Virus record (IMG/VR): IMGVR_UViG_3300024520_000049
Coordinates: 14,596 to 78,595 of that record
Source: a virus
Length of the DNA stretch: 64,000 nucleotides
Reading direction: 5' to 3' (one strand)
Shown here: positions 1 through 64,000 of the stretch, in pieces
How positions within the stretch are numbered: the stretch's first letter is position 1
How the letters are laid out: every line of letters starts with the position of its first letter
Position numbers and translations under genes: made by a program
The notes under the pieces: generated by a model
Seen by the model: the letters and a program-made list of their open reading frames with translations, nothing else
Told to the model about the DNA's origin: nothing
Database searches by the model: none

Positions 1-1227
1 GTCGATCTGGCCGAACCCATCGTCAACCCTGTAATGGAGGAGCCCGTGCGCCGGCTGCTGGGTCTGAAGGCCCGCGAGTTGTCTGACGTGATCGCCGGCC
101 GCCATGAAGTCGGCGGCAGCACAGGAGGCAAGGGTCTGCGCGCCGCGCTCGCCGCACTGGACGTGGACAAGGAGATTGAGAAGTACCGCCTCCAGATTAA
201 CGCTTCGCGCGGAGCAAAGCGGGACAACGCGGTGAAGGCGCTTCGGTACCTGGTAGCGGCCAAGAAGCAGGACATCCATCCAGAGGATTGGATCATTGAC
301 AAAGTTCCAGTTATACCGCCTATCTTCCGTCCGATCTCACAGATAGGCGACGTTCTGCGCGCTTCGGATATGAATGAGCTTTACCGCGATTTGATTGAGA
401 CCAACAACGGGATCAAGACACTGCGTAAGGATCTACCCGGGTCGGCACTCGCTGATGAGCGGCTGCAGTTGTACAAAGCAGTCACCGCCGCCGTAGGTCT
501 TGGTGAGCCGATCACCCCCGAGGGCGTGTCTAAACGATGGAAAGGTGCGATCCGCCAAGTGATCGGCACAAGCCCAAAGACTGGGCTGTTTCAGTCCAAG
601 GTGTTGTCGAAGACCGTGGATGTTGTCGGCCGTGGTGTTGTCGCACCAGATCCGTCGCTGGACATGGATTCTGTGGGTATTCCCGAAGATAAGGCCTGGG
701 TCCTGTATCGGCCGTTCGTTACCAGGAAGCTTGTGCGCCGCGGCTTCCCGCCGCATCGCGCGGCGGAGATGGTGGAGAATCGTACCAAGGAAGCTGAGGA
801 TATGCTGCTCCAGGAGATGAAGGATCGGCCAGTGCTGCTGGACCGTGCCCCGACCTGGCACAAGTTCAACCTTCTGGCGTTTACTCCGCATATTGTGAAG
901 GAGGACGTCATTCGCGTGTCTCCGCTGATTGTTGGCGGGTTCAATATGGACTTCGACGGGGACACTGCGAATTTCCACGTCCCTGTGTCAGACAAAGCGG
1001 TGAAGCAGGCGAAAGAGCGCATGATGCCCAGCCGCAACCTGTTCCGCACGACAGACCTGCAAAGCCCGCAGCATACTCCTGGCAAGGAGATGGTGATGGG
1101 GCTGTATCAGCTTACCCGCAAGCCCACAGGGAAACCGCCTGTGGTGTTCAAGAACAAGCGCGAGGCCAAAGAGGCCTACCGCAAAGGTATGATCGGACCC
1201 AATGATCCGATCATAATACAGGGATAA
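1..1227 (+). CDS. rpoC: DNA-directed RNA polymerase beta' subunit, N-terminal half (5'-truncated by window edge)
   Basis: Frame is open from position 1 (VDLAEPIVNP, like RpoC HIELAxPxxH). Contains PEDWIIDKVPVIPPIFRP, SDMNELYRDLI, SKTVDVVGRGVV, DRAPTWHKFNLLAF and catalytic FNMDFDGD, all matching conserved RpoC regions. Confidence 0.95.
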   Translation, partial: VDLAEPIVNPVMEEPVRRLLGLKARELSDVIAGRHEVGGSTGGKGLRAALAALDVDKEIEKYRLQINASRGAKRDNAVKALRYLVAAKKQDIHPEDWIIDKVPVIPPIFRPISQIGDVLRASDMNELYRDLIETNNGIKTLRKDLPGSALADERLQLYKAVTAAVGLGEPITPEGVSKRWKGAIRQVIGTSPKTGLFQSKVLSKTVDVVGRGVVAPDPSLDMDSVGIPEDKAWVLYRPFVTRKLVRRGFPPHRAAEMVENRTKEAEDMLLQEMKDRPVLLDRAPTWHKFNLLAFTPHIVKEDVIRVSPLIVGGFNMDFDGDTANFHVPVSDKAVKQAKERMMPSRNLFRTTDLQSPQHTPGKEMVMGLYQLTRKPTGKPPVVFKNKREAKEAYRKGMIGPNDPIIIQG

Positions 1228-1230
1228 CAT

Positions 1231-1818
1231 ATGAAAGATAATCCACATTTTCCCACGGGCCTGACCGTGATGGCTGGTAAGTATATGAAGTACGCCGGAA
1301 AGTATGTGCGCGGCCGTTGGCAAGACGACAACGCGCTGGCTGATCTCTCCAGCACACCTGAGAAGCAGATAGGGTGGGGCTTTAAGTTCGACATTATCTT
1401 CGGCTACACCATCCGCCCCATCCCCAAGATCTGGAAGAAGGGGTTCTGGACACATAAGCCTAGTATTAAAGATATCGACGACGCTGACTTCGAGAAGGTA
1501 TTCCCCAAGAATGCCAATAACATCCGCAAGGTGCTGGCACTTCGGGACGGCTACTCTGGTAAGTATGACGTGTACAACCCCTGGTACGGAGATTACTGGT
1601 TCATCCTGCGCCTGCCCCGCTGGGTGCCGACGGTGTTCTTCTCCATTAACACCCCGTGGAGAAGTGCTTACATCGGCAACAAGGCTTACCGTATCGATCC
1701 TTTTGAGAATGATATGTCGTGGACAAACAAAGTAGACGAAGACCGTGCCGACGACGTGGCGCCCACTCACCGGTATTACGCGCTGTGCCCGTCGGTCTCA
1801 ACAAGGAGTCATCGATAG
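1231..1818 (+). CDS. Hypothetical protein (aromatic-rich)
   Basis: 195-aa ORF packed between neighbours on the coding strand; no recognised motif. Confidence 0.6.
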   Translation: MKDNPHFPTGLTVMAGKYMKYAGKYVRGRWQDDNALADLSSTPEKQIGWGFKFDIIFGYTIRPIPKIWKKGFWTHKPSIKDIDDADFEKVFPKNANNIRKVLALRDGYSGKYDVYNPWYGDYWFILRLPRWVPTVFFSINTPWRSAYIGNKAYRIDPFENDMSWTNKVDEDRADDVAPTHRYYALCPSVSTRSHR

Positions 1819-2490
1819 GTGATAAAAGTGGCCGACCCGAAAGAGAAGCTCTACATCGCTGGACCTGTTACGGGGATAGCGAATAGGAACGAAGCGATGT
1901 TCACCCGCGCGGAGCAGATGCTCCAGCGAGAGGGGCATGAGACAGTCAACCCGTTGACAGTAATGCCAGACGATGAGGACTTGCCCTGGGTTGACGCGAT
2001 GCTCAAAGACATCCCGCCAATGATTCAATGTGACGGCATGGCCATACTTCCGGGGCCGTGGTATAACTCTTCGGGCGTGAAGCTGGAGCTTCACATAATG
2101 ATAGCACTGAAGAAGTCCATCTACCACTTCCAGGAGATCGACGGCGAGCTTCAGCTGTTCCCAGGCCCGCCGAGCGATTACGGGTCCGCAATAGCCGAAG
2201 CGCAATCACTGGTTTATGGCAACCGCGGCGCTGCCTATGGCCATCCGTATGAAGACTATACGAAGACTGCTGCGTTCATGTCAGTGATCCTTGGGATGGA
2301 GGTAACGCCTGAGAAAGCCATACTGTGTATGATTGCAGTTAAGCTCTCCCGGGAGATTCATCAGTCTAAGCGAGATAACAGAGTTGACATGATTGGGTAT
2401 GCAGAATGCCTGCAAAGGTGCTATAATCTAAATGAAGACGAAAAGCAACGAATAACCGAAGGTGTCTATGGCGGAGCAGATAAAGCTTAG
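1819..2490 (+). CDS. DUF4406 (nucleoside 2-deoxyribosyltransferase-like) fused to DUF6378-like (putative nucleotide pyrophosphohydrolase) domain
   Basis: N-term KLYIAGPVTG...NP...CDGMAILPGPWYNSSGVKLE is the DUF4406 pattern; C-term NRGAAYGHP...MIAVKLSRE...DNRVDMIGYA is the DUF6378 pattern. Confidence 0.75.
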   Translation: MIKVADPKEKLYIAGPVTGIANRNEAMFTRAEQMLQREGHETVNPLTVMPDDEDLPWVDAMLKDIPPMIQCDGMAILPGPWYNSSGVKLELHIMIALKKSIYHFQEIDGELQLFPGPPSDYGSAIAEAQSLVYGNRGAAYGHPYEDYTKTAAFMSVILGMEVTPEKAILCMIAVKLSREIHQSKRDNRVDMIGYAECLQRCYNLNEDEKQRITEGVYGGADKA

Positions 2491-2809
2491 CGAGTACTGG
2501 CTGCGGCGATGGTCGAGGCTTGTACGGATGCGGGATGGATACGTTTGTTATGTTTGTAGCGAAAATTGCAAAGATACTAGTCAGGCTCATCACGTGTATC
2601 CGAAGGCTGTTTATCCGGAGAACGCCTACTGTCTCGACAACGGAGTCTGCGTCTGTGCCGACTGCCACCAGCCCATTGTCCACAGTACCAGAGAGTCCTG
2701 GAGAAAGTTCACAGGGTTCTTCAAGCGCTACGCCCGTTACGCCCGAAACCGCAAGTTCAACGCAGCCAACCAGCTACGAGTCTGCAGAGAAAACAAACAC
2801 CACGAATAA
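2468..2809 (+). CDS. HNH endonuclease (Zn-binding, NinG-like)
   Basis: RDGYVCYVC...QAHHVYPK...LDNGVCVCADCH: CxxC, HH, N, CxxCH pattern. Confidence 0.85.
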   Translation: MAEQIKLSEYWLRRWSRLVRMRDGYVCYVCSENCKDTSQAHHVYPKAVYPENAYCLDNGVCVCADCHQPIVHSTRESWRKFTGFFKRYARYARNRKFNAANQLRVCRENKHHE

Positions 2810-2822
2810 GGAGGATCACCCC

Positions 2823-3149
2823 ATGGTTTTAGAAATGAACTGCTATCAAGACAGAGGCGGCAAGCACCGGTTCCGCGTATATGCTGCGAATCACAAAGTG
2901 CTGGCCCGAAGCCCCCGTGCGTTCAAAACAGACGCAGAGCTCAAAACGCGTGTCGACCTCATCCTCAAGCAAGACTACGACGCGCAACTGTACAAGGACC
3001 GTCGCGGTGAGTGGCGCTGGCGATTTGAAGCTGCCGTGGGCGGGAAGAAGGAAATCATTGTAATCTCGTCTGAAGGCTACAAGAATCACGGGGACTGCAA
3101 AACAGCCTCTGATCTTGTGCTCGACGCGGATAGGGCTGAGCACGGATGA
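2823..3149 (+). CDS. YegP/DUF1508 family protein (two repeats)
   Basis: YQDRGGKHRFRVYAANHKVLARS and YKDRRGEWRWRF...ISSEGYKNHGDC. Start set at ATG 2823 after AAGGAGG, not the track's 2520. Confidence 0.85.
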   Translation: MVLEMNCYQDRGGKHRFRVYAANHKVLARSPRAFKTDAELKTRVDLILKQDYDAQLYKDRRGEWRWRFEAAVGGKKEIIVISSEGYKNHGDCKTASDLVLDADRAEHG

Positions 3150-3676
3150 GCGAAGAAGCAGATAATGAAGTCGTAGCGCCTACGCCGAAAAAGCGCTGGG
3201 CCGGCTACATAGAGAAGGCGTCCCTGGCCGTGCTGGGGTTTGTCGCGATGTTTCTGTTCAACAGCATCATCTCGCTGCAGAACCAGGTAGCTGCGCTGGA
3301 AGAGAAGCGCAGCGGGGACCGGGCGCAGTGGGAGATGATCCGCCAGCACACACTCACAATGGCAGAGATGCAGGCGCTACAGATGGTGCACGAGAAGATC
3401 ATCCAGGATTACACGAGCCAGCTGATTAACCGTAAGATTGTGGTTGAGATCAGTCAGGAGACAAATGAACCTAAGGATGACTTGGCAGGGGACGGTTCGC
3501 TGGCCCCTCGGTTCCAGTTCCCCATGCTCAAAGAGCCCTCCGAGACTGAGAAGGCGATCGAGGAGCTGCGCAAGCTGCATGCTGAGAATACTGAGCCTGT
3601 AGAGCGGTTTCAGCAGCGTATGATTCAAAGATATGAGGTGCCGAACCAGCGCGCCACGGTTAAGCGGAAGAAATAG
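3146..3676 (+). CDS. Hypothetical single-pass membrane protein with coiled coil
   Basis: Hydrophobic ASLAVLGFVAMFLFNSIISL followed by heptad-like segment; ATGA overlap with upstream gene. Confidence 0.6.
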   Translation: MSEEADNEVVAPTPKKRWAGYIEKASLAVLGFVAMFLFNSIISLQNQVAALEEKRSGDRAQWEMIRQHTLTMAEMQALQMVHEKIIQDYTSQLINRKIVVEISQETNEPKDDLAGDGSLAPRFQFPMLKEPSETEKAIEELRKLHAENTEPVERFQQRMIQRYEVPNQRATVKRKK

Positions 3677-3678
3677 TT

Positions 3679-4266
3679 ATGGGGAATAAGCCAGGTACAC
3701 TCGTGCTGGCAAAGAATGCCGTCTCAGCTGCTGCCAAAGTAATTTTGCGCATCGCGTCAGGGCAGTCATACAAGGTCGGCGGCGAGGAGTTGGCTGAAAG
3801 ACTCCGTCTGTGCTACGCCTGCAAGGAGCACTTTAACCTGGAGACACGCGAGTGCTTTGACTGCGGCTGCCCGGTGCACTCAAAGACAATCCTCGCTACG
3901 GAATCATGTGGTATCGGTAAGTGGCAAGCCTTGGCGGCGGCCCCAAGCGCGGCTACAGGTGCAGTGATTACTGGGGCGGATCTTCTTGAATATGAGCTGG
4001 AGATCAGAGAGCTCTTACCTGGGACCAGTAATCTCGCCCAGGCGTTCAACAGATTTCGGCATACGCAGGAGGAAGCGGGGTGCACCAGCTGCCGGGAACG
4101 GCTGTATCATAAGGATTTTGAGAAACAGCTTAGCCGCGATATTGCGCTTATGTCTGTGGCGGATATCGAAGAGCTTCGCAAGATATTGCCGAATAAAGAG
4201 TACATCAGTCTGTCTTATCCGTATCGCTGGGACGAGATTCTTGAAAAGGCCGCAGCGAGAGCGTAA
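3679..4266 (+). CDS. Cys-rich putative zinc-finger protein
   Basis: RLRLCYACKEH...CFDCGC...CGIGKW plus a second CTSC. Confidence 0.6.
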   Translation: MGNKPGTLVLAKNAVSAAAKVILRIASGQSYKVGGEELAERLRLCYACKEHFNLETRECFDCGCPVHSKTILATESCGIGKWQALAAAPSAATGAVITGADLLEYELEIRELLPGTSNLAQAFNRFRHTQEEAGCTSCRERLYHKDFEKQLSRDIALMSVADIEELRKILPNKEYISLSYPYRWDEILEKAAARA

Positions 4267-4294
4267 AGTATCAGAACACTAGGGAGTACACTAA

Positions 4295-4855
4295 ATGGAA
4301 ACTTTGAATTACAATTTACTACGACAAGTTCAGGAAGGTTTAAGGGAGAAAAAGGCGTTTGTCCCAATGCCTGGCGGCCAGGCTGAGCCTGTCGCCGGCG
4401 CCTCCCCAATGACAGCAGGAATGGGCGCCCCAATGGGTCCCGGTGGCGGAATGCCCCCAGGCGGCGATCCGGCAGCTGGCGGCGGCGCACCGCCGATGGA
4501 CCCTGCAGCTATGATGGGCGCGATGCCCCCGGGTATGGACCCTTCTATGATGGGTGTAGACCCCGCGACAGGGATGCCAATAGGCGCACCACCCGCCGGT
4601 GCTGAGGGTGAAGAAGCCGGCGCTGCGCCGGCCGAAGCCCCGGAACCTCCCTTCACTCTTGACGATATTCGAAGTGTGATGAAAGACGAAATTGCTCAAG
4701 CGCTGAAGGGGTTTTCCCCTTCGTCAGCAGAGCGTGGTGACGGTGAGTCTAGCAGCAAGCCTTCTTCCAGTAGTGAAGGCGGCGGCGAAGGTGGAGATCT
4801 GTCCTCCGAAGTCCGCGAGCTGACGGCTACTTTGAGGCAAGCATTAGGGATGTAA
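4295..4855 (+). CDS. Pro/Gly/Met-rich low-complexity protein, possibly head-associated
   Basis: GGGAG RBS; EKKAFVP followed by a long PPMDPAAMMG/GMPIG tract. Confidence 0.6.
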   Translation: METLNYNLLRQVQEGLREKKAFVPMPGGQAEPVAGASPMTAGMGAPMGPGGGMPPGGDPAAGGGAPPMDPAAMMGAMPPGMDPSMMGVDPATGMPIGAPPAGAEGEEAGAAPAEAPEPPFTLDDIRSVMKDEIAQALKGFSPSSAERGDGESSSKPSSSSEGGGEGGDLSSEVRELTATLRQALGM

Positions 4856-4859
4856 ACGA

Positions 4860-5117
4860 ATGGCGACTCGAGTTGTAGTGCGGAGCGCGAATCTGTTCCA
4901 ACCACCCATACTTGATACTGACGAAGCCCGAATCATGGAGTTCTACGATTGTAACGGCGATCTCGTAGCGCTGATGGGTAAGATCTTCAGCGATGACTTC
5001 TGGGCATTTAGCACAAAAAATGATAACGATTGGAACGAAGCCCTGCTACGTGCGGGGTATTTGGGTAAGACTCGTTATGAGTCTCGTCCGGTGGAGATCA
5101 CCGGAGCACACAGCTAA
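4860..5117 (+). CDS. Hypothetical protein
   Basis: 85-aa ORF filling the operon gap. Confidence 0.55.
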   Translation: MATRVVVRSANLFQPPILDTDEARIMEFYDCNGDLVALMGKIFSDDFWAFSTKNDNDWNEALLRAGYLGKTRYESRPVEITGAHS

Positions 5118-5126
5118 GGATTGAAT

Positions 5127-5585
5127 ATGGCCAATATTGACGCAAACACTGTAATAATCATCGTAGCCGCTATCGGGCTTATAATTTACAAAATCATCAA
5201 CTACCAGATCGAGAAAGGGAAGACAGACCCCATCTTGCAGGCGTTTAAGGATGTCGGAGAGACGCTGGCGAAGGAGATGAAAGACAGCCGCACGATGATG
5301 GAGAAAGCCGCGTCCGCGCGCCGTAAGGCGGATGAGGTGGCACATAAAGAACTGGTAGAGCTGCTGCACCAGAACCTGAATGTGTCAAAAAAGACCCTGG
5401 ACATGCATGAAAAGTTCGACGAGAACGGGCTTCCTTTATGGTATACTCCCAGGGATTGGCAGAAGACGCAGGAGACGATCCTTCAGGTCTGCTCCACGAT
5501 ATCTGATACGCAGCGAGATATCGCGCATATACTGGAAACGATGACGAAGACACTCGATAAGCTCGAGGGTACGACTAAGGAGTAG
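5127..5585 (+). CDS. Hypothetical N-terminally anchored membrane protein
   Basis: VIIIVAAIGLIIYKII transmembrane segment then helical region; ATG 5127 follows AAGGA. Confidence 0.6.
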   Translation: MANIDANTVIIIVAAIGLIIYKIINYQIEKGKTDPILQAFKDVGETLAKEMKDSRTMMEKAASARRKADEVAHKELVELLHQNLNVSKKTLDMHEKFDENGLPLWYTPRDWQKTQETILQVCSTISDTQRDIAHILETMTKTLDKLEGTTKE

Positions 5586-5587
5586 CA

Positions 5588-7897
5588 GTGCCACTTCAAA
5601 CTACAATGGGCCAATTACTGGTAAACGAAGCGCTGCCGCCGCAGTACCAGGATCATAACCGCCAACTTATCGGGGGCGCGCTTGATGACCTTCTCGGCCA
5701 GATTGGGCGCGAGAACCCAGAGCTCTACCGCGACATCTCCCACAAACTCATGGAGCTGGGGCGGCACACCGCCTACGAGCAAGGCACCACCATCAGCCTC
5801 TCTGACCTGCAAGCTCCGTCTGAACTTCGCAAGGAAGTCTTCGCACATGTGGATAAGCAGGAAGCAGTTATAGACAAGTCAAACCTCTCCCCGGCCGAAA
5901 AGGCCCAAGCCCGTGCGGAGGTTTATGGTCAAGCGCAGAAGCTACTCACCGATGAGACATATGCACATGCGCAGAAATCTGGCAATCCCCTGGCGCTTCA
6001 GGTACTCTCCAAAGCGCGTGGTAACCCGACGCAGCTTGCGGCCATGCTCTCTACCCCTGGCACGTTCCAGGACACCAAAGGGAACACGATCCCCATCTTT
6101 GTCCGCCGGAGCTATGCTGAAGGGCTGACGCCAGCCGAGTATTATGCCGCAACCTTCGGTGCGCGGCGTGGAGTTGTCAGCACAAAATTCTGCCTCGCAG
6201 AGGGTTCCGAAGTTTTGATGGCGGATTATTCGGTAAAATGTATCGAGGATGTGAATGCTGGTGATACGGTTTTTACGGTCGACGACAACATGAAAATGGT
6301 GCCCACAAAAGTGGTAGAGACGTTCAACAATGGGCTGCGGGAGTGTTGGGATTTTAAGTTCAGACAGGGACGATCACGCAGCGAGTTTGTGTCTATTAGG
6401 GCAACAGAAGACCATAAAGCGGTTATGTCCAGGAAAAAGGGTAAGAACCGTGTTAGCGAGAAAGAACCCCTTAGCAAGGCCCACCGTGGCCGCCGGGCGA
6501 TACACCTGGCCGCCGGGGAGCACTCGACCACTGGCAATAGGTTCCACTCCAAAACGTACCTGGGAGCCGTGCATACTTACGATCTGGAAGTGGCACACGA
6601 AAGTCATAACTTCGTTTTAGCGAACATGGCAGTAGTGTCAAATTCTACACGCGACGCTGGTGATTTCGGCAAGCAGCTCAATGTTGCCGCAGCAGACCTG
6701 ATTGTCACCGAGGCCGACTGCGGGACTGTTAACGGTATTCCTGTCGGGATCGATGATAACGACACAGTGGGCGCTATCCTGGCACGCGGGTCTGGCGGGT
6801 TTAAGCTGGGAGCCCCTGTAGGCCCCAAGATGCTGAAGTCATTGAAGCAGAACAAGGTGGACAAGATTTTAGTCCGCTCACCAATCACCTGCCAAGCCCA
6901 AGGCGGTGTGTGTAAGCACTGTGTCGGCTTGCGGGAGAACGGTAAGTTCCCCGAACTCAGGTCCGCTGTGGGGATCCAAGCATCCTCGGCCCTGGCTGAG
7001 CGCATTGCCCAAGGGAGCTTGAATGTAAAACACTCTGGCGGCCAATCCGCCAAGGGTGAAGCCACCTACGCGGGTTTCAACATCATCAATCAAATCGGCC
7101 AGATACCCTCAGCTTTCCGACACAAAGCAATCTTATCGGAGCAGGACGGTTTGGTCACCAAGATTGAGCCTGCGCCACAGGGCGGCACCAACGTGTACAT
7201 CGGCGAGGAGCTGCACTACGTGGAGCCGGAGCAGGCAGTGACTGTTAAGGAGGGGGACGACCTCGAAGCTGGTGATCAGCTGGCCACGGGTATTGTCAAC
7301 CCGGCAGAAGTCGTGCGCCATAAAGGTATTGGCGAAGGTCGACGATATTTCGCGGAACGGTTGACCCAGGCGTTCAAGGACAGTAAGTTAAAGGCCAACA
7401 GGCGTAACACTGAATTGATAGCACGAGCGGTGATAGACCATGTGGATGTCGAAGAACCTTCCGGTCTGGGTAATTTTTTGCCAGGTGATGTGGCCTCGTA
7501 CAATAATCTGGCATACAGCTATAAGCCCCGAGCCGACGCAGGTGCGTTTCGGCCGACTAAGGCCGTGGGTCAGTATTTGGAGCAGCCCGCACTGCACTAC
7601 ACCATTGGGACTCGAGTAACAAAGAAGATTGCTAAAGAGCTTGAAGGATTTGGAGTAAATACGGTTACCGCACACAGCCAGCAGCCTGGGTTCACCCCTC
7701 GGATGATACGCCTGCGCGCGGTACCTCATTACGGGAAGGATTGGATGGCCAAGTTGCACGGCAGCTATTTACAGACTAACTTGCTTAAGGACGTGCAAGA
7801 GGGTTCCCAATCTAATATTCATGGAACACACCCGGTACCTGGGATCGCGTACGGCGCGGAATTCGGCGAGAGCAAGAAAAATAAGGTAACATTCTGA
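5588..7897 (+). CDS. rpoC: DNA-directed RNA polymerase beta' subunit, C-terminal half, intein-containing
   Basis: TTMGQLLVNEALP (RpoC TTxGxxxxN), SYAEGLTPAEYYAATFGARRGV (bridge helix), DLIVTEADCGT, RSPITC...GVCKHCVG (beta' Zn site II), ALAERIAQGSLNVKHSGG (trigger loop); AAGGAG RBS and GTG start. Confidence 0.93.
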   Translation: MPLQTTMGQLLVNEALPPQYQDHNRQLIGGALDDLLGQIGRENPELYRDISHKLMELGRHTAYEQGTTISLSDLQAPSELRKEVFAHVDKQEAVIDKSNLSPAEKAQARAEVYGQAQKLLTDETYAHAQKSGNPLALQVLSKARGNPTQLAAMLSTPGTFQDTKGNTIPIFVRRSYAEGLTPAEYYAATFGARRGVVSTKFCLAEGSEVLMADYSVKCIEDVNAGDTVFTVDDNMKMVPTKVVETFNNGLRECWDFKFRQGRSRSEFVSIRATEDHKAVMSRKKGKNRVSEKEPLSKAHRGRRAIHLAAGEHSTTGNRFHSKTYLGAVHTYDLEVAHESHNFVLANMAVVSNSTRDAGDFGKQLNVAAADLIVTEADCGTVNGIPVGIDDNDTVGAILARGSGGFKLGAPVGPKMLKSLKQNKVDKILVRSPITCQAQGGVCKHCVGLRENGKFPELRSAVGIQASSALAERIAQGSLNVKHSGGQSAKGEATYAGFNIINQIGQIPSAFRHKAILSEQDGLVTKIEPAPQGGTNVYIGEELHYVEPEQAVTVKEGDDLEAGDQLATGIVNPAEVVRHKGIGEGRRYFAERLTQAFKDSKLKANRRNTELIARAVIDHVDVEEPSGLGNFLPGDVASYNNLAYSYKPRADAGAFRPTKAVGQYLEQPALHYTIGTRVTKKIAKELEGFGVNTVTAHSQQPGFTPRMIRLRAVPHYGKDWMAKLHGSYLQTNLLKDVQEGSQSNIHGTHPVPGIAYGAEFGESKKNKVTF
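6191..6643 (+). mobile_element. Mini-intein (151 aa, no homing endonuclease) in RNAP beta' bridge helix
   Basis: Begins CLAEGSEVLMADYS..IEDV..GD (block A), has ATEDH (block B TxxH) and YDLEV..HNFVLAN (block F), and ends VVSN before +1 Ser. Removal restores a continuous bridge helix STKF|STRDAGDFGKQL. Confidence 0.93.
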
Positions 7898-8733
7898 TGA
7901 GCTATTTGACAGGGAAGTACTTGAAGAAGCAAGCCGCCTTGGAAGTTGTTCAACCAGCAGCAAAGGCTGGCTCAAAAGGCCTCCTAAAACTTCTGACCGC
8001 ACTTGGCCTGGTTGGCGGCGCTGCTGGGTCGATACCCGCAGCTGGTGCTTTGGGTGCGGGTGAAGATAAGCGGATTGGTGGCGCAACTTTAGGGACCCTT
8101 GCAGCGGCCCCCGGAGCTCTGGCCGGCGGCATTGGCGGCGGGGTAGCTGGTGAGAAGCTTCTTTATCCGTTGCTCGAGAAATTAAAGATGCTCCGCGGTA
8201 TCTCCCCCAGCGCTCCTGGCGTGCTCGGAGCTTTAGGTGGATTAGGCGCCGGCGCGCTGGGCGCCTCCTATATGGCAGGTGGTGCACTTCGGGATAAAGA
8301 GTCCTCGTACGCAGAAGGCTTTATCGCCAAGTGTGCTGAGCACGGGGTGGATTTGGTGGCTGCAACTAAAATGGCGCAAGAAGTAGCCGGTGCCGCCGCA
8401 GGCGGACTAGCTGGAGCAGCACTCGGCGGAGGGGTTTTGGGTGCGAATGAACTAGGCCGCCTAGCTTTAATGAACATACACAATGACACTTTTGCACGCA
8501 CTGTAGCGGACCCCTTCAGCGATGCCGGGCACGTTCTACGCGGAGCTGCCCGTAAGGTTACGCCACCAACCACGGACACAGAGATGCTGCACAAATTGAT
8601 GGCCGTTATGCGATATCTTAAGAAAAACCCGCTTAAGGTAGTAGGTGCACCAACCGCCGCGTTGGCTGGGGCCGGCGCTGTCGGTGGTTACGGCCTTAAG
8701 CAGTTAATTAACAGTTTGACAGACAAAGACTAG
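7897..8733 (+). CDS. Glycine-zipper-rich putative head/ejection protein carrying YAEGFIAKCAEHGVD tag
   Basis: Several GxxxG hydrophobic tracts; KKQAA near N-terminus; TGATG coupling to rpoC C-half. Confidence 0.65.
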   Translation: MSYLTGKYLKKQAALEVVQPAAKAGSKGLLKLLTALGLVGGAAGSIPAAGALGAGEDKRIGGATLGTLAAAPGALAGGIGGGVAGEKLLYPLLEKLKMLRGISPSAPGVLGALGGLGAGALGASYMAGGALRDKESSYAEGFIAKCAEHGVDLVAATKMAQEVAGAAAGGLAGAALGGGVLGANELGRLALMNIHNDTFARTVADPFSDAGHVLRGAARKVTPPTTDTEMLHKLMAVMRYLKKNPLKVVGAPTAALAGAGAVGGYGLKQLINSLTDKD

Positions 8734-8742
8734 GAGTAAGAC

Positions 8743-11088
8743 ATGACAAAGCTGAAGGACCTACTCGCTGAGCCGGAATACTCCGCGGTAAAACTATCCG
8801 CCGAAACTCCGGACAACCAGCAGGTCGAACGGGACTTCGGCCGGCTGGCTTACGCATTTTTGAAAGACCGCGCAACCCCGCTCGTACCCTACTTGGTAGG
8901 TTTTGAAGTTGTGGAGCAGGAACCTGATGGCTCTCGCGCCGTGGGGATCTTCGGCTTTCGCATCTCCAGCTCGTTCTACTACGTGCCGGTGTTCTTTCTG
9001 AACAACCAGATCAAGGGCATGGACATGCTGTACTCTAAAGAGGAGAAGCATTTTGTCCCGCTCCGCGAGCCGTGGGTGAACCATATCCTTAACCGCAAGA
9101 CGATCGAGCTGGGCCAACCAGCTTCCGGTGTGGTCAAGAAGGATTTCAGCGTGCCTGACTACACCTTCCTCTCCCGCCCACCGCTGGGCGGTAGCTTGAA
9201 GCTGTCTGAAGCAGGGCGCGGGATCTATGAAGTGTGGAATACCATGCAGAAAGAAGCCGTGAACATGCTCAACAATGATCCTGAGTTTGGCAAAGCTCTC
9301 GCCGGCGCGGTCACTACGATGGCCAAGCAGGCCTCACCCAGGGCTTCCGGCCAGACACGTTTAACGACGTATCTGGAGAACCAAGGCGGTCCAGACGCCG
9401 TGGCGTCGCTGCTCGATAAGATCGGGTCTGACATGGTGTTTATGAAAGCCGCCAACTGCTTCTATGACTACCACGATCTGATGATCACAGAGTTCGCTGC
9501 ATCCTTGGCGCCGAAGACCGCAGCCTCTAAGATTAAGGTTGTGACGGAGACTGATGGTGATGGCCCCATCGCCTGCTGTGACGAGGAAGAGAAGCGCGAG
9601 ATTGTGCGCGACGGGTTCACGATTGTGGACAGTCGTGATGAGGAGGAGAAGTCGGAAGTTTATGATATCGACTATCTCACTTGTGTGGGCAATCCAAACG
9701 TCACAGGCAAGTACGATCTTATTCTGGCCAGCGGGATCACCACTCCGGTATTTGTCGTCAATATCCCCTACGGGACTGACAGCCAAGGCATGACTTTGGT
9801 CGTGCACCCAGATACCGGCCGGTACTTTACCGCGGCTAACCGAATTGTTTATGTCCGAGACGGGATCAAGGAAAAGGCTGATAATGATCAGCTGTACACC
9901 GACGACCGCACGGTGGATGTTGAGAAGATGGACGTCGGCGAACACTATATCTTGGTGGATGAGAAGGGTTGCGCAAGTCTACCGTTTCGCGTCGCTGCCT
10001 CGGTTAGTGAAGACAATGACATCGTCCGCATTAAAGCTGACTGGAAAGACAGCATCACTTACGAGGATCGCGACACCACGCCCGGCTACGAGAAGATGAC
10101 AGGCCCTGACTACAAGGCCTGCTACTCCATCGACTCATATAGCGATAGCTACCTAATTATAACTGACCGCCGTGGTGAGCTTAAGAAGAGTGGCAACAAC
10201 GTGGTTGTACCGACGCAGCAGTGGAAGGCGTACAAGCTGGAGGTGCCAGATGACTATCAAGATCGTCAGGCGCAGAAGGAAGCCTTCCGTCCCGCCTCAT
10301 ATGTGGATATCATCGAGTCCATGAACAAGATCGCCTTCCACAAGGTGCAGGTTGAATCTCGCGATCAGGGCGTGGCGTTCAACATCACGCTGGACGGCCT
10401 GCTTGATAAAGAAGCCATGGGCTATAAAGAAGCCACCATCACGCTGGTTGACCGATACGGCTTTCCAGTCAACAAAGCCCAGGCGGTGCTTAAGGAAGCC
10501 GCCGAAAAGCTGAAGTCTAGACGACTGGTGCTGCTTAAGTCTGCTCAGCAGGTAGTTATGCCCCAGGAGCCGCCGCAGTACATTGGGTTCGATCAAGAGC
10601 TTGGAGTACCAGTGCAGCCCTCGCAGCAAGACTATGTGTCTGGCCAGACCGTCGGTATGCCCAAGCCGGAGCCCGGTGGCCCTGGCTCTGGTATCAATAT
10701 CGGCGGCGAAGGCGCACATCAACAAGCCATGGGCGGCAGTGGCGAAATGCCTGAGGACGCCACGCAGTTGGCAATGGAAGCCGCCCAAGCTGGACAGCAG
10801 CAAGTATTTGATCACGCTGTCATTGGCGGGCTCAGCCGCGTTTACGACACATCCGCCACTATTGATGGCTTCATCCCTGAGCTGATGACGGCTCTGGACC
10901 GCACTGGGCGCATTCTCTTCCTCTTCTACTGGAAGAACGAAGACTTCGCTGAGCGTTACGGCGACCAGGATCTGACGGAGATGGAAGACCATATCCGTGC
11001 GGTGTTCAAGTCCCTCGGCGATCTGGTGCTGAAGCTTAAGCAGAAAACAATTGATGCTGAGGAGGCTGAATATGTCCAAGGTGGTTGA
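8743..11088 (+). CDS. Large hypothetical protein, probably virion head-associated
   Basis: 781-aa ORF with GGAG RBS; K-x-A/S motifs at apparent domain boundaries (VKLSAE, KQASP, KTAAS, LKSAQQ). Confidence 0.6.
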   Translation: MTKLKDLLAEPEYSAVKLSAETPDNQQVERDFGRLAYAFLKDRATPLVPYLVGFEVVEQEPDGSRAVGIFGFRISSSFYYVPVFFLNNQIKGMDMLYSKEEKHFVPLREPWVNHILNRKTIELGQPASGVVKKDFSVPDYTFLSRPPLGGSLKLSEAGRGIYEVWNTMQKEAVNMLNNDPEFGKALAGAVTTMAKQASPRASGQTRLTTYLENQGGPDAVASLLDKIGSDMVFMKAANCFYDYHDLMITEFAASLAPKTAASKIKVVTETDGDGPIACCDEEEKREIVRDGFTIVDSRDEEEKSEVYDIDYLTCVGNPNVTGKYDLILASGITTPVFVVNIPYGTDSQGMTLVVHPDTGRYFTAANRIVYVRDGIKEKADNDQLYTDDRTVDVEKMDVGEHYILVDEKGCASLPFRVAASVSEDNDIVRIKADWKDSITYEDRDTTPGYEKMTGPDYKACYSIDSYSDSYLIITDRRGELKKSGNNVVVPTQQWKAYKLEVPDDYQDRQAQKEAFRPASYVDIIESMNKIAFHKVQVESRDQGVAFNITLDGLLDKEAMGYKEATITLVDRYGFPVNKAQAVLKEAAEKLKSRRLVLLKSAQQVVMPQEPPQYIGFDQELGVPVQPSQQDYVSGQTVGMPKPEPGGPGSGINIGGEGAHQQAMGGSGEMPEDATQLAMEAAQAGQQQVFDHAVIGGLSRVYDTSATIDGFIPELMTALDRTGRILFLFYWKNEDFAERYGDQDLTEMEDHIRAVFKSLGDLVLKLKQKTIDAEEAEYVQGG

Positions 11089-11332
11089 GGAAGCCTACAC
11101 ACAAGGGTTCATTGACAAGTGCGCTGAGCACGGCGTCGACGCAAATGCGGCCAAAGCTTTGCTGGATAAACCAGACGAAGCGCCGCTGAAGAAGACCAAA
11201 AGCATGAGCCCAGCACAAGTGGCCAAGTATCGTGCGGAGCAGCACAAGAAGATTGATCAGCAGCGCCCTGGCGCGGGCCTGGCCGCCCGAAGTGTGCTAA
11301 AGCACATCAATTCACCAGCAGGGCACAGGTGA
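11072..11332 (+). CDS. Small basic protein with YTQGFIDKCAEHGVD tag
   Basis: ATG 11072 follows GGAGG; shares an N-terminal motif with 7897 and 11336. Confidence 0.65.
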   Translation: MSKVVEEAYTQGFIDKCAEHGVDANAAKALLDKPDEAPLKKTKSMSPAQVAKYRAEQHKKIDQQRPGAGLAARSVLKHINSPAGHR

Positions 11333-11335
11333 GCC

Positions 11336-11752
11336 GTGGATAACCCATACATACAAGGCTTCATAGAGAAGTGCGCCGAGCACAGCATCGACCCCGAAGA
11401 GCTGATTAAAGCAGCTTTCCGTGGAGATATCCTACGCCGAGCGCTGGCGGCGGTAAATCCCGCCGCAAAATTGTCCTTCGGCACGGGTAAGCTATTTCCG
11501 GCTAAAGGGACAGCTTCATACCTGGAAGGCATGTACTCCAACCCAGGCCGCTATGCCACTGAGCTGAACGCAATCGAGCACCCCGCGCTTCGCAGACCTT
11601 TCGCGAATCCTGGGCAGGCTCAAGGCGTTCGGGATCACTGGGCGGGAGTCTTAAAACAAGTGAGGGCCGCGCTCAAAGCCGACAAGCAGCCAATAGCGAG
11701 CGAAGCACTGGTGTCCAACGCCCCAGCAAACGTGGCGGGTACATGGAAATAG
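11336..11752 (+). CDS. Small protein with YIQGFIEKCAEHSID tag
   Basis: Motif directly followed by ELIKAAF (K-x-A). Confidence 0.65.
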   Translation: MDNPYIQGFIEKCAEHSIDPEELIKAAFRGDILRRALAAVNPAAKLSFGTGKLFPAKGTASYLEGMYSNPGRYATELNAIEHPALRRPFANPGQAQGVRDHWAGVLKQVRAALKADKQPIASEALVSNAPANVAGTWK

Positions 11753-12756
11753 CTGGCAATACCGTACGAACTCCCAATGAGCATTCGATGTTCTTCCAGC
11801 CCGACTGGCGCTACGCCATTGCGCGAGGAGTTGGGCAGTCTCGCACAGCCCCCACCGAGGACGGCAGCAGCCCACAAATGCGCTACTACGACTATACCCC
11901 CGATACGTGGGTGCGCCGGCAAGTTCAGTATCTGGACACTGAGGGCAATAATAAGTGTGCAAACCTCAACAAGAATTTGAAACCACACGACCCGCGCTGG
12001 GCTGTCCGCGAGGCCAATGTCACTTATCTTGGAGATGAGCCCCGGCGCGAGGAAGATGAAGAGTTCACACCGCTGCTGAAGATGCGGTTGGAAGCGCTGC
12101 TTTTGTGCACAGACTTAACTTTATCGCAGATCGCAGATTATATGAATTCAACCGTCGCAGTGATAAAGGCTTACGAGCGTTTATTCTACAACGTGCGTGA
12201 CGATAAAGGATTGATGAACGCAGCCCCATGGCTTTGTGAGTGGTTCGCAAAGGGAAATATCCCAGTCGTGAATCATGAGCAGACCAACAACTGGGACGTG
12301 TACTGGAAGGTTGTAGCTGTCGAGGGTGGTTTCAAAGCACTCCTTGCAACGTGGAACGGTACCCTGGCGCCGATCGGTGGGGAGTTCCCCGAAGTGGAGA
12401 TGGCTCAAATGATGTTCCGCGGCCTTTTCCGCCGCATGGAGCGCAACATCCGCATGGGCCACATGTCACAGAACGCCTTGTCACAAACCCTGGAGCGTTT
12501 CCAGGCGATGATTATGGATATGCGCGAGCGTGGGGTAATGTCCAAAGGTGAACGAGTTTCAGATGAAAGTATCCTGATGCGCCTGCTGGGAGCGATGGCC
12601 CCGAAAGTGGTTGTACCGTCGGCTGAGCGGGTTGCTAGTAAACAAAAAGAAGTGGAAGCCAAGATTGAGATGATGAAGCAAACAGAGCGTGGTCACGGGT
12701 CGGGTAAAGACACGTTGACGTCAATCGGAGCGCAAGTCGCTGCGGCGAAGGCTTAA
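11743..12756 (+). CDS. Hypothetical protein with possible helix-turn-helix
   Basis: LTLSQIADYMNSTVAVIKAYE resembles an HTH; helical C-terminus. Confidence 0.55.
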   Translation: MEIAGNTVRTPNEHSMFFQPDWRYAIARGVGQSRTAPTEDGSSPQMRYYDYTPDTWVRRQVQYLDTEGNNKCANLNKNLKPHDPRWAVREANVTYLGDEPRREEDEEFTPLLKMRLEALLLCTDLTLSQIADYMNSTVAVIKAYERLFYNVRDDKGLMNAAPWLCEWFAKGNIPVVNHEQTNNWDVYWKVVAVEGGFKALLATWNGTLAPIGGEFPEVEMAQMMFRGLFRRMERNIRMGHMSQNALSQTLERFQAMIMDMRERGVMSKGERVSDESILMRLLGAMAPKVVVPSAERVASKQKEVEAKIEMMKQTERGHGSGKDTLTSIGAQVAAAKA

Positions 12757-12813
12757 TGGTTTGCTTTTTATTCCCTCGGGGCTTACGTTATGCCATAGTT
12801 TTGGAGGTAACAG

Positions 12814-14196
12814 ATGTTCAAAGAACAACTGATGAACGCACTACATCAAGCTGTCGGATACCGCAATGGCGGGATGGATGACAGCGCGGCTGTGGCAAAA
12901 GTTGCTGCGGCACAAGATTTTAATAGAGATCAGACACAGCGATTGCTGGAAGCCTACAATACGGCCAAGACCGTATACTTCTTCAAAGCTGCGGAAGATC
13001 GCCGCCAAGATTTTGGCCTTGCTAATCCAGATGCGGTGTTTACCACGCTATACCCCGCAGCCCCCGCGACGAAAGAGGCCTCAAACGAGCTTCACGATTA
13101 TAGCTGCTATGACACCCCAGAGGCCAAGTATTACACAGATACCACTGTTGACGCGGCAGGTAATCGCCCAGTTGACTTCGGCAAAGCGGCTGCCGCTGAA
13201 GAGCCTACGCTCAACAATCGGTACACCAACAATCAGCAGTCCGTGCGATCGCTGAAGCAGGCTGCGTCACATTGCAAAGACTCCGCAGAGATTTGCAGCA
13301 CCAAGTACAACCTGCTGCTGCAGAAGATTGCGTCAGAGATTCGGCAAGCTGACTTTGAAGGCGTCAAGCTCGCGCAGGCTGAGCACGCCTTCTGGGAACT
13401 GTACGGCAAAGAGCTCGCTACTCCCGCAGTAGATGACCTCGTGACACATCTACCCGCTTCATATCAGCAGAAGCGCGCTGCAGACAGTGCTTATGGAACT
13501 TTGACGACGTTCGATCGCCAGTACCCTGAGATGATGGGGCAGATGAAAGAGGCGATGCAAGCACGACTCGGCTACGCGGAAATGTACGCTGCAGCTACGG
13601 TTTTTGACAAGGAGGCTGCAGCTCAGGAGGGTGAGTTCTTAAAGTCCGCAGGGCTCGCAGTAGAGCCCGCGCATGATGACTTTGATGACATGATCCCTAA
13701 GAACCTGCAGCTGGGCAAAGCAGCGCAGACATCTCTGACAAGTTGGGGTGAGCTGGGGACGCAAAAAAAAAGTCCACAGACCTCCGTACTTGATTCCATG
13801 GTCGGCGGCGTAACCAAAGGAGTTGGTCGTGCAGTTGGCGGCGCAGTTGAGCCCGCGGTACGAGAGGCTTTGGTTCCACCTAATATAGAGGGTGCAAAAA
13901 CCACCGACCGCCTGAAGAATTTACAGCGCCAGATTATCTTGGATGATCTTCTGGCCAATGACCCGGTGCTGGCTGGTGAGGACTCTCCAAAGATCCTTGC
14001 AGCTTATGAATCGCTCTGGCAGGTAGCTCCAGAGGTGTCGATGAACAAGGAAGTTGTTCGCTCGGTACTTCGCGCTGCGTCCCAGGCGGTATCAGTCAGC
14101 CCTTATGACGCGAAGTCATGGGCGGAGCTGGAGAACGAAGTTCGTAAACAGGTTGAGTTTGGCGGTAAGCCCAAAGCTAAGGCGACAGTAGTATGA
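12814..14196 (+). CDS. Putative internal head protein with K-x-A-rich N-terminal two thirds
   Basis: GGAGGT RBS; 12 of 19 lysines up to GKAAQ are K-x-A, versus 0 of 12 after it. Confidence 0.65.
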   Translation: MFKEQLMNALHQAVGYRNGGMDDSAAVAKVAAAQDFNRDQTQRLLEAYNTAKTVYFFKAAEDRRQDFGLANPDAVFTTLYPAAPATKEASNELHDYSCYDTPEAKYYTDTTVDAAGNRPVDFGKAAAAEEPTLNNRYTNNQQSVRSLKQAASHCKDSAEICSTKYNLLLQKIASEIRQADFEGVKLAQAEHAFWELYGKELATPAVDDLVTHLPASYQQKRAADSAYGTLTTFDRQYPEMMGQMKEAMQARLGYAEMYAAATVFDKEAAAQEGEFLKSAGLAVEPAHDDFDDMIPKNLQLGKAAQTSLTSWGELGTQKKSPQTSVLDSMVGGVTKGVGRAVGGAVEPAVREALVPPNIEGAKTTDRLKNLQRQIILDDLLANDPVLAGEDSPKILAAYESLWQVAPEVSMNKEVVRSVLRAASQAVSVSPYDAKSWAELENEVRKQVEFGGKPKAKATVV

Positions 14197-14909
14197 AGAT
14201 ACGGACGATCAAAAAGATTGAGAACGACGTCTTTCAGGTGATTAAGAGCACGGAAGACTTCAGTGAGGCTGACGTTCAGCTGATGGAGAAGTATGGCGAG
14301 CCCGAGGTTGATCTCGGCGGCACGTTCACAGCAAGCCCTGATTTCACCTTCCCGACCCGTCTGGAGAAGATAAAGACCGAATCCCCATTCACTCAGACAT
14401 TTGATTCACGAGATCTCGACGCGGTGGAAGTTACGACACTGACAGTCGAGGCCGCGGGCGACGCTGCAACGCTCAACAGTCTCTACTTCGACATCGACGC
14501 TGCTGACGGCAACCAATACCGCGTCTGGTTTGACGAGAATAACACGGGCACGCCACCAGCCGCCGCGGGCCGCACCCTTGTTGAGATCGACCTCCCGCTG
14601 GCTGGCACAACCACAGATACAGCCAACGCGCTGTTTGCGGCACTCGACGCGCTGTCGTCCTTCTCGGTAGTGCAAGCCACGCTGGTGCTGACTGTGACCG
14701 ACACCGCCGTTGGCCAGGTGACAGACGCTGATCAGGGCACAACGACAGCTGCGGTTGATCTCACGGTCGCCACCGCGACACAGGGCGGGTCTGCTGAAGA
14801 GAACGCGGATATCTGGAGTACTGAGATAAGCGTCCGGATCAAGGCGGCGCTGGTCGAGCTGCGTGAGAATGCAGATACCTTTACAGGTGAAGAGGTCGAG
14901 AACTGCTGA
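14193..14909 (+). CDS. Hypothetical virion protein with an inserted Thr/Ala-rich beta-type module
   Basis: Central EVTTLTV...YFDI...YRVWFD...LVEIDL...ANAL...LTVTD segment resembles modules seen in phage structural proteins. Confidence 0.55.
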   Translation: MKIRTIKKIENDVFQVIKSTEDFSEADVQLMEKYGEPEVDLGGTFTASPDFTFPTRLEKIKTESPFTQTFDSRDLDAVEVTTLTVEAAGDAATLNSLYFDIDAADGNQYRVWFDENNTGTPPAAAGRTLVEIDLPLAGTTTDTANALFAALDALSSFSVVQATLVLTVTDTAVGQVTDADQGTTTAAVDLTVATATQGGSAEENADIWSTEISVRIKAALVELRENADTFTGEEVENC

Positions 14910-15733
14910 TGGATAAGCAAGCACAGACTATGGCAGCTCTTACAGCCGCCGGCAATACATTGACAAAGTCCGCGCAAGGTGTCACTGATCAGCTCTCACA
15001 GCTCTGGTCGACACTGGGCGACAGCCAGAAGCAAGTGATCATCAACGGGCTGCTCGGCGGTGCCGTTGGCGGTGGGGCTGGTGGTATTGGCGGCGCACTC
15101 TCAGAAAACTCAACAGCTGCCGGTTCTGGGCTGATGGGCGCCTTGTTGGGCGCCCTCGCTGGCGCAGGCGGCACAGCAGGCTACAATCTCTTGTCAGGCA
15201 AGCAGCTGATGCCCGGTGAGCAGGCGGCGGAGCTGCCAGCCACGGATAAGGCCATGAACGCCCTTACCGGGGCAGCATTGAGTAACCCAGCGACTACCCT
15301 CGGAACCGCACTTGGTGCCGGTGTAGCAGCAAAGGGGTACCCGACCCGCAGCTCGTTACGCAGTAAGATTATGGAAGTTGCACAAAAGGCCAAAGGCAAC
15401 GCCGGCGCAGAGCTGGGCGCAATGTCTGGAATGGGTGGTGACGCTTCGTTTCAAGAGGCCATGCGCAAGGTTTTGGGCGAAACCCACTTCCGCCCCGGCT
15501 ACGACTTCAGGACTGGGGCAAATGCCGCCGAGCTTACTGGGGGCGGTAAGGCGCGACAGACGGTCGAGGGTGTGCGGCGAGCTATCACCGGGGCCGGCCG
15601 CTCCGGAAGTACTTTACGCCAAGCCGCGAACATAGCATCTGTCCCGCGCTCAAGACTGTCACTTGCCGCTATACCTGCTGGCGCGGGCTTGGGCTACCTC
15701 ATGGATCGTTACCTTAAAGGAGAGAGTGGCTGA
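14909..15733 (+). CDS. Glycine-zipper-rich putative head/ejection protein
   Basis: MDKQAQ..TKSAQ leader; GGAVGGGAGGIGG, GALLGALAGAGG and GAGLGYL tracts. Confidence 0.6.
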   Translation: MDKQAQTMAALTAAGNTLTKSAQGVTDQLSQLWSTLGDSQKQVIINGLLGGAVGGGAGGIGGALSENSTAAGSGLMGALLGALAGAGGTAGYNLLSGKQLMPGEQAAELPATDKAMNALTGAALSNPATTLGTALGAGVAAKGYPTRSSLRSKIMEVAQKAKGNAGAELGAMSGMGGDASFQEAMRKVLGETHFRPGYDFRTGANAAELTGGGKARQTVEGVRRAITGAGRSGSTLRQAANIASVPRSRLSLAAIPAGAGLGYLMDRYLKGESG

Positions 15734-17166
15734 TGAATGGCATGACCAAACTGATTTACTCAAACGCCTCTCCAGACGCGTTTGATTTCCGTATCCGCCT
15801 GCTAGAAGACCCGGCCCGGATGGTAAAGGCGGCCGCCGCATTTGCAGACGCTGATTACGTCAAACCTGGTATAGGTAAGGTTGGCCTACATGTCATCGCG
15901 CTGGGCGACGCCGAACGTTACGGACTCAACCGTAACGCAGACGGGTTTCCCAAAGCAGCATGTGAGAAGTACCATCATACCTTTACAAAGCATGGGCATG
16001 TGTACCAGCACCACCAGAACAAGGACCCGAAGAAGGCTCTTGGCGAAATCAAGCTTTCCGCGTATAACGAGCCCCAGGCTCGCATTGAGCTATTCCTCCA
16101 TGTGGATGAGAAGAAGGCCGAGGCTCACTTGCACAAGTTGGCAACCACAGGTGACCTACCCTACTCTATGGCGTGCCGGGTCCAGTTTGACCGCTGCACT
16201 CGCTGTAACACGTTGCGCAAATCGGCTTCTGACCCGAACCAATGTGATCATGTCAAATATGAGCTTGGCAAGATGGGTGAGGACGGTGCGGTGACAGGGA
16301 CACAGAACGATGAGCCTAAGTTCTTTGACATCAGTTTTGTAAACCGCCCAGCTGACCGTATCGCGTGGAATCTTAAAACAGCATCCGCCGACGGGATGGA
16401 CGCTATCAAGCTGGCAGCCGAAGCCGGAATTTACACACCCCAGCACCTTATGCTGGTCTCAGCGCTGGCAAACTACAAGATGGGCCTGCTGAACAAAATG
16501 GCCAAGTTTGAGCAATTGTACACTGAGTTGTCACATCGTGGAGCTCAAGGTAATAGAGAGTTGGAGCTTTGGGAGCTGCGAAAGGCTGCTGCCCACCAGA
16601 CGTTGCCCGACGCGGCAATTGAAGAGCTACGCAACTACGAACCATCTGATGCCATGACTGTGCTGGCGGCCGACCGTATTATTCTAGACCCGGTGTCGTA
16701 TGTTAAATACGCGATGGGCCTAGATTGCGGGGAGCTGGCTCCACATATGCCTGGTATCTTGGCAGGAGTCAACGGGATATTCACCAGACTCCTGAAAGAA
16801 GGAAAAGCAGCGGAAGTTTGTGGAGACTCATATTATGACGTCGATACGAACATACTTGGCCGCTATTTAGCACCGTCGCTGCAGAAGCTTGCGGCGGAGG
16901 TTCGATCTGAGTCTTCGTTTGAAGAGAAAACCGCAAGCCACCGGGCTGTGCGGGCGACAATTGAGGGCATGTCTGTGAAGATCGCAAATGTAACTCCAGA
17001 TGTCATTGAAAAATTCGATGCTGGAGTTGTAAACTGCGTGTCCGAGCGTTATGCTTCCTACAAGCTGGCTGCTGTCAGTGCGATGTCATCATTCAACCCA
17101 AACGATGATTTGGATCGTCAACTCGCTATATTAGCAGCTCAAAATATGGTTGAAAGGTTACACTAA
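15733..17166 (+). CDS. Prohead maturation protease (HK97/assemblin-like fold) with Cys-rich insert and C-terminal extension
   Basis: NRNADGF...HVYQHHQNKD (His), YSMACRVQFDRCTRC (nucleophile Ser plus CxxC), FFDISFVNRPAD (oxyanion-loop motif); lies upstream of scaffold and capsid genes. Confidence 0.8.
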   Translation: MNGMTKLIYSNASPDAFDFRIRLLEDPARMVKAAAAFADADYVKPGIGKVGLHVIALGDAERYGLNRNADGFPKAACEKYHHTFTKHGHVYQHHQNKDPKKALGEIKLSAYNEPQARIELFLHVDEKKAEAHLHKLATTGDLPYSMACRVQFDRCTRCNTLRKSASDPNQCDHVKYELGKMGEDGAVTGTQNDEPKFFDISFVNRPADRIAWNLKTASADGMDAIKLAAEAGIYTPQHLMLVSALANYKMGLLNKMAKFEQLYTELSHRGAQGNRELELWELRKAAAHQTLPDAAIEELRNYEPSDAMTVLAADRIILDPVSYVKYAMGLDCGELAPHMPGILAGVNGIFTRLLKEGKAAEVCGDSYYDVDTNILGRYLAPSLQKLAAEVRSESSFEEKTASHRAVRATIEGMSVKIANVTPDVIEKFDAGVVNCVSERYASYKLAAVSAMSSFNPNDDLDRQLAILAAQNMVERLH

Positions 17167-17181
17167 GGAGATAACACCAAA

Positions 17182-18681
17182 ATGCCAACTGTAGATCAAA
17201 TTCTTAACGACACTCGCGCGTTCGTGAAAGAGAAGCAGGCCAGCTTCCGGAAAGGCGCGGCAGAAGAAGCTCTGTCCAACCCCGGCTCGATTCCTGGCTC
17301 TGTCCATGATTCGAACGTCGACGCTTCTATGCAAAACTCTCATCCCGAAACCCAGCAGGAAATTCCCGCTGGGTCCAAAGTCCGCTCTGGCGCTACTGAC
17401 GGTGAGGACCTCGAGTCAGGTCACGCCACCAATGCCCTTGAGCCGATTCCGGGTGTAACTCAAGAACCCCTCGAATCTGCTGATGCGCTTGGTGGGAATG
17501 TGGGCTCCAGTACAGTGGGCGATCAGGCTCACGACGGTACCGCGGGCGCGCTTGGTGATGAAAGCCGCTCCACTGAGGGTACTCCAGCCACCCATAAACA
17601 TCCCGCTGCCAAGCATGCGAATGATCTGTTGTCTATGATTAGTCAGCACAATGCGCAGCAGAAAGCAGCCGCTGCCCCGGCACCCGGCACCGCGCCGGCG
17701 CCAACAAAAACTGCTGCTCCCGCCGCCCCAGCACCTGCTGCACCCACCCCAGCGCCGACAAAAGCGGCTGCTTGTGAGTGTGGCAAGGACGACTGCACGG
17801 CGTGCAACAAAGTCGCTGGCGACACAAAGCACGCTGGTGAAATTGAACTCACCCAGGATGTCCTGTCCAAGATTGCATCTGTGATCCTCAGCACCGAAGA
17901 AGGTTGGGCCTTTGCCGAAGCGCAAATGTCGAAAGCCGCTGGTGCCGACGCAGCCCGCGAGACTATTCAGTTTCTCGAGCAGCAGGCGCTGGAGGCTGAA
18001 AAGCAGGCCGCGTATGCTCAAGGGCAGACAGACGCCGACAACCTAATCAAAGCTGCTGTGTATGAAGCAGGCCGCGCTGACGCAGCGGCTGCCGCAAGCC
18101 CAGTTGCCCCACAGGCCCAGGCGGGCTCTGTTGTCAGCCAGCTCAAAGCTGCTGCTGCTCGTTACCGCCAGCAGACTCCTGCAACTAATGTTAAGGGTCT
18201 TCAAGATCTTGGACGCGAAGTTGCAGAACAGGCTGTGAAACAGGCGCAGGATCTGGCCGCCGCCCTCGGTGGCGGTGCCCCGGCCCCTGAGGTGATGCCT
18301 CCCGAAGCTGGCGGCGAAGATCTCGACGCCGCAGCTGCGGAAATGGCTGCCCCTCCAATGGAAGGTGGTGGTGAAGAAGACATCAGCCCTGAAGAACTGG
18401 AACAGGCTCTCTCAATGATGGCCCAAGAAGGTACCATCGGCCCAGAGGACGTCCAGGAGATCTTGGCGTATCTGGAACAAGCTGGCGGTGCTCCCGAAAT
18501 GGGTGGTGCCGAAATGGGTGGTGCCGAAATGGGTGCTCCAGCCCCTCCGCCCCCAGCACCCGCACCTGCCGCAGAAGGCGGGGGCGACGAAGCCGCAGAA
18601 GATGAATCTGGGATGGAAGCCTACGCAAGCGCTAACCCGCTTGTCCAAGCTATCCGCCGGGTCCAAGCTAAGAACAAGTAA
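17182..18681 (+). CDS. Probable capsid scaffolding protein
   Basis: Acidic Ala/Pro/Glu-rich, largely disordered or helical; between protease and MCP; strong AAGGAG RBS; 14 of 21 lysines are K-x-A. Confidence 0.65.
   Translation: MPTVDQILNDTRAFVKEKQASFRKGAAEEALSNPGSIPGSVHDSNVDASMQNSHPETQQEIPAGSKVRSGATDGEDLESGHATNALEPIPGVTQEPLESADALGGNVGSSTVGDQAHDGTAGALGDESRSTEGTPATHKHPAAKHANDLLSMISQHNAQQKAAAAPAPGTAPAPTKTAAPAAPAPAAPTPAPTKAAACECGKDDCTACNKVAGDTKHAGEIELTQDVLSKIASVILSTEEGWAFAEAQMSKAAGADAARETIQFLEQQALEAEKQAAYAQGQTDADNLIKAAVYEAGRADAAAAASPVAPQAQAGSVVSQLKAAAARYRQQTPATNVKGLQDLGREVAEQAVKQAQDLAAALGGGAPAPEVMPPEAGGEDLDAAAAEMAAPPMEGGGEEDISPEELEQALSMMAQEGTIGPEDVQEILAYLEQAGGAPEMGGAEMGGAEMGAPAPPPPAPAPAAEGGGDEAAEDESGMEAYASANPLVQAIRRVQAKNK
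18494..18538 (+). repeat. 15-nt tandem repeat x3 (CCGAAATGGGTGGTG) encoding EMGGA
   Basis: Directly visible; third copy slightly degenerate. Confidence 0.9.
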
Positions 18682-18691
18682 GGAGCCCATC

Positions 18692-19060
18692 ATGCCAGAA
18701 GCAGTTAAAACAGACGAAATCATTGAGAAGGCCGCCGAGTACGTAGCTCAAACGCAGCCCCTCCTTGATAAGCACGCCTCTGAGAAGCGGGCTTTTGACA
18801 CTCAACTCCAGCGCACTGCTGGGGTTCTAGCAGACCGTGGAATGATCCGTCGCGACAAGATCACCGACTTTGTTGATAAGGTTGCAGCAGATCCTCGTAA
18901 CGGTTTGCTTTTTATCGAGAAGATGGCTCACCTGGTTGGCGCTGACAACCTTGGAGCCCCTTCAGAAATCAAACAGGCTTCAGTGGCAGATGCTACTGAT
19001 CCTTTCGTAAGAGCGTTTTGTCCGGAGCTCATTCCTTCGGATAATGGGCTCGTTGACTAA
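18692..19060 (+). CDS. Small helical scaffold-like protein
   Basis: ATG 18692 follows AAGGAG; 6 of 8 lysines are K-x-A. Confidence 0.65.
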   Translation: MPEAVKTDEIIEKAAEYVAQTQPLLDKHASEKRAFDTQLQRTAGVLADRGMIRRDKITDFVDKVAADPRNGLLFIEKMAHLVGADNLGAPSEIKQASVADATDPFVRAFCPELIPSDNGLVD

Positions 19061-19077
19061 AAAAAGGAGATAAAAAC

Positions 19078-19611
19078 ATGCCTCAGGGACATTTCAACGT
19101 ACTGAAGGGCGCGTACCCTACTCTGCAACAGCTCGATGAGTCGTTGCCCGTAGCGTCTACAGTTACCGGCGTGGTTCGCGGTTCTTGCGTACGTGCTGCC
19201 GACGATGGCGGAACTCGTAGCTGGTTTATTACAGCTTCAGATGCCACTAATCAAGGCGCAGCTAACACGCCTGGCCCGCTCATCTATTTCTCACTCCAGG
19301 ATCAGGGCCAGCCTGACGTGGACATGGCCGGTGTTTTGACCGCCATCCCATGCAGCATGCCCAACGAGATCGAAACCGACCAGTATGCTGCTGGTGGCAC
19401 GTTCCCGATCGGTGGCTATGTTATGGCCGGCGCGGACGGGAAACTGGAAGATCACACAGATGATTTGACCGCTATTGGTCAGGTCACCCGTGCGCCGTAT
19501 ATCCGGTGGGCAAATGACGCCATCGCAGTAACTGGTAAGCGTACCGGTAACCGCATCAACGTCATCGCACTCTGGACTATGTACATTCCAAACCTATCCA
19601 CCGCGCCTTAA
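19078..19611 (+). CDS. Putative capsid decoration/cement protein
   Basis: 177-aa beta-rich protein directly upstream of MCP, strong AAGGAG RBS; ETDQY...G.L pattern. Confidence 0.55.
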   Translation: MPQGHFNVLKGAYPTLQQLDESLPVASTVTGVVRGSCVRAADDGGTRSWFITASDATNQGAANTPGPLIYFSLQDQGQPDVDMAGVLTAIPCSMPNEIETDQYAAGGTFPIGGYVMAGADGKLEDHTDDLTAIGQVTRAPYIRWANDAIAVTGKRTGNRINVIALWTMYIPNLSTAP

Positions 19612-19673
19612 TCCACCTCTTAATTGAGATGATTCCAAGGTTCAACGGATAATATATTAAGGAGAGCATTAAC

Positions 19674-20663
19674 ATGCCCGACGTACAAAATGCACCCGGA
19701 GTTGCTCCATCAGTACCTACCGGCGTTATGAATCAGCGTATCCTCGAAAGTCTCGAGCGCGGTGAAACCAAGAAAGCTCAGGACGCGTCTACCCAGTTTA
19801 CGCGCACTCAGCTTCGTGAAGATTCCTTCGCGTATCAAATCTTGCCGCCCGAACAGGCTACCGATGACATGCTCGATAAGAGCTTGACCAACGACCTGCC
19901 TCAGATCATCTGGGAACTGGAGCCTGACAGCCCCGGTGCGAAGTGGATTCCGCTTCAGACCATTCCAGAAGGCGAGTACATCCAAGGTTCCAAGTACCTC
20001 ATCCCAATGGCCCGCATCGTTACTCCCAAGTACACGAAGGACATTGATGAGTTGCGCACCTACCGGATGGATCTCCGCAAGGTTCTTACTGACAACAGTA
20101 TCAAAGACGGCCTGGCCGAGTACGATGGCAAGTTCATCGAGACGGTCAACAGCATTGTCGAAGATACGACTGGTGGTGTGGGCACTCCCCAGACCTTTAC
20201 TGGTAAGATCCAGTGGCGCACGTTCGCTGGTGGCTTGAGCCGCGAAAACTTGGCCGAAGCCAAGAAGATGATGCCTTCTGGCTCTACCTTCGCCGGTTTC
20301 GAAGACAAGTTCCGCCTCCGTAACCACGTCATGCTGATGAACGACGTGACTGCTCAGGAATTCCTGAAGTACGAACGTGAAGAAGCTGGTGGCGATCTCT
20401 CAGAAGAAATGTTCCGCAATGGTCTGACCATGTCGAAGATTTTTGGCCTGAAGACGATCTTCACCATCAAGGGCGGTCTTGTTCCTGACAATACCGTTTA
20501 CTTCTTCGCAGCACCTGAGTTCCTCGGTAAGGCGTTCTACCTTACTGACTGGACCATGTACCTGAAGAAAGAAGCATACTTCATTGAGTGCTTCTCTTAC
20601 TGGCTCGGTGGTTTCGCACTGGGTAACGTCGCTGGCGTTGCTCGCGCGGACTTCACGCCGTAA
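19674..20663 (+). CDS. Major capsid protein (HK97-like fold)
   Basis: 329 aa; TRTQLREDSFAYQILPP, RIVTPKYTKDIDELRTYRMDLRKVLTDNSIKDGLAEYDGKFI; strong RBS, followed by a terminator; position after protease, scaffold and decoration genes. Confidence 0.8.
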   Translation: MPDVQNAPGVAPSVPTGVMNQRILESLERGETKKAQDASTQFTRTQLREDSFAYQILPPEQATDDMLDKSLTNDLPQIIWELEPDSPGAKWIPLQTIPEGEYIQGSKYLIPMARIVTPKYTKDIDELRTYRMDLRKVLTDNSIKDGLAEYDGKFIETVNSIVEDTTGGVGTPQTFTGKIQWRTFAGGLSRENLAEAKKMMPSGSTFAGFEDKFRLRNHVMLMNDVTAQEFLKYEREEAGGDLSEEMFRNGLTMSKIFGLKTIFTIKGGLVPDNTVYFFAAPEFLGKAFYLTDWTMYLKKEAYFIECFSYWLGGFALGNVAGVARADFTP

Positions 20664-20698
20664 GGTATGGACACAGCAGCATTGTTGTGATACATTCA

Positions 20699-20738
20699 GG
20701 GTGTCTGGGTAAGATTTACTCAGGCACCCATTTTTTTT
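20699..20738 (+). terminator. Rho-independent terminator after MCP
   Basis: GGGTGTCTGGGT / ACTCAGGCACCC stem followed by T8. Confidence 0.9.
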
Positions 20739-20754
20739 CGTAAAGGAGACTCAA

Positions 20755-21318
20755 ATGGACCAGGTACTCGGATTCGCGCCAGACACAAACTGGCTGGAAG
20801 GCTTCGCCAAAGCAGCAGAGGACGCTGGCATTTGCGGAGAACAAGCTGTTGCAGAGCTTCTCAAAGCTGCAAGCCGCATCAAGCTGATGCAAGAAGATCC
20901 AAATTTCACTGCCGGCTATAACGCAGAGCTGGAGAAGAGTGCGCAAGCTGGCGGTATCGCCGGCGCGCTGTCTAAGCTAAAAGCACCAGGCCTCGTCGGT
21001 GCTGGTGCCTTGGGCGCAGGAGCAGGCTACGGTATTTACGATTACCTCAAGCGCCGCTGGGGCCGGAACCTGGAAGACCAGGAAATGACACGTTGGCATG
21101 AAGCGCTCGCCGACAGCGGGCTGCCTACCTGGCAGAAGAACCTTCTCAGTCGCGATCGTTTAGGTCAGGAGCACACCAAGCACCGTCAAGCAGGCTCTGC
21201 ATTCCGTAACTTCGGAGGCGGGGGCGGTCATCGTCACGGCGGAGGTGGCGGCTACGGCACTCGCCCGTACGATCACGATTCTTACTATACCCCATGGTGG
21301 CAACGCAGGCGGAACTAG
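20755..21318 (+). CDS. Glycine-zipper protein with cleavable-looking leader and Gly/His/Arg-rich tail
   Basis: WLEGFAKAAEDAG..LKAAS..ELEKSAQ leader, GLVGAGALGAGAGYG hydrophobic tract, basic aromatic C-terminus. Confidence 0.6.
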   Translation: MDQVLGFAPDTNWLEGFAKAAEDAGICGEQAVAELLKAASRIKLMQEDPNFTAGYNAELEKSAQAGGIAGALSKLKAPGLVGAGALGAGAGYGIYDYLKRRWGRNLEDQEMTRWHEALADSGLPTWQKNLLSRDRLGQEHTKHRQAGSAFRNFGGGGGHRHGGGGGYGTRPYDHDSYYTPWWQRRRN

Positions 21319-21321
21319 ATC

Positions 21322-21756
21322 ATGGCAGACAATCCTGTTGGAAATGAAGGTTTCATCAGTGAGTTGGATGTCCGGATCTTTATGAGGGATAACAACCCCG
21401 AGGCCAATGTGCTGCTGGGGGATTATGAGTTCGCCCCTGAAGAGATCCGCACAGCCCAGACCCTCTGCGTGGATCGCTGGAATGACACCCCACCACAAGT
21501 AGGCAACTACACTGTAACAAATTTCCCCTGGCGCTACTTCCTGCTTATGGGCACTGTAGCGAACCTTCTCACAATTGCCGCACACGGCTATCGACGTAAT
21601 CATCTAACCTACAACGTCCCTGGCGGGTCTATCAATGATCAGGACAAGGCGCCGGCGTATGACGCTGCCGCGGCCAAGATCGGGAAAGACTTTAGCGACT
21701 GGCTAATGACGCAGAAAGTCGCTCAGAACATGAACCAGGGGTGGGGCACCGTCTGA
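21322..21756 (+). CDS. Putative head-tail adaptor
   Basis: 144-aa helical protein after MCP (VRIFMRD...WNDTPP...LLMGTVANLL...SINDQDK); size and synteny fit. Confidence 0.6.
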   Translation: MADNPVGNEGFISELDVRIFMRDNNPEANVLLGDYEFAPEEIRTAQTLCVDRWNDTPPQVGNYTVTNFPWRYFLLMGTVANLLTIAAHGYRRNHLTYNVPGGSINDQDKAPAYDAAAAKIGKDFSDWLMTQKVAQNMNQGWGTV

Positions 21757-21757
21757 T

Positions 21758-22552
21758 ATGATCAAAAAGTTCGAGGTATTCCCAGGGTACTACGGGGGCT
21801 TCTCCTTCCTCTGGGAGGTTGACCCGAACACCAAGCTGAAGCTGCCCTGGTCATTTCAGGTGGAAGAGTCCGAGACCGGCATTGACGATTTTGAGGACAT
21901 CTCCCCCGCCGTAGTTAATGCGTTTGCATGGCAGGAGCCGAAACCGCGCAAGAAGTTCAACAAGGACCGCAACTTGTTCTTCCGCGTCAAGATGACATCG
22001 GAGAGTGGGGTTTGCTACTCCCAAGCCCGTACAGCTACAGGCGACCTGCCGCTGAAGGAGTATTTGTACGCACGGGAGATCATGCGCAAAGAGCTCCTGC
22101 AGATGCGGAACATGGCCGCGGTGGGCGTCAGCTTCTGGCGAAAGATGCAGACAGGCATGTCCTGCAAGAACTGCCTGGACCCGATCACCCAGGAGATCAT
22201 CGACCCCGATTGCCCCGTGTGTAACGGCACAAAGTTCTTGGGTGGCTACCACGGACCTTATTACGGGTTCGCGACCTTTTCTGTGACTCGGGTGCACAAG
22301 AAGCACGCTGAGGATGGTGCTGGGGTAGACGACGATCGCATGCATCAAGTTCGCATGATCGGGCATCCCGCGATGATCCGTGACGATGTTATCGTAGACA
22401 TCGCGGGTGACCGGAGGTACATTGTAGACGAAGTAGCCAGCGAGCTGGAGCTTCGCCGCATACCCATCATTCAAATTCTGCAGGTACATGAGGCAGAGCG
22501 CTGCGATATAGTCCATAAATTAGGAGAGCCCAATGCCCCAGCTGTCTGTTGA
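21758..22552 (+). CDS. Putative head closure/neck protein with Zn finger
   Basis: CKNC...DCPVCNGTKFLGGY plus beta-rich C-terminus (DDVIVD..RRYIV); synteny. Confidence 0.55.
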   Translation: MIKKFEVFPGYYGGFSFLWEVDPNTKLKLPWSFQVEESETGIDDFEDISPAVVNAFAWQEPKPRKKFNKDRNLFFRVKMTSESGVCYSQARTATGDLPLKEYLYAREIMRKELLQMRNMAAVGVSFWRKMQTGMSCKNCLDPITQEIIDPDCPVCNGTKFLGGYHGPYYGFATFSVTRVHKKHAEDGAGVDDDRMHQVRMIGHPAMIRDDVIVDIAGDRRYIVDEVASELELRRIPIIQILQVHEAERCDIVHKLGEPNAPAVC

Positions 22553-23186
22553 CGAGATCCTCGCGCAGCCTGCCGTGAGCGTCCTGGGGCACATCCGCCG
22601 GGATCCGCTGGTACTCTCTGGACTGTTCATTGAGATCACAAAGCAACTTTACCTGGCCCCCGAACACATGTTTCACACGGTGAAGACGTGGATTCCCAAC
22701 GAGGAGGACCCCGAAGCGCCAAAAGGGGTGTTCATTGACGCAGCAGGGAACTGGGACGATGCGCATGTGAACCGCCGCCCAGGAATTTTCATCGATATAG
22801 GTGATTTGCTGTATAGTCAGGAAGGGGTGCAAGGAATCTCAGATAACGCTGGTTTTAACCTGTCTGAGGGTGTAACCTATTACAGCAGGTTGGTAAAAGG
22901 ATCTGTATCGTGGGTACACCTTGGCAAAACACGCGGTCAGGTGTTACAGTATGGAAGTGTTACTTTGGATCTTATCGACGGTTTTAGCGATGTGATTCAG
23001 AAGGACTTCTGTTTTGAAAAGTTCGACGTACGCGGTATATTGAGACCCAAGCAGCGTAAGGATAAACCAAAAGAGTGGATGTGCTTAGTTCAGGCGGACT
23101 TCCAGTTCCAGGAAAACTTCGGCGTCAAGCTCGAATCCCCCAAATTAAAAACTATCACGTTCACCAAAAACTCCCTGGGCTGTTAG
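22533..23186 (+). CDS. Putative tail terminator/completion protein
   Basis: 217 aa between neck and sheath genes; alpha/beta pattern. Confidence 0.45.
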   Translation: MPQLSVDEILAQPAVSVLGHIRRDPLVLSGLFIEITKQLYLAPEHMFHTVKTWIPNEEDPEAPKGVFIDAAGNWDDAHVNRRPGIFIDIGDLLYSQEGVQGISDNAGFNLSEGVTYYSRLVKGSVSWVHLGKTRGQVLQYGSVTLDLIDGFSDVIQKDFCFEKFDVRGILRPKQRKDKPKEWMCLVQADFQFQENFGVKLESPKLKTITFTKNSLGC

Positions 23187-23214
23187 TCAGGCAAACAAGA
23201 AGGAGAATATAATC

Positions 23215-26200
23215 ATGGCATATGTACGGCCACAAGTACAGGTCTTCCAGGAGTTCCAGACGGCTCCGCAGGAGGTGGTACAAAACCTCAACGCGTTTAT
23301 TTTCGGGCCCAATTACCAGCTTTTCCGCTTCTCGGAAGACGCTGAGAAGGACTTGATTGGCGTTGGAGAATACGATAAAGATGCTGGCAACAGCGTTTCG
23401 TACCCTAATCAGCCATCCAACACGACAGTCGATGTCGATTATGTGAAGGTTTTCGCAGAGGACGTGCTCCTCCGCTACATCACTTTTGCAGAGGATGCTG
23501 ACAACCCACTTATGGCCGTAAGCTCAGTCGAGCGTAACCGCCTTCGCGCTGCACCCAAAGTGGGCGCTGTAGATGAGGTTACGACCGGCCCGACCATCGA
23601 CGAAGCTGGTGGCTACCACACCGGCCGCATCGATTTGCCTGAGTCTTACTACCTCACCCCAAAAGCCACGTTCGACCTGGGCACCGTTGATGGTGTTTAT
23701 GAGTACGTGACGACTGAAGGTGAAACTGGCGAGATCGACATTCCGGACGACGCAACTACCGCAAGTGTTATTGTTCAAGGTCCCGACGGGATCACGCTGG
23801 ACTTCGACACGGCTGGTACTGTTCAGTCGCCGATCGTCGCGACGTTCGAGGACGATTTGGGCGCGAGCTTCACTTTGGAAGCCACACTCAGCCGTCGCGC
23901 AGCGCAGATTGACTTTGCGATTCTCGCTGCAGCTCTCCGTATCAATGTGGATGCAGCCGCTGGTGCCCTTGCAGGTACCTACGACTCCGTCGCACACATC
24001 CTGACGCTGGCGTTCGCAGTCACGGACTCTCTGGCGGCTATCCGTACAGAGCTGCTCTCTGGACTTGCAGCCGGCCAGGCTGACTTCCTGATCGAGTTCA
24101 CTGTGAGCGAGATTACAGGCGGTGCAGGTATCGGAGATGCGGTAACAGCAGTCGACCAGGACGCGGCCAGTGTTGCAACTGTGGCTGACATTGATGTCTT
24201 CCCAGTGGCGCATCGCATTCCTATTACTGAGAACACCATCGTGTTTCAGACAGCCAACGGGTTCGCCCGCCACCCGGGACTCCTCCGGGACGTTCTGGTC
24301 GGTGACCGCATTCGCTGGACTGTTACCTCTGCGTTGACAACCAACACAGAAGTGAAGATGGCCAAAGTGGTCGGCTTTGAAGCTGATCTCACTAACCCGA
24401 CACTGGGTTTGGCAGCCCCTAAAGGCGGCAACAAAGCTTCTGCAGCAGGTGACGATCTGTCCTCTGGTGCGGCGCTCATCACAGCCGGCGGCGATAACCA
24501 GCGCGATATGGATGGTGCAGCTACTGCAGCGTTTAGCTTGGGTGTTGCGGACTACGGATTGGGTGATCTGGCTCGCGGCGTCCTGGACTTCGCGGTTGCA
24601 ATCACTATCAGCAAGACCGGCCTGGCCGGAGTTGCTGAAGCGACAGTTGAGTACGCCAGCGGGATCTACCGCCGTACCTCTGTACCGATCGAAGCCACAG
24701 GCACTGAAGATGGTCAAATCCACATTGGCAACAACGTTTACCTCAACTTCGAAGTTGGCGGCGGTGATGCAGATGCGGAGTTCCAGCTTGGTGACGTTTA
24801 CACTGCCGCAGTGGGTACGCCCGTTACAGCAGTAACAAATCAGGTTGTCTCCGGTGATTACACTGGACAGGGTGACACCACCTATGTGGTGGATGTTCTC
24901 CGTGGCGGGGTCTTCGACCGCGTGACAATTGACACCGACGGTCTGACACAGGCATCTGGCGCGACTATCACTTCAGATCTGGCGGCTTGGCTCGGCGGTG
25001 ATGTTGATGACGAGTACGTGCTCGAGTGTGCTGTTGCTGGGTCAATCACCACGGCACAGTGGACTGCGAAGAGCGTGAACGGCGATATCCAAACAGGCAT
25101 CTCGTTCGCCGGCCTGGGCATCGGCAACAAACGCACGATCGGCAGCAAGGGCCTTGAGGTCTATTTGACACATGGCGGAACACCGGCGTTTGCTGTAGGT
25201 GATTACTTCGTCGTCTCGGTTAAAGCCGCGCGTCCACAAGTCCGCGTCACAGACTCTGCTGGCCTCGACCAGGAGATCTCCTCTATCGCCAACGATGGCG
25301 ACGCTATCACCCTCGGGCTGAACGGCGGCTCCATCACCTTCCCAGCAAACTCCAATACCCTTGGCGGTGTTGCAGCGGCTGGTGGTCTGGTACTGGGAGA
25401 CAGCTGGACGGTTGAGGCCAAAGCATCTGCTGAGGGTCCCATCCAGACATTGGTCCTCTCAGACGACGTGTTTGATGAAGTCACTCCTGGCCAAGAGGCT
25501 AACGGCGACTCAAACCACGAACCTGATCTGTTCGAGATCGACTTGTTCCTGATACAAAACAGCGCAGAAATCCCCGAAGAGCAGCATGACCCGGCCTTCG
25601 CGCCAGGCACGTTCAACTGGGAAGCTGACGAGAACGGCGTTGAGATCAACGACGGTATCACGCTGCAGGACGCGAGCTGGGTTGACGGATTCGGTGCACA
25701 GCCTTATCTGGAAATGTGGGAAGGCGACCTTCTGGTCGAATACCGCGCGCTGTTGCAAGAGTACACGAACGGGATCTTCGGTATCACCGATATCTCTGAA
25801 GTGGCGCTGCAGCTGGGCACGATCCATCCTGACAACCCGCTGGCACAAGGTGTGTATAAGGCGATGGAGAACTCTGGAAGTGTCACAGTATACTTCATGG
25901 CGACTCCTTCCGACGACCTCCTCGGTTTCAGCACAGTGCTTAACCGCGCCAGCTTGACTGACATCGTTTATGCCTTTGCTCCAGTTACCCGGGATGAAGC
26001 CATCCTGGCTCTGGTTGAAGGTCATGTCGAAAACATGTCCAATGAAGTTCAGAAGAAATGGCGTATCGCGTTCTTTGGTACCGAGACTCCTTCGACCGGT
26101 GTTGTGGCAAACAGCACGAACCATCCCACCAATGCGGATTGGATGGCAACGATCAAGGACGACCCGACCACCAGCGGAACACAATACACCCGTGTGGAGC

Positions 26201-27066
26201 TCACAGAAGATGCAGATCTGCTGTCGGGCCTGAAAGCGGGCGATACCGTCCACTTCCGGTTCTCCACAGATGCCTGGGGCAACCAGACACATCTGACCGG
26301 AGAAGTTGCTTCCGTTGAAACCGACAAGGTATTCTACCTCAAGGATGACGTTGGCTTCGAAATCGATCCGGCAGAGAAGATCGAACTCTACCACCCGCTC
26401 TCGACACAGGAGATTGCAGACGCTACCGCAGCCCGCTCCGCGGCTTTCGGCGACCGACGCATCTACCACGTGTTCCCTGACAGCCTAGGTGCCTTTGGTA
26501 CGACCCTTACTGCGGAATACGGCGCTTGCGCCATCGCCGGCCTCACAGCCAGTGTACTCCCGCAGCAGGGCCTGACCAACATTGAGGTTAACGGCTTCGA
26601 CGATATTCCGGCAGTGTACAGTGTGTTCAACGCTGACCAGCTGGATACGATCGCCGGGGGTGGAACGCTCATCATCATGCAGGAGACCCTTGGAGGCAAT
26701 ATCTTTGTCCGCCATCAGATCTCCACCGCATACGGTGAAAATGATCTGAACCAGAGTGAGTTGAGCTTGGTTAAAAACCTTGACTCAATCAGCTACATCT
26801 ACGCGAATGCGCTGAGACCCTTCATCGGAGTCTTCAACGTAACGCCGGATGTGATCGACCAGATCTCTCTGGAGGTCCGGAACATCCTGGCATCCCTGGG
26901 CTCACTTACTGACGCCCTGGGAACTGTCAGTCCGCAGATCATCCTGGAAGGAAGTGAGCTGTCGAATATCCAACAGCACCCAGTGCTGAAGGACCGCTTA
27001 CTGATCACCGTAAACTTGAACCTGCCAGTGCCCCTCAATGTCATTGAGATGCACTTGGTCGTTTAA
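23215..27066 (+). CDS. Contractile tail sheath protein (unusually long)
   Basis: MAYVRPQVQVFQE start; C-terminal GLTNIEVNG...GGTLIIMQ...VRHQIST...ELSLVKNLDSISY...PVPLNVIEMHLVV matches the sheath C-terminal domain; precedes tube gene. Confidence 0.88.
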   Translation: MAYVRPQVQVFQEFQTAPQEVVQNLNAFIFGPNYQLFRFSEDAEKDLIGVGEYDKDAGNSVSYPNQPSNTTVDVDYVKVFAEDVLLRYITFAEDADNPLMAVSSVERNRLRAAPKVGAVDEVTTGPTIDEAGGYHTGRIDLPESYYLTPKATFDLGTVDGVYEYVTTEGETGEIDIPDDATTASVIVQGPDGITLDFDTAGTVQSPIVATFEDDLGASFTLEATLSRRAAQIDFAILAAALRINVDAAAGALAGTYDSVAHILTLAFAVTDSLAAIRTELLSGLAAGQADFLIEFTVSEITGGAGIGDAVTAVDQDAASVATVADIDVFPVAHRIPITENTIVFQTANGFARHPGLLRDVLVGDRIRWTVTSALTTNTEVKMAKVVGFEADLTNPTLGLAAPKGGNKASAAGDDLSSGAALITAGGDNQRDMDGAATAAFSLGVADYGLGDLARGVLDFAVAITISKTGLAGVAEATVEYASGIYRRTSVPIEATGTEDGQIHIGNNVYLNFEVGGGDADAEFQLGDVYTAAVGTPVTAVTNQVVSGDYTGQGDTTYVVDVLRGGVFDRVTIDTDGLTQASGATITSDLAAWLGGDVDDEYVLECAVAGSITTAQWTAKSVNGDIQTGISFAGLGIGNKRTIGSKGLEVYLTHGGTPAFAVGDYFVVSVKAARPQVRVTDSAGLDQEISSIANDGDAITLGLNGGSITFPANSNTLGGVAAAGGLVLGDSWTVEAKASAEGPIQTLVLSDDVFDEVTPGQEANGDSNHEPDLFEIDLFLIQNSAEIPEEQHDPAFAPGTFNWEADENGVEINDGITLQDASWVDGFGAQPYLEMWEGDLLVEYRALLQEYTNGIFGITDISEVALQLGTIHPDNPLAQGVYKAMENSGSVTVYFMATPSDDLLGFSTVLNRASLTDIVYAFAPVTRDEAILALVEGHVENMSNEVQKKWRIAFFGTETPSTGVVANSTNHPTNADWMATIKDDPTTSGTQYTRVELTEDADLLSGLKAGDTVHFRFSTDAWGNQTHLTGEVASVETDKVFYLKDDVGFEIDPAEKIELYHPLSTQEIADATAARSAAFGDRRIYHVFPDSLGAFGTTLTAEYGACAIAGLTASVLPQQGLTNIEVNGFDDIPAVYSVFNADQLDTIAGGGTLIIMQETLGGNIFVRHQISTAYGENDLNQSELSLVKNLDSISYIYANALRPFIGVFNVTPDVIDQISLEVRNILASLGSLTDALGTVSPQIILEGSELSNIQQHPVLKDRLLITVNLNLPVPLNVIEMHLVV

Positions 27067-27084
27067 TAAAAGGAGATTATCGCA

Positions 27085-27600
27085 ATGGCTGATATCTTTG
27101 GATACCAACGGTCGCCGAAGCCCGCAGGGGTGTTCTCTACGGAGAACTCCAAGCTCATCTTCGCCTCAGGCTTTGCGCCTGCGGACGATACGGGCGCCCT
27201 GGGTGCAAAAGGCTACCTCGTGCAGAATTGGAACATTCAGTACCAACAGCAGGTACAGGAAGTGTTTGAGCTTGGCTCGAATGCCTTGTACTGGGTCAAG
27301 GGCCGCCCGCAAGGGACAGGCTCCATCCAGCGTGTTGTTGGGCCGCGTGATGCCTCCAGACCTGGCACGCTATTCCCTGCGGAAGCTTACGACATCTGTG
27401 AAGGTGGTGTACGCTTTGAGCTCAAGGTCAAGTCAGGCAACTGCGGGGGCATTGGCTCCTTGTCGTTTGACACCTTCAGCGAAGTGGGTATCAACATGGA
27501 TGGCTGCGTTATTACCTCTATCGGGTTCAACGCTGCCGTACAGGATACTCGTGTCATGGAGAACATCGCATGGAGGTTCGCATTCCTGGAAGTCTCCTAA
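27085..27600 (+). CDS. Tail tube protein
   Basis: 171 aa after sheath; LVQNWNIQYQQQVQEVFELGS...GTGSIQRVVG...GCVITSIGF pattern. Confidence 0.8.
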   Translation: MADIFGYQRSPKPAGVFSTENSKLIFASGFAPADDTGALGAKGYLVQNWNIQYQQQVQEVFELGSNALYWVKGRPQGTGSIQRVVGPRDASRPGTLFPAEAYDICEGGVRFELKVKSGNCGGIGSLSFDTFSEVGINMDGCVITSIGFNAAVQDTRVMENIAWRFAFLEVS

Positions 27601-27670
27601 TCTGACACAAAAACATACAGCTTAATTTGCTGGGACGAAACACGAACCGCTGAGTGACCTCAGAATTTCC

Positions 27671-27714
27671 AGCCCTGGCCTGCGCTACAAATGTGTTTGG
27701 CCAGGGCTTTTTTT
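27671..27714 (+). terminator. Rho-independent terminator after tail tube
   Basis: AGCCCTGGCC / GGCCAGGGCT stem followed by a T-run. Confidence 0.85.
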
Positions 27715-27727
27715 ATGGAAGAATAAT

Positions 27728-30190
27728 ATGCAGCAACCAAGGAACATCCCACCGCAAGGTGACCCTGGAATGGGCGGCCGGAATGAGGCCGCCAGGCGAG
27801 ATCAACAACCTTACGCAGGTACGTTTGTTGACGGTGTGATTGTGCGAACCCTCCCGGGCCAATACGACTATCTGGTACGTGTGGCCAATAAGACTGCCCT
27901 GAATTGTGTATGTGGCGCCGACATGGTGTCGAAGATCATCGGCGTCAAAGACGCATCCTTGCTCACCGAAGGTACCCCCGTCCTCGTCTATGTACCCAGC
28001 CACGACTCCCGCTGGGGTGTGATCATGTGCTCTCTGCCGACAATCCTTCAAGGTAAGGTGGACGGCGCACAATACGGACCCGTGGCTTATGCTGTCGACC
28101 ATGAAGGCGGCGCCGCCATGTGGAGTGAGGACGCATACCGGGAGCCTGTCTTCGACGCGGAGAATCGCAATAAGCTCGTGGCCAACGCCAACAGACCCCT
28201 TGATACGCTTCCTGGCGATTGGATGAAACTTAATGAGCACGGCACCGCCATCGGCGTGCTGGGTATGATGGCTCGCCTTAAAGCCGGCGGCGCGTCCATT
28301 GACGTATTCGGCCTGGACGACCTTGTGCGGGTAGTCAGCAATCAGTATCAGCACTACACGTCGATGGGCGAGATCCTGATCAACAACGACGGGGGAAATA
28401 TCACTTTAGAGTTCGCGGGCTCTTACCGGCAGCCAGAGGTATCTGGAGAGGACGAGCTCGGCGAGGAGCTGTTCACGGTAGGTGAAGAGTCTGACGATAA
28501 ACAATTGCAGTCCAGAATCACTATGGAGGAGGCCCTTCGCACACTGAAGCGCCGGTTCCAGGTGTTTGTGGGCAGCCTCGGTGGCGCGTTTCAGGCGTTC
28601 CTGGCCAAGCCTGACCCAGGAACGGAGACGTACGACCGAGAGTCAAAGCACAAAGGAATGCTGCAGGCAAGCGTCTCGGGATCTGGCCGAGCCATTCTGC
28701 GCAGTGCTGGCGGTATCGCCCTTATGCGGGGCGACCGTATTCCTATCCCGAAGAAGCTGAAAGAGGCTTACGACCCGGAAGGGGATAAGCCTGAGGACGC
28801 CTCCCTGTTACTACCTAAAGAGCCGTATGCGTTTTCGGACGAGCACCCTTTTGCTCGGAACCTGGAACTCCGGGACGCTACGGCTTGGTATGTAGGGCAG
28901 GCGTATCAGCGCTTTGACGAGCACGAGAAAGACTGGCACGTGCCACAAGAGTCCGAGGAGGAGATTGCCCCCGAGGATGACTACGATGTCGCTGGCGAGG
29001 AGAACGAAGACTTCAGCAACGACCGTCACGCAGGTAAGAAAGCCGGCATCTTCATTGAGATGGACGGCAGCATCGTCATCCGCGACGCCTGGGGATCGGA
29101 GATATACATGCGTGGCGGAAACATCGTCACCTCGTGCGCTGGTGATGTGATGAGTATGCCAGGTGGCAGCGACATTGTGATGGCCGGCGACGACGCTGTG
29201 ATCAAGGCCAGGAAGAGCGTGGACGTGTCCGCCACAGACAACGACATCAGGCTCTCTGCGAAGAATGGGCTGCACGCGTTCACCGAGGATGGCGGTATCC
29301 TGCTGGAGACAAACTCCAACTCGCCATTGGATCACTTTTATGACCCGGAGAAGGCTGGAGAGGAGTCCCAGAGTAAGGGTATCATTTTCAAAGCGCCCAA
29401 TAGCCGCATCTTTGGGTGGGGCGACACTGTGCATTTGTCCGCCGACCGCCAAGCTGTTGTAGAGGTGACGGATAGGGAGCGTGGGCGCATTACGTTCCTG
29501 GGGGGCGCTATCGAGGCCATTGGCAGCGCGGTACAGTTCACCGCGACTGTCTTCGATCCTGACGTTGAGCCTGGGTCTGCAGACGTCTCAGAGCTCGAAC
29601 TGCAGCCTTCCATGGCGACCTTGACATCCCGCGGCACCACAATGGTGTCCGGTAAGCAGCAGCTCCTCTTGCTTGAAGAGCTATCCTCAGCGGCTATTAT
29701 TTGGGCAGGTATTGACGAGAATCCCACCGAACGCATCATGGACGCTGCAGAAGCTCGCGCGGACGACGTTTTCCGTGATCAGGAGTGGCAGGGGACGTAC
29801 AAACCTGAGGACGATAGTGAAGCGATAAATCGTACCGCGATAAGATTTACACATAGGAGCGCAGCAGAGTATGGAACAGCAACTCAGACCGAGATCGACG
29901 CGTCTGGCGCGCCCAGCTCCTTCAAACTTTATCAGACCCCGTGGCAGCTCTACTCTGAGCGCTCGGCGGAACTCTCCACAGTCGACACGGCGCAGTGGGA
30001 AGAGCGAGCTGTTAATGACACCTACCCGTGGCCCGGTCGAATCAACCAACTGGGCAACGTGTGGGTTAAGCTTAGTGACGAAGGAAACGTGGACACCGAC
30101 GGAAATTCGGTTAACCGCGACGAACTGAGGGCGTTCGGAGACGACTTCGAAGCCACAACATTAAACGAATACCTAGTAAGGGAGAGGTAG
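27728..30190 (+). CDS. Putative baseplate central spike (gp5/gpV/VgrG-like)
   Basis: N-terminal OB-like segment (GVIV..YLVRV..EGTPVLVYVP..GVIM) and beta-helix-like repeats (DIVMAGDDAVIKARKSVDVSATDNDIRLSAKNG). Confidence 0.55.
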   Translation: MQQPRNIPPQGDPGMGGRNEAARRDQQPYAGTFVDGVIVRTLPGQYDYLVRVANKTALNCVCGADMVSKIIGVKDASLLTEGTPVLVYVPSHDSRWGVIMCSLPTILQGKVDGAQYGPVAYAVDHEGGAAMWSEDAYREPVFDAENRNKLVANANRPLDTLPGDWMKLNEHGTAIGVLGMMARLKAGGASIDVFGLDDLVRVVSNQYQHYTSMGEILINNDGGNITLEFAGSYRQPEVSGEDELGEELFTVGEESDDKQLQSRITMEEALRTLKRRFQVFVGSLGGAFQAFLAKPDPGTETYDRESKHKGMLQASVSGSGRAILRSAGGIALMRGDRIPIPKKLKEAYDPEGDKPEDASLLLPKEPYAFSDEHPFARNLELRDATAWYVGQAYQRFDEHEKDWHVPQESEEEIAPEDDYDVAGEENEDFSNDRHAGKKAGIFIEMDGSIVIRDAWGSEIYMRGGNIVTSCAGDVMSMPGGSDIVMAGDDAVIKARKSVDVSATDNDIRLSAKNGLHAFTEDGGILLETNSNSPLDHFYDPEKAGEESQSKGIIFKAPNSRIFGWGDTVHLSADRQAVVEVTDRERGRITFLGGAIEAIGSAVQFTATVFDPDVEPGSADVSELELQPSMATLTSRGTTMVSGKQQLLLLEELSSAAIIWAGIDENPTERIMDAAEARADDVFRDQEWQGTYKPEDDSEAINRTAIRFTHRSAAEYGTATQTEIDASGAPSSFKLYQTPWQLYSERSAELSTVDTAQWEERAVNDTYPWPGRINQLGNVWVKLSDEGNVDTDGNSVNRDELRAFGDDFEATTLNEYLVRER

Positions 30191-30193
30191 CGA

Positions 30194-30997
30194 ATGGCAG
30201 AAACGTTAAAAGAAAGGCTCTCGGGAGACTTGGCCGGCGGCGGGGCGATAAGCTCCGGCGATGTCGCAAGCTTCGCTCACAGCCAGGAGGCTGTGAAGAC
30301 CCCAGAGCAGAAGCGTGTAGAGTCAGGACCTTCTGAGGTTCCGCAAGAGGCGATCAACGATCCTGTGATGAAAGCGGCAAACACACAGCCAGCGGCTGAA
30401 GAGACGAATAAACAGCACCAGGTGGCTGCCGCGGCTCCCGCCGACGAGATGTCCGAGGAGATGGCGCGTGCAGCTGCAGACATGGGCATCGATATGCCTG
30501 AGACGATCGAGATCACAGAAGTGGAGAAGGAGGCTTTCCTGGAGACCATTATCTCTGGCGGACGCTTCCAGCTCCCGTTTTCGATCTTCGGCGGCCGCGT
30601 AACAGGAGTGCTGCAGAGCCGGCTGAACCTTGAGACTCGTGCGATGCTCTCCGAGATCCACCGTGCTTGGGCTGCAAAGGAACTGGAGTCGATGATCGAC
30701 TATACGGCGAGGTTCCGCTACGCGTGCTTCCGCTTCCAGGTCGCTGAAATCTATGACACCCAACTCGAAACCCCTAAAAAACCCCTGAAGGCTGTGCTGT
30801 CCACGAAGGATGGCGAACCGATAACAACACCACCTGCGTGGTCAGAAGAAGCCGAAGTGATGTTCGGTAATTACCCAGACGGCGTGATTACTGCACTGTA
30901 CAAGGAGCTGGTGATATTTGAGAAGAAGTACTGGACGATGGTAAGCAATTCGGCCGACCAAAATTTTTGGAATCCCGTAGACTCTTCCTCGGCGTAG
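30194..30997 (+). CDS. Putative tail assembly chaperone (G-like)
   Basis: Upstream of the tape measure gene; ends at an A AAT TTT slippery site leading into the -1 frame ORF. Confidence 0.65.
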   Translation: MAETLKERLSGDLAGGGAISSGDVASFAHSQEAVKTPEQKRVESGPSEVPQEAINDPVMKAANTQPAAEETNKQHQVAAAAPADEMSEEMARAAADMGIDMPETIEITEVEKEAFLETIISGGRFQLPFSIFGGRVTGVLQSRLNLETRAMLSEIHRAWAAKELESMIDYTARFRYACFRFQVAEIYDTQLETPKKPLKAVLSTKDGEPITTPPAWSEEAEVMFGNYPDGVITALYKELVIFEKKYWTMVSNSADQNFWNPVDSSSA

Positions 30998-31012
30998 CGG
31001 CTAGTCTTCGGG
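30961..31012 (+). promoter_or_regulatory. -1 programmed ribosomal frameshift signal (A AAT TTT plus downstream stem)
   Basis: X XXY YYZ heptamer in the correct frame at 30961-30967; 6-nt spacer; stem 30974-30983 / 31003-31012 with one mismatch. Confidence 0.75.
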
Positions 31013-31365
31013 GGTGCGGCATCTCGCCCCGTGAGTCGCTGCACTCCGGGATTACTGCCAGGCTGCACTATGAGGTTATTGAATCAGAAATGTTGCTGAA
31101 AATGCGTGCCGCGTCGATGGTAGCGCAGTCTTCTTCCAACAGTCATCCAGATATTGACCTGACGAAGGTGGGAAATAGCACCAAACAGCTGTATTTTGAC
31201 ATGATGGGCGCGATTCCGTATTTTACTGCCGGTACGTCCACACAGGATGTAGTCACGCAGGAACGTGAAGCCGCCGCTGAGGAGTATAACCGGGTTTTTG
31301 TAGAGCCGTATAAGAAGCGAGCAGGGTTTGAAGAAGAGAAGTTGGAGAAACCAACAATTCTATAA
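30967..31365 (+). CDS. Frameshift extension of tail assembly chaperone (GT-like)
   Basis: In the -1 frame relative to 30194; only a TTG start without RBS, coinciding with the slippery site. Confidence 0.65.
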   Translation: MESRRLFLGVAASLRGCGISPRESLHSGITARLHYEVIESEMLLKMRAASMVAQSSSNSHPDIDLTKVGNSTKQLYFDMMGAIPYFTAGTSTQDVVTQEREAAAEEYNRVFVEPYKKRAGFEEEKLEKPTIL

Positions 31366-31409
31366 AGTGGGAATAAATATTCTCAAAAGTGAGAACGGCA
31401 AGGAAGTAG

Positions 31410-34400
31410 ATGGCTGACGATCAGAAAATCGACCAACTCCTAGAACAGATAGAGACGCAGTTTCTGCCTCCAGCCCAAACACAAGAGTATTTGCACAGCG
31501 CGCCTAGTGCAAATCCGATGTTCAACATGATGTACAATCTGATGCAGAATCAGGTTGCTCAACAAGTAGGCGCCCCTTCTGACGCCGTTATCCCCGCGCT
31601 TCCCCAGCGAGTCCCCCACGTCTCTCCAGTTGACGTTGTGTACCAGCACACCTTTGGAAACGAAGTGTTTCGCCAAGCTCGTCAAACATACTACGACCAA
31701 GCAAACCCTCTCGGCGCGAACCTTCAAGTGGCTCTCGCTGATAACGCGCAACTGAGTAAACTGCTTACGGATAACGCCGGCACCGACGCTGCACAGATGA
31801 CCACACAACAGCTGCTGGCGCAGCCTATAGTGCAGAGCATCATGGGCGGGGATCTTGCCGGCGGCGCAGAAAGATTTATTGCCGGGGGGATGATGTACGA
31901 CCGTCCGTCTGCGGTCGCAATCAACCACGAAGATGTTGTCCGCCGCCACCATGTCGCGACACAAAGCGCAGCCGCTACTGCTGCAATGATGACAGATCGT
32001 ATCTACTCTATGGACCCTGACACTGGTCGGCGACGGCTTACCCCAGACCAGCAGTTCCTGCAGGGGTTTCGTACCGAGGAGGCCTTTGACCTGATGGCGA
32101 CTATGGCCGAGCGTGGTACAGCCACACGACATACGGGAAGCCGCGAGCAGAACATTAACCGCGTCGGCGGGATGCTGGAGACGCTTGGAACATCGGGTCG
32201 CGCTGTATACGGAGATAAGTCGTTGAAGGAACTACTCGCCGAAGCAGATCAGCATCTGGGTTTCGACACCACCTCTAATCCAATGGAAGCCAAGAGGCAG
32301 CTTGATCGTATAAAGGCTACAGCAAGAGCTCTTGGTGTTAATGTTAAAGAGATGGTTGACACACAAAAAGTAATGGCGCAGGCATTTATGAACGCGGGGG
32401 ACATTGGAGCTTACGACTCGCATACGGGCTTATACAGCTCGCAATCTGGAATCGCGGAGCAGGAAGGCATCGCTGCTGGCGAAGAGCAGATGATGATCCT
32501 TGCCAGCATGCGTGGCGGCAACGGCCCACTGGACGAGAAAGAACGTACGACGACCAAAAAGCAAGTCATGCGGTCGATTATCAAAGAAAGAGAGTCCGTG
32601 GCTGGCCGCGCCGTTGACCTAATCGCCCGTATGCGGGCCGCAGGTGTACCCATCGACCCGGAGCTGCTCAACGATTTCGAGGAGACTGTGCGGGCGGGAG
32701 ATCGTGAAGCGCCGTTACGCATTTTAGGGCAGATAGAGGAGCAGATTGGCTACGACCCGGGCCAGCTGATGTCGGTGGTAAAGGATACAGGACTCTATAA
32801 TGATATGAAGAAGGAGCTCGCCTCCACGTCCTCAAAAGAGGGCCTGAAAGAGGCTGCTGAGCACGTCAGAGATATTCGGATGGAGCGCAGCAGCAACGAG
32901 TGGGGCCGGTTTATCGCGGACCAGACAAGCGGACAGGCGGAGCGTTGGGCGGACCGAATGGCGCGCCAAGCGGGGATACGTACGAAGAGAAACACGCCAG
33001 AGTACCGCGCCGACTTCGCGGAGGGCCTGCGTGGCGCTGTCCGAGACCAAGGCGCTATCTCAGATAAGGAGCGGGCAGATTTATCCAGCGTTGTGGAGCC
33101 GCTACTGGACAGTGAAGCAACCCCAGAACAAATTTCCCGCGCCCTAAAGGCCAGTGCTGTCGTCCGCGAAATAAGTAACATCGATCCCGAGGTCCTGCTA
33201 CATGGCGGGGAGCTCCGAGCTCAGAAGGAGCAGACGAAGCGTACAGTGCAGGAATTTCAGGGTGCCACCGCATTTGGCAAGGCCCTTCCGGCGATTACTC
33301 AACGTCTTGTCGGCACGCTCAGTGGTGATGAGAACCGCCATGAGCGCCGGCGCGTCAATGAGGAGATACGCGGTATTCGTACGGCACTCAGGCCAGGGAC
33401 ACGAGAAGCTTCGGATAAGGCGGCGACGCGCTTGCGCGCGCTTGCGGACAACATCTCAGACCCTGAAGAACGTCGAGCAGTGACGCTGGAGATCGACGCC
33501 GCCCAGAGATTGTATAACAAAGAGCAAGATCGCGCATTAGTTGATGAAACTGGACGACAGCGTCAGCCGGGGATGAATCTAACCGCCGTCAACGCTGTCG
33601 GAGGCGACTTTGACACGCGTAAGGGTATGGCGTACCGGCATACCCTCGTAAGGCCAACCCAGCACCAGCTGTCAATGCCCGTACGGAATGCGTCGGGAGA
33701 TATTATCGCCCCGCCGCCCATAGGTGAGCACATGAAGGACGTGTCTCAGGATGCGAGGTTCATGGCGGAGTCAAAGACCCCCACGCAACGTCTCGCTGAG
33801 TTTTTTATTGATGGTAAGTATGATATGGAGGCCATCGCTAAAGCGATGGATCTACCTGACTTTAACGAGGCGGGTGCCCCGGTGCGTGGCTACTCCGATT
33901 CCAACCCACTTCCTGTGCGTATGATAGAATCTCATGAGCATCAGGCGGGTCGAGAGCGGGTCCCTGGGACTCCTATGCAGCCGCCAACCCAGAAAGCAGA
34001 ATCCGCCGCCGCGCCAGCACAGGAAGCCCCCACTGGCGTCGTCCATCCTGACATCGACAAGGAGCAGGCGAATTTCCGTAAAACCATGTCCGCGGCGTTT
34101 GATAACGCCAAAGAGCCTGGGTCGAAACGCTTTACTGTTACCCCCGAACCTGAGCCCCAGGAGATGAAACCTGCAAGCGCACCAGCTGCAAACAGGTTTA
34201 TACCGCCAACAATGTCTGCTGTTGATGGTGTGAACCGCCGTATGAATCAGCACTTGGAGAAAACACCAAAAGCTGTATCTGAAGTTAAATCAGCAGATCT
34301 CGCCGCCAAGGTGCAGGAGGAGCGGGAATCCCGCGGCCCTGAGGCCGGCGGAAGTAAATCACGCGAGAAGAACGAAGTAACCCTGGCTCCAGGCCAACAG

Positions 34401-34460
34401 CCCATTCCGGTGGTGCTGGTCACCGCAGCTGGACCATTAGCGACACCACCACTATCATGA
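31410..34460 (+). CDS. Putative tape measure protein
   Basis: 1016 aa, Ala/Gln/Arg/Glu-rich and predicted helical; directly after the chaperone pair. Confidence 0.65.
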   Translation: MADDQKIDQLLEQIETQFLPPAQTQEYLHSAPSANPMFNMMYNLMQNQVAQQVGAPSDAVIPALPQRVPHVSPVDVVYQHTFGNEVFRQARQTYYDQANPLGANLQVALADNAQLSKLLTDNAGTDAAQMTTQQLLAQPIVQSIMGGDLAGGAERFIAGGMMYDRPSAVAINHEDVVRRHHVATQSAAATAAMMTDRIYSMDPDTGRRRLTPDQQFLQGFRTEEAFDLMATMAERGTATRHTGSREQNINRVGGMLETLGTSGRAVYGDKSLKELLAEADQHLGFDTTSNPMEAKRQLDRIKATARALGVNVKEMVDTQKVMAQAFMNAGDIGAYDSHTGLYSSQSGIAEQEGIAAGEEQMMILASMRGGNGPLDEKERTTTKKQVMRSIIKERESVAGRAVDLIARMRAAGVPIDPELLNDFEETVRAGDREAPLRILGQIEEQIGYDPGQLMSVVKDTGLYNDMKKELASTSSKEGLKEAAEHVRDIRMERSSNEWGRFIADQTSGQAERWADRMARQAGIRTKRNTPEYRADFAEGLRGAVRDQGAISDKERADLSSVVEPLLDSEATPEQISRALKASAVVREISNIDPEVLLHGGELRAQKEQTKRTVQEFQGATAFGKALPAITQRLVGTLSGDENRHERRRVNEEIRGIRTALRPGTREASDKAATRLRALADNISDPEERRAVTLEIDAAQRLYNKEQDRALVDETGRQRQPGMNLTAVNAVGGDFDTRKGMAYRHTLVRPTQHQLSMPVRNASGDIIAPPPIGEHMKDVSQDARFMAESKTPTQRLAEFFIDGKYDMEAIAKAMDLPDFNEAGAPVRGYSDSNPLPVRMIESHEHQAGRERVPGTPMQPPTQKAESAAAPAQEAPTGVVHPDIDKEQANFRKTMSAAFDNAKEPGSKRFTVTPEPEPQEMKPASAPAANRFIPPTMSAVDGVNRRMNQHLEKTPKAVSEVKSADLAAKVQEERESRGPEAGGSKSREKNEVTLAPGQQPIPVVLVTAAGPLATPPLS

Positions 34461-35185
34461 GAATTTTCGGAACAGACTCTACGCGCCGCGGATGCTTCGC
34501 TGCCTTCACCACAGACATAGGCGGGGGCAAAGGCTCTATCCTGGAGGTGCGCGACAAGGATGGCGGAGTGATTGAGCTCCCCGCATCTGCAGACTTCAGC
34601 TTCCCGCTGCTGGTCACCAACGTAAGCATAAACCAGGATGAGCGCGCGCACTTTCTAAAGTGTTTTAATGATCGTATTTACACGTATGCGTTTGGGGCGG
34701 ACGTTGGACTAGTGTCCATCGACTTCCTGGGCTTCCTGGTCAAAGGCACGGTTTCTGGTAGCGGGGAAGTTGGCGGCGGCGGGTTCAGCAACATCACGGA
34801 TACGTTCCTGTCGGCGTATAAGAACGCACGCCTATCCGCAAGCCTGAAGTTCGCTACGCTATCCTTGGCCGGGTCCAGCCAGCTTAAGGGGCTGATCACG
34901 AACATGCGGTCTGCGACTTCAAACGCCGAAACCAACATCCAGTCCTTCACAATGACTCTAACCACCGTAGAAGTTCAGGGCCCAGACGCGCCACCGGTTG
35001 TCGGCGCGCCAGACGCTGGTGCGACGGATGGCACCACGCCAGGCGGTTTTGGGTCAGATGGCCCAACCGCTACTGCGCCAAGCGCTGGTTTTGATACCCC
35101 AGGCCTAGGCGCTGGTGGATCTGCTGGTTTTGGCGCTGACGGCGGCGGATTCGCTACGTCCGATACACCGGGGTTTGGCACATGA
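34457..35185 (+). CDS. Putative baseplate tube-initiator (tube-like fold) with acidic Gly-rich tail
   Basis: LVTNVSINQDE..FLKCFNDRIYTYAFG..VSIDF resembles tube-fold proteins; follows TMP. Confidence 0.45.
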   Translation: MRIFGTDSTRRGCFAAFTTDIGGGKGSILEVRDKDGGVIELPASADFSFPLLVTNVSINQDERAHFLKCFNDRIYTYAFGADVGLVSIDFLGFLVKGTVSGSGEVGGGGFSNITDTFLSAYKNARLSASLKFATLSLAGSSQLKGLITNMRSATSNAETNIQSFTMTLTTVEVQGPDAPPVVGAPDAGATDGTTPGGFGSDGPTATAPSAGFDTPGLGAGGSAGFGADGGGFATSDTPGFGT

Positions 35186-35721
35186 TCAATCACGCACGCA
35201 CCATCTTGCTGAACATAGAGGCGATCCCAGACCAGCCCGAACTCGCACCTGGAGAGGAGTTTATCCCCTCGGACTTCGCGACCATCGATATCCCAGCTGA
35301 ACTCCTTTCAATCCACACGGTTATAATACCGGAGACGGCTACGAGGAATGAGCGAAACTATCTAGGGTTTGCCTACATGCAGCTTGCTCATACTCCAGAG
35401 TTTGAGAAGTACGTGCTGGCGCTTGACCCACGTGTGACCTATAACTTCGAGGAGAGCATCTTCCTGGAGGTGGTCTTTCGGGATGGTCCGCCAGTACCGC
35501 TGGATTTTCAGGTAATCACTGACAAGATGCTGGCCGAGATCGTGAAGCTCAACAGCCGGGGTGGTGGGGGTTTGTTTGCGCCCATTGCCGGACTTGAGAC
35601 AGAGATGCTGGAATTGCAGCAGCTTTGGCGCTCAGCCCCGAATAACATCGACAGGCTTACTGCGTCGTTTATTGCGCTGATCTACCGCATCGATGTGGTG
35701 AGGCGGCGGAGGCGGACCTAA
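35182..35721 (+). CDS. Hypothetical protein (baseplate region)
   Basis: 179-aa ORF with overlapping start and stop. Confidence 0.55.
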   Translation: MINHARTILLNIEAIPDQPELAPGEEFIPSDFATIDIPAELLSIHTVIIPETATRNERNYLGFAYMQLAHTPEFEKYVLALDPRVTYNFEESIFLEVVFRDGPPVPLDFQVITDKMLAEIVKLNSRGGGGLFAPIAGLETEMLELQQLWRSAPNNIDRLTASFIALIYRIDVVRRRRRT

Positions 35722-37601
35722 TGGCAGCTGGACACTTCTCAGAGTACAAGGCCTCTGATTGGCTCTACTCGTTCACAGGTATGGATCTTGTCATGACGAA
35801 TGGCGAGAGCGAGGAAGCTTTCCGCTACCCGCTGGCAACCGTGGTTGTGCGTTTGTCCCAGAATGGGCTACCGTCGATCAAGATGGTAATAGACGCCACC
35901 AAGATACCAGAGACCGATGACGAGCCGAGACTTCCTGCAGCAGACCCGAAGAAGGGCACCCTGGCGGGGTTACTGGAGGTTCATGACGAGATTCAGCAGA
36001 TGGTGCATAACGATAGCTGGCGGGCCGGTTTGTCCATATCAGTGACTAGCGAAGTCGATTTCCAGGATCTGAATATAGCTGACTGGGTTGTTGTTGGTGG
36101 TGGGATTGAAGGCTTGAGCGCCTCAGGGGCTTTTGCTGTGGGCGTGACAATTCAACACAAAATCGTGCGGGCGACTAGAGCGTTGGGACAGCTCCCCAAC
36201 CTCTCAGCGCTGCTCAATATTCCCAGCGACCTAGCTATCGCCGCGGCAGAAGTTGCTGAGCCATCCCCGATCGTACCACCAACTAACCCTGTGGGCGCGT
36301 ATATACAGGCAATCCGTGCGTACATAAGCCGCGCTCAGACTTCGCTAGACGACGTAACCACCCCCGAGGAAGGGGCGAGCATGCGAGACCTGACAAAAAC
36401 TCTGGTAGAACGGCTAACGCAGGCTGTTGCGGACTTAGAGGATAATTTAGAGTGGGACGCCGCGGGCGGGTCCGATTTCCCTTTTCCGGACATCGGCGAG
36501 GTGTCTGAATACATTGATGACACTTTCTGGGCATATGCCGGTCTGCCGACAGATACGCCGTGGGGCGCCTTCTCCAAAACAGTGGCAGGTGCGTATGAAT
36601 TTACCGTAAATGGTACGGCCAACGACGCACGTTTGATTGTGTCCCCTTTTGCGCCTTGGGGCAAATCTATGGGTGTAATTTATGATGACGAGATCTACGA
36701 TCTACAGCTGCCCTCGGTCGACGGGTACCCAGTAGCTGGGGTTATCGCGACATTTGATCGGGCGACACAGAATGAGCTTTTTAGCATCCTTGTTGGCGCC
36801 GTTGGCGGTGATAAAGCGGAGGAAATTTTAGGGGGTCACACGATTGAAGAGGTGACGTCCTCGGGCGGATTTTTATCTCCAATATTCTCAGGGGCTATTG
36901 GGCGCGTGGAGTTTGCGAGGCCTCCCGAGTGGGTCGCGGCTTATCTAACTTATCAAACGTCCCGTATCGGGGAGGAGGATCATCCCCTAGACAAGGGTAA
37001 TGTGGAATTTACAATGTTCGAGGGTGAAACCTCAATCCACACCCCCGAAGCGGCTGATTTTGACACCTACCGTGAGCTGATCAACATTTGGTGCAAGCAG
37101 GCCTTCTTTCGCCTGTTTCGGCGTGGGATGGGGGTATCAATTGGTACCCGCCTAATGTTACAGTCCCCCGACATGGCTACCCCTGCGTTTCAAGTACGGC
37201 CAGGTGTTACTATGGAAATTCGGAGCCGGGAGGATGACGCGCCGATTATCTTCTTCTATGTTACTGAAGTGCATCATACTATGGATGCACAAGGTAAGCA
37301 GGCCCACACAAACATCGTGGGCAACTACGTACGCCCAAATAAGGACATAAGTTTTGGCGAGCCCCCCGAGGAGGGCGAAAGTGATGGCTCAGACGGCGAT
37401 GGTGTGGTTGACGGGGGTATCGAGCCCTTCATCCTCACAGCCGCCGAAATTGTCGCCGGCGTCCCGAACCCGCTTTATGAGTCCGCAGGAGAGCTGGGAG
37501 CCGAAACACCGACTGGTGATGAGGATGACTCCAGCGAGGGCGGGTTCGTTGACGAGTCGTTCTCTACTGATGACATCGGCGGCTCGTTTGGATTCACCTA
37601 A
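35721..37601 (+). CDS. Putative baseplate hub (gp27/gpD-like)
   Basis: C-terminal VRPGVTMEI...FYVTEVHHTM...HTNIVG pattern typical of hub proteins. Confidence 0.55.
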   Translation: MAAGHFSEYKASDWLYSFTGMDLVMTNGESEEAFRYPLATVVVRLSQNGLPSIKMVIDATKIPETDDEPRLPAADPKKGTLAGLLEVHDEIQQMVHNDSWRAGLSISVTSEVDFQDLNIADWVVVGGGIEGLSASGAFAVGVTIQHKIVRATRALGQLPNLSALLNIPSDLAIAAAEVAEPSPIVPPTNPVGAYIQAIRAYISRAQTSLDDVTTPEEGASMRDLTKTLVERLTQAVADLEDNLEWDAAGGSDFPFPDIGEVSEYIDDTFWAYAGLPTDTPWGAFSKTVAGAYEFTVNGTANDARLIVSPFAPWGKSMGVIYDDEIYDLQLPSVDGYPVAGVIATFDRATQNELFSILVGAVGGDKAEEILGGHTIEEVTSSGGFLSPIFSGAIGRVEFARPPEWVAAYLTYQTSRIGEEDHPLDKGNVEFTMFEGETSIHTPEAADFDTYRELINIWCKQAFFRLFRRGMGVSIGTRLMLQSPDMATPAFQVRPGVTMEIRSREDDAPIIFFYVTEVHHTMDAQGKQAHTNIVGNYVRPNKDISFGEPPEEGESDGSDGDGVVDGGIEPFILTAAEIVAGVPNPLYESAGELGAETPTGDEDDSSEGGFVDESFSTDDIGGSFGFT

Positions 37602-37611
37602 GGAGTAAGAT

Positions 37612-38325
37612 ATGGAACAAACTACTGACGCATATACACGATGGTCCACGGATCCGTCTCCGGATAACATGGCGAAGATCGTGGACTCTCTGGCCCCAAC
37701 GATCAATTCAGAGGTCCAGCGCTACAAGGGCCCTAAACCACTTCTGCGCACCCAGGCCAAGCAGTTGGCTATTGGCGCGGTGAAGTCCTATGATCCGGTT
37801 GCTGGTGCGAAGCTCAACTCATGGGTTGTAACTCAGTTACAGCCACTCACCCGCTACGGGCGTGAGACAGGTACCAGCGTGCACGTCTCGGAGCTGGCCT
37901 ACCGCCAAGCCGCCGAGATACATCGCCTCCGCGAGGAGATGTCAGAAGACGCGGGCCGCGCACCCACGGACGAGCAGCTGGCGGATGCCTCTGGAATATC
38001 TCTCGCCCGTATCCAGGGACTGAAGGAGCACAGCCGTGCTGTGGTCCCTGAATCAGCCTTTACGGCTACAGACTCCCCAGATGCCATCGAACCGTCGGTG
38101 AATATTACCGGCTCTGATCCGGCGCTGATTACTGCTACAGAGATGGTCTATGAAGGGCTGGACCAACGCGATCAGATGATATATGATCTGAAGACTGGCA
38201 AGCACGGCAAGAAGATGATAGATAATCAAAATATCGCAAGACGCTTGGGAGTTACGCCGGCGTTGGTCAGTCAGCGCAGTGCTAAGATTTCACAGATGAT
38301 ACTGGAGACGAGAGACCGTGTCTGA
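37612..38325 (+). CDS. RNA polymerase sigma-70 family factor (FliA/SigB-like architecture)
   Basis: Region 2 AVKSYDPVAGAKLNSWVVTQL; region 3 GRAPTDEQLADASGISLARI; region 4 LDQRDQMIYDL...NIARRLGVTPALVSQ. Confidence 0.88.
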   Translation: MEQTTDAYTRWSTDPSPDNMAKIVDSLAPTINSEVQRYKGPKPLLRTQAKQLAIGAVKSYDPVAGAKLNSWVVTQLQPLTRYGRETGTSVHVSELAYRQAAEIHRLREEMSEDAGRAPTDEQLADASGISLARIQGLKEHSRAVVPESAFTATDSPDAIEPSVNITGSDPALITATEMVYEGLDQRDQMIYDLKTGKHGKKMIDNQNIARRLGVTPALVSQRSAKISQMILETRDRV

Positions 38326-38755
38326 AGCCTCAGAAGATTCCGAAGCATCTAAGTTTGACGGAGTTAAAGACTTCCTCAACGACTACCTGGAGCATCGCCG
38401 ACAGGCGCTGAACAACCAGGAGGTAAGTCGTTGGGCGTCTAGTGATTGTGCCTCATACGAGGAGCTCATGGAAATCTTCGACCGTTCTGAAATCAACGAG
38501 AAGGTGTCCGAGCTATACGCCCTGGAGAAGACTGGCGCAAAAGGTGCGGATGTCGCTGCCCAGCAGGGTTATCGGATGATGATTCACTTCATGGCGTCAT
38601 TAGAGCGATGTGCCCGGATTCAGAGTATGAGCGGAAATTCCCACCGCCAGCGCTCGGCGGCGGACCATGCCAGAGCTATATTTACTGACAGACGCATCGC
38701 ACAGGCTACCCTGGAGCGTCTGCATGATTACATAAACAAGAAGGCTGGCGTCTGA
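38318..38755 (+). CDS. Hypothetical protein
   Basis: 145-aa helical ORF overlapping the sigma stop codon. Confidence 0.55.
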   Translation: MSEASEDSEASKFDGVKDFLNDYLEHRRQALNNQEVSRWASSDCASYEELMEIFDRSEINEKVSELYALEKTGAKGADVAAQQGYRMMIHFMASLERCARIQSMSGNSHRQRSAADHARAIFTDRRIAQATLERLHDYINKKAGV

Positions 38756-39246
38756 TGGCGATCGCAGGAACTACAACTGATCTTACGGGGCGGCGGATGG
38801 ACTTCGGCGCGCTTCAGCGTGTTTCCGAGGTCAAGGACGAGATCCGCCTCACCTCCACGGTATCACGGGATAACTACGGTGACCGCATTACAGGCCTGCA
38901 GAAGCTGGTGCAGCGCTACACCATCCTGTTTTTGACCGTGCAGGGCGACGTTAAGTACGCCCCGCTACAGGGGACGAATTTCGTAGATGCGCTGAATCGC
39001 GGTCTTATCCAGACCAACGAGACCGTCCTGCATCAATTCGTCTTCGCCAATAGCGCTGTCAACTCTCAACTGCGTGCAGATGATGTGAACCCCGATCTGG
39101 GGCCTGTGGCGCCAAATGACGAGCGTATCGCCAGTGCGGTGCTCCAGTCATTTGAGATTGACTATGTAAACGCTAGATTATTCTTGCAGATCGCCATCAC
39201 CAACCTGCAGGGCGAAACCACAATATTTGTACTGCCGACAGCATAA
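38755..39246 (+). CDS. Baseplate wedge/sheath initiator (gp25/W-like)
   Basis: ITGLQKLVQRYTILFLT..G..YAP..GT.F...DERIASAVL; directly upstream of the J-like gene. Confidence 0.7.
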   Translation: MAIAGTTTDLTGRRMDFGALQRVSEVKDEIRLTSTVSRDNYGDRITGLQKLVQRYTILFLTVQGDVKYAPLQGTNFVDALNRGLIQTNETVLHQFVFANSAVNSQLRADDVNPDLGPVAPNDERIASAVLQSFEIDYVNARLFLQIAITNLQGETTIFVLPTA

Positions 39247-39255
39247 GGAGTAACT

Positions 39256-40902
39256 ATGGCCATTGAACGTACACTCGCGGATGTCGATCAGACAGTGTTC
39301 GCTGAGTCCGAGGCAAAGCTCATCACCCTGCTGCTGGCCGAGAGCCCTGAGTTGGACCTCCGCCAAGGGACAGCATTGCGCGATCTGATCATACGACCCG
39401 CTGCACAATTTCACGCCCTGAACGGGCAGCTCAACGAGGACCTCCGCAACTCGCAGTCTGTAAAGCTGATTGCCGAAAACCCGGAGGTGGCCGACGAGGA
39501 CACGCTCGATAACATCCTGGCCAACATGGGTGTAACCCGCCAAGCAGGCGGATTCGCGACAGGGTTGGTGATGGTGGTCGTCAACGTGCAGAAAAACTAC
39601 ACACTCCCTGTAGGGTACAGTTTTGTAGACGCTGCCGGCACTACTTTCGCGACAACTCAGGACTTCAGCATCCGCGCATTTGACGAGCCGATCCCGCCGA
39701 ATGAGCTTGCTCTGTTCCCGTTTACCTCCGCGGATCTGGCCGGTAAGTACTATTTTCTGTTACCAGTTCAAGCCGCTATAGTTGGTACAACTGGTAACAT
39801 CGCCCAGGGCACTGCACTCGGGATCACCGGCCAGGCCTTCACAGGGATTGAGTCAGCTTCTGCATACGCGGCCTTCTCTGGCGGTAGTGCTGAGGAGACC
39901 ATTGAAGAAGTCTTGGCGCGCCTACCAGCCACCCTGTCGCTTAAAGCTTTTGAGTCCTCGGTGGCGATCTCCACGCGGATACAGGAGACGCTGACCAATG
40001 TGGTCGCAGTATCCTCTGTTGGCTTCGGCGATGATGCGCAGTTGCGTGATAAGCACAATGTTCTGGGCGTGGCTGTAGGGTCTAGGGTCGATGTGTACTT
40101 GCGCACGGGCCGGGAGCCGCAGATCACTATCTTGGAGAAAACCGCTACCAAAGTATCTGATGGGGTCTACACCTTCTCAATCGCAGCTGCTGAAGCCCCG
40201 GGGTTTTATAAGATTCGTGGGATTAGCAGTTTAGAGGATGTTGAATCCGCGGACCTACCCATTATAGGGTCGTTCCCATTCACCGAAGAGAGATCCTCGT
40301 CAGGTACGTCCGGAAGCTTCCACGATTTTGATGTGAACAACTTGGTAGTTGAGACAGCCTACACGGTGTTCCAAACAAGCACGGTGACTGTGACCAACGT
40401 CGCGCCGTCTATCATTGATGGCGCTGCTGTGTATCAGGACACCATCAATCTGAAGGTCGAGCTGTACGCGCCAACCAATCTAGTCGCGGCCCAGGCTTTT
40501 GTGGATAATGACGCCCTTCGCAACCTGGAGGGGGATCACCTCATTCGCGGCGCGATCCCCTGCTTCACCTCGATCAGTGCGAACGTGTTCCATAAGAAGG
40601 AGGTCGAGATAGATCTCACAGAGGTTAACCAGGCGCTGGCTGATTTCGTGAATTCGAAGGACTTTGGCGAGACCGTGACTGCCTCGCAAATCTCCGCGAT
40701 TTTGCATCAGTTCGACATTGTACGTGTAAATGAGTTACAGCTTAGTGGGAGTATTCGCGCCGCCGACGGCCAAGAGCTCACGCTCACCGGCGCAGACATC
40801 GATCCAAATTTGGTGCGAACCCCAGAGCTGCTGGTTACCACTGACACTGTTATCTTCATGCAGGACACTCGCGATATCTTTATTATTACCAGAGAGTTAT
40901 GA
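39256..40902 (+). CDS. Baseplate J-like (gp6-type) wedge protein
   Basis: LDLRQGTALRDLIIRP, LDNILANMGVTRQAGGFATGLV, GTTGNIAQG, FSGGSAEETIEE, VDVYL. Confidence 0.88.
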   Translation: MAIERTLADVDQTVFAESEAKLITLLLAESPELDLRQGTALRDLIIRPAAQFHALNGQLNEDLRNSQSVKLIAENPEVADEDTLDNILANMGVTRQAGGFATGLVMVVVNVQKNYTLPVGYSFVDAAGTTFATTQDFSIRAFDEPIPPNELALFPFTSADLAGKYYFLLPVQAAIVGTTGNIAQGTALGITGQAFTGIESASAYAAFSGGSAEETIEEVLARLPATLSLKAFESSVAISTRIQETLTNVVAVSSVGFGDDAQLRDKHNVLGVAVGSRVDVYLRTGREPQITILEKTATKVSDGVYTFSIAAAEAPGFYKIRGISSLEDVESADLPIIGSFPFTEERSSSGTSGSFHDFDVNNLVVETAYTVFQTSTVTVTNVAPSIIDGAAVYQDTINLKVELYAPTNLVAAQAFVDNDALRNLEGDHLIRGAIPCFTSISANVFHKKEVEIDLTEVNQALADFVNSKDFGETVTASQISAILHQFDIVRVNELQLSGSIRAADGQELTLTGADIDPNLVRTPELLVTTDTVIFMQDTRDIFIITREL

Positions 40903-42539
40903 AAACTATACCCTCACAGCCATCAACAGCAGACTTCGGCGGAAACGTCGTCGCGTCACTCGGCTCGTTCTGGACAACATTCTATCAGGATGTAGATCTG
41001 GTGAAGAGCTATGGTGGTGGCTCAGGACTCCTCGCCGCACAGTTCTACCTGAACTTTCTGGAGACTGCTGCCACTCTCGGCAAAGATGAGTTGCCGGTGT
41101 TTCATAGAGAGCAGTGGCACCCGATCATCATACGGAAGTCCCGCCGAGATGTCGGCACCAACCTACGCATCGTCTCTGGGCAGCAGCCTTTGGTTACCAT
41201 TGGACCTCAGCCCCTCGACACAGAGTATGTACCTGAGAAGGTCTACCATGTCGGAGCCCCCGCAAGTCGCTTTGGGCAGATCGGGTATGAGACTATTATC
41301 CAGGGGTGGGAGTCGGGTATCGATCGCGTCATGGATCAGATCGTCGACCCAAAAACGACACTACTACGGAACGTGCACTTCCAGATCAAGGCAGACACCA
41401 TTACATTTCTGCCTGATTACGACCCCTTCGATGACCCCAACTTCCCTCGTCGTGTGGTGCAGGACTCAGAGACGGGAGCGCAAGATGAAGAGATTCTTCT
41501 GTGGGGTTCGCATGCGCTGACGGACAAATTTTACGTGCGTGACCACTTCGGCTACGCCATCAACCTGACCGAAACTAGCACCCAGCTATACCAGGATCGG
41601 GTGAGCTCGCTGTGGAACATGCGCTTCGGGGGCACCACGCTGGAGCTATTTCAGGAGTCGGTGGGTCGGATGTTGGGTGTACCTACAATTAAAGGGGATG
41701 GTGAAGTTGTTGAGCAAGTCTACATAGAGGCCAATGGCGACACCTCTGTGGTTACCAACAGCAACGCGTACCGCTGTGCTCCCCTGGAGAGTGTGCTGCC
41801 TTCCGTAGTCCCCGGGGCGACACTGGATAGGGGGGCCTTTATCACCAACACGATCCGGCTGTACTCCAAGCTGGACACCACAAAGTTCTTCTCTGGTAAC
41901 GGCAGGACTCTCACAGAGTTCCTCGAAGACGTACCCGCGCTGTTCTTGCCCAAGGCACTCATTGGTAACTACAGTGCCCCAGGAGGGTTCATCGCCAAGT
42001 GGGAAGAAACACCAATCACTTTTCACGGGAATGACGGCAACGGCAACCCGAAGCTGCGTTTCGACCTTGGCGGGCAGCCGCAGGATCTCGAGCTGTTCTG
42101 GCGTGAGATCTGGGGCCGGGCAGAGCTTACTGAGGAAAGCCTGGCCGACACCTTCGCCGAGTTTCTCGCCAGCCCGCCCCCGTACTTCCAGGAGGGCGTC
42201 AGTGTGGGAACTATCAACCCACTAAAGTTTTACATGGACAACTCACTGAAAGCCAATGCCTCTGTGCTGGTAGTGGATTTCCCAGCACTGCGGCCCTATA
42301 TTAGATCTCTTGACATATTGGCTAGATTGCGGTATTTAATCCCGGCCCACACGCACTTATTTATTGTGGCCCGGCAAGAGATCGCGGAGGCTCCGTTCGA
42401 CCTTGGGCTACAGGCCATTGATGAGGTTGATAAGTACCACGGGAAAGCGTTAAAGGAGACCGCTGGGAATGGCCCGGTTGACGACGTGCTTAACTATGGC
42501 GACAGTATAATCACAAGATGGGTGAAGAAATGCAGCTAA
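40899..42539 (+). CDS. Putative baseplate wedge protein (gpI/gp7-like)
   Basis: Follows J; VRDHFGY...LFQESVGRMLGVP and RYLIPAHTHLFIV, similar to the gpI 'PAH' motif. Confidence 0.55.
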   Translation: MKTIPSQPSTADFGGNVVASLGSFWTTFYQDVDLVKSYGGGSGLLAAQFYLNFLETAATLGKDELPVFHREQWHPIIIRKSRRDVGTNLRIVSGQQPLVTIGPQPLDTEYVPEKVYHVGAPASRFGQIGYETIIQGWESGIDRVMDQIVDPKTTLLRNVHFQIKADTITFLPDYDPFDDPNFPRRVVQDSETGAQDEEILLWGSHALTDKFYVRDHFGYAINLTETSTQLYQDRVSSLWNMRFGGTTLELFQESVGRMLGVPTIKGDGEVVEQVYIEANGDTSVVTNSNAYRCAPLESVLPSVVPGATLDRGAFITNTIRLYSKLDTTKFFSGNGRTLTEFLEDVPALFLPKALIGNYSAPGGFIAKWEETPITFHGNDGNGNPKLRFDLGGQPQDLELFWREIWGRAELTEESLADTFAEFLASPPPYFQEGVSVGTINPLKFYMDNSLKANASVLVVDFPALRPYIRSLDILARLRYLIPAHTHLFIVARQEIAEAPFDLGLQAIDEVDKYHGKALKETAGNGPVDDVLNYGDSIITRWVKKCS

Positions 42540-43141
42540 CTGAAAAACTCCCGCAAACTTTCTGCCGCGGCCGCATCGTTGCTAAAAATGCTCGAACTGG
42601 TGAAGAGATCTACAAAAACTCAAATGTAGTCACTTACTCCGGCGCGGACATCATGGCGAACTTGCTGGCTGGCCGGAGAGAGTACGTACCCAGTCATATT
42701 GGCTATCTATTCGGGCCCGCCGCGGCCAGTATGTCCAACCCAGAATCGGCAGTGCCCAAGCGCCAGCATACCCTGGTAGACATTTCTGACGACCTGGCAG
42801 CGATCGCTGGCAACATGGTTGTTAGCCCGCTCGCAACAACACCCCTCATCCAGGTGGATGGGGACGAGACTCTTTACGAAGGCAACTCTGTGACGCTGAG
42901 CGCGATTAGCGATAGTACTTCGCCGATCGTCTTCTCTGGTGGGAGCTTTGCCGCCCTCGGCCCGCAGCCGACCACCGATAAGTATTTTCAGGTAGCGCTG
43001 CTCACCAGGCTATTGTTGCCCGGCTCAACGACACCTGTGTACATCCCTTTCGCCCGGACACAGCTCGCAGCAGGCTCCGATGGCCTGGTTGCCCAGTCCG
43101 ACTTTGAACTGGCGATTTTCTGGACAATCACCTTTAGATAA
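42530..43141 (+). CDS. Putative baseplate/tail-fibre attachment protein
   Basis: NVVTYSGADIMANLLAG start and IFWTITF end resemble fibre-collar N-terminal domains. Confidence 0.45.
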   Translation: MQLTEKLPQTFCRGRIVAKNARTGEEIYKNSNVVTYSGADIMANLLAGRREYVPSHIGYLFGPAAASMSNPESAVPKRQHTLVDISDDLAAIAGNMVVSPLATTPLIQVDGDETLYEGNSVTLSAISDSTSPIVFSGGSFAALGPQPTTDKYFQVALLTRLLLPGSTTPVYIPFARTQLAAGSDGLVAQSDFELAIFWTITFR

Positions 43142-43152
43142 CGGAGAGCGCT

Positions 43153-45894
43153 ATGAGCCTTTTCCCAGCAGTAGACGGCCTTCGGGATGGTGATGACTAC
43201 ATGGACGAAAAGTCCATCAATCGCCCAATCAACCAGCTACGAGAACGCACCGACTTCCTGAAATCGCAGCTTGAGCAGGTCATCGGGGCTGCCCCGTTCG
43301 AGTCTGTACGGCTGCAGAATGTCACGCTGGCCCTGGACGACACCCCAGTAGTTGGGGACTTTGTGTACCTGGAGCCGGAGAACAACACCTACGCTAAGGC
43401 GTTGACAGATACTCTGATCGACGCGCTGAACCCTTTTACGCATGCAACCAACACGGCCTTCGCGATGGGGATGGTTACAAAGATCGTCGGCGCAGGCGCG
43501 ACGGTTATCATGTTTGGCCGCCTCGACCTCGGATCTACCACGCTGTCGACCTTGCTGGAATCCGGAGAAACCTTCCGTGACGGCCCCTATTACCTGTCCG
43601 CCTCTGAGCCGGGCAAGATGACAGCAGAGCCCGCTGGCCCTGCGATCTTCCTTGGCTACTTCGTAGCGAGCGTCACCGACCCAACCTTCGGAGATACCGC
43701 ACTGCTCTCGCCGCAGTATAAGGATTTGTGGCAGGCCCACACCCATTACAACTTCGCCCTCGGAGCCCAGCCCGCCGGGGACAACGAAGCCACAGGTACT
43801 GATATTGTCACAGACATCACCCGGGTCCGTGGGATCAAACCTGACGATTATCAGCCCGGTGGTGCGAACGCAGGCACAGAACCCCCTTACCGCTTGTTCC
43901 TCCTGGGCGCATGGCAGGGGCAGGGAACGCCCACTTACACTGTATGGATTGAAGCGGCGGACGATACAATGGCCACTGCCAAGGTCTTTTGGGCCACCGA
44001 CGACGGCTCCGACAACAGCTTCCCTGGATTTGATGATCCTTCCGCGGGCGGTTATGATCCTGACTATGGCGCCACAGTTGGACGCCGCGTATCCTCTTAT
44101 GAGACGCCAATACCGATCGGTAGCAAGGGTTTATCCATCGTCCTGGAGAAAGAGTTCGATAGCACCTTGGCAGCACCGGATTGGGGCTCCGCAGATTTTG
44201 ACGCGATCGTCGCGCTTGGCCTACCACTGATTGAGCGTAACTGGACGCTCCCTATGCCGCACCGCCCACGCGGCTGGCTCCCTCACTGGGTGCGCCAACT
44301 GTCTGTATACACCGGCACAAGTGGTACACCGCCCGAATACACACTCCATCTATTCGGTGGGTACGACAACTTGGCCAACCGACTGACAGAGCGCATCAAA
44401 GTCACTGTCACCAGCGCAGGCGATTTCGCCACAGGGACCGTCGACCTTGAGGTCTTCGATCGGGAAGACGCGTCGATCACCACGTTCGCTGGCGTAGACT
44501 TCAGCGGCCCGGGGCTCGATCTGGGTAACGGCCTCTGGCTGACAGTCAGCAGATTTAAGCCTGATCACACTTTGGCGACTTCGACTACCGCGGCACTCAC
44601 GGACGTCTGGGAACTATCTTTCGCTGATGAGTCACCGGGCGCGAAGTTCGCATATAACATCGACATGGATCCGTCGCTCTCCAGCCGCTGGCCCCCGAGC
44701 CCGCTGTCGGCAGTCGTCATGGAAGTCAATGGTGTGACAATGGATCAGCGTGACTTCTTCGCAGCGGGGGCTGGTACGTACAAGCCAGCTTCCGACACTT
44801 TCTACTGGTATGCAAATGCTTACTCTCGCGGACCATTCCCGCAGGACTGGGAAACGCTGATCTCGACAGGCTTGCCTGAGCATGCTATGAACGAACAGCT
44901 CTTTCTGACCCGCCTGGCTATGGCCGGCACAGGTCTGGTGACTTCTCTCAAAGCAGCCCCTGGCTCCCAGCTAGAGGTCGTAGACTGCAACACTGGAGAG
45001 CCTGCCAACGTCGGCGATTTGGAGATACGCTCAGATTTCAGCTTCTCATTATCGGACAACGACCTCCTTGGAGCCAACGCGGTCAAAGGCGTAGGCGAAG
45101 ATGGCCAGCTGCTTACTGGCCGCGTCGTAGAGAAGATCCTGGCTGGCCCGGGTGTGATCGTGACAGAGAATGATCCTACCCACCCAGGACAAGGCACTGT
45201 ACGTATCAGTTCGGGCCTGGAGGGTTTGCTCCGCGGTAAGTTTGACGAGATCGTGCTGCAGAACGCCAAACAGGAGCTGGTCCCGAACCGCCTGTTCCCT
45301 TATGTGAAGCTGCTGAAGCATGATAGCACCCTCACGACGAATGTGCCGACCGCGTTTATCGCCAAGTTCCGGGTACCGCAGATACTGATAGCCAAGTACC
45401 GAATAATAGTATACGCCACCGTGTTCGGTCTGGACGATGTGCCCACTGGGGTAAATATCGAGGATCGTCGCTACTTCGGGCTTGAGGTTACGTACAGCGT
45501 GTTGCAAGACCTCACAGATGAGAGTAGCCCGGACACTTTCCTCTACGTCTCCCGCAACCTGGCTGAGGTAGGGCCCGCAGGGGTCTTGGAGACGACCTTT
45601 GACATCCCTGGAGACGTTCCTTTGGGTAAGCTTGGGGATGGCTATAAAGCCTATGACCCGCTCCTGCTGCATAATGATCTGGCAATACCTTCTGTAGAAG
45701 GTCAGGTCGTGGGCCCTTTCGCGGCACCGTTCCCCGTTGGGGGCGAAGACCCAGAAACGGTTACCGCTGGTGATCTGGTAGCAGTAAGGTTCGCTCGTAT
45801 CAGTCCGGTAGGTGGCGGCCACACAGGCGCCCCATTCGAGTACACAGGACACGTTGGCCTCATCAACCTGTCTTGGAAGCTGGTGGAGGTATGA
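43153..45894 (+). CDS. Putative proximal tail fibre/baseplate arm protein
   Basis: INRPINQLRERTDFLK fibre-anchor motif; beta-sandwich modules. Confidence 0.55.
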   Translation: MSLFPAVDGLRDGDDYMDEKSINRPINQLRERTDFLKSQLEQVIGAAPFESVRLQNVTLALDDTPVVGDFVYLEPENNTYAKALTDTLIDALNPFTHATNTAFAMGMVTKIVGAGATVIMFGRLDLGSTTLSTLLESGETFRDGPYYLSASEPGKMTAEPAGPAIFLGYFVASVTDPTFGDTALLSPQYKDLWQAHTHYNFALGAQPAGDNEATGTDIVTDITRVRGIKPDDYQPGGANAGTEPPYRLFLLGAWQGQGTPTYTVWIEAADDTMATAKVFWATDDGSDNSFPGFDDPSAGGYDPDYGATVGRRVSSYETPIPIGSKGLSIVLEKEFDSTLAAPDWGSADFDAIVALGLPLIERNWTLPMPHRPRGWLPHWVRQLSVYTGTSGTPPEYTLHLFGGYDNLANRLTERIKVTVTSAGDFATGTVDLEVFDREDASITTFAGVDFSGPGLDLGNGLWLTVSRFKPDHTLATSTTAALTDVWELSFADESPGAKFAYNIDMDPSLSSRWPPSPLSAVVMEVNGVTMDQRDFFAAGAGTYKPASDTFYWYANAYSRGPFPQDWETLISTGLPEHAMNEQLFLTRLAMAGTGLVTSLKAAPGSQLEVVDCNTGEPANVGDLEIRSDFSFSLSDNDLLGANAVKGVGEDGQLLTGRVVEKILAGPGVIVTENDPTHPGQGTVRISSGLEGLLRGKFDEIVLQNAKQELVPNRLFPYVKLLKHDSTLTTNVPTAFIAKFRVPQILIAKYRIIVYATVFGLDDVPTGVNIEDRRYFGLEVTYSVLQDLTDESSPDTFLYVSRNLAEVGPAGVLETTFDIPGDVPLGKLGDGYKAYDPLLLHNDLAIPSVEGQVVGPFAAPFPVGGEDPETVTAGDLVAVRFARISPVGGGHTGAPFEYTGHVGLINLSWKLVEV

Positions 45895-45895
45895 T

Positions 45896-46858
45896 ATGGT
45901 CCAGAACATTGAATGGCTGAATGAGAACTCAGGAAGGGCTTACCCGTTCCACGAGTCCACCACACGAGTAGACGAGACAGGGACGATTACGATTCCCAAC
46001 CACATGATCACTGATCTGGTGGTTGTAGTTCCAGCAGATGCTAGCGACACTTATTATGTGCGTTCAATACAGGTAGGCACAGGCCAACTTCGTCTGGTGA
46101 TCGCTGGCGTAACCACTTCGGATGTCGCCAGTGTAGGCCCGATCGACATTCCCACCCATGACGCAAACAACAGCTACCCTGTCGTGGGCATGGGGTTGTA
46201 CACGGATGTGCAAGGACGTATCTCCTTTGGCGAGCTATCCAACATCGCCCAGTTTATTGGCGAGGGCACCTTCGAGTTCGGATCCGTAGAAGCCAGACTG
46301 GAAGACCGCGCCGTACGGCCAGATCTACGGAGCCTCCGCTTCCTGCAAGTTTTTGATCCCGCGGGCTCATTGTCTGATCCGATTACAGGGACAGTCCGTC
46401 TGATTCCCGGCTCTAACATCCAGCTGGCGTACGAGGCAGCAGTTGTTGTCGACATCCCCGATCCCGTCACAGGGGACTTGGTACCCACAGTAATCACCCC
46501 TGCGGGCATTCGCATTGATGCGATTAACGCCGGCGACTTTGACGAAGAGTGTGCCTGTGAGAGCACCTTCCCGCAGCCAGACCCGATAAGGATGATCAAC
46601 GGCGTGACCGGGGATTTAGCTGGTAAAGTTCTATTTGAGAGTCTAGAGGGTTGTCTTCAGATATCCTCGGGAGGCTCCAATGTTCTAACCATTCAGGACA
46701 ATTGCTGCACACCTTGCTGTGGCTGCCCTGAGCTGGAGTTCATCACACAGCAGCTGATTATTCTGGAGGACAGCATACAAAAGCTGGAGCGGAGAGCGGA
46801 GGACCTGGACACGAGACAACAGACGTTTTTCACCAATGTACTTGGATCACTTCTATAA
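45896..46858 (+). CDS. Paralogous array protein 1 (EWLNENSGRAYPF), Cys cluster plus coiled coil
   Basis: ATG 45896 follows GGAGGT; shared motifs; CCTPCCGC. Confidence 0.65.
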   Translation: MVQNIEWLNENSGRAYPFHESTTRVDETGTITIPNHMITDLVVVVPADASDTYYVRSIQVGTGQLRLVIAGVTTSDVASVGPIDIPTHDANNSYPVVGMGLYTDVQGRISFGELSNIAQFIGEGTFEFGSVEARLEDRAVRPDLRSLRFLQVFDPAGSLSDPITGTVRLIPGSNIQLAYEAAVVVDIPDPVTGDLVPTVITPAGIRIDAINAGDFDEECACESTFPQPDPIRMINGVTGDLAGKVLFESLEGCLQISSGGSNVLTIQDNCCTPCCGCPELEFITQQLIILEDSIQKLERRAEDLDTRQQTFFTNVLGSLL

Positions 46859-48231
46859 TGCCCCAGAGCTTTCAAGAATACCTGACGGGTAACGACCAGA
46901 TTGCGTTCCCGTTCAAGGAGGACGCCCTCGCGCTCGCGCCGGCCAATACCGCCGCCGTTCATGGCGCCATCGCAACTTTACCGCTGAACTTCCTGATTGA
47001 CACAGTTTTCGTACTCCCGTCACAATTTTTCTACCCGACACTTATCGAAAATGGCGAATTAAGGCTGTACTCGATTGAGCACACGGGCACCCACTATCGG
47101 TTTACTATTGTCAGCGCGATTCGCTCGACTATTGCAGTCTTTGATGTGCCGACGGGCAGCTTGCCTGTAACATACGGTGTCGTGGCATTTCAGGACACAG
47201 TAACTCGTCTAACTATGCGACTTATTGTTGGTGAGGCGTTTGCAACGCATCTCGGCACCATGGCACCGTTAAGCACTGATTTGTTCGATGACCGCCTACC
47301 CTTTGAGACCGCAGCCGTCGAGTACCGCCCAGGGCGTGTGGAGAAGATTATCATCGAAAATGACATACCCGAAGAGGTCACCGGCGGGGTTTCACTGATC
47401 GCAGGGTACAACATACAGTTCACCGTGGATCCGGCAGATATCACTCCTGTGGAAGGTACAACAGACATCAGGATCTCCGCACGCGCTGGCGCGGGGTTCG
47501 GCAAGCGGCCATGCGAGCCGCCAGACCCGATCGACTACATCGCCACAATTAACGGGATCGGCCCAGACGAGGATGGGAATCTCACCATCGACCCAACGCT
47601 GTGCCACCGCCTCGGGTTACTGCCAGCAGCAAATAAGATCACCATTATCAACGACTGCGCCCCATGCTGTTCCTGCCAGGATTATGCCAACGCGGTCGAA
47701 GCACTGGAAGACTTCTTTGACGATCTCAAGGTCGTAAAGGACCAGCTGGATGAGACCATCGTCGACTACAACGATCAAGTGACTTTGTATAACACGGTCA
47801 TCTTTCCAAAATACAAAGCATTGATTGTGACAGGCAACGGGCAGGTAGGGTACAAGCCGCTGGACCCCGACAACGCTGAGCACTCCCCCGACAGCCGGAA
47901 CTGGGCCACGGTAGTATTTCGTGCAAACAACCGCGGGCACGATATTGAGGATGTGGTCCTGGCTATCTCTATGCCGGGCTTCACAGCGAAGCACGTGGTG
48001 TTGACCTACCAGGGTGTAACGACTACGATATACCAGGGCACGGACGCCGGCGTGACCGTACCAGGGATTCCTGTAGGTGATATGGAGAAAGGATCGGAGG
48101 CCCACGTGTACATGCTGGTGTGCCGTGCCCACCCTGCAGAAGGTCATGGGTCCGCAGTCATAACACCCTCCTGGACGCCTGCTTTTGCGGGGGACCCAGG
48201 TACTTCGGATCCTGTAGCTATTACATGGTGA
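46858..48231 (+). CDS. Paralogous array protein 2 (EYLTGNDQIAFPF), Cys cluster plus coiled coil
   Basis: GGVSLIAGYNIQF, INGIGPDEDG, CAPCCSC. Confidence 0.65.
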   Translation: MPQSFQEYLTGNDQIAFPFKEDALALAPANTAAVHGAIATLPLNFLIDTVFVLPSQFFYPTLIENGELRLYSIEHTGTHYRFTIVSAIRSTIAVFDVPTGSLPVTYGVVAFQDTVTRLTMRLIVGEAFATHLGTMAPLSTDLFDDRLPFETAAVEYRPGRVEKIIIENDIPEEVTGGVSLIAGYNIQFTVDPADITPVEGTTDIRISARAGAGFGKRPCEPPDPIDYIATINGIGPDEDGNLTIDPTLCHRLGLLPAANKITIINDCAPCCSCQDYANAVEALEDFFDDLKVVKDQLDETIVDYNDQVTLYNTVIFPKYKALIVTGNGQVGYKPLDPDNAEHSPDSRNWATVVFRANNRGHDIEDVVLAISMPGFTAKHVVLTYQGVTTTIYQGTDAGVTVPGIPVGDMEKGSEAHVYMLVCRAHPAEGHGSAVITPSWTPAFAGDPGTSDPVAITW

Positions 48232-48232
48232 C

Positions 48233-48901
48233 TTGATGGAATGGATGAATGAAAATGAGAATCGCAACTACCCGATCCGGGAAGACCTGACAGCAGTCGC
48301 GACCAATAACCCGCTACCGCTCCAGCTACCGTGTGGTGTGATTGCAGATATGGTGGTCAGCATTGAGGGCTCACGCACTGCAGACGTGTTCATCTCCTCC
48401 GTCTCGCTGACGCCTACATTAGTTTCTGTCGCAGTTGGAGCCGGAGACGAGCTTATCTTGCTGGCAACTATAGCGGACGTGGAGGTGCACAAAGTGTACA
48501 GACTGGAGCCGCAGGCCGCCGGGGTCTCTGGCTACGTGGCCTTCGGGTACCGCGCAGTAGTCGACGCACCAGAGACGTACATATTTGACGGTCCGGAGGT
48601 TTCGGGGCTATCTTCCAAAGCTGTGCGCGCGATCGAAGCCCCCACCGTAACCTCACTGGGGCAGTCCAGTGTCGACACTGAACCCTTAACTGGGGACATC
48701 AGGCTGGTTGCAGGCTCAAAAATCTCACTCATTCGTGACGGCAACACGATAAAGATTGGGCTCCAAGAGCAGTATCGCCACCTTTTCGTAGGCCCCTGCG
48801 ATCGGCTGACTGAGTTCATTACCTGCGGTAAGCCCCCGCTCCGGGAGATCAACGGAGTAGGTCCTGACGGCTCTGGTAAGATAACGATTGAGGTAGAGTG
48901 A
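48233..48901 (+). CDS. Paralogous array protein 3 (EWMNENENRNYPI)
   Basis: GDIRLVAGSKISL, INGVGPDGSG. Confidence 0.65.
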   Translation: MMEWMNENENRNYPIREDLTAVATNNPLPLQLPCGVIADMVVSIEGSRTADVFISSVSLTPTLVSVAVGAGDELILLATIADVEVHKVYRLEPQAAGVSGYVAFGYRAVVDAPETYIFDGPEVSGLSSKAVRAIEAPTVTSLGQSSVDTEPLTGDIRLVAGSKISLIRDGNTIKIGLQEQYRHLFVGPCDRLTEFITCGKPPLREINGVGPDGSGKITIEVE

Positions 48902-49908
48902 TGGCTATAATCGTTTTACCTGAGTGGCGGAACAGCAACCATTCTCGTGCGTTTCCTTTCGCCTCAGCCGATATGACGCTGACCAGTAAAGAACGCTTCC
49001 GGCTGAGAGAGGACACGTTTGTCGATGGTGTTTTCTACCCCATCGACATGTCTGGTGTTTTGTTTCTCTCCAGAATATCAATGCCAGAGGCTATTCTCAC
49101 AATAAGCGATTCCGTTACTGGTGTGATCAAAGGCACAGGGGCTATCGTTGACGGTGAAGAGGCCATACGATTCTACGACGGCCTAAACCGACACATTGGG
49201 GTGCTGGTTAAAGGCCCGTCATTCGATCTTCTCATTGGTGACAACACGTTTGACGCGGATGCTACAGTGTTTGCGCCAGCTTGTGTGTTCGCCCGGAACC
49301 AGGTGGGGGTTCGCTCCATACGGATGCCTGACGGGGCGGTTCTTACGGGTGAGGTGAAGTTTGAAGGGCAAGATGGGATTGTGCTGCGGGTCGAGGATGG
49401 CGCGATCGCCATACATGCAGTGGGCAGCGCAGAGGTACCAGATGATATTCAGCTCGGCCCGCCGATTAAGCAGATCTACATTAACGAGCTCGCCGACTCC
49501 GCCCTGACGATTGGCAGGGATGGAAATATCATCAAGATCGGGCATAGGGTCTCTTTAGCGGACACTGATAGCTCCAAAGATCAAATCGTCGGAGAGGGCG
49601 GGGAACTGCCGCCACGGGAGGATACCAAGTTCGGAACTGGCGTGTTTGACCCATGCGTCCCACCTGGCCCAGAGGCACCACCACCCGCGCTCCCACCCAC
49701 ACTGCCCGGCGAGCAGGAAGTTGCACACGCGGGGTTTTTCTACATGGTGTCAGTGACAGATCTCATCAGCATCTCACCTGTGTCGGCGCCGTCCATACCT
49801 ACGACGATCCAAGGTATTGATCCGGAGATCTTGGATCTTGTGGCACGGTCACTTCCGCCAAGAGACAAGCAGGGGCTGAAGTTTAATATGAAGGACTGTA
49901 GAACATAA
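48898..49908 (+). CDS. Paralogous array protein 4 (EWRNSNHSRAFPF)
   Basis: GEVKFEGQDGIVL; Pro-rich linker. Confidence 0.65.
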   Translation: MMAIIVLPEWRNSNHSRAFPFASADMTLTSKERFRLREDTFVDGVFYPIDMSGVLFLSRISMPEAILTISDSVTGVIKGTGAIVDGEEAIRFYDGLNRHIGVLVKGPSFDLLIGDNTFDADATVFAPACVFARNQVGVRSIRMPDGAVLTGEVKFEGQDGIVLRVEDGAIAIHAVGSAEVPDDIQLGPPIKQIYINELADSALTIGRDGNIIKIGHRVSLADTDSSKDQIVGEGGELPPREDTKFGTGVFDPCVPPGPEAPPPALPPTLPGEQEVAHAGFFYMVSVTDLISISPVSAPSIPTTIQGIDPEILDLVARSLPPRDKQGLKFNMKDCRT

Positions 49909-50714
49909 TGCGCGGAATTGAATGGCTAAATCATAACCAGTATCGCAGCTATCCTTTTGTTGAGGATCAGGTGCTGCAGGGTGCGTCTGGCGGTGACACG
50001 TTGGACCTCCCGCTGGATACGCTGTTGGATCTGACAGTGCTCAGCTACTCCGGCAGCGTTGCCGAGGTGCGTTTGATATCTATAGATATACATCCAGCTG
50101 GTGCCTCGGCTACGTTTACGTTTACAATTTCGGGCGGGCCTGTGGTCATTGTGGTGTCGGCGGCGATTACCCCGCCATTCGAGGGAGAGGTGCGTGTGGA
50201 CACATCCCCAGGCCACGCAGGCCTTTTGCTGCGTCCAATTTTTGGGGCAGGAATTGGTGAAATTACGGGAAATGCCGCGAATTACGGGAAAACCTTCCTT
50301 TTTGACCTGCTTATGGAGCACAGCACCACAATCGCGGCATCAAACTCGTGGGTGACGTCTATTGTGGGCATCGAGCCTGGAGGCGGCGAAACAGAGTTTC
50401 TCGGCGACGTGCTGCTGGCTGAGGGCTACAACATCATTCTATCCTTCAACAAATCGCGAAATACCATCGAGATTAAAGCCGCTGTAGGTGCCGGGCTTGG
50501 TGTGCCTTGTGAACCTATGCTTGGCCCGCCGGCAGACTGTGAAGAGGGTATCTATTATATCAACGGACGCCACCCAGACTGGTACGGCCGATTTACGCTG
50601 GAAGCTACTGCGGGTCTGAAGGTTACAGAGGACGCGTCGGCAAACAAGATTATCTTCACTTCGGACATAGATCCCCTGCGTCCGCAGTGTAACGACCCAT
50701 CAGGAGATCCGTGA
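49908..50714 (+). CDS. Paralogous array protein 5 (EWLNHNQYRSYPF)
   Basis: GDVLLAEGYNIIL, GAGLGVPC, INGRHPDWYG. Confidence 0.65.
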   Translation: MRGIEWLNHNQYRSYPFVEDQVLQGASGGDTLDLPLDTLLDLTVLSYSGSVAEVRLISIDIHPAGASATFTFTISGGPVVIVVSAAITPPFEGEVRVDTSPGHAGLLLRPIFGAGIGEITGNAANYGKTFLFDLLMEHSTTIAASNSWVTSIVGIEPGGGETEFLGDVLLAEGYNIILSFNKSRNTIEIKAAVGAGLGVPCEPMLGPPADCEEGIYYINGRHPDWYGRFTLEATAGLKVTEDASANKIIFTSDIDPLRPQCNDPSGDP

Positions 50715-51490
50715 TGGCTAGAGACCCCTTTGAATACGTGAGTGGCTGCAGCGGCCCAGACGTGGACTTGGACATCCTGCCGACCGGCTTCCCGATCTGC
50801 TCATTTCCGACGTTCACCAACCCGACGTTCTGCCCCAACCTTATTGATGTGACGGTGCCAGATATAGCGACCCCACCGATGTGTCCGTGCATACCAACGA
50901 TATATTTGACGCCAGAGAGCAAGATCGCAGTTACAGCGACAGCTGATCCGAGCATGACCTTTGAGATCCGACCAGGCACCGCTGACTGCTGCGAGCCTAC
51001 TTTTGACGCGACGTTTGATATAGAACTCCCTTGCCTACCCTTCGATGTGACTTTTGCAGGGACCATAAATACTGGAAACATCGACCTGCAATTAGTGAAG
51101 AATTCTTCTGAGTGTAAGCTGGAGCTGGACATCTCGATCAGCTTGCCAGACATCCTCGGACCAACTGGACCGACAGGGCCAACTGGACCTACCGGAAGTT
51201 TTTCCGGCTCAGGGAGCTTCACTTTCCCCGGAATATCCATTACATTTATAATATCCACTACGTGTGTGACTCCAGCGGACCCCACATGTGTCGGCGCTCA
51301 CATTGGTGGCGAGGTTGTAACAGGGTCGGATGGATGCGGGAACCCAACGGATGTAACTATTGTGGTTGAAGGAATTATAGCGATACCAGTACCTTCTGGC
51401 GTAAGCTGCTGCCCCACGCCGATACCAACGTATGATCCAACATACGCGCCAACATACGCGCCAACGTATTGTCCGACGTACACACCTTAA
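50714..51490 (+). CDS. Cys/Pro/Thr-rich protein with short collagen-like (GPT)4 and C-terminal PTYx repeats
   Basis: 15 Cys; GPTGPTGPTGPTG; PTYDPTYAPTYAPTYCPTYTP. Confidence 0.6.
   Translation: MARDPFEYVSGCSGPDVDLDILPTGFPICSFPTFTNPTFCPNLIDVTVPDIATPPMCPCIPTIYLTPESKIAVTATADPSMTFEIRPGTADCCEPTFDATFDIELPCLPFDVTFAGTINTGNIDLQLVKNSSECKLELDISISLPDILGPTGPTGPTGPTGSFSGSGSFTFPGISITFIISTTCVTPADPTCVGAHIGGEVVTGSDGCGNPTDVTIVVEGIIAIPVPSGVSCCPTPIPTYDPTYAPTYAPTYCPTYTP
51425..51487 (+). repeat. 12-nt tandem repeat x5 encoding PTYx
   Basis: CCAACGTATGAT, CCAACATACGCG x2, CCAACGTATTGT, CCGACGTACACA. Confidence 0.9.
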
Positions 51491-51502
51491 GGAGAATGAA
51501 CA

Positions 51503-51907
51503 ATGGCCCAATTAGAGGTTAGACGCTCAATACCTACTACTGAGGAAGGGATCATCCGGCAATGCTACGACATGCGTGTCGAGGTGCTAAACGCCACCGA
51601 CATGCCTCCGGAGATTTTCGTGTTTCAGCGAGGAGTGGCGCCAGCCCGGTCGGGGCAGGTAACAGAGCCGACGGACCAGTTCAAAACCGTCGCTGACCCT
51701 GTGGATCTTGAAGAGTACCCGCCCGACGCCCCCGATCTGCAGAATGAGATTCCCTTTTACCGAAGGTCAGAAGTTACCTTGCGGTTCCGCTCTTTGATTG
51801 AACTGGAGGAAACCTGGGAGTATATTGCCGAAGACATTCAGGGATTAGTGACGGCATTGAACATTGATTTAAGTGACCCACAAACAGAAGATTTTACTTT
51901 CTCATGA
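51503..51907 (+). CDS. Hypothetical protein
   Basis: AAGGAG RBS; 134 aa, acidic. Confidence 0.65.
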   Translation: MAQLEVRRSIPTTEEGIIRQCYDMRVEVLNATDMPPEIFVFQRGVAPARSGQVTEPTDQFKTVADPVDLEEYPPDAPDLQNEIPFYRRSEVTLRFRSLIELEETWEYIAEDIQGLVTALNIDLSDPQTEDFTFS

Positions 51908-52200
51908 GCGGTAACATTGTGGTTTCACAAAACATGGTAAGACGTTTAGCGAATGACGCCTTTTATGCGCTATTCCCTGAGTTTCGTGTGCTTCGGCAGG
52001 TGCAAACGGCGGCTGGCCGTTCGTGCCCGAAGTGCGCACGTACGAAAACAGAGGAGCGCCGTGTCGCGGGCTTTACCGCTATATTAAAATCTTTAAGTGC
52101 CGTACGTCTTACAGCGTTGAAGAAGCATCTAGGCGTCGCGCACATCACGCTGCGCGCACTCAATCGCGCGACTGGCAAATATGAGCCGAGGGTTATCTGA
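51904..52200 (+). CDS. Small basic protein with CxxC
   Basis: RSCPKCAR; overlapping start and stop. Confidence 0.55.
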   Translation: MSGNIVVSQNMVRRLANDAFYALFPEFRVLRQVQTAAGRSCPKCARTKTEERRVAGFTAILKSLSAVRLTALKKHLGVAHITLRALNRATGKYEPRVI

Positions 52201-54239
52201 TGGATTCACAAAATTTACGTAATGCAAAACTTGACCACAGAGGGACGACGGACATCGGCGGCGCTGGCCGAGAGTCGATGCTCCTCAAGACCGACCCGTC
52301 TGGGGCAATTAGTGTACCCCCAGGGTCCGTCGTAATCCCAACCCCAGCCGGGGTGGCTTATGTCGATGCGTCGATAGGTAGCGACGTGACTGGTGATGGG
52401 AGCATTGGCGCGCCATACGCTACTCTCACAAAAGCCGTGGCGGAGAACGTGATTGCCGGCGCGTCAGACATGACGATCTTCTTGGGGCCTGGTACCTACG
52501 CTGCCCCAACAGTGTCCGACGCTGCTCAGGATAACATCGCCATTCATGGTGTGTCGCAGGACCAGACAACGATCACGGGGACGCTCACTTTCGCCAGCGC
52601 TGCAGCCATTAACACGTTGTCACTGTTTGACTTATCCGCGGACACGGTATCTGATTTGAATGTCGGGGGTACATTTAACGTCGACCTTTACGCCGCCATA
52701 CTCGCCACAGCGACCTCTGCAAACGTCGCCAACACTGGGGTCATTGTGATCACACCAGTGTCTTCTGTGACGTCTACAACAAACATCACAAGGCAGTACG
52801 AGCCGGATGCAGACTCAGTGGGCTATAGCCCGACAGTGCCTGCGGACTGGAGCCCAGCACCTTCAGAAGCCGGCCCTGCACTGGACCAGTTGGCCGATCG
52901 CACCACCACCCTTGAAGAAGATAAGGTGGATGGGCCGGGGGTGGCAGTAGATGACAACCTGGCGGCCTTCGACGGGGTCACTGGGAAGATCATCAAAGAC
53001 AGCGGCATAGCCCTGGCGAACGTGGTGCAAGGCCCAGCGTCGGCGATCGATGAGGCCATCGCGGTATATGACGGCATCACCGGTAAGTTGATTAAAGACA
53101 GCACAGTTCTCATCTCAGACCTATTCACGGGACCTGGCAGTGCTGTTGACGAAAACATCGCTGTTTTCGATGGCATCACAGGGAAGCTGGTAAAGGATAG
53201 TCTCATAAGCATTAACGACGTGGTTATCGGTCCAGCTTCAGCAGTAAACGAGAACATCGCCATATTTGACCTGACCACGGGAAAGGTGATCAAGGACAGT
53301 GGTATCCCCATCTCGGGGCTGGGCGACTCTGGTAAGATGGCAGTCAACAGCTCGGATACGACTTTGGATTACTCAGACGTGAAGCTGCCCGTTACTGGAG
53401 CACTCAGCGAGATCGTCTCAGACGCCGGCGGGCTCGACCTGACCCGTACACTGGGCTTGGACATTGACGCACTCACTGAAGAAACAGTGATCGCCGGGGC
53501 TGACGATTGGCTCATCCTTCACGATGATGATGCTGCGGGCGATATCCTGGCCCGCAACAGAAAGATTTCCCTGCCCACTTTGATGCTGACCCCTATCGCG
53601 GGGATCTATCGCGCGTTCTACACGCAGGCGATTAACTTCAAAGTGAGCAGCACACAGACTGCCATGTTCCTGGTCCCTACAGGGTTGCGACTGCAGATAG
53701 ATGATTTTGATGTAGTTGTAGACAAGGCGACTCCGGCAACGGATACGCCAACAATGCAGCTAGGTATTTCTGGTACACCTGACATGTTTTTATCACCAAC
53801 CAAGCTCGATTTATCGATGGTTGTGGTAAACAAACGCGAGATTTTTCCGATCAACTCGGATGCAATCGGCGCAGGAACTGTCATCGAAGTGGGTGTTACC
53901 ATTGCCGGCATAAGTGCTGGCGACTACGAAGGCACAGTAGTGTTGCGGGGGTATTTGCTACCTATTCCTGGCGGCTCCCCAGCTGCAACCACAGGCATCG
54001 GCTTTGAACGAGTCGATTTTACTGCGGACGGGGTAGGTACAGTCGCTGGAGTCAAATTTGTTACCCTCACACCCGCCCCTGTCGATCCTGACAGTGTCGT
54101 GGTGCGAGTACGCGGCGCGGCCTCGCAAGTTGAGGGTAGTGATTATATTGTATCCGGAAACCAAGTATCGTGGGTTGGTCTAGGCCTTGAGACACTGCTA
54201 ATATTGGGCAGCGAGATCGAAATTACCTACGCAAGTTAA
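52200..54239 (+). CDS. Tail-fibre-like protein with 4 x 33-aa repeats
   Basis: YVDASIGSDVTGDGSIGAPYATL (adhesin/lyase-type N-terminal motif); GPxxAxDxxIAxFDGxTGKxIKDS repeats. Confidence 0.65.
   Translation: MDSQNLRNAKLDHRGTTDIGGAGRESMLLKTDPSGAISVPPGSVVIPTPAGVAYVDASIGSDVTGDGSIGAPYATLTKAVAENVIAGASDMTIFLGPGTYAAPTVSDAAQDNIAIHGVSQDQTTITGTLTFASAAAINTLSLFDLSADTVSDLNVGGTFNVDLYAAILATATSANVANTGVIVITPVSSVTSTTNITRQYEPDADSVGYSPTVPADWSPAPSEAGPALDQLADRTTTLEEDKVDGPGVAVDDNLAAFDGVTGKIIKDSGIALANVVQGPASAIDEAIAVYDGITGKLIKDSTVLISDLFTGPGSAVDENIAVFDGITGKLVKDSLISINDVVIGPASAVNENIAIFDLTTGKVIKDSGIPISGLGDSGKMAVNSSDTTLDYSDVKLPVTGALSEIVSDAGGLDLTRTLGLDIDALTEETVIAGADDWLILHDDDAAGDILARNRKISLPTLMLTPIAGIYRAFYTQAINFKVSSTQTAMFLVPTGLRLQIDDFDVVVDKATPATDTPTMQLGISGTPDMFLSPTKLDLSMVVVNKREIFPINSDAIGAGTVIEVGVTIAGISAGDYEGTVVLRGYLLPIPGGSPAATTGIGFERVDFTADGVGTVAGVKFVTLTPAPVDPDSVVVRVRGAASQVEGSDYIVSGNQVSWVGLGLETLLILGSEIEITYAS
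52929..53325 (+). repeat. Four ~99-nt (33-aa) degenerate tandem repeats
   Basis: DGPGVAVDDNLAAFDGVTGKIIKDSG / QGPASAIDEAIAVYDGITGKLIKDST / TGPGSAVDENIAVFDGITGKLVKDSL / IGPASAVNENIAIFDLTTGKVIKDSG. Confidence 0.85.
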
Positions 54240-54262
54240 CCACAACTAAGAGGGCATTAGCA

Positions 54263-56005
54263 ATGGCTAAAACACTCGCATCACATTTTAGTATTGATGC
54301 AAACATTAACATGGACCCAACGGCTGCTGCCGCTAAGAGCATCGTGGATGCTGGCGAAATCAGCATGGCGACCACTGGCGGCGCTTCCGGTAAGATCGTT
54401 GATCTGACTGCAGGTACGGCCGCTTCTGACGCCGTTAACAAAGGTCAGCTGGATGCTGCTATTGCAGGTTTGAGCTGGCAAGACCCTGTGAGCACTAAAG
54501 ATTATCTTGGTACTCGCACCATCACGGAAATCAACGCGTTGACTCCGGCCGCAGGCCAGACAGTTGTCGCTGGCGACGCTGGCACACCTTCTGCAGGCTT
54601 GTCTGCCGCGCTGGTAGCTGGTTCGGTTGCTGAGTACGACGGCGCCAACTGGAAGGAAATCGTGACTGGTTCTGGCGGGTTTGTTCCCAATGGTACTCGT
54701 CTTCACGTGCACGATGAGACTGTTACACTCTTTGCCCCCCTTACCGATGGTACGGACGAAAAGAAGATCGCAGACTTCGACGGCACAACCAACACCCCGG
54801 CGCTGACAACTCCCTCCGATGGCTGGGCGTTCCTCGTTGCGGGCGATGGCTCTGTTAACGAGAACACTGGCTGGGTCTACGACACTGGCTCAACGTCCTG
54901 GATCCAGTTTACTGGTACTGGTGTTACAGATCACGGTGCTTTGTCCGGCTTGACTGACGATGACCACTCGCAGTACCTGCTCCTGGCAGGTCGCACAGGC
55001 GGTCAGACGGCTGTCGGTAGCACAGATGCTGGCGAAGATCTGACGTTGTCCTCAACTGCACATGCGACTAAAGGTACCATTATCCTCTCCGACGCTGCGG
55101 AGCTCAAAGCGAGCACAGCAGCTGGTGCGGGTACTGGTTCTTTACACTTCACTGGCGATACCAACACAGGTATCTTCAGCGATGGCGGTGATGCATTTGC
55201 GATCCAGACAGGCGGCACCGAAGCGATTCGTGCTACCTCCGCACAGCAGATCCAGGTTGCTGGCCAGTCCTCTGGTACTGGGTGTATCGTCAGTAATGCT
55301 GACACCGACACTGGTCTTGGTCTTCCTGGCAGCGATGTCTTGGATCTGATCACTGGTGGCAACATTGCCGTGAACATTGACGCGAACCAAGCGGCGAAGT
55401 TCAACGGCCAGGCGTGGAGCGAAACCACAAACCTGACTGGTGATGCAGCCAATGTCGCAACGAACTGCAACAGTGGTAATACCTTCGACATGACATTGGG
55501 CGCTTCCAGCGGACAGCTGGATAACCCGACGAACATGCAGGACGGTGCGACCTATGTGTGGATCATCCGTCAGGATGGTACTGGTGGCCGGACGTTGACG
55601 TTTGGTTCAGCGTTTATCTTCCCAGGTGGAACAGCCCCGGCGCTGAGCTCTGGCGTAAGTGAAGTCGACCTGTTGGTCGGTGTCAGCGATGGCACCAACC
55701 TGTACGCAGACATTCGCTCCAACAACGCGATTGACTCCGACGACCTGGTCAACCTGCCTACAGAGCAAGTTGACCTGTTGACAGTGTCTGGTGGTACGGT
55801 AACTCTGACTCAGACGCCCATCGCGGCTGCCTCAGTCAAAGTCTACCTCCGCGGCGGTGTGATGCAGACCAGCAACTCCTGGGATGGTACTGACTACGCT
55901 TACTCGGTTTCGGGTACGACAGTCACCTTCACAGGTGGTGGAACGGAAGCAGGCGACGTTGCCAATGGCGACGAAGTCTTCTGCGTGTACGAATACAAGG
56001 CGTAA
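54263..56005 (+). CDS. Modular tail-fibre/whisker-like virion protein
   Basis: IVDLTAGTAASDAVNKGQLD neck motif, DHGALSGLTDDDHSQYL, DTNTG/DTDTG beta repeats, WIIRQDGTGGRTLTF. Confidence 0.65.
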   Translation: MAKTLASHFSIDANINMDPTAAAAKSIVDAGEISMATTGGASGKIVDLTAGTAASDAVNKGQLDAAIAGLSWQDPVSTKDYLGTRTITEINALTPAAGQTVVAGDAGTPSAGLSAALVAGSVAEYDGANWKEIVTGSGGFVPNGTRLHVHDETVTLFAPLTDGTDEKKIADFDGTTNTPALTTPSDGWAFLVAGDGSVNENTGWVYDTGSTSWIQFTGTGVTDHGALSGLTDDDHSQYLLLAGRTGGQTAVGSTDAGEDLTLSSTAHATKGTIILSDAAELKASTAAGAGTGSLHFTGDTNTGIFSDGGDAFAIQTGGTEAIRATSAQQIQVAGQSSGTGCIVSNADTDTGLGLPGSDVLDLITGGNIAVNIDANQAAKFNGQAWSETTNLTGDAANVATNCNSGNTFDMTLGASSGQLDNPTNMQDGATYVWIIRQDGTGGRTLTFGSAFIFPGGTAPALSSGVSEVDLLVGVSDGTNLYADIRSNNAIDSDDLVNLPTEQVDLLTVSGGTVTLTQTPIAAASVKVYLRGGVMQTSNSWDGTDYAYSVSGTTVTFTGGGTEAGDVANGDEVFCVYEYKA

Positions 56006-56021
56006 CCTCGGTCGCGCTTAC

Positions 56022-56064
56022 AGCCAGCCTCCTTGGGACCCCTCTCGGGGGCTGGCTTTTTTTT
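56022..56064 (+). terminator. Rho-independent terminator
   Basis: AGCCAGCCTCC / GGGGGCTGGCT stem followed by a T-run. Confidence 0.85.
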
Positions 56065-56090
56065 ACTTCCTCACCAACGTCGGCGGACTG

Positions 56091-56729
56091 ATGAAGGTAC
56101 TACGAAATCATATACAATTAAACTACGCCACCGCAGGCTCGCTGCGCGCGGAGGATATTCCCTATGATGGCTCACAATCGATTACAACTAAAGTTGATGC
56201 TATTGCCAGCGGAGCGCTCGTCCCTTTGGCAGAAAAGATCGCAAGCGGTAGTGCGAATATAGAGTTCACTACTGAGATAACTTCTTTGTACGACAAATAC
56301 ATACTAGACATGACTGGAGTAAGCCCAGCTAGCAGTAGTCAGGTTTTGTACGCTAAAGTTTACGTAAACGGTGCTTTGAAGCAAAGTAGTGGCAACTATC
56401 GATATATTTTCACTGATTATGATTACGCTGGCGGAGGTTCACAAGTTGCAGTAGATAGTGGGGCATTTTCTACGTACCTCAGATTATGCTGGGGGCAGCA
56501 GACGTCAGATTCCAATAATCTTAGTGGAGTTTTAGAATTAACAAACGTCAATACACCCAATCAGTGGAGTCAAATGGACTTCAAAGGTGGTTTTAATAAC
56601 ACCAGATTTACGACACAAGGCGCTAATAATGACGTGACAGCAGATGTTATCGACGGCCTCAGAATTCAATATTTAGCGGGCAACATCGCTGAGGGAATTT
56701 TCAGATTATACGGCGTTGCTAAGCCGTAA
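56091..56729 (+). CDS. Low-GC putative receptor-binding/fibre-tip protein
   Basis: ATG 56091 downstream of the terminator; C-terminal AGNIAEGIFRLYG is a common phage fibre-tip motif. Confidence 0.55.
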   Translation: MKVLRNHIQLNYATAGSLRAEDIPYDGSQSITTKVDAIASGALVPLAEKIASGSANIEFTTEITSLYDKYILDMTGVSPASSSQVLYAKVYVNGALKQSSGNYRYIFTDYDYAGGGSQVAVDSGAFSTYLRLCWGQQTSDSNNLSGVLELTNVNTPNQWSQMDFKGGFNNTRFTTQGANNDVTADVIDGLRIQYLAGNIAEGIFRLYGVAKP

Positions 56730-56736
56730 CGACTGG

Positions 56737-56764
56737 TTGACATACCCACCCAGCGGAATAGAGT
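56737..56764 (+). promoter_or_regulatory. Sigma70-like promoter
   Basis: TTGACA-16nt-TAGAGT upstream of a GGAGG RBS and the 95-aa/glycosyltransferase genes. Confidence 0.5.
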
Positions 56765-56796
56765 AGTACGAACACGAAATACGAAGGAGGCCTATC

Positions 56797-57084
56797 ATGG
56801 CAGGAAAAAAGAAAGACACCCCAAAAAAGAAGCGTGCACCAGCCCGCAAAAGGGCTACGGCTAAGACGAAAAAGACCAACACGCCCGCACCCCCTCCAGC
56901 TGTGCTACCGATCAGCACTGCAGATCTGCTCCGTGCTGACATGGACACCAGAGAGACCGCCTGCACCGCAGCGATTGAGGAGGCGGCCTCAAAGTTCAAC
57001 TGCATCATCGTCCCTGTGATTAAGATCGAGGGTGGGCAAGTTGCAGGGCACGTAGAGATCCGCGCCAGACCGCCTGTGGTGTAA
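56797..57084 (+). CDS. Small protein with Lys/Arg-rich N-terminus
   Basis: AAGGAGG RBS; MAGKKKDTPKKKRAPARKR. Confidence 0.7.
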   Translation: MAGKKKDTPKKKRAPARKRATAKTKKTNTPAPPPAVLPISTADLLRADMDTRETACTAAIEEAASKFNCIIVPVIKIEGGQVAGHVEIRARPPVV

Positions 57085-57087
57085 ACA

Positions 57088-60015
57088 ATGGTCCGTCGCG
57101 AAGAAGAACCCACCTGCGGTAAGAAGCCGCTTCGCGTGCTCTTCTTCATGGAGAACTTCACGCAGTACAGCGGTGGGCGCTATCATCTATTTCAAGAAGC
57201 GTACACTCTTGCGTCACTTCCAGGGGTCACGGTTTGTTTGTCGACAAATCGTGACCCTTTATATCTTAATGACTTCCCCCCTTTAGACGATCTCCACATA
57301 CATCTGGACTACGCTATCCCTCCGGGGCACTTTGACTTCGTGGTGGGCACAGCGGCAAACTGCGGCAACATGGCTGTCGACTACGCCAAGAAGCACAGCG
57401 TCCCGTCAATCGTCGTCTCTCTGGAGACCCCCAACTTTATCTCTAAGTACCGCGGCGGGCGGGATAGTGAAGAAAGCTACTGGGTAGACTTCCGACACGC
57501 CGCGCGCAAAGGGGATCTTCTATTCGCCTCCGCAACGCTGCCAGGCAACTACTTAGCGAAATGGGCCGACCGCCCCCGCCATAAAGTCATCAACATGCCG
57601 CCCGCCTACAACGAGCTGGCGCTGGCCGCCGCCGGCGCACCGCCGATCGCCAACACAGTGATCTTCGTCAGCCGCGTCGTGCACCACAAAAAGCTTGATC
57701 GGTTCCTGGAGGCTATGGCGGAAGTGCAGCAGGAGATCGCTGGCGCCCCGAGTGTGAGCATCATCGGATCCGGCCGGCGTGAGGATATAGAAGGACAGAT
57801 GAAAGAGCTGGGCGTGCGCGGACAACTCTTCAGCAACATTACGGACGTCACAAAATTTCAGCTGATCAAGCAGTCCATAGGGATGATCACGTGCACTACC
57901 TATGAAGGATTTGGTATGAGCCCTCTGGAGGCCTTGGCGTGTGGCGTGCCTGTGCTCGCCTTCGACCTGCCCATCTTCCATGAAACTTTGCGTGATTACA
58001 TCACCTACATAAACCCCAAGCGCCCCGATGAGCTCAAGACACAGCTGAAGAAGCTCATTGTCGTGCCCGAGGAATTTGAGGAGAAGACCGAGGAGGGTGG
58101 CCGGTGGGTTCAGGAGCAGTACAGCTTGGAGGCTATGAAGGGCCGATGGCGGGACGTGATCGACCATCGCCTATGCCAGGTAAAGCGCCAAGAGCCCAAG
58201 TTCACTATCTGCGTGATCGCACTGAATGAGGCTGAGTACGTTGAGTACAACCTGGAGCAGCTCTATGCGTGGGACTGCTGCCATCAGATCATTATCATTG
58301 AAGGCTCCGTGGAGAACTATCCCAAAGACCACCTGTCTGAGGGCGGGCTATCTGGGGACGGGACAACGGACATCCTGAAGTCCTGGGCCGACAGAGATAA
58401 GGTCACCTACATCAGCGGCACCTTCCCCGACAAGATCGCACAGCGCAATGAGTATGCCCGGCGCGTTACCGGGACGCACGTGCTGGTCGTGGACGCTGAC
58501 GAGTTCTATTCCGACCAGGCACTGCGAGACCTAAAAGAAGACGTGATGATGAACCCGGACTGCGAGCTATTCATGTTTAACTTTTCCGCGGACATGAGCA
58601 AGCGCACCTACTTCCATCTATGGCACACCTTCCAGCAGCATGCCATTGGCGGGTACTGGGACATCCCCCATAACCGGGTCTATAAGTGGACACCTGGGTC
58701 GCGCTACGAGGGCACTGATCATAATCACCCGACAAAGCCTGACGGCAAGAAGCTCATCCGCTCCCAGGTAGAGGCGCTGTTCACACGCTGCGTCTGTGTG
58801 CACACAGGGTTTGTGAAGAACGTGCAGAACCAGCGAGACAAGAACCAGTTCTACCTGAACCGCGGAGAGGGTAAGGAGCTGGATCCTACCATTCGTCGGC
58901 GCCGGCAGATGTACATTGACTGCCGGATGTCGTACGAAACCTGGAAGCCCAGACGAGGATTGCCGCACGGGGCCTCTGTGCAGCCCTTCACGCACGCGCT
59001 GCCTGAGACGTTGCTGCAGCATCCGTACTTCACGTCGCCTAAGCAGATTTATAGCACAGAGGCGCAGGAAACGGCCGGCGTGCCTTTGGACGTCATCGTT
59101 CCGGACATCGGCACAGTTGTCGACACCACGGTGGTCATGGTGCAGTACGGCACCACCCCGGAACGGAACAAGGCTGCCCGAGAGTGCCTGACCCGTTTAG
59201 CTGAGCAGAAGATCCGCGCGGAGTTCATCCTCGTGGACCTGAGCGATACTGCGTGGGAGGTCCTGCCAGAGATCGAGCGCTTTGAGCGGCATCAGTGTAT
59301 CCACATGATAGAGAAGCCCGAGCACCGAGGGCTATGGCAGAAGGAGGCGCTCATCAACAGGGCGATGAAGAACGTCACCACACCCTACGTGATTCTCCTG
59401 GACATGGACCTGTACTCAGATGATCCTTACTGGTTGTGGCGGATACGGGAGAAGTTGAACATGGGGCCCGATGTGATGGTGCAGGGGTTCCGCCACTGCC
59501 ACGACACGCTGTTCCCGGAAGTGCACTGCTTCTCGACGTGTGCTGCGCCGACCCCTGGCATGATGACAGCACCCGGCGGGGTCTGGGGAATGCACACTGA
59601 GACCTTCCGACGCAACGGCGGGCTTAACCCCTACCTCCTCTTCGGCGGCGGGGATAGCTTCATGGTTGCCGAATTTTCAGGAGTCGTGAAACCTTTCATG
59701 AATAACTTCTCCCGGCTCAGTGACATCGTGCGGCGCACGCTGCCGATCAAGTGCAGCCTGAGCCATGTGGACGTAGACATCAAACACGTCAACCACGGTG
59801 CCACCGGTTCACGCAACTATGCTGACCGTCATTACATGACCTCGTACTTTACGCGCCCGATCCGCGTACTTGTGGATATTGACCCTCGCGGCATACTCCG
59901 CTGGAAGTACCCCGGCTGCCCAGAGCAGGAGATGGTGGCTCGGCGCGGGGAAATGTCTAGCCAGGAGAAGGTTAAGGAGATTTGCCAGAGTATCCTGGAT
60001 TCCCGGAAAAGGTAG
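57088..60015 (+). CDS. Three-domain glycosyltransferase (GT4/GT-B + GT2 + GT-A)
   Basis: YEGFGMSPLEALACGVPVLAFD (GT4); FTICVIALNE...VLVVDADE (GT2 DxD); WQKEALIN...ILLDMD...GGGDS (second GT-A). Confidence 0.9.
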   Translation: MVRREEEPTCGKKPLRVLFFMENFTQYSGGRYHLFQEAYTLASLPGVTVCLSTNRDPLYLNDFPPLDDLHIHLDYAIPPGHFDFVVGTAANCGNMAVDYAKKHSVPSIVVSLETPNFISKYRGGRDSEESYWVDFRHAARKGDLLFASATLPGNYLAKWADRPRHKVINMPPAYNELALAAAGAPPIANTVIFVSRVVHHKKLDRFLEAMAEVQQEIAGAPSVSIIGSGRREDIEGQMKELGVRGQLFSNITDVTKFQLIKQSIGMITCTTYEGFGMSPLEALACGVPVLAFDLPIFHETLRDYITYINPKRPDELKTQLKKLIVVPEEFEEKTEEGGRWVQEQYSLEAMKGRWRDVIDHRLCQVKRQEPKFTICVIALNEAEYVEYNLEQLYAWDCCHQIIIIEGSVENYPKDHLSEGGLSGDGTTDILKSWADRDKVTYISGTFPDKIAQRNEYARRVTGTHVLVVDADEFYSDQALRDLKEDVMMNPDCELFMFNFSADMSKRTYFHLWHTFQQHAIGGYWDIPHNRVYKWTPGSRYEGTDHNHPTKPDGKKLIRSQVEALFTRCVCVHTGFVKNVQNQRDKNQFYLNRGEGKELDPTIRRRRQMYIDCRMSYETWKPRRGLPHGASVQPFTHALPETLLQHPYFTSPKQIYSTEAQETAGVPLDVIVPDIGTVVDTTVVMVQYGTTPERNKAARECLTRLAEQKIRAEFILVDLSDTAWEVLPEIERFERHQCIHMIEKPEHRGLWQKEALINRAMKNVTTPYVILLDMDLYSDDPYWLWRIREKLNMGPDVMVQGFRHCHDTLFPEVHCFSTCAAPTPGMMTAPGGVWGMHTETFRRNGGLNPYLLFGGGDSFMVAEFSGVVKPFMNNFSRLSDIVRRTLPIKCSLSHVDVDIKHVNHGATGSRNYADRHYMTSYFTRPIRVLVDIDPRGILRWKYPGCPEQEMVARRGEMSSQEKVKEICQSILDSRKR

Positions 60016-60044
60016 TTGACCTCACCTGATTCTCGGGCTATAAT
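60016..60044 (+). promoter_or_regulatory. Near-consensus sigma70 promoter
   Basis: TTGACC (60016-21), 17-nt spacer, TATAAT (60039-44). Confidence 0.8.
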
Positions 60045-60050
60045 ATAGCT

Positions 60051-60134
60051 CCACCGAGATACTGGCAGGAGATACTCCTCCTGTTTGTTTGTGCGTGAGG
60101 CCTTGGTTCTACCGGACCAGGGCCTCTTTTATTT
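60051..60134 (+). ncRNA. Candidate ~80-nt small RNA or attenuated leader
   Basis: Lies between the promoter and a terminator, has no ORF, and contains an internal CAGGAG/CTCCTG hairpin. Confidence 0.35.
60097..60134 (+). terminator. Rho-independent terminator
   Basis: 13-bp stem GAGGCCTTGGTTC / GGACCAGGGCCTC with TACC loop, then TTTTATTT. Confidence 0.85.
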
Positions 60135-60188
60135 AGCTCTTGCACCAGAACTTAGCTGCAGTATGTTAAAGTATCCAAGGAGCGATCG

Positions 60189-60710
60189 ATGAGCGAAGAT
60201 CCCTGCAAGTGCCAAAAAATTCCGGTGAACCCACTTCACGTGGCCCTGCCGTTCAACCCTCTGGGGATTGTAACAAAGACAGGGAAAGTTCAGCGTAATA
60301 TTCATAAGCTCTTCCAGGGCGATTGTTTGCGCATATGCACAACCGCGTTTACACTGGACTGCGAACCAGCAACCCCCGATAACTCCCTCGTCTGCTTCTC
60401 ACTGGTCGATGACCGCTTTTGCAAAGATGCACCGATCTTCCAAGCCAGCTGGGACGACGGTATTGTTGTTTCCAATGCGGACGCGGAGCTGGGTGGTATT
60501 GTGATCAAAGTACCTGAAGAGATTACTTGCAACTTGCGCCGCGGGCGGTTCATGTATGACATTGTAATCACAGATAAACTCAATAAGAGCCGGCGCACAT
60601 CTGAAGAAGGCCACATCCTAGTAGAGTACGGAGCTTCCGCGCCACAGCCTGATATCCCATACCGTCCTGTGGCGGATGAAACACAGAACACTGCAGAAGA
60701 CGAGCCATAA
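60189..60710 (+). CDS. BppU-N-like virion structural protein
   Basis: GGIVIKVPEEITCNL..GRFMYDIVITD...EEGHILVE matches the baseplate-upper-protein-type Ig module. Confidence 0.5.
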   Translation: MSEDPCKCQKIPVNPLHVALPFNPLGIVTKTGKVQRNIHKLFQGDCLRICTTAFTLDCEPATPDNSLVCFSLVDDRFCKDAPIFQASWDDGIVVSNADAELGGIVIKVPEEITCNLRRGRFMYDIVITDKLNKSRRTSEEGHILVEYGASAPQPDIPYRPVADETQNTAEDEP

Positions 60711-61156
60711 TGCCTAAACGTAAAGTATCCGAAGCAGAACTTCTCGCTGCGCTTCAGCAGACCCCGTATAAGCCCACACCACCAAAGCGCACGAAACGCT
60801 TGCTACCCGAGGCCTTCCCTGATTATGGGCGGTCCAGAGCAAGTCAGGGCCGGGGTGATCCACACACAGCTGGGCTTATTCGAGGTACCGGCAGCGGCCT
60901 GGCGTCCGCGGCGCTAGGCGCGCTTGCTGCGCGTCTGGCTACAAACGACACGTCCAAAGTCCTGCTGGCCAGTGTGCTGAGCGGGCTGCTTGGCGGCGGT
61001 GCTGGTTATGTGTCTGGCAAAGGCGAGCGCGAAAGTGACAACACCAAACTCCTCGCCCTGCGCCGCCTGGGTATCGAGACACCTGGAGAATTTGACATCG
61101 CAAGCCGCTACCCGCTGCTGGCCCAACGAATTACTACCAAAGGAGAACGCATCTGA
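60710..61156 (+). CDS. Glycine-zipper membrane-type protein
   Basis: GTGSGLASAALGALAA and SGLLGGGAGYVSG. Confidence 0.6.
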   Translation: MPKRKVSEAELLAALQQTPYKPTPPKRTKRLLPEAFPDYGRSRASQGRGDPHTAGLIRGTGSGLASAALGALAARLATNDTSKVLLASVLSGLLGGGAGYVSGKGERESDNTKLLALRRLGIETPGEFDIASRYPLLAQRITTKGERI

Positions 61157-61791
61157 TGCCCTCTTTAGGAAACCTTGTTAAAGCCCTCGACAACATGTCT
61201 ACGGCGCGGCGCGCTGCTTTGGGCGCTGGCGCTGGCGCCGTGATCGGCCGTGAAGTTACGCCCCGCGCGCTGGGCTTTCGGGATGACCCAGCGGCTACCA
61301 ACATGAGCACGCTGCTGGACACAATTACATACGGCACGCTTGCAGGTATGGGCCGCGGCAACCTCGTCTCTGCACTGAAGTCAAATCCCATGGCGCCTAT
61401 GGGTCTCGCCGCAGGCATGGCTGGTGGTCAGACAATTCCGGTCGCGATGAAAGGTTTGCGGGAAGGCACGGACGCCGCCGGAGCTGCTACATCAGCTTTT
61501 AGCCGACCGCTGCAGCCGACCCTGAGCGAGCAAGCTGGTTCTGCTCTACAATCCCCAACTGCGCGGGGTGCTGGGATTGGCGCTGCTGGTGCGGGGATTT
61601 CTGCGATTTTATCAGGCCTGCTGCGCGCTCGTAGCGATTCAGAGGTCGAGGGTGGTGCTGGGCGCGGTACAATGATCGGCAAAGACTTCCTCAAATACCT
61701 GCTGCCCGCGCTGCTTGCCGGCGGGACGATTGGGTCACTCAACGGGAGCTCGAACCCGCAGTCTTCTGGCGGTGGTCTAAACCTGCAGTAG
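61156..61791 (+). CDS. Glycine-zipper membrane-type protein
   Basis: ALGAGAGAVIG, GLAAGMAGG, GAGIGAAGAGISAIL, ALLAGGTIG. Confidence 0.6.
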   Translation: MPSLGNLVKALDNMSTARRAALGAGAGAVIGREVTPRALGFRDDPAATNMSTLLDTITYGTLAGMGRGNLVSALKSNPMAPMGLAAGMAGGQTIPVAMKGLREGTDAAGAATSAFSRPLQPTLSEQAGSALQSPTARGAGIGAAGAGISAILSGLLRARSDSEVEGGAGRGTMIGKDFLKYLLPALLAGGTIGSLNGSSNPQSSGGGLNLQ

Positions 61792-64000
61792 GAAGCTGTA
61801 GGATATCATCACCACGCTGGCACACTGAGTTCCACCACTCACGGGATACTACCCAGTGACGTTTGTACTCAGCACTTTCTTTTAGGTCTTTGCTGTGCAG
61901 ATGATTAGCTGCAAATACGGACTCCCCATTGTAGCTGTTCGCCGCTGCAGTGGCCAGTTGCTGCCATAGCACAATATCCCCGTCGTCCTTGTAGTAGCCG
62001 ATGCTGCCTGTGTTTTTGCTGCTGGTGAACGAGGGGCTGATACTGACCTTGCCCCGGCTTATTGCGGCGCTTAAGCATAGGATAAATGACTCCGGTGTGT
62101 TCACGTTAATGAACACACGGCGATCTGATACCATGTCCAGCACAGCGCACGGGGTATCAATATTCAGTGTATCACATATCCATCGTACGCCTAAGTTACT
62201 AGGTATTGTGTGGGAAAGACTTCCAGCGTTGATCGCGGTGCTCCGAGCGACTTGCTGCAGCAAAGCAGGGAAATTCGTCCGCAGGCGCGCAAGCAGGTCC
62301 TCAGGTATCCGCATGGCTTCCATCTCCCCGAAGGCCGCGACGTCCTGCTGGACCAAACATGTGTTGTTGTGGCGGACAACGGCAGCGGACTGGTTCGTGG
62401 ATACGAGGCCTATCAGTGGCATTGGGGCTTTAAGGACTGCTTCCGCCAAGTCTCCTTTCTGCAGTCCCACCTGGCAGAAGTGGGGCAGTGCTCCTGTTGT
62501 GCTGTACAAGTTCTGGAGCTTATACAGCTGGTGGAGCTCTCGGATATGTTGGTACGCGTCATCGCCAGCAAAGAAACCAACCAGCTGCTCCAGGGTGGGC
62601 TCCCATAGCGGCTGTTCGTCAATCATGGTGTGGAAGAATAGATGTCGCGGGCGATAGTCCTTCCGGGTGGCACTTGTGAGTAACCCGTGGACGATATGCC
62701 CGAGAGCAGCGTTGAAGCCGGTAATAGAGGGATGGTCAATCTGGAGAAGCTCTTTGTAACAGCTCAGCGCAGTTATCGCGCCTGGGACAATACCCGCGAA
62801 GCGTAAATGAGTCTCTGCCGGCATAAGCGCAGCAGCACGCCCTTCGTCGATTTTTCCCGACCGCGTATTTAGGGAGAATTTTGGGAAATATAGCAAACCC
62901 AGCCCTTTTGCACCTAATCGGGTCACAGGGGCTACTTTTGGCGCCTTATCAAAGCGCCGCAACAAGGTAAACCAGTTGAACGGCAGCGCACTAGATTCCA
63001 GGTCCAGTTTACTCTCCCCGTCCATAGCGGCCCACACCAGGTCACTGATATCCTGCCGTGTGTTGAGTTTCTTGTAGGAGATGCGAATGGGGAACGGCGG
63101 GTCCTCTGGGCAGTCTGTGCGGACGTAGCCAACTACCTCGATGTCTTTAGGGTGCTTCACAAACCTGTCGATGTAGATGGCGAAGTTGCTGAGAGTCCGC
63201 ATCTCTGGGTCCATGAGGAAGTAGCCAGAGGGGTCTCGGCGAATCGTCATACCCTGGAGGATAGTCTCCTGAGCATGGCAGCTTATCAGCTGGACATGTT
63301 CGATAAGTTCTTCAGCGTCCTTGTAGGGCTCGAGCTCAGCGACAAGGGCTTCCCTATCCTTGTCCCGCAGCGGTGTAGCAGATAGCTCACAGACTACAGC
63401 GTCGCGATCGCTGGCGAACTTTCTGTATAGATGATCAGCCATCCACTCCCACACGCCTACGCCAGGTTCGGCTAATTCACGAACAGCTTTGAGTTTATCA
63501 AAGGAGCGCAGTCCCTGGCTTAGGCTGTTGACGTTGACAGTACATCTGGCACATCGCTCAGACGCCCGTATATAGCCAAGCGTATCTTTAATCGTGAGCG
63601 GATCCGCTGGGTGGTCAACCAGCACGACCTCCTCTAAACAGGGGAGCTTTGAGAGCGCCTCCGGGTGAGAAACCATAGCAGGGTTCACCCGGTTGCCGCT
63701 GTACCGGTCGCCGAGGTGGTACTGCCCCACAACAGCAAAAAGCGCATCAAACTCTGATTTAAGTAGCGTTAGCCGGCGGACGACAGGCCAGCTTAAATTA
63801 CGTTCGAGGAATATGCCGGGCGCTTTAGTGGTGCCATGAGTCTCCATCACCCCCGTCTGCAGATTGAAGACCTTCAGCTGCGTGATTGTGGGGCCTTGGA
63901 AGTAGGGGAATATTAAATGGTCCAGTGTGGAGTACTTCGTATCCTGCAAAGCTGTTACGCATGAGGGAGCACTTCCTGGGCAAACAAATCCACAATCGGC
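61739..64000 (-). CDS. Putative DNA primase(-helicase)-like replication protein, 5'-truncated by window edge
   Basis: Frame stays open to 64000; DHLIFPYFQGPTITQLKV resembles the DnaG 'RLIFP' region; only long real-looking minus-strand ORF. Function tentative. Confidence 0.4.
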   Translation of the reverse strand, partial: ADCGFVCPGSAPSCVTALQDTKYSTLDHLIFPYFQGPTITQLKVFNLQTGVMETHGTTKAPGIFLERNLSWPVVRRLTLLKSEFDALFAVVGQYHLGDRYSGNRVNPAMVSHPEALSKLPCLEEVVLVDHPADPLTIKDTLGYIRASERCARCTVNVNSLSQGLRSFDKLKAVRELAEPGVGVWEWMADHLYRKFASDRDAVVCELSATPLRDKDREALVAELEPYKDAEELIEHVQLISCHAQETILQGMTIRRDPSGYFLMDPEMRTLSNFAIYIDRFVKHPKDIEVVGYVRTDCPEDPPFPIRISYKKLNTRQDISDLVWAAMDGESKLDLESSALPFNWFTLLRRFDKAPKVAPVTRLGAKGLGLLYFPKFSLNTRSGKIDEGRAAALMPAETHLRFAGIVPGAITALSCYKELLQIDHPSITGFNAALGHIVHGLLTSATRKDYRPRHLFFHTMIDEQPLWEPTLEQLVGFFAGDDAYQHIRELHQLYKLQNLYSTTGALPHFCQVGLQKGDLAEAVLKAPMPLIGLVSTNQSAAVVRHNNTCLVQQDVAAFGEMEAMRIPEDLLARLRTNFPALLQQVARSTAINAGSLSHTIPSNLGVRWICDTLNIDTPCAVLDMVSDRRVFINVNTPESFILCLSAAISRGKVSISPSFTSSKNTGSIGYYKDDGDIVLWQQLATAAANSYNGESVFAANHLHSKDLKESAEYKRHWVVSREWWNSVCQRGDDILQLPTAGLDHRQKTAGSSSR

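Follow-up and report, generated by a model that had tools for sequence, protein, structure and literature searches.

The closest described counterparts of the polymerase locus reported here belong to Salmonella phage Arash (gp206, 1525 aa, and gp216, 606 aa; OQ632216) and Vibrio phages D69, D148 and D181. Their orthologous genes show the same partition of RNA polymerase (RNAP) into a beta::beta'N chain and a beta'C chain, divided at the same cut. In these phages, the RNAP genes sit after the portal gene and are separated by accessory genes, nine in Arash and two in D69. In purified Arash virions, Gp206 was detected with 3516 spectra and Gp216 with 1210, and the sigma protein Gp10 was detected too (PMC10585845). 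The same paper names the two proteins beta and beta', and neither the fusion nor the cut is described there (PMC10585845). No paper describing such a fused-and-split RNAP layout was found in the literature.

Several other systems resemble this phage in part. In cyanobacteria and plastids, beta' is likewise split downstream of the active-site barrel, within the same inter-domain zone, into separately translated, assembling chains encoded by rpoC1 (gamma) and rpoC2. Unlike in the phage, however, rpoC1 and rpoC2 are neighbouring genes, beta forms a subunit of its own, and the enzyme includes alpha and omega. The RNAPs of phiKZ/AR9-type jumbo phages are also phage-encoded, lack alpha and omega, have a beta' split after the DPBB barrel and include a virion-packaged form (PMC7598289, PMC7824862). 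Nevertheless, they are far more divergent, have beta split as well (2-3 pieces), lack sigma and have no known beta-beta' fusion, and rough PHROG profile coordinates suggest for them a beta' cut about 30-45 residues upstream of the one described here. The rpoBC fusion of Helicobacter and Wolbachia (NF007172, NF011417) joins the beta C-terminus in frame with the beta' N-terminus, as the phage does, but it covers beta' to its end (~2850 aa) and retains the zinc ribbon, whereas the phage fusion is cut again after the catalytic barrel. In archaea the largest subunit is also made as two chains, A' and A''; the archaeal cut falls after the bridge helix, unlike that of the phage, in whose C piece residues 170-199 still align to the last part of the A' model.

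Two RNAP genes and their inteins

The DNA analysed here (the window; 64,000 nt, positions 14,596 to 78,595 of IMG/VR record IMGVR_UViG_3300024520_000049) comes from an uncultured phage whose 190-kb genome is complete by CheckV. The initial annotation had read positions 1-7897 as a beta' split into two genes. The split is real, but the partition is a different one: the presumed N-half is the tail of a 2198-aa ORF (G000:C1:9226-15822) that begins 5370 nt (5.4 kb) upstream of the window, and the enzyme consists of one chain with the whole of beta and the front of beta' (beta::beta'N) and a second with the rest of beta' (beta'C). The continuation of the N piece past the 5' end of the window had been missed, as had three inteins. 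Features are listed in Table 1.

Table 1. Features of the RNAP region, in window coordinates
Feature	Position	Strand	Basis or remark
beta::beta'N 3' end: last 408 codons and stop	1..1227	+	Translation, Pfam, TIGR02386
Catalytic Mg-binding motif NMDFDGD of beta'	943..963	+	Translation; residues 315-321 of the window N piece
Gap ORF 1, 195 aa	1231..1818	+	No family; same frame as beta'N gene, TAA-CAT between
Gap ORF 2, 223 aa: DUF4406 / nucleoside 2-deoxyribosyltransferase-like + DUF6378	1819..2490	+	Pfam, PHROG
Gap ORF 3, 115 aa: HNH endonuclease	2462..2809	+	PHROG 144, E 3e-10; Pfam HNH just below cutoff
Gap ORF 4, ~109 aa: DUF1508 (YegP-like) repeats	2820..3149	+	Pfam PF07411 above cutoff
Gap ORF 5, 176 aa	3146..3676	+	No family
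Gap ORF 6, 195 aa, Cys-rich	3679..4266	+	Weak DUF6171 match; phrog_13558
Gap ORF 7, 186 aa, low-complexity, G/P/M/A-rich	4295..4855	+	No family
Gap ORF 8, 85 aa	4860..5117	+	Homologue in closest relative
Gap ORF 9, 154 aa, hydrophobic N-terminal stretch	5121..5585	+	No family
Shine-Dalgarno AAGGAG	5577..5582	+	Read from sequence; 5 nt upstream of beta'C GTG
beta'C gene, 769 codons: N-extein 5588-6190, intein, C-extein 6644-7894	5588..7897	+	Translation, TIGR02386, PDB beta' chains, Arash gp216 and D69 0264 orthologues
Mini-intein, 151 aa	6191..6643	+	Cys1 ... Ser-Asn / Ser+1 junctions, Hint matches

In frame 1, the translation of 1-1227 ends ...EAYRKGMIGPNDPIIIQG*, with TAA at 1225-1227. This N piece is RpoC by Pfam (RNA_pol_Rpb1_1/_2), NCBIfam (TIGR02386 positions 160-533) and PDB searches, matching solved beta' chains at E 1e-57, while the upstream part of the 2198-aa ORF is RpoB (Pfam Rpb2_6, PDB beta chains). 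The fusion joint could be aligned residue by residue: the equivalent of the E. coli beta C-terminus is followed by that of the beta' N-terminus, which lacks the Zn ribbon. Relative to E. coli, this deletion spans about 32 residues, and C70/C72/C85/C88 of the zinc ribbon have no counterpart in the phage beta'. The motif NMDFDGD, aligned to NADFDGD of B. subtilis beta', supplies the Mg-binding motif of the double-psi beta-barrel. The rpoBC-type joint lies in one open frame of 2198 codons, which stops after the barrel. As this gene holds all of beta, uninterrupted except for two LAGLIDADG-type inteins, and beta' through the active-site barrel, both double-psi beta-barrels lie on one chain.

The second gene translates as (GTG)PLQTTMGQLLVNEALP... 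over 769 aa, with GTG and not ATG as its start codon. It is RpoC by the same three kinds of search (E 4e-35 against solved beta' chains), covers TIGR02386 positions 548-751 and 833-1064, and aligns to Tth beta' 944-1090, 1087-1128 and 1174-1394. The bridge helix, the trigger-loop region and the C-terminal clamp elements are collinear in it, and the bridge helix is interrupted by a mini-intein at the point that corresponds to the L788-K789 junction of E. coli beta'. This element has no endonuclease domain; it gave Hint hits, scored above the cutoff of TIGR01443 (intein C-terminal region) and was matched end to end (residues 6-151) by DnaE mini-inteins at E 2e-4. It is absent from Arash, D69 and locus L008, and a related locus, L037, carries a full-length 387-aa intein allele at the same site.

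All three RNAP inteins, two in the first gene and one in the second, are clean Cys1...Asn/Ser insertions that are absent from orthologues, with homologous, same-site alleles in relatives. The penultimate His is absent from all three, being replaced by Ser in the mini-intein. From the canonical junctions, both chains would be matured by protein splicing in this phage. Minus the inteins, the chains measure 1464 aa (beta::beta'N) and 618 aa (beta'C), which fits the family norm of ~1450-1530 aa and ~600 aa. Arash and the Vibrio phages differ in having no inteins and unrelated gap genes, and their orthologues show only ~29-32% identity. The two pieces score 230.7 and 183 bits against TIGR02386, whose curated cutoff of 963.5 bits is not reached; on these scores, the phage beta' is a divergent, re-partitioned relative and not an equivalog of that family.

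The search of the genome gave one RNAP set, with a single beta gene, and no alpha or omega gene. A sigma-like ORF is located at 37612-38325, and the RNAP genes adjoin portal and head genes. Taken together, we consider it very probable that these two genes encode the core of a bacterial-type multisubunit RNAP of the phage itself, with redrawn subunit boundaries.

Position of the cut in beta'

Of the 1147 positions of TIGR02386, 533 is where the N piece ends and 548 the first that the C piece covers. Hence, only about 14 profile positions are lost and no conserved RpoC block is missing, in agreement with the clean fission that had been proposed. Aligned to E. coli RpoC by MAFFT, the N piece ends at about 551-553, and Q4-T5-T6 of the C piece lies on D571-T572-T573. 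At the cut position, a strand-turn-strand is seen in the continuous beta' of phages Va2, RHph_TM30 and 1.031.O as well as in an unsplit clade member, L073. We infer that the cut falls in the tip (loop) of one beta-hairpin, E. coli beta' ~553-567, whose two strands now form the C-terminus of the first chain and the N-terminus of the second and should be neighbours once the enzyme has folded. The hairpin location and the side-by-side termini follow partly from what we take to be the bacterial beta' structure there, besides the alignment. Two single-sequence AlphaFold models reached a pLDDT of only ~30 and were unusable.

The phage cut precedes the TTxG motif, whereas in cyanobacteria rpoC1 and rpoC2 are divided some 15-30 residues further on, downstream of TTxG..NExLP. 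The N piece stops at 550 of the 619 positions of TIGR02387 (gamma), and the C piece enters the model of cyanobacterial beta'' (TIGR02388) only from its residue 50, at model position 31; the TTxG..NExLP segment thus belongs to gamma in cyanobacteria and to the C chain in the phage. These coordinates bear out the difference from the cyanobacterial cut that the initial annotation had pointed out, and therefore the two fissions are independent.

Since this RNAP is unusually intein-rich, a split intein might rejoin its halves by protein trans-splicing. Both the N-piece end and the C-piece start, however, are directly beta'-homologous residues; no Hint/intein match and no Cys/Ser/Thr +1 context was found at either terminus; and the orthologues of Arash, D69 and L061 have the same ends and starts. 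Among the readings considered here, this is the least probable, with a likelihood close to negligible.

The interval and its relatives

As the initial annotation had listed, together with the end of the N-half and the start of the C-half, nine ORFs lie between the two RNAP genes. They are tightly packed on the plus strand and fill 1231-5585, the last one stopping (TAG, 5583-5585) 2 nt before the beta'C start. Two of the nine are shared with the closest relative (L008/L009), inside whose gap ORF 6 has a homologue at E 2e-17 and ORF 8 one with 47% identity at E 6e-19. The other seven are unique to this phage, among them ORF 1, for which no homologue was found in related loci. Four of the nine are predicted genes only, without homologue or family. 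ORF 4 most likely starts at ATG 2820, where DUF1508 begins, and not at TTG 2520.

Homologous ends at the cut were found in 78 IMG/VR loci as well as in Arash and D69. The cut is common to about 70 of the 71 related IMG/VR lineages, and the same holds for Salmonella phage Arash and Vibrio phages D69/D148/D181. Among relatives, the gap ranges from 0 to >8 kb and is filled with unrelated accessory genes of heterogeneous families, many on the opposite strand. In the minimal state, L061, the stop is followed by 3 nt and an ATG, with no gap genes. A tree separated the clade from continuous-beta' phages and E. coli (SH-aLRT 100), with the fused-and-split layout in both of its major subclades. L073 sits on a long branch, which makes a sequence of fusion first and cut second insecure. 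The two halves co-diverge, having the same nearest relatives and an identity correlation of rho 0.82 over 66 loci; they are thus halves of one lineage, as had been supposed. None of the 78 loci offered a close relative (>90% identity) with an uncut gene at the cut site.

By this comparison, the fission goes far back in a large clade with cultured members, for which the fused-and-split layout is standard, and is not an event of this phage. The earlier claim of an independent fission hence stands with respect to cyanobacteria and fails as a peculiarity of this genome. Seen against the variable, unrelated cargo of relatives, the 4.4 kb between the RNAP genes represents a single state of a hypervariable slot for accessory genes and does not belong to the split mechanism.

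Group I introns are frequent in phage genes. Both coding pieces point the same way and the junction lacks only ~14 residues, which would suit an intervening sequence removed at the RNA level to give a continuous beta' mRNA. But no Rfam family matched window 1-8500 even at E <= 1, nor was a group I/II intron core recognised there; TAA ends the N piece, and AAGGAG plus GTG give the C piece a start of its own. Moreover, the interval is packed with nine ORFs, varies in relatives from 3 nt to >8 kb with unrelated and often oppositely oriented genes, and in Arash separates gp206 and gp216, which were annotated and detected as separate proteins. Splicing of this kind is thus extremely improbable.

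In the T4-family 'genes in pieces' (Aeh1 nrdA/mobE, the T4 topoisomerase genes 39/60 with mobA, and split gene 43), an essential phage enzyme is encoded by two ORFs that other genes separate, and its parts come together as an active enzyme (PMC2988022). This phage has the same arrangement and would likewise assemble its polymerase from the pieces. A mobile cassette, for instance one driven by the HNH endonuclease of gap ORF 3, may have recently disrupted the RNAP gene of this phage in the same way, and the seven unique ORFs would agree with that. However, the T4-family splits are phage-specific with a homing endonuclease in the break, whereas here the cut is clade-wide, the cargo variable and endonucleases rare (HNH-type genes, 2-3 of 118 ORFs in relatives' gaps). 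The cut falls at the homologous residue in ~70 lineages, including L061 with nothing inserted, and no boundary repeats were found flanking the interval. Recent disruption is therefore very unlikely; an endonuclease may have delivered part of the cargo, but did not make the cut in this phage.

Even less likely than a recent disruption is that the polymerase genes have lost their function and survive as decaying remnants, interrupted by insertions and inteins. Three inteins without penultimate His, the lost zinc ribbon and the missed curated full-length RpoC cutoffs could be read in that way, but every lineage keeps long open frames, none of the catalytic motifs (NMDFDGD, bridge helix flanks, trigger-loop region) is damaged, and the halves have diverged together. 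Furthermore, the products are abundant in Arash virions, and this is the sole RNAP set in a complete genome.

Proposed assembly and meaning

The favoured reading is that of two core genes of one RNAP. The first (2198 codons) encodes the whole of beta plus the beta' N-part, from the clamp N-terminus minus zinc ribbon through the NMDFDGD barrel, and the second (769 codons) the remaining beta' with bridge helix, trigger loop and C-terminal elements. With a stop codon on one side and AAGGAG plus GTG on the other, the two are translated separately. Before assembly, two inteins would be spliced out of the first chain and one out of the second, and the chains would then assemble non-covalently. The initial annotation had likewise proposed separate chains, and the Arash counterparts are indeed separate, abundant virion proteins (PMC10585845). 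The enzyme most likely uses the phage's own sigma-like protein and works without alpha or omega. By synteny with Arash, it is probably carried in the virion to serve early transcription. The cut itself is old and nearly clade-wide, and the inter-gene site has later become a slot accumulating unrelated accessory genes, nine here and none in L061.

We lean somewhat towards a broader reading, in which these phages represent a large and apparently undescribed family of virion-carried RNAPs. Such enzymes would carry both barrels on one chain and the bridge helix and trigger loop on a second; the fusion would replace the alpha2/omega platform, and the enzyme would be directed by a sigma of the phage. 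The cut would act as a permissive cargo slot, and maturation would proceed via several splicing events at catalytic motifs. If true, the family would stand as a bacterial-like parallel, of independent origin, to the virion RNAPs of phiKZ and crAss phages, and would serve as a natural experiment on the limits of re-partitioning a multisubunit RNAP.

Genes for the polymerase and their domain content

Two reading frames of the window, listed in the table, encode parts of a bacterial-type RNA polymerase beta' subunit. In translation, the upstream N piece is open from the window edge in frame 1 and ends with ...EAYRKGMIGPNDPIIIQG, and the downstream C gene starts at a GTG with the N-terminus PLQTTMGQLLVNEALP. 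An AAGGAG read 5 nt upstream of this GTG gives the C gene its own ribosome-binding sequence. Nine closely packed ORFs, all on the plus strand, lie between the two pieces. The N and C pieces match Pfam Rpb1 domains 1, 2 and 5, and solved beta' chains were matched in the PDB search by the N piece at E 1e-57 and by the C piece at E 4e-35. On the NCBIfam model TIGR02386 the N piece covers positions 160-533 and the C piece begins at 548, a junction deficit of only about 14 model positions. Thus, translation, Pfam, PDB and TIGR02386 confirmed the two separated RpoC pieces proposed in the initial annotation, and no large conserved RpoC block is missing at the junction.

The virus record, of which the window covers positions 14,596-78,595, spans 190,498 bp and is rated complete by CheckV. 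Upstream of the window edge the frame of the N piece remains open, for about 2200 codons in all, and forms an ORF of 2198 aa. RpoB accounts for the first two thirds of this ORF (Pfam Rpb2_6, E 3e-38), and PDB beta chains align to residues 38-162, 349-406, 827-1273 and 1669-1732. When aligned with E. coli, the beta C-terminus (...SLGINIELEDE) is followed directly by the beta' N-terminus (...ETINYRTFKPERDGLF...), with the beta' zinc ribbon (E. coli C70-C88) deleted at this joint. Because the passage from beta to beta' is seamless within one ORF, the supposed N-half is the tail of a beta::beta'N fusion that carries both catalytic barrels on one chain. The enzyme is thus divided into beta::beta'N on one chain and beta'C on another, and is not simply a beta' in two genes. 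The catalytic motifs of both genes are intact, and the two genes are separately translatable. The zinc-ribbon deletion is precise and is common to this phage, Salmonella phage Arash and a three-gene subgroup of relatives.

Coordinates of the polymerase genes and associated features (own genome, L004; a slash marks an insertion boundary)
Feature	Window	L004	Length	Details
beta::beta'N fusion ORF		9226-15822	2198 aa	1464 aa without both inteins
Intein 1		10444-11481	346 aa	ORF aa 407-752; ...ISGPE/CLAHPEEW...FWTGN/SEKIG
Second large intein		13063-14226	388 aa	ORF aa 1280-1667; ...GAKKM/CFPAHQKV...LVVSN/SSMDV; Pfam LAGLIDADG_2
Fusion joint with zinc-ribbon deletion		14300-14600		E. coli C70-C88
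N piece (3' end of fusion)	1-1227			stop TAA 1225-1227
Gap between the two genes	1231-5585			nine ORFs
First gap ORF	1231-1818			
Gap ORF shared with L008/L009	3679-4266			
Gap ORF shared with L008/L009	4860-5117			
C gene (beta'C)	5588-7897		769 aa	GTG start
Mini-intein	6191-6643		151 aa	C-piece aa 202-352; ...VSTKF/CLAEGSEV...AVVSN/STRD
ORF downstream of beta'C	7897-8733		278 aa	no family
Conserved protein	8743-11088		781 aa	
Sigma-like ORF	37612-38325			Sigma70_r3
ORF near the genome left end, upstream of window		704-3823	1039 aa	Intein_splicing, Hint_2

Position and history of the cut

In a MAFFT alignment with E. coli RpoC the N piece finishes near residues 551-553, in the strand RVKVRI, and the C piece has its Q4-T5-T6-x-G8 aligned with D571-T572-T573-x-G575. 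Judged from this alignment, the part missing at the cut appears to be the tip of one hairpin. A short Gly-containing turn occupies the same position in the continuous stand-alone beta' of Va2 (1192 aa), RHph_TM30 (1127 aa) and 1.031.O (1263 aa), and L073, the clade member without the split, has ...DTVEILGVDPRYRYSATAGR... there.

Against the cyanobacterial models, the match of the N piece finishes at position 550 of the 619 in gamma, and the C piece does not align with beta'' before its residue 50 (model position 31). Therefore the cyanobacterial cut lies downstream, and the phage cut upstream, of TTxG..NExLP, as initially proposed. These profile coordinates from NCBIfam were used to locate the cyanobacterial cut in place of a PDB search with just the first 64 C-piece residues, which gave nothing but chance matches. 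Cyanobacteria, plastids and phiKZ-like phages also have a split beta', but the cut site here differs; in phiKZ/AR9-type phages beta' is split after the barrel, and reviews place that site at the cyanobacterial one (PMC7598289, PMC7824862). The archaeal split, unlike that of this phage, falls after the bridge helix.

Both pieces were found by tblastn in phage Arash, 4.8 kb apart, and in Vibrio phages D69, D148 and D181, 0.64 kb apart, and a scan of IMG/VR gave 78 loci. Almost every locus ends its N part and starts its C gene at homologous residues, and the distance between the frames ranges from 0 to over 8 kb; in L061 only 3 nt separate the genes (...PGPLRKK, stop TAA, then TCC and the ATG of MSEPIVITPG). 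The majority of loci have a single beta::beta'N frame of 1450-1530 aa, and in many the frame is lengthened by insertions, which recur at a small number of sites. In the three-gene subgroup the "beta" gene retains the first ~80 beta' residues, so it represents the same fusion cut a second time. This second beta' cut falls at about E. coli residue 135-175 (further cuts occur in L057, L060, L061 and L083). In L080 it is beta that is broken, near residue 505, and its two pieces are separated by ~0.9 kb (3026-3953).

L073 (IMGVR_UViG_3300005264_000040) is alone among the relatives in having an uncut beta', with the beta'N and beta'C parts in one frame. Its beta N-part frame and its betaC::beta' frame overlap at an A8 run (L073:7150-7225). 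If this overlap is a sequencing error, L073 may encode a fully fused chain of ~2140 aa; alternatively, the overlap could be real or a programmed frameshift.

In a quick ML tree, built from the C part only, the clade stood apart (SH-aLRT 100) from E. coli and the phages with a continuous beta'. Both major subclades contained the two-chain layout, the three-gene form appeared in only one of them, and L073 was on a long basal branch. Meanwhile, the two halves had the same nearest relatives and their identities correlated (rho 0.82, 66 loci), which upheld their assignment to one RNAP lineage. From the tree, this co-divergence and the homologous ends across loci, the cut is a single old event not particular to this phage. 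The independent fission suggested earlier therefore survives as regards its site, which is not the cyanobacterial one, but the event belongs to the whole clade.

Gap genes and inteins

Of the nine gap ORFs, only two have counterparts in the corresponding gap of L008/L009, the closest relative (polymerase identity 67-73%), and no homologue of the nine was found in any other related locus. Recognisable domains in the gap are DUF4406/deoxyribosyltransferase-like together with DUF6378, HNH, DUF1508 and a Cys-rich phrog_13558 protein. The relatives' gaps (118 ORFs) contain ferritin-like proteins (9), LigD-type domains (5), SNF2 helicases (3), HNH (2-3) and one P22 antirepressor domain. Neither Rfam families nor introns, tRNAs or boundary repeats were found in the gap, and its promoter and terminator consensus scans gave matches at chance level. 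In our view the gap is a permissive site that takes up accessory genes. A homing endonuclease as the origin of the cut in this phage was rejected because the cut is found throughout the clade and few gap genes encode endonucleases.

At window 1225-1233 (TAA CAT ATG) the ORF that follows beta'N is in frame with the beta'N stop, and read-through of the TAA would add 197 aa (His plus the 196 codons of that ORF minus its stop). The shared frame, with a chance of one in three, is probably a coincidence. The 278-aa ORF after beta'C has no homologue among the related loci; it precedes the conserved 781-aa protein, homologues of which lie downstream of beta'C in many relatives. This ORF is a further lineage-specific insertion adjoining the polymerase.

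The two large insertions of the fusion ORF are missing from all five orthologues aligned (Arash gp206, D69 0261 and three from IMG/VR). Both are inteins of the form Cys1...Asn/Ser+1 within the beta part, without a penultimate His; one is placed after the ...TPE motif and the other, with LAGLIDADG_2, inside the GGQRFGEME-equivalent motif. PDB and Pfam searches returned nothing for intein 1, which was validated comparatively by homologous inteins at its site in L051 (37.5% identity, E 7e-66) and L027 and by mini forms in L018 and L031. The C-piece mini-intein interrupts the bridge helix between the equivalents of E. coli beta' L788 and K789 and is missing from the Arash, D69 and L008 orthologues. 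It scores above the TIGR01443 cutoff, DnaE mini-inteins match its residues 6-151, and L037 has a 387-aa allele at its site. Like the two large inteins, it has no penultimate His. AlphaFold2 run without an alignment gave unusably low confidence for intein 1 (pLDDT 34) and the mini-intein (pLDDT 30). As the 1039-aa ORF also has Intein_splicing and Hint_2 matches, the phage has at least four inteins.

Inteins or LAGLIDADG-bearing insertions recur in L015, L018, L027, L030, L031, L034-L037, L043 and L051. Their recurring sites are conserved catalytic motifs: beta ...TPE/, beta GDKL/..GRYG, after beta' DxDGD, the bridge helix and two trigger-loop sites. Most clade inteins end in [SG]N/S, and the boundaries of insertions directly after DxDGD are approximate. 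The presence of related inteins at different sites suggests spread within one enzyme.

Proposed working and significance

The genome holds a single RNAP set, and no alpha or omega homologue was found in it. The sigma-like ORF, situated among tail and baseplate genes, exceeds the Pfam cutoff for Sigma70_r3 and has weak SigB/F/G-like matches; the Pfam sigma region-2 model had no match genome-wide at E <= 0.01. It is likely the specificity factor of this polymerase. In phage Arash (OQ632216), purified virions contain Gp206 and Gp216 as two of their most abundant proteins, and the sigma Gp10 is also present (PMC10585845). In the working we propose, protein splicing would come first, after which the two chains would associate and the cut hairpin would be re-formed from both chain termini. 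The covalent beta-beta' link may stand in for the alpha/omega platform, and the enzyme would be packaged in the virion and begin early transcription.

Fused beta-beta' chains, as here, occur in Helicobacter and Wolbachia (models NF007172, NF011417), and "genes in pieces" are already known in phages (PMC2988022). Each part of the layout is thus known singly; here a split beta' and a fused beta-beta' are combined in one enzyme with its own cut site. GenBank records give this layout only as "beta" and "beta'", and such labels mask the real domain content. The paper of Weinheimer & Aylward on the "mReC" lineage makes no mention of fusion, split or intein. A description of the layout was not found in the searchable literature on Arash, mReC, jumbo-phage and virion RNAPs, fusions and splits, or RNAP inteins, an absence which is no proof that none exists.

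Within the clade, this phage is a member rich in inteins, and its gap is unusually full. The variable inter-gene slot may also be worth searching for novel accessory or anti-defence functions. With Arash and the Vibrio phages available in culture, direct tests can be made of how the polymerase assembles, which promoters it uses with the phage sigma and whether virions deliver it. The natural variants of the clade, namely uncut (L073), two-chain (the majority), three-chain and intein-bearing at several conserved catalytic motifs, indicate the positions at which a multisubunit RNAP can accept insertions or breaks in its chains, and bear on RNAP assembly without alpha and omega.

Follow-up and report, generated by a model that had tools for sequence, protein, structure and literature searches.

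K-x-A as a candidate head-maturation cleavage motif in a phage with a gp21/assemblin-like prohead protease

To our knowledge, a good understanding of proteolytic head maturation is limited to phage enzymes that cut after glutamate (T4, phiKZ and SPN3US), HK97-type enzymes and herpesviruses. The stretch of viral DNA analysed here (the window; 64,000 nt, positions 14,596 to 78,595 of IMG/VR virus record IMGVR_UViG_3300024520_000049) encodes head proteins in which many lysines are followed by alanine two residues later (K-x-A), which raises the question of whether this motif is a maturation code and, if so, which enzyme would read it. A reading made from the sequence only had proposed that a protease encoded at position 15733 cuts after the alanine, as herpesvirus assemblins do. 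All head-module features described below lie on the plus strand.

K-x-A enrichment in the head module

The lysine counts behind that proposal were reproduced exactly. K-x-A accounts for 14 of the 21 lysines in a 499-residue scaffold-like protein (17182–18681), where 4.5 are expected at an alanine content of 21.6%, and for 6 of 8 in a small head-module protein of 122 residues (18692–19060; p 1.6e-4). ORF 12814–14196 is divided, with 12 of 19 lysines in K-x-A within its N-terminal 304 residues (12814–13725) and 0 of 12 in its last 156 (13726–14196). The tail sheath (23215–27066) carries the motif at 3 of 25 lysines, and 2.9 are expected.

The sequence-only reading had also called for a genome-wide enrichment test corrected for composition. 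This was run on the 273 ORFs of the 190.5-kb virus record, with the expectation corrected in each protein for its alanine content, and the three lowest p-values belong to the protease (16 of 32 lysines in K-x-A against 4.2 expected; binomial p 6e-7), the scaffold-like protein and one ORF just beyond the window. Pooled, the remaining ORFs are at expectation (271 observed, 249 expected). When every residue pair was scanned without bias at offsets 1–7, K-x-A came out as the top spaced pair of the protease, the scaffold-like protein and the neighbouring head ORFs (48 observed, 14.6 expected; z 8.8, with 3.5 for the runner-up), and lysine–alanine pairs at the other offsets are flat except for a mild excess at +3. 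The motif begins within residues 1–40 in 11 of 14 head-module ORFs, compared with 41 of 259 ORFs elsewhere.

Salmonella phage Arash, Vibrio phage D69 and four metagenomic relatives have the same motif in their syntenic proteins, and in all of them, as in the window, the protease gene is followed in order by those for the scaffold-like protein, small proteins and the capsid protein. The homologue sets that carry it comprise 39 protease, 23 scaffold, 121 capsid-protein and 49 ORF 8743 sequences; counts given below for such families are sums over members that are not phylogenetically independent. For the head ORFs of Arash and D69, the top residue pairs are K..A at offset 2, K..S at offset 3 and L/M..K at offset 2, which combine to (L/M)xKxAS. 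The extended form found here is hydrophobic-x-K-x-A-(A/S/Q), in which alanine, serine or glutamine directly follows the motif at 2–3.8 times expectation. This corrects the assemblin-like serine of the sequence-only reading, as serine does occur at this position but is not strict.

Could such a pattern arise without selection for the motif, from alanine-rich composition, amphipathic-helix periodicity, internal repeats or shared ancestry? The scaffold-like protein is 22% alanine, the hydrophobic residue and the alanine of hydrophobic-x-K-x-A lie four apart and would share one helix face, and the KnA count of one genome ORF (143580–144536) proved to be a statistical false positive that its tandem repeat explains. 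Against this, the expectation already allows for the alanine content of each protein, and the pattern is specific to two residues. Only lysine is enriched two positions before alanine (RxA, HxA, QxA and ExA were tested and show no enrichment, so that K is not replaceable by E, Q or R), and only alanine two positions after lysine (likewise for KxG, KxS, KxT and KxV). The reversed A-x-K does not exceed expectation in any of three large families, and the motif shows no codon bias, using both lysine codons and all four alanine codons; on these grounds, alanine content and helix periodicity, the refuters that the sequence-only reading itself had named, fail as explanations. Furthermore, no conservation was found in the sequence flanking the sites, and the motif appears in unrelated protein families. 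An artefact of any of these kinds was tested and is unsupported, and we regard it as highly improbable.

The protease and its predicted self-cleavage sites

ORF 15733–17166 encodes a predicted prohead protease precursor of 477 residues, and its 39 homologues carry 11–20 K-x-A apiece. By tblastn it matches gp19 of Bacillus phage G (31% identity, E 7e-9) and the Rhodococcus phage E3 prohead protease. The proposed kinship with assemblins was recovered at the level of the predicted fold. VIA-align of the AlphaFold model (mf36a69225463) returned T4 gp21 with Z 11.1 (rmsd 3.0 over 144 residues), followed by the proteases of VZV (Z 8.0) and HCMV (Z 5.7), and the top three Foldseek matches are all T4 gp21 with probability 1.00. 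This gp21/assemblin fold spans about residues 35–214 (15835–16374). H94, S145, D70 and E119 are invariant among six distant proteases, as is a CxxC...CxH set (C155, C158, C171 and H173) within which H173 may be a metal ligand. S145 and H94 are also invariant across the 39 close homologues, and by this conservation they are a candidate catalytic pair.

Conserved K-x-A sites flank this domain on both sides. K32-A-A34 (15826–15834), a predicted N-terminal self-cleavage site, closes a disordered segment (residues 1–34); its lysine and alanine are invariant in 39 of 39 homologues, and Arash, D69 and phage G all have the site. On the other side, a linker (16375–16416) holds K215-T-A217 and K226-L-A228, where predicted cuts would free the C-terminal domain. 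The LKTASA noted earlier as directly following the protease domain is residues 214–219 and indeed adjoins the end of the fold, in a region (residues 206–229) with pLDDT below 50. Among the homologues, 38 of 39 have K215xA217 and 33 of 34 have K226xA, and phage G, E3 and Mycobacterium phage Colt also retain a K-x-A after the PAD motif at this post-domain position.

The C-terminal helical domain (16417–17166) carries eight more K-x-A, spaced 14–41 residues apart, and K284, K325 and others hold conserved positions among homologues. Many of these sites, like many in ORF 8743, sit in helices predicted with pLDDT above 90, and judging from the models such sites would have to unfold before any cut. 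Another lies inside the catalytic domain as FPKxA at K74; it may be structural, because it is shared with E3 and Colt, neither of which has general K-x-A enrichment. The sequence-only reading needs correcting on this point: the invariant flanking sites lie in disordered segments, but several K-x-A fall within the catalytic domain or confidently predicted helices.

Candidate substrates and the capsid-protein site

In the scaffold-like protein, which is putatively so named from its gene position and composition, K-x-A sites lie at residues 18 and 24, with a further 12 between residues 144 and 353, leaving residues 27–143 and an acidic tail without the motif. Its 23 homologues carry 10–16 sites each (307 of 715 lysines, 156 expected), and this number holds while their lysine counts range from 15 to 47. 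Even fast-evolving members retain K-x-A in number and often in position. Across the motif-rich proteins, sites lie 11–52 residues apart (52 being the widest gap) and are more regularly spaced than random (CV 0.30–0.42, p ≤ 0.0025; for the scaffold-like protein, CV 0.38, p 0.0014).

Orthologues of ORF 18692–19060 contain 4–6 K-x-A. The divided arrangement of ORF 12814–14196 is likewise preserved: among five orthologues, 53 of 101 lysines in the N-terminal part are in K-x-A and 0 of 53 in the C-terminal part, with a boundary that was chosen post hoc but falls consistently at residues 293–326. The 12 N-terminal sites are 11–37 residues apart, and on this distribution the first 304 residues are predicted to be degraded and the last 156 to be a retained domain.

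A 781-residue head-module protein (8743–11088) has ten K-x-A, mostly in helical segments at about residues 150–260 and 510–600. Across its 49 homologues, the motif occurs at 3.7 times expectation in the helical segments and at 0.49 times elsewhere (34 observed, 70 expected). The protein has no Pfam, PHROG or PDB sequence match. A portal identity was considered and rejected, as Foldseek against PDB and a wide VIA-align search with the whole model (m5ab159c811fb; mean pLDDT 76) found no portal or other fold match, in a whole-length query from which a single-domain match could escape.

Several smaller ORFs carry the motif near their N-termini. These include two Gly/Ala-rich proteins, one (7897–8733) with K11-Q-A13 and an internal GFIAKCAEHGVD tag and the other (14909–15733) with K3-Q-A5 and K20-S-A22, where an N-terminal K-x-A is kept in 4 of 5 orthologues. 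A 177-residue protein (19078–19611) has K10-G-A12, with a site at residue 8–10 in 3 of 4 metagenomic orthologues, and a 187-residue protein (20755–21318) has K-x-A at residues 19, 37 and 61. Two small ORFs, 11051–11332 and 11336–11752, carry an N-terminal GFIxKCAEH tag that includes the motif.

The major capsid protein (19674–20663; 329 residues) is 28% identical to Arash gp226 (E 9e-36), an annotated major capsid protein that in turn matches the phage G capsid protein gp27 (E 2e-5). Its predicted maturation cut, at K33-K-A35 (19770–19778; ETKKA|QDAS), falls at a single alignment column in all 121 homologues, of which 110 have glutamine at P1'. Beyond two conserved sites, this family has 62 K-x-A where 172 are expected. 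The proposal that the motif marks degraded as opposed to retained parts is thus supported by its depletion in the retained parts of both the capsid protein and ORF 8743.

Experimental evidence bearing on this site comes from phage G, whose capsid protein is shortened from 282 to 255 residues, as determined by N-terminal sequencing (PMC5646251 Table 1). These lengths place the cut after Ala27 (VALA|QAM) and reproduce the masses of 31.2 and 28.17 kDa. VALA27|Q28 aligns with KKA35|Q of the window to within one residue, exactly so only if a gap is allowed, and its P3 residue is alanine, not lysine. By analogy, the phage G cut supports a preference for alanine at P1 within this protease subfamily.

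The motif might instead be selected for a role other than cleavage, as a docking or co-assembly signal that binds shell, scaffold or protease in the manner of a capsid-targeting sequence, or as a mark for lysine modification or cross-linking. The many sites within well-folded predicted helices would suit such a role, and the shared GFIxKCAEHGVD tag that holds the motif resembles a targeting tag. In addition, protease and scaffold homologues were detected in sucrose-gradient particles of Arash (365 and 283 spectra, respectively) and had therefore been incompletely removed from the preparation. However, docking needs neither 10–16 evenly spaced copies per protein, nor sites exactly flanking a catalytic domain, nor depletion in retained domains, and the capsid-protein site falls within one residue of the sequenced phage G cut. 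Moreover, targeting and cleavage are compatible roles, as the targeting tags of T4 internal proteins terminate in the cleavage motif. We consider a purely non-cleavage role unlikely.

Proposed cleavage specificity and comparison with known systems

We infer three things beyond the observed enrichment, specificity, conservation, protease fold and position of sites relative to predicted structure, namely that cleavage occurs, which bond is cut and which enzyme is responsible. Each prediction of a cleavage code that can be checked in sequence was borne out, including fold, site placement, conservation, spacing and depletion in retained parts. The phage's own prohead serine protease (ORF 15733) probably recognizes K-x-A and most likely cuts after its alanine. 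The recognized form would be hydrophobic (P5)-x-Lys (P3)-x-Ala (P1), followed by alanine, serine or glutamine. Acting inside the assembled prohead, the protease would free itself at K32xA34 and at K215xA217 or K226xA228, and would reduce its own C-terminal domain, the scaffold-like protein, ORF 18692, residues 1–304 of ORF 12814 and similar segments to peptides of about 10–50 residues, small enough to exit the shell. Short N-terminal propeptides would be trimmed from the capsid protein (after Ala35) and several minor head proteins, and domains without the motif would be left intact. The regular spacing of sites fits a proposal made for SPN3US, in which extra sites yield fragments small enough to clear the capsid (PMC5694885).

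The motif could also direct proteolysis at another bond or by another enzyme, with an HK97-type or trypsin-like cut after the lysine, or with the cutting done by a host enzyme or by another protease of the phage. Sequence does not fix the scissile bond, and other capsid proteases accept lysine at P1, as in HK97, where gp5 is cut after Lys103. Nevertheless, enzymes of the gp21/assemblin fold recognize P3 and P1, the phage G cut follows alanine, and the hydrophobic P5 together with A/S/Q after the alanine fits an extended P5-P3-P1 register. A host enzyme is disfavoured because motif and protease family co-vary in phages of very different hosts, from Salmonella and Vibrio to uncultured organisms. 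We judge such a different bond or enzyme quite improbable.

If it is the phage protease that cuts after K-x-A, the most likely interpretation is a familiar maturation mechanism with a new specificity, closer to that of the herpesvirus proteases than to that of T4. The T4 prohead protease gp21 belongs to MEROPS S77 and herpesvirus assemblin to S21, and assemblins cut V/L/I-x-A|S. Enzymes of the gp21 fold read P3 and P1, as L/I-x-E in T4 and as A-x-E or S/A/G-x-E in SPN3US and phiKZ (PMC5694885, PMC10052503). The window's protease shares with gp21, its closest structural match, the fold and a predicted logic of P3 and P1 recognition, self-processing, conversion of scaffold to small peptides, and removal of N-terminal propeptides from capsid and internal proteins. 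However, sequence identity is only 14–16%, gp21 cuts after glutamate rather than at a motif with a basic P3 and a small P1, and the window's protease carries a 250-residue C-terminal helical domain and an invariant CxxC...CxH set. Assemblin, the second-best fold match, has alanine at P1 and serine at P1', as in the K-x-A-S form enriched in Arash and D69, but its P3 is aliphatic instead of lysine, and it is herpesviral whereas the proteins described here are from a phage.

In phiKZ (gp175) and SPN3US (gp245), many head proteins are processed, propeptides contain multiple copies of the motif, and the protease sheds its own C-terminus (PMC5694885, PMC10052503), all of which is predicted here. The phage described here likewise encodes a multisubunit RNA polymerase, in its case adjoining the head genes. 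Their enzymes nonetheless cut after glutamate, and no sequence relationship to the protease of the window was detected. In phage G gp19, the protease domain is immediately followed by K-x-A-S, and 8 of 32 lysines are in K-x-A. Enrichment in phage G is weak (z 3.4); no description of a phage G cleavage motif was found in the literature surveyed.

A broader possibility is that an entire widespread protease subfamily, including the Arash-like clade, phage G and possibly the Bixzunavirus (Bxz1-like) mycobacteriophages, switched from the Glu-P1 of T4 and phiKZ to an assemblin-like Ala-P1 with lysine at P3, and that the code allows every maturation cut to be read off the sequence, including excision of the helical modules from the 781-residue protein. 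We hold this extension tentatively, at somewhat less than an even chance.

A phage protease of this fold that cuts after alanine in K-x-A would link phage and herpesvirus specificities. It would also caution phage proteomics, since standard tryptic searches would be blind to cuts two residues past a tryptic site; the published Arash virion proteome was a tryptic search and reported no N-termini. Arash and D69 are cultivated, which makes the code directly testable. If correct, it would allow propeptides, scaffolds and mature domains to be annotated by a sequence rule throughout a large, mostly uncultivated clade that includes more than 600 homologues of the capsid protein (E ≤ 1e-10) and, for ORF 8743, 1,885 cluster representatives.

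Concentration of K-x-A in the head module

Lysines followed two residues later by alanine (K-x-A) are concentrated in the head module, which sits after the RNA polymerase beta' gene in a window where nearly all genes occupy the + strand. The window corresponds to bases 14596-78595 of an IMG/VR virus record of 190,498 bp. RNA polymerase beta' is followed by a protein of ~780 aa, additional ORFs and the prohead protease; then come a scaffold-like protein, a pair of small proteins and the capsid protein, with the tail sheath further on. This order is common to the window, four long metagenomic contigs, Salmonella phage Arash and Vibrio phage D69, with the ~780-aa protein represented in Arash and D69 by a counterpart of 615-622 aa. 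Searches of the head ORF sequences against Pfam, PHROGs and PDB returned almost no matches, and comparing the region with phage records by megablast returned none. Homologues were gathered by protein searches, and a single-sequence scan of viral contigs gave only one locus.

The counts on which the sequence-only reading was built are reproduced. K-x-A accounts for 14 of 21 lysines in the scaffold-like protein (ORF 17182, so labelled from gene position and composition only), 6 of 8 in the small protein ORF 18692, and 12 of 19 in residues 1-304 versus 0 of 12 in the final 156 residues of ORF 12814, whereas the tail sheath has 3 of 25. The LKTASA sequence, described as following the protease domain, occupies residues 214-219 of the protease precursor (ORF 15733), which itself carries K-x-A at 16 of 32 lysines versus 4.2 expected (p 6e-7). 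A site begins within the first 40 residues in 11/14 head-module ORFs versus 41/259 elsewhere.

A composition-corrected scan of all 273 ORFs in the genome assigned the lowest p-values to the protease, the scaffold-like protein and an ORF at genome positions 79164-80219. K-x-A in the remaining ORFs, when pooled, is at expectation (271 observed, 249 expected). The third ORF begins 569 bases past the window end and encodes 351 aa, with 12 of 26 lysines in K-x-A (p 1e-5) that are spaced evenly along the entire protein. It is predicted to be a further substrate, encoded apart from the head module. Genome ORF 143580-144536 was discarded as a false positive, because its KnA occurrences fall within a tandem repeat (ANMTPEQRERKNA units) that creates spurious enrichment.

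Specificity and conservation of the motif

The K-x-A motif is real, specific and conserved. When all residue pairs at offsets 1-7 were compared in the four richest ORFs, lysine followed by alanine at offset 2 reached z 8.8 (48 observed versus 14.6 expected) and the runner-up pair reached 3.5; the lysine-to-alanine signal is flat at other offsets, save for a mild excess at +3. No enrichment was found for RxA, HxA, QxA or ExA, nor for KxG, KxS, KxT or KxV. Among three large homologue sets, whose counts treat phylogenetically related sequences as independent, alanine alone is enriched two residues past lysine (4.1, 2.0 and 2.6 times expectation), and lysine alone is comparably enriched two residues ahead of alanine, with arginine at 1.5-fold in the protease family. 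The reversed order, A-x-K, does not exceed expectation in any of these sets.

The sequence-only reading had named alanine content and helix periodicity as explanations that would undo it, and both are rejected. An amphipathic helix should give a symmetric pattern that tolerates other polar residues, and periodicity therefore fails to account for one restricted to lysine and alanine in one order. A motif acting at the DNA level is also rejected, because both lysine codons and all four alanine codons are used. In the extended logo, P5 is L/F/M/I (2.4-4.4 times expectation), P3 is K, P1 is A and P1' is A/S/Q.

The syntenic ORFs of Arash and D69, whose proteases are 37% identical over the N-terminal domain, are again enriched in K-x-A. 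In each phage the most enriched pair is lysine to alanine at offset 2; lysine to serine at offset 3 and L/M to lysine at offset 2 are among the top five, and the three pairs combine to read (L/M)-x-K-x-A-S. The pattern also recurs gene by gene in the four metagenomic relatives, whose RNA polymerase and tail genes have K-x-A at or below expectation.

Each of 39 protease homologues, the most divergent at 39% identity, carries 11-20 sites, and several positions are near-invariant: K32xA34 (39/39), K215 (38/39), K226 (33/34), K284 (36/37) and K325 (39/39). Scaffold homologues (n=23, 33-58% identity) have 10-16 sites each even as their lysine count ranges from 15 to 47, for a pooled 307 of 715 lysines versus 156 expected. 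Homologues of the capsid protein (window 19674-20663) place K-x-A at a single N-terminal column in 121/121 sequences, followed by glutamine in 110.

The prohead protease and its predicted specificity

Over its first 210 residues, ORF 15733 has matches in Rhodococcus phage E3 (the prohead protease), Bacillus phage G (gp19) and Bixzunavirus (Bxz1-like) mycobacteriophages. The AlphaFold model of this ORF (mean pLDDT 80.6) best matches T4 gp21 (Foldseek probability 1.00; VIA-align Z 11.1 over 144 residues), followed in VIA-align by the VZV (Z 8.0) and HCMV (Z 5.7) proteases. All six distant members compared retain S145 and H94, the putative catalytic serine and histidine. The invariant K32xA34, K215xA217 and K226xA228 fall exactly within the segments modelled as disordered (residues 1-34 and 206-229).

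A CxxC...CxH set in the catalytic domain (window 16195-16251, residues 155-173) is also invariant in all six distant homologues and may be a zinc site; we know of none of this type in T4 gp21. Two protease homologues of ~830 aa (P0061 and P0100) match a Hint domain (PF13403), which suggests that some relatives carry an intein within the protease gene.

Proteases of the gp21/assemblin fold recognise P3 and P1. The T4 enzyme reads L/I-x-E, the phiKZ-type motif is S/A/G-x-E, and herpesvirus assemblins cut V/L/I-x-A|S. K-x-A shares this P3/P1 register, but with alanine at P1. From the sequence patterns described here, we consider that K-x-A probably constitutes a prohead-protease cleavage code of the form Phi-x-K-x-A (Phi, hydrophobic) followed by A/S/Q, with the cut after alanine. 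Many of the sites are located in confidently predicted helices, which would have to unfold before being cut. As such a code, K-x-A would be a new specificity variant within a known maturation mechanism. For phage enzymes of the gp21 fold, our search of the literature on prohead-protease motifs found Glu-P1 motifs only. The SPN3US motif is A-x-E, and that of phiKZ and 201phi2-1 is an analogous small-residue-x-E; in all three phages the cut follows glutamate and the propeptides contain extra motif copies (PMC5694885, PMC10052503).

On the basis of N-terminal sequencing, the phage G capsid protein is reported to be shortened from 282 residues (31.2 kDa) to 255 (28.2 kDa) (Hua et al. 2017, PMC5646251, Table 1). 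In the deposited sequence, the 255-residue form corresponds to a cut after Ala27 (VALA|QAMANP), and the masses reproduce. ORF 15733 and the phage G protease are homologous, and the capsid proteins of phage G and the window's clade can be aligned, with the cut no more than one residue from ETKKA35|QDAS in the window and VKEA29|G in Arash. P3 is alanine at the phage G site, in contrast to lysine in the window's clade. Papers on the tail and on the genome of phage G report no cleavage data. The Arash proteome came from a tryptic search, gives neither N-termini nor peptide-level data, and lists coverage values that cannot be used to judge cleavage; homologues of both the protease and the scaffold-like protein were detected there in particles from a sucrose gradient.

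Phage G (EKVAS), E3 (KQA) and Mycobacterium phage Colt (KTA) all retain the K-x-A that comes just past the conserved PAD motif. E3 and Colt have no clear overall enrichment, and so the full code is not extended to them; FPKxA (K74) in the catalytic domain, which they share, may therefore be structural. Phage G gp19 (L009 7704-8606) has 8 of 32 lysines in K-x-A (p 0.002), including KVAS and KIAS past the catalytic domain, and phage G gp21 (L009 9132-10592) has 7 of 50. Given these counts, the K-x-A preference may be older than the Arash-like clade.

Motif-rich and motif-poor segments

The intervals between sites are more even than chance predicts (CV 0.30-0.42, permutation p <= 0.0025), with a largest gap of 52 residues, and cutting at all of them would give peptides of roughly 1-5 kDa. 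Across ORF 12814 (window 12814-14196) and four orthologues, K-x-A takes 53 of 101 lysines over the first ~300 residues and 0 of 53 over the last 140-181. Placing the boundary at the last site, after the data were seen, makes the zero partly circular, and it is used as an N-versus-C contrast only. Outside two conserved sites, the capsid-protein family has 62 K-x-A versus 172 expected (47 of the 62 in one column); given how closely related these sequences are, the deficit is no more than suggestive.

Residues 27-143 of the scaffold-like protein (window 17260-17610) contain lysines, none of which forms K-x-A in most of the 23 homologues. This motif-free segment of ~100-120 residues is flanked by conserved sites and may correspond to an internal peptide or domain that is retained. 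In the window's copy the acidic C-terminal tail likewise lacks the motif.

The ~780-aa protein (ORF 8743, window 8743-11088, 781 aa) has two helical modules rich in K-x-A and beta-rich parts with few. Among 49 homologues, K-x-A is 3.7 times expectation in the two helical segments (approximately residues 150-300 and 500-600) and 0.49 times beyond them. The family is very large (1,885 cluster representatives at E <= 0.001), and Pfam, PHROG and fold searches gave no match for the 781-aa protein; assignment as a portal is unsupported by fold searches or the protein atlas.

A short tag containing K-x-A, GFIxKCAEHGVD, with variants EGFAKAAEDAGI and LLKKAQEHGVE, occurs at window 8308-8343, 11102-11140, 11354-11392 and 20794-20832, and again in genome ORFs 79164-80219 and 187914-188396. 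N-terminal copies could serve as capsid-targeting tags with the predicted cleavage motif at their end, by analogy with the targeting sequences of T4 internal proteins.

What the first reader, a model, noticed from the sequence alone, without database searches (positions are those of the whole stretch)
8308..11392. Shared 15-aa tag YxxGFIxKCAEHxxD on three otherwise unrelated proteins
Seen: YAEGFIAKCAEHGVD (8308-8352, internal), YTQGFIDKCAEHGVD (11096-11140, N-terminal) and YIQGFIEKCAEHSID (11348-11392, N-terminal), with a weaker WLEGFAKAAEDAGI at 20791. Flanking sequences are unalike, and a K-x-A site follows in most cases (TKMAQ, IKAAF, LKAAS). Known: T4 internal proteins share a short, cleaved capsid-targeting sequence. 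Inference: a capsid-targeting or docking peptide, possibly metal- or disulfide-linked through Cys/His, that loads diverse cargo into the head.
Basis: partly seen in the sequence, partly recalled or inferred. Interest (0 to 1): 0.78.

Follow-up and report, generated by a model that had tools for sequence, protein, structure and literature searches.

The report
Shared docking module on phage proteins
A 27-residue helix-turn-helix module, absent from the domain libraries searched, heads at least nine otherwise unrelated small proteins of this uncultured 190-kb phage and hundreds more in its relatives, and probably acts as a common handle that brings them into the virus particle.

Summary
The three copies sit exactly where stated. 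The unit is about 27 residues: [ND][DE]AYxQGF[IMV]DKCAExGVDPExLhKxA.

- **Copies:** the complete 190,498-bp phage genome holds ten copies in nine genes. A profile search of 1.84 billion proteins found 421 clusters. Of 156 proteins examined, 86% carry it within 12 residues of the N-terminus and 11% carry 2-3 copies.
- **Carriers:** with the module masked, the carriers share no similarity. Their remainders are basic (median net charge +8) and rich in Gly, Ala, Lys and Pro.
- **Fold:** AlphaFold2 predicts a confident helix-turn-helix.
- **Cataloguing:** no Pfam, PHROG, NCBIfam or PDB match, no cultured phage and no true match in bacterial genomes.
- **Context:** 12 of 13 contigs examined belong to one uncultured phage clade that encodes its own RNA polymerase. 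In two complete genomes the genes lie in three conserved islands: after the portal gene, around a 781-aa virion-protein gene, and beside an InPase polyvalent protein.

The best reading is a portable docking handle for virion-internal proteins, working like the T4 capsid-targeting sequence. This is not proven. Cys is near-invariant but His is not, so a Cys/His metal site is not supported. K-x-A belongs to helix 2. The fourth copy, at 20791, is not significant.

The parts
7897..8733 (+). Gene for a 278-aa Gly/Ala-rich (glycine-zipper) protein that carries the module internally. Its start overlaps the stop of the RNA polymerase beta' C-half gene.
   Evidence: ORF list. The module envelope covers residues 135-162 at i-E 4e-14. 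Relatives with the same architecture exist (P0078, P0103, P0149).
8299..8382 (+). Module copy 1 (ESSYAEGFIAKCAEHGVDLVAATKMAQ), internal.
8743..11088 (+). Gene for a 781-aa conserved virion-protein homologue, around which module genes cluster in relatives. It is a neighbour and a candidate partner, not a carrier of the module.
   Evidence: Its N-terminus matches Arash gp218 (tblastn E 2e-7), an abundant virion protein by mass spectrometry. There are 37 homologues, all metagenomic. Module genes flank it in L007, L008, L012, L016, L027, L033, L034 and L035.
11072..11332 (+). Gene for an 86-aa protein with the module at residues 6-30 and a basic tail. It overlaps the end of the 781-aa gene by 17 nt.
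   Evidence: The orthologue P0002 is 62% identical overall, and 66% in the part outside the module.
11087..11161 (+). Module copy 2 (EEAYTQGFIDKCAEHGVDANAAKAL), N-terminal.
11336..11752 (+). Gene for a 138-aa protein (GTG start) with the module at residues 2-29. It belongs to a widespread subfamily in which 'ARGDxL' follows the module.
   Evidence: AlphaFold2 predicts helix 4-15, a turn, then helix 20-40, with pLDDT 90-98 over residues 1-30.
11339..11422 (+). Module copy 3 (DNPYIQGFIEKCAEHSIDPEELIKAAF), N-terminal.
20755..21318 (+). Gene for a 187-aa glycine-zipper protein with the 'weak' look-alike NWLEGFAKAAEDAGI at 20791. Membership of the family is not established.
   Evidence: The family HMM gives no significant match. 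The orthologue in L008 keeps the shape (SWLEGFVVEAEQSGV) but lacks K-C. Similar Cys-less forms occur in the divergent relative L039.

Best explanation
The peptide is the core of a portable, acidic helix-turn-helix module of about 27 residues. Its consensus is [ND][DE]-A-Y-x-Q-G-F-[IMV]-D-K-C-A-E-x-G-V-D-P-E-x-L-h-K-x-A, with a net charge of about -3. It is specific to one uncultured clade of 170-210-kb phages that encode their own multisubunit RNA polymerase.

The module heads a varied set of small, mostly basic, low-complexity or glycine-zipper proteins. Their genes sit in three conserved islands of the virion-morphogenesis region.

The most likely function is a common docking handle. It would bind one shared partner in the assembling head, such as the scaffold or core, the portal, or the 781-aa protein. 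That would recruit the different tails into the particle as internal, probably ejected, proteins. This is how the T4 capsid-targeting sequence and the P22 scaffolding helix-turn-helix work.

**Shown here:** the module, its copy number, its predicted fold, its portability, its restriction to this clade and its gene context.

**Inferred:** that it docks onto a partner, that the partner is in the prohead, and that the proteins end up in virions. Whether it is cleaved off is unknown.
For: 1. **Portable module.** With the module masked, the ten carrier proteins of this genome share no similarity (best E 0.098). The module occurs N-terminally (134 of 156 proteins), internally, C-terminally and in 2-3 copies. 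It is fused at least once to an unrelated domain, DUF3008.
2. **Strong purifying selection on the module.** In 173 copies, G7 is 100% conserved, C12 99%, F8 and A13 97%, K11, G16 and D18 95%, Y4 94% and L22 92%. The three window copies differ at synonymous sites.
3. **The tails are functional too.** They are conserved among orthologues, at 41-71% identity outside the module for the closer pairs compared. 90% have a net charge of +3 or more, with a median of +8. This resembles DNA-associated internal head proteins.
4. **Fold.** AlphaFold2 predicts helix 4-15, a turn, then helix 20-40, with pLDDT 90-98 over residues 1-30.
5. **Multi-copy in each genome.** Nine matches in this genome (eight distinct places plus a terminal-repeat duplicate) and eight in an independent complete 176,839-bp genome. 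Up to five consecutive carrier genes occur in L007.
6. **Context.** 12 of 13 longer contigs examined share this clade's gene order: RNA polymerase beta'-C, module genes, the 781-aa gene, module genes, then the 337-, 460- and 477-aa genes, the 499-aa scaffold-like gene and the major capsid gene.
   - The portal homologue (Arash gp204, E 2e-59) is followed by module genes both here and in the distant genome G003, where six follow it.
   - A third island lies beside an InPase/DUF192 polyvalent protein. The PHROG families that match its InPase domain include several named minor head protein or virion structural protein.
7. **Relatives package many proteins.** The nearest cultured relative, Arash, has 116 virion proteins by mass spectrometry, including RNA polymerase beta, beta' and sigma. 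Its gp218, the homologue of the 781-aa protein, is abundant (PMC10585845).
8. **Sign of a shared partner.** The one freely variable position inside helix 1 (position 15, His in this genome) agrees among copies of the same genome far more than chance: 50% against 16% (0 of 5,000 shuffles reached it). Without this genome it is 38% against 17% (p = 0.003). Positions 10, 17, 20, 25 and 27 show no excess and positions 5, 9, 21 and 23 only a weak one.
Against: - There is no direct evidence that any carrier protein is in a virion, and no cultured member of the clade exists.
- Arash, the only relative with a virion proteome, lacks the module.
- The partner is not identified.
- Some clade members show no module genes in the slot next to the 781-aa gene (L038 and L039).
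- Internal, C-terminal and repeated copies do not fit a simple cleaved N-terminal leader.
- The putative prohead protease rests on weak matches only: phrog_2774, of unknown function, at E 9e-11, and phrog_18299 at E 0.012. Pfam families S77 and S78 gave no hit.
- The position-15 concordance is driven by a few genomes. Two of them (L013 and L016) appear to be related contigs with the same gene arrangement, and the shuffle test ignores phylogeny.
Confidence: 0.5

Rival explanations
1. The module is a homo- or hetero-oligomerisation domain. The hairpins of the different family members pack against each other, possibly locked through the conserved Cys. They would build one composite assembly with many different tails, such as an inner body, an ejection complex or a membrane-active bundle. 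There would be no separate receptor. This overlaps with the main explanation if the assembly is inside the head.
For: The predicted hairpin has Y4, F8 and C12 on one face of helix 1. It is too small to be stable alone. Some proteins carry 2-3 copies, including two adjacent copies in P0039. The Cys is near-invariant, while Cys is almost absent elsewhere in these proteins (0.1%). The within-genome concordance at position 15 is what a self-complementary interface would produce.
Against: Packing between modules could not be tested, because only single-chain predictions without contact output were available. Some copies in this genome lack the Cys (KLAEHG at genome position 4074). An acidic module with net charge about -3 would repel itself unless bridged.
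Confidence: 0.2
2. This is an ordinary diverged paralogue family. One small structural gene was duplicated many times, and the N-terminal hairpin is the only part conserved well enough to recognise. It would have no addressing role.
For: Carrier genes are often tandem, with 2-5 adjacent. That is how duplications look. Tails share a compositional bias towards Gly, Ala, Lys, Pro and Arg.
Against: No residual similarity remains outside the module. Yet each carrier has its own orthologues with well-conserved tails, up to 71% identical. The module changes position within proteins, is repeated within proteins, and is fused to an unrelated Pfam domain. Carrier lengths range from 59 to 613 aa.
Confidence: 0.12
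3. The module is a handle for a partner outside the virion. It would bind the phage RNA polymerase or a host factor, and the small basic proteins would act as regulators or host-takeover factors inside the cell.
For: Two islands abut RNA polymerase genes: a 79-aa carrier lies just before the beta gene, and the 278-aa carrier lies just after the beta' C-half gene. Small basic proteins with a shared handle could be a set of polymerase or nucleic-acid cofactors.
Against: In the nearest cultured relative the RNA polymerase subunits are themselves among the most abundant virion proteins. Being next to polymerase genes is therefore still a virion context. All carrier genes are co-directional with, and embedded in, portal, head and tail genes. 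Many tails are glycine-zipper or low-complexity, not regulator-like.
Confidence: 0.1
4. The module is a leader peptide for post-translational modification or export, recognised by an enzyme. It would work like a RiPP leader or a secretion signal, with the Cys as the modified residue.
For: It is a conserved N-terminal peptide with an invariant Cys on many variable 'cores'. One subfamily (P0006, P0007) has a pilin-like GFTLLEL hydrophobic segment right after the module.
Against: No modifying enzyme or export gene recurs next to the carrier genes in the contigs examined. The conserved Cys lies inside the leader-like part, not in the variable part. The module is predicted to fold as a hairpin and also occurs internally and C-terminally. 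The tails are long and basic, not RiPP-like.
Confidence: 0.03

Closest known systems
Bacteriophage T4 capsid-targeting sequence (CTS) of internal proteins IPI, IPII and IPIII
   Same: A short N-terminal peptide is the only thing shared by a highly diverse set of small, basic internal proteins. In T4 it addresses them to the scaffolding core of the prohead (PMC3012670). Here too, the only shared element of diverse, basic small proteins is an N-terminal unit.
   Different: From my own knowledge, the T4 CTS is about 10 residues, has no defined fold, is strictly N-terminal and is removed by the gp21 protease at an (L/I)-x-E site. The module here is about 27 residues and is predicted to fold as a helix-turn-helix. 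It also occurs internally, C-terminally and in repeats. No cleavage is shown. I recognised no sequence resemblance to the T4 CTS as I recall it; no alignment was run. Encapsidation is not shown.
Phage P22 scaffolding protein gp8, C-terminal helix-turn-helix coat-binding domain (residues about 271-300)
   Same: [quoted passage not shown] It can carry foreign cargo into the shell (PMC9962691, listed). The size and predicted secondary structure match the module here.
   Different: The P22 element is C-terminal and belongs to a single scaffolding protein. From my own knowledge, it binds coat protein through basic residues. The module here is acidic, mostly N-terminal and shared by many different proteins. 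No sequence match was found in the PDB.
Encapsulin cargo-loading peptides
   Same: A short conserved terminal peptide on unrelated cargo proteins directs them into an HK97-fold shell (my own knowledge).
   Different: Those peptides are short, extended and usually C-terminal, and they occur in prokaryotic nanocompartments. This comparison was not tested here beyond the absence of Pfam and PDB matches.

Membership tests
T4-type capsid-targeting sequence (CTS) | The only element shared by otherwise unrelated small internal proteins | tested here: met
   Masked all-against-all BLASTP of the ten carriers finds nothing better than E 0.098.
T4-type capsid-targeting sequence (CTS) | Short (about 10 residues) and strictly N-terminal leader | tested here: not met
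   The conserved unit is about 27 residues and is predicted to be a folded hairpin. 22 of 156 proteins have it beyond residue 12, and 17 carry 2-3 copies.
T4-type capsid-targeting sequence (CTS) | Removed by the prohead protease at a defined site | not testable with these tools
   No proteomic data exist for any clade member. K-x-A and C-A-E are conserved but lie inside the helices. The protease assignment is weak.
T4-type capsid-targeting sequence (CTS) | Carrier proteins are present inside the head | not testable with these tools
   Only gene context and the virion proteome of a distant relative that lacks the module are available.
P22-type scaffolding helix-turn-helix coat-binding domain | Helix-turn-helix of about 30 residues | tested here: met
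   AlphaFold2 predicts helix 4-15, a turn, then helix 20-40, with pLDDT 90-98 over residues 1-30. This is a prediction only.
P22-type scaffolding helix-turn-helix coat-binding domain | C-terminal position on the scaffolding protein, with a basic binding face | tested here: not met
   The module is N-terminal in 86% of proteins. The consensus has five acidic and two basic residues. The 499-aa scaffold-like protein carries no copy.
Catalogued protein domain (Pfam-A 2025, PHROGs v4, NCBIfam 20, PDB sequences) | A significant profile match covering the module | tested here: not met
   No family matches more than 2 of 150 members. The window proteins have no hits. PDB matches are chance, with best E 0.08 over 10 residues.
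RiPP-type leader peptide | A dedicated modifying enzyme encoded next to the precursor genes | tested here: not met
   Called genes around carrier genes on 13 contigs are virion and RNA polymerase homologues or have no Pfam domain. No recurring enzyme was seen.

The most novel reading that the evidence does not exclude
The module is the address label of a previously unseen protein-loading system. One receptor in the prohead of this RNA-polymerase-carrying phage clade would read a folded, Cys-bearing 27-residue hairpin, and so load about eight to ten different basic or glycine-zipper proteins per genome into the head for co-injection with the DNA. The receptor and the label would co-evolve, as position 15 suggests. 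The label would then be a transferable handle for packing arbitrary cargo into these capsids.
Probability: 0.35. Interest if true: 0.75.

Novelty: new variant of a known kind. Interest (0 to 1): 0.62.

Why it matters
Apart from the T4 capsid-targeting sequence and a few scaffold-derived tags, I know of little that explains how large phages select the many proteins they package with their DNA. This module is well suited to testing that question:

- It is short, sharply conserved and probably folded.
- It marks a whole set of candidate internal proteins in an uncultured clade of 170-210-kb phages that encode, and by analogy with Arash probably package, their own RNA polymerase.
- It gives a search key for this clade in metagenomes (421 clusters already found). 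The clade is nearly absent from the IMG/VR copy searched (three contigs besides this one) and absent from the cultured-phage collection.
- It defines a new domain family that could be added to the domain databases.
- If it is a loading tag, it offers a compact handle for cargo encapsidation.

Tried and rejected
- **Domain libraries.** Pfam, PHROGs and NCBIfam scans of the window's carrier proteins and of 150 family members found no family covering the module.
- **PDB sequences.** A profile search found only chance 10-residue matches (CAEHGIDP in Asgard tubulin, IDQCAEHGLD in 2-oxoglutarate decarboxylase).
- **Bacterial genomes.** The single hit, in Amycolatopsis, covers the DKCAEHGVD stretch. 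It looks like the chance match to the actinobacterial 2-oxoglutarate decarboxylase seen in the PDB search, though I did not check which gene it lies in.
- **Fold searches of the 138-aa model.** BFVD gave nothing below E 2.4, and no PDB chain reached Z 5.
- **ESM Atlas.** No usable hit.
- **Cultured phages.** tblastn gave only noise, and the Arash genome has no copy.
- **IMG/VR.** An exact-pattern scan gave one false match on a giant-virus-like contig. The profile-guided scan found three true contigs.
- **Literature.** A string search for the peptide found nothing.
- **The 781-aa neighbour.** Pfam, NCBIfam, a PDB profile search and tblastn against phages found nothing. The AlphaFold2 model (pLDDT 69) gave only weak similarity to trypsin-like beta-barrels, and the alignment has no invariant His or Ser. 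I therefore rejected the idea that it is an active protease.
- **Portal idea.** I first took the 781-aa protein for the portal. I dropped this because the intein-bearing 1039-aa protein at genome 704-3823 is the homologue of the Arash portal.
- **Terminase and prohead protease.** Pfam families PF03237, PF17289, PF03420 and PF04586 gave no hits in the genome.
- **Cys/His metal site.** Rejected as a family feature, because His is present in only 25% of copies.
- **SAP/HeH-like DNA binding.** Considered from the helix-G-x-D-P-helix shape, then set aside because the module is acidic.


Full report
**1. The observation**

A six-frame scan of the window finds Y-x-x-G-F-I-x-K-C-A-E-H at 8308, 11096 and 11348 on the + strand, and nowhere else.
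- The first copy is residue 138 of a 278-aa Gly/Ala-rich protein (7897-8733).
- The second lies 8 residues into an 86-aa protein (11072-11332).
- The third lies 4 residues into a 138-aa protein (11336-11752, GTG start). An in-frame stop two codons upstream of that start forces the N-terminal position.
- The DNA of the three copies differs at synonymous third positions. The peptide itself is being conserved, and this is not a recent DNA repeat.

**2. More copies in the same genome**

The window is part of a single-contig virus record of 190,498 bases, rated 100% complete.

A profile built from the strong copies and iterated on the six-frame translation finds further copies:
- one at the N-terminus of a 192-aa protein at genome position 107; this one is duplicated at the other contig end, where the last ~440 bases re-occur at genome 56-496;
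- two in a 179-aa protein (3864-4403);
- one each at the N-terminus of 93-aa (4432), 79-aa (8952) and 63-aa (80912) proteins;
- a weak one inside a 389-aa protein (4697-5866; i-E 5e-4).

That makes ten module copies in nine genes.

The look-alike at window 20791 gets no significant score. Its orthologue keeps the general shape without K-C. A divergent relative has similar Cys-less forms. It may be a degenerate version, but I do not count it.

**3. The carriers are not full-length paralogues**

With the module masked, all-against-all BLASTP of the ten proteins gives nothing better than E 0.098 in a ten-sequence database. Yet each carrier has its own orthologues elsewhere, with conserved tails:
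- the 86-aa protein against P0002: 66% identity outside the module;
- the 93-aa protein against P0031: 71%.

The tails are therefore distinct, functional parts. They are not debris from decayed duplicates.

**4. The family**

A 33-column profile (A3) was searched against 1.84 billion representative proteins. It returned 421 clusters at E <= 1e-3 and 22 at E <= 1e-10.

Of 156 proteins examined:
- 134 carry the module within the first 12 residues;
- 17 carry two or three copies;
- a few carry it at the extreme C-terminus;
- lengths run from 59 to 613 aa, with a median of 150.

The consensus over 173 copies is [ND][DE]AYxQGF[IMV]DKCAExGVDPExLhKxA[QA].

| Position | Conservation |
|---|---|
| G7 | 100% |
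| C12 | 99% |
| F8, A13 | 97% |
| K11, G16, D18 | 95% |
| Y4 | 94% |
| L22 | 92% |
| P19 | 89% |
| E14 | 86% |
| K24, A26 | 82% |
| Position 15 (His in this genome) | H 25%, Y 20%, L 19%, A 13% |

The K-x-A that 'follows' it belongs to the unit's second helix. The module is acidic, with five D/E and two K in the consensus.

The rest of these proteins is basic. 90% have a net charge of +3 or more, with a median of +8. They are rich in Gly, Ala, Lys, Pro and Arg and almost free of Cys (0.1%). Only 6% have a strongly hydrophobic segment.

**5. Fold**

AlphaFold2 was run on the 138-aa protein with a 141-row alignment. It predicts helix 4-15, a four-residue turn (S-I-D-P) and helix 20-40, with pLDDT 90-98 over residues 1-30. 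Y4, F8 and C12 fall on one face of helix 1. D18-P19 reads as the N-cap of helix 2 (inference from the sequence pattern). Fold searches gave nothing useful, as expected for a hairpin.

**6. Not catalogued**
- Pfam-A, PHROGs and NCBIfam do not cover the module.
- PDB sequences give only chance matches.
- The peptide strings occur in no paper of the library.
- No cultured phage carries it.
- Only three IMG/VR contigs besides this one carry it.
- No bacterial genome of 185,579 species has a true copy. It therefore does not appear to be a prophage feature.

**7. Whose genes these are**

I compared the neighbours of carrier genes on 13 longer contigs with this genome. Twelve share its gene order: RNA polymerase beta' C-half, then carrier genes, the 781-aa gene, more carrier genes, the 337-, 460-, 238- and 477-aa genes, the acidic scaffold-like 499-aa gene, the 121- and 177-aa genes, and the 329-aa major capsid gene.

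One contig (L007) has five consecutive carrier genes.

The capsid protein, the 477-aa protein and the N-terminus of the 781-aa protein have distant homologues in Salmonella phage Arash. The intein-bearing 1039-aa protein at genome 704-3823 is the homologue of the Arash portal, gp204 (E 2e-59).

In this genome the portal gene is followed by the 179-, 93- and 389-aa carriers. In the independent complete genome G003 (176,839 bases; portal 46% identical), six carrier genes follow the portal gene. G003 also has carriers flanking the 781-aa homologue, and one near the homologues of genome 79164, 80238 and the InPase protein.

There are therefore three conserved islands, all in virion-gene surroundings, and about eight module matches per complete genome.

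The InPase/DUF192 protein belongs to the kind of polyvalent protein whose matching PHROG families include several named minor head or virion structural proteins.

**8. What the nearest cultured relative tells us**

The Arash paper (PMC10585845) reports 116 proteins in purified particles. RNA polymerase beta gave the highest spectral count. Beta', sigma and gp218 (1149 counts, close to the capsid protein's 1333) were also present. Phages of this wider group therefore load many proteins into the head. Arash itself has no copy of the module, so the module is an invention of the uncultured clade.

**9. A hint of a shared partner**

Position 15 is the only freely variable residue inside helix 1. 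Copies within the same genome tend to agree there:
- all copies together: 50% of within-genome pairs against 16% after shuffling (0 of 5,000 shuffles reached it);
- without this genome: 38% against 17% (p = 0.003).

Positions 10, 17, 20, 25 and 27 show no excess, and positions 5, 9, 21 and 23 only a weak one. Whole-module gene conversion or recent duplication should affect all variable positions. A contact residue that tracks a genome-specific partner, or tracks the other copies, would affect one.

The sample is small. Two of the contributing contigs appear to be related, and the test ignores phylogeny. I treat the result as suggestive only.

**10. Interpretation**

What is shown: a portable, strongly conserved, probably folded module on diverse basic proteins, encoded in virion-gene islands of one phage clade.

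The best-supported mechanism is a common docking handle that recruits these proteins into the assembling head. This is how the T4 capsid-targeting sequence works, which is likewise 'the only conserved' part of a diverse set of internal proteins (PMC3012670). It is also how the P22 scaffolding helix-turn-helix works, which sits on the inner procapsid wall (PMC9965877).

The module is not a member of either family. It is longer and more structured than the T4 leader and is not strictly N-terminal. Unlike the P22 element, it is acidic and N-terminal.

Alternatives that remain open:
- the hairpins bind each other and build a mixed assembly;
- this is simply a diverged paralogue family;
- the handle serves RNA polymerase or a host factor.

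Cleavage, encapsidation and the identity of the partner could not be tested here.

**11. Verdict**

The capsid-targeting reading is plausible and fits the context, but it is unproven. The metal-site and cleavage-site details are not supported. The module is a new domain family and most likely a new variant of a known principle.

Noticed in passing
genome 704-3823 (outside the window, L001:704-3820): The homologue of the Arash portal protein (E 2e-59) is 1039 aa here but 654 aa in relative L030. The extra part matches the Intein_splicing and Hint_2 families below Pfam's cut-offs, so the portal gene probably carries an intein.
   Followed up: partly
window 8743-11088: The 781-aa protein is not the portal. 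Its N-terminus matches Arash gp218, an abundant virion protein. The AlphaFold2 model (pLDDT 69) has beta-barrel domains with weak similarity to trypsin-like proteases but no invariant His or Ser. The C-terminal 100 residues are the most conserved part across 41 homologues.
   Followed up: partly
L002:2517-4340 (genome 81112-82938): A 608-aa protein has an InPase domain (PF18823, E 4e-55) and DUF192 (E 1e-22). This is the kind of domain found in polyvalent virion or injected proteins. It lies directly after the 63-aa module gene.
   Followed up: partly
genome 1-496 and 190003-190498: The last ~440 bases of the contig re-occur at genome 56-496, though the two contig ends are not an exact repeat. 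The first module gene (genome 107-685) is therefore partly seen twice. This suggests a terminal repeat or a circular assembly.
   Followed up: partly
P0006, P0007 and P0044 (metagenomic relatives; L013 and L016): One subfamily carries three module copies. After the first copy comes a segment resembling the type IV pilin N-terminus (K-G-F-T-L-L-E-L-L plus a hydrophobic stretch).
   Followed up: no
L039:18175-19579 (divergent relative, 27% identity in the 781-aa protein): A 296-aa gene next to the scaffold-like gene holds three degenerate, Cys-less look-alikes (AYKQGFLKSAQEA, AYIEGFFRAAKE, AYYEGVFEKAAQYGL). The next gene holds one more. This may be an older or decayed form of the module.
   Followed up: partly
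window 17182-18681: The 499-aa protein before the capsid gene is strongly acidic and rich in Ala and Pro, with a GGAEM repeat near its end. It looks like a scaffold. Its charge is opposite to that of the basic tails of the module proteins.
   Followed up: no
genome 5805-8950 (L001): Between the portal-proximal module genes and the 79-aa module gene lie several proteins with glycine-zipper, membrane-like segments (146, 166 and 568 aa). They have homologues in the same position in relatives L020 and L030.
   Followed up: partly
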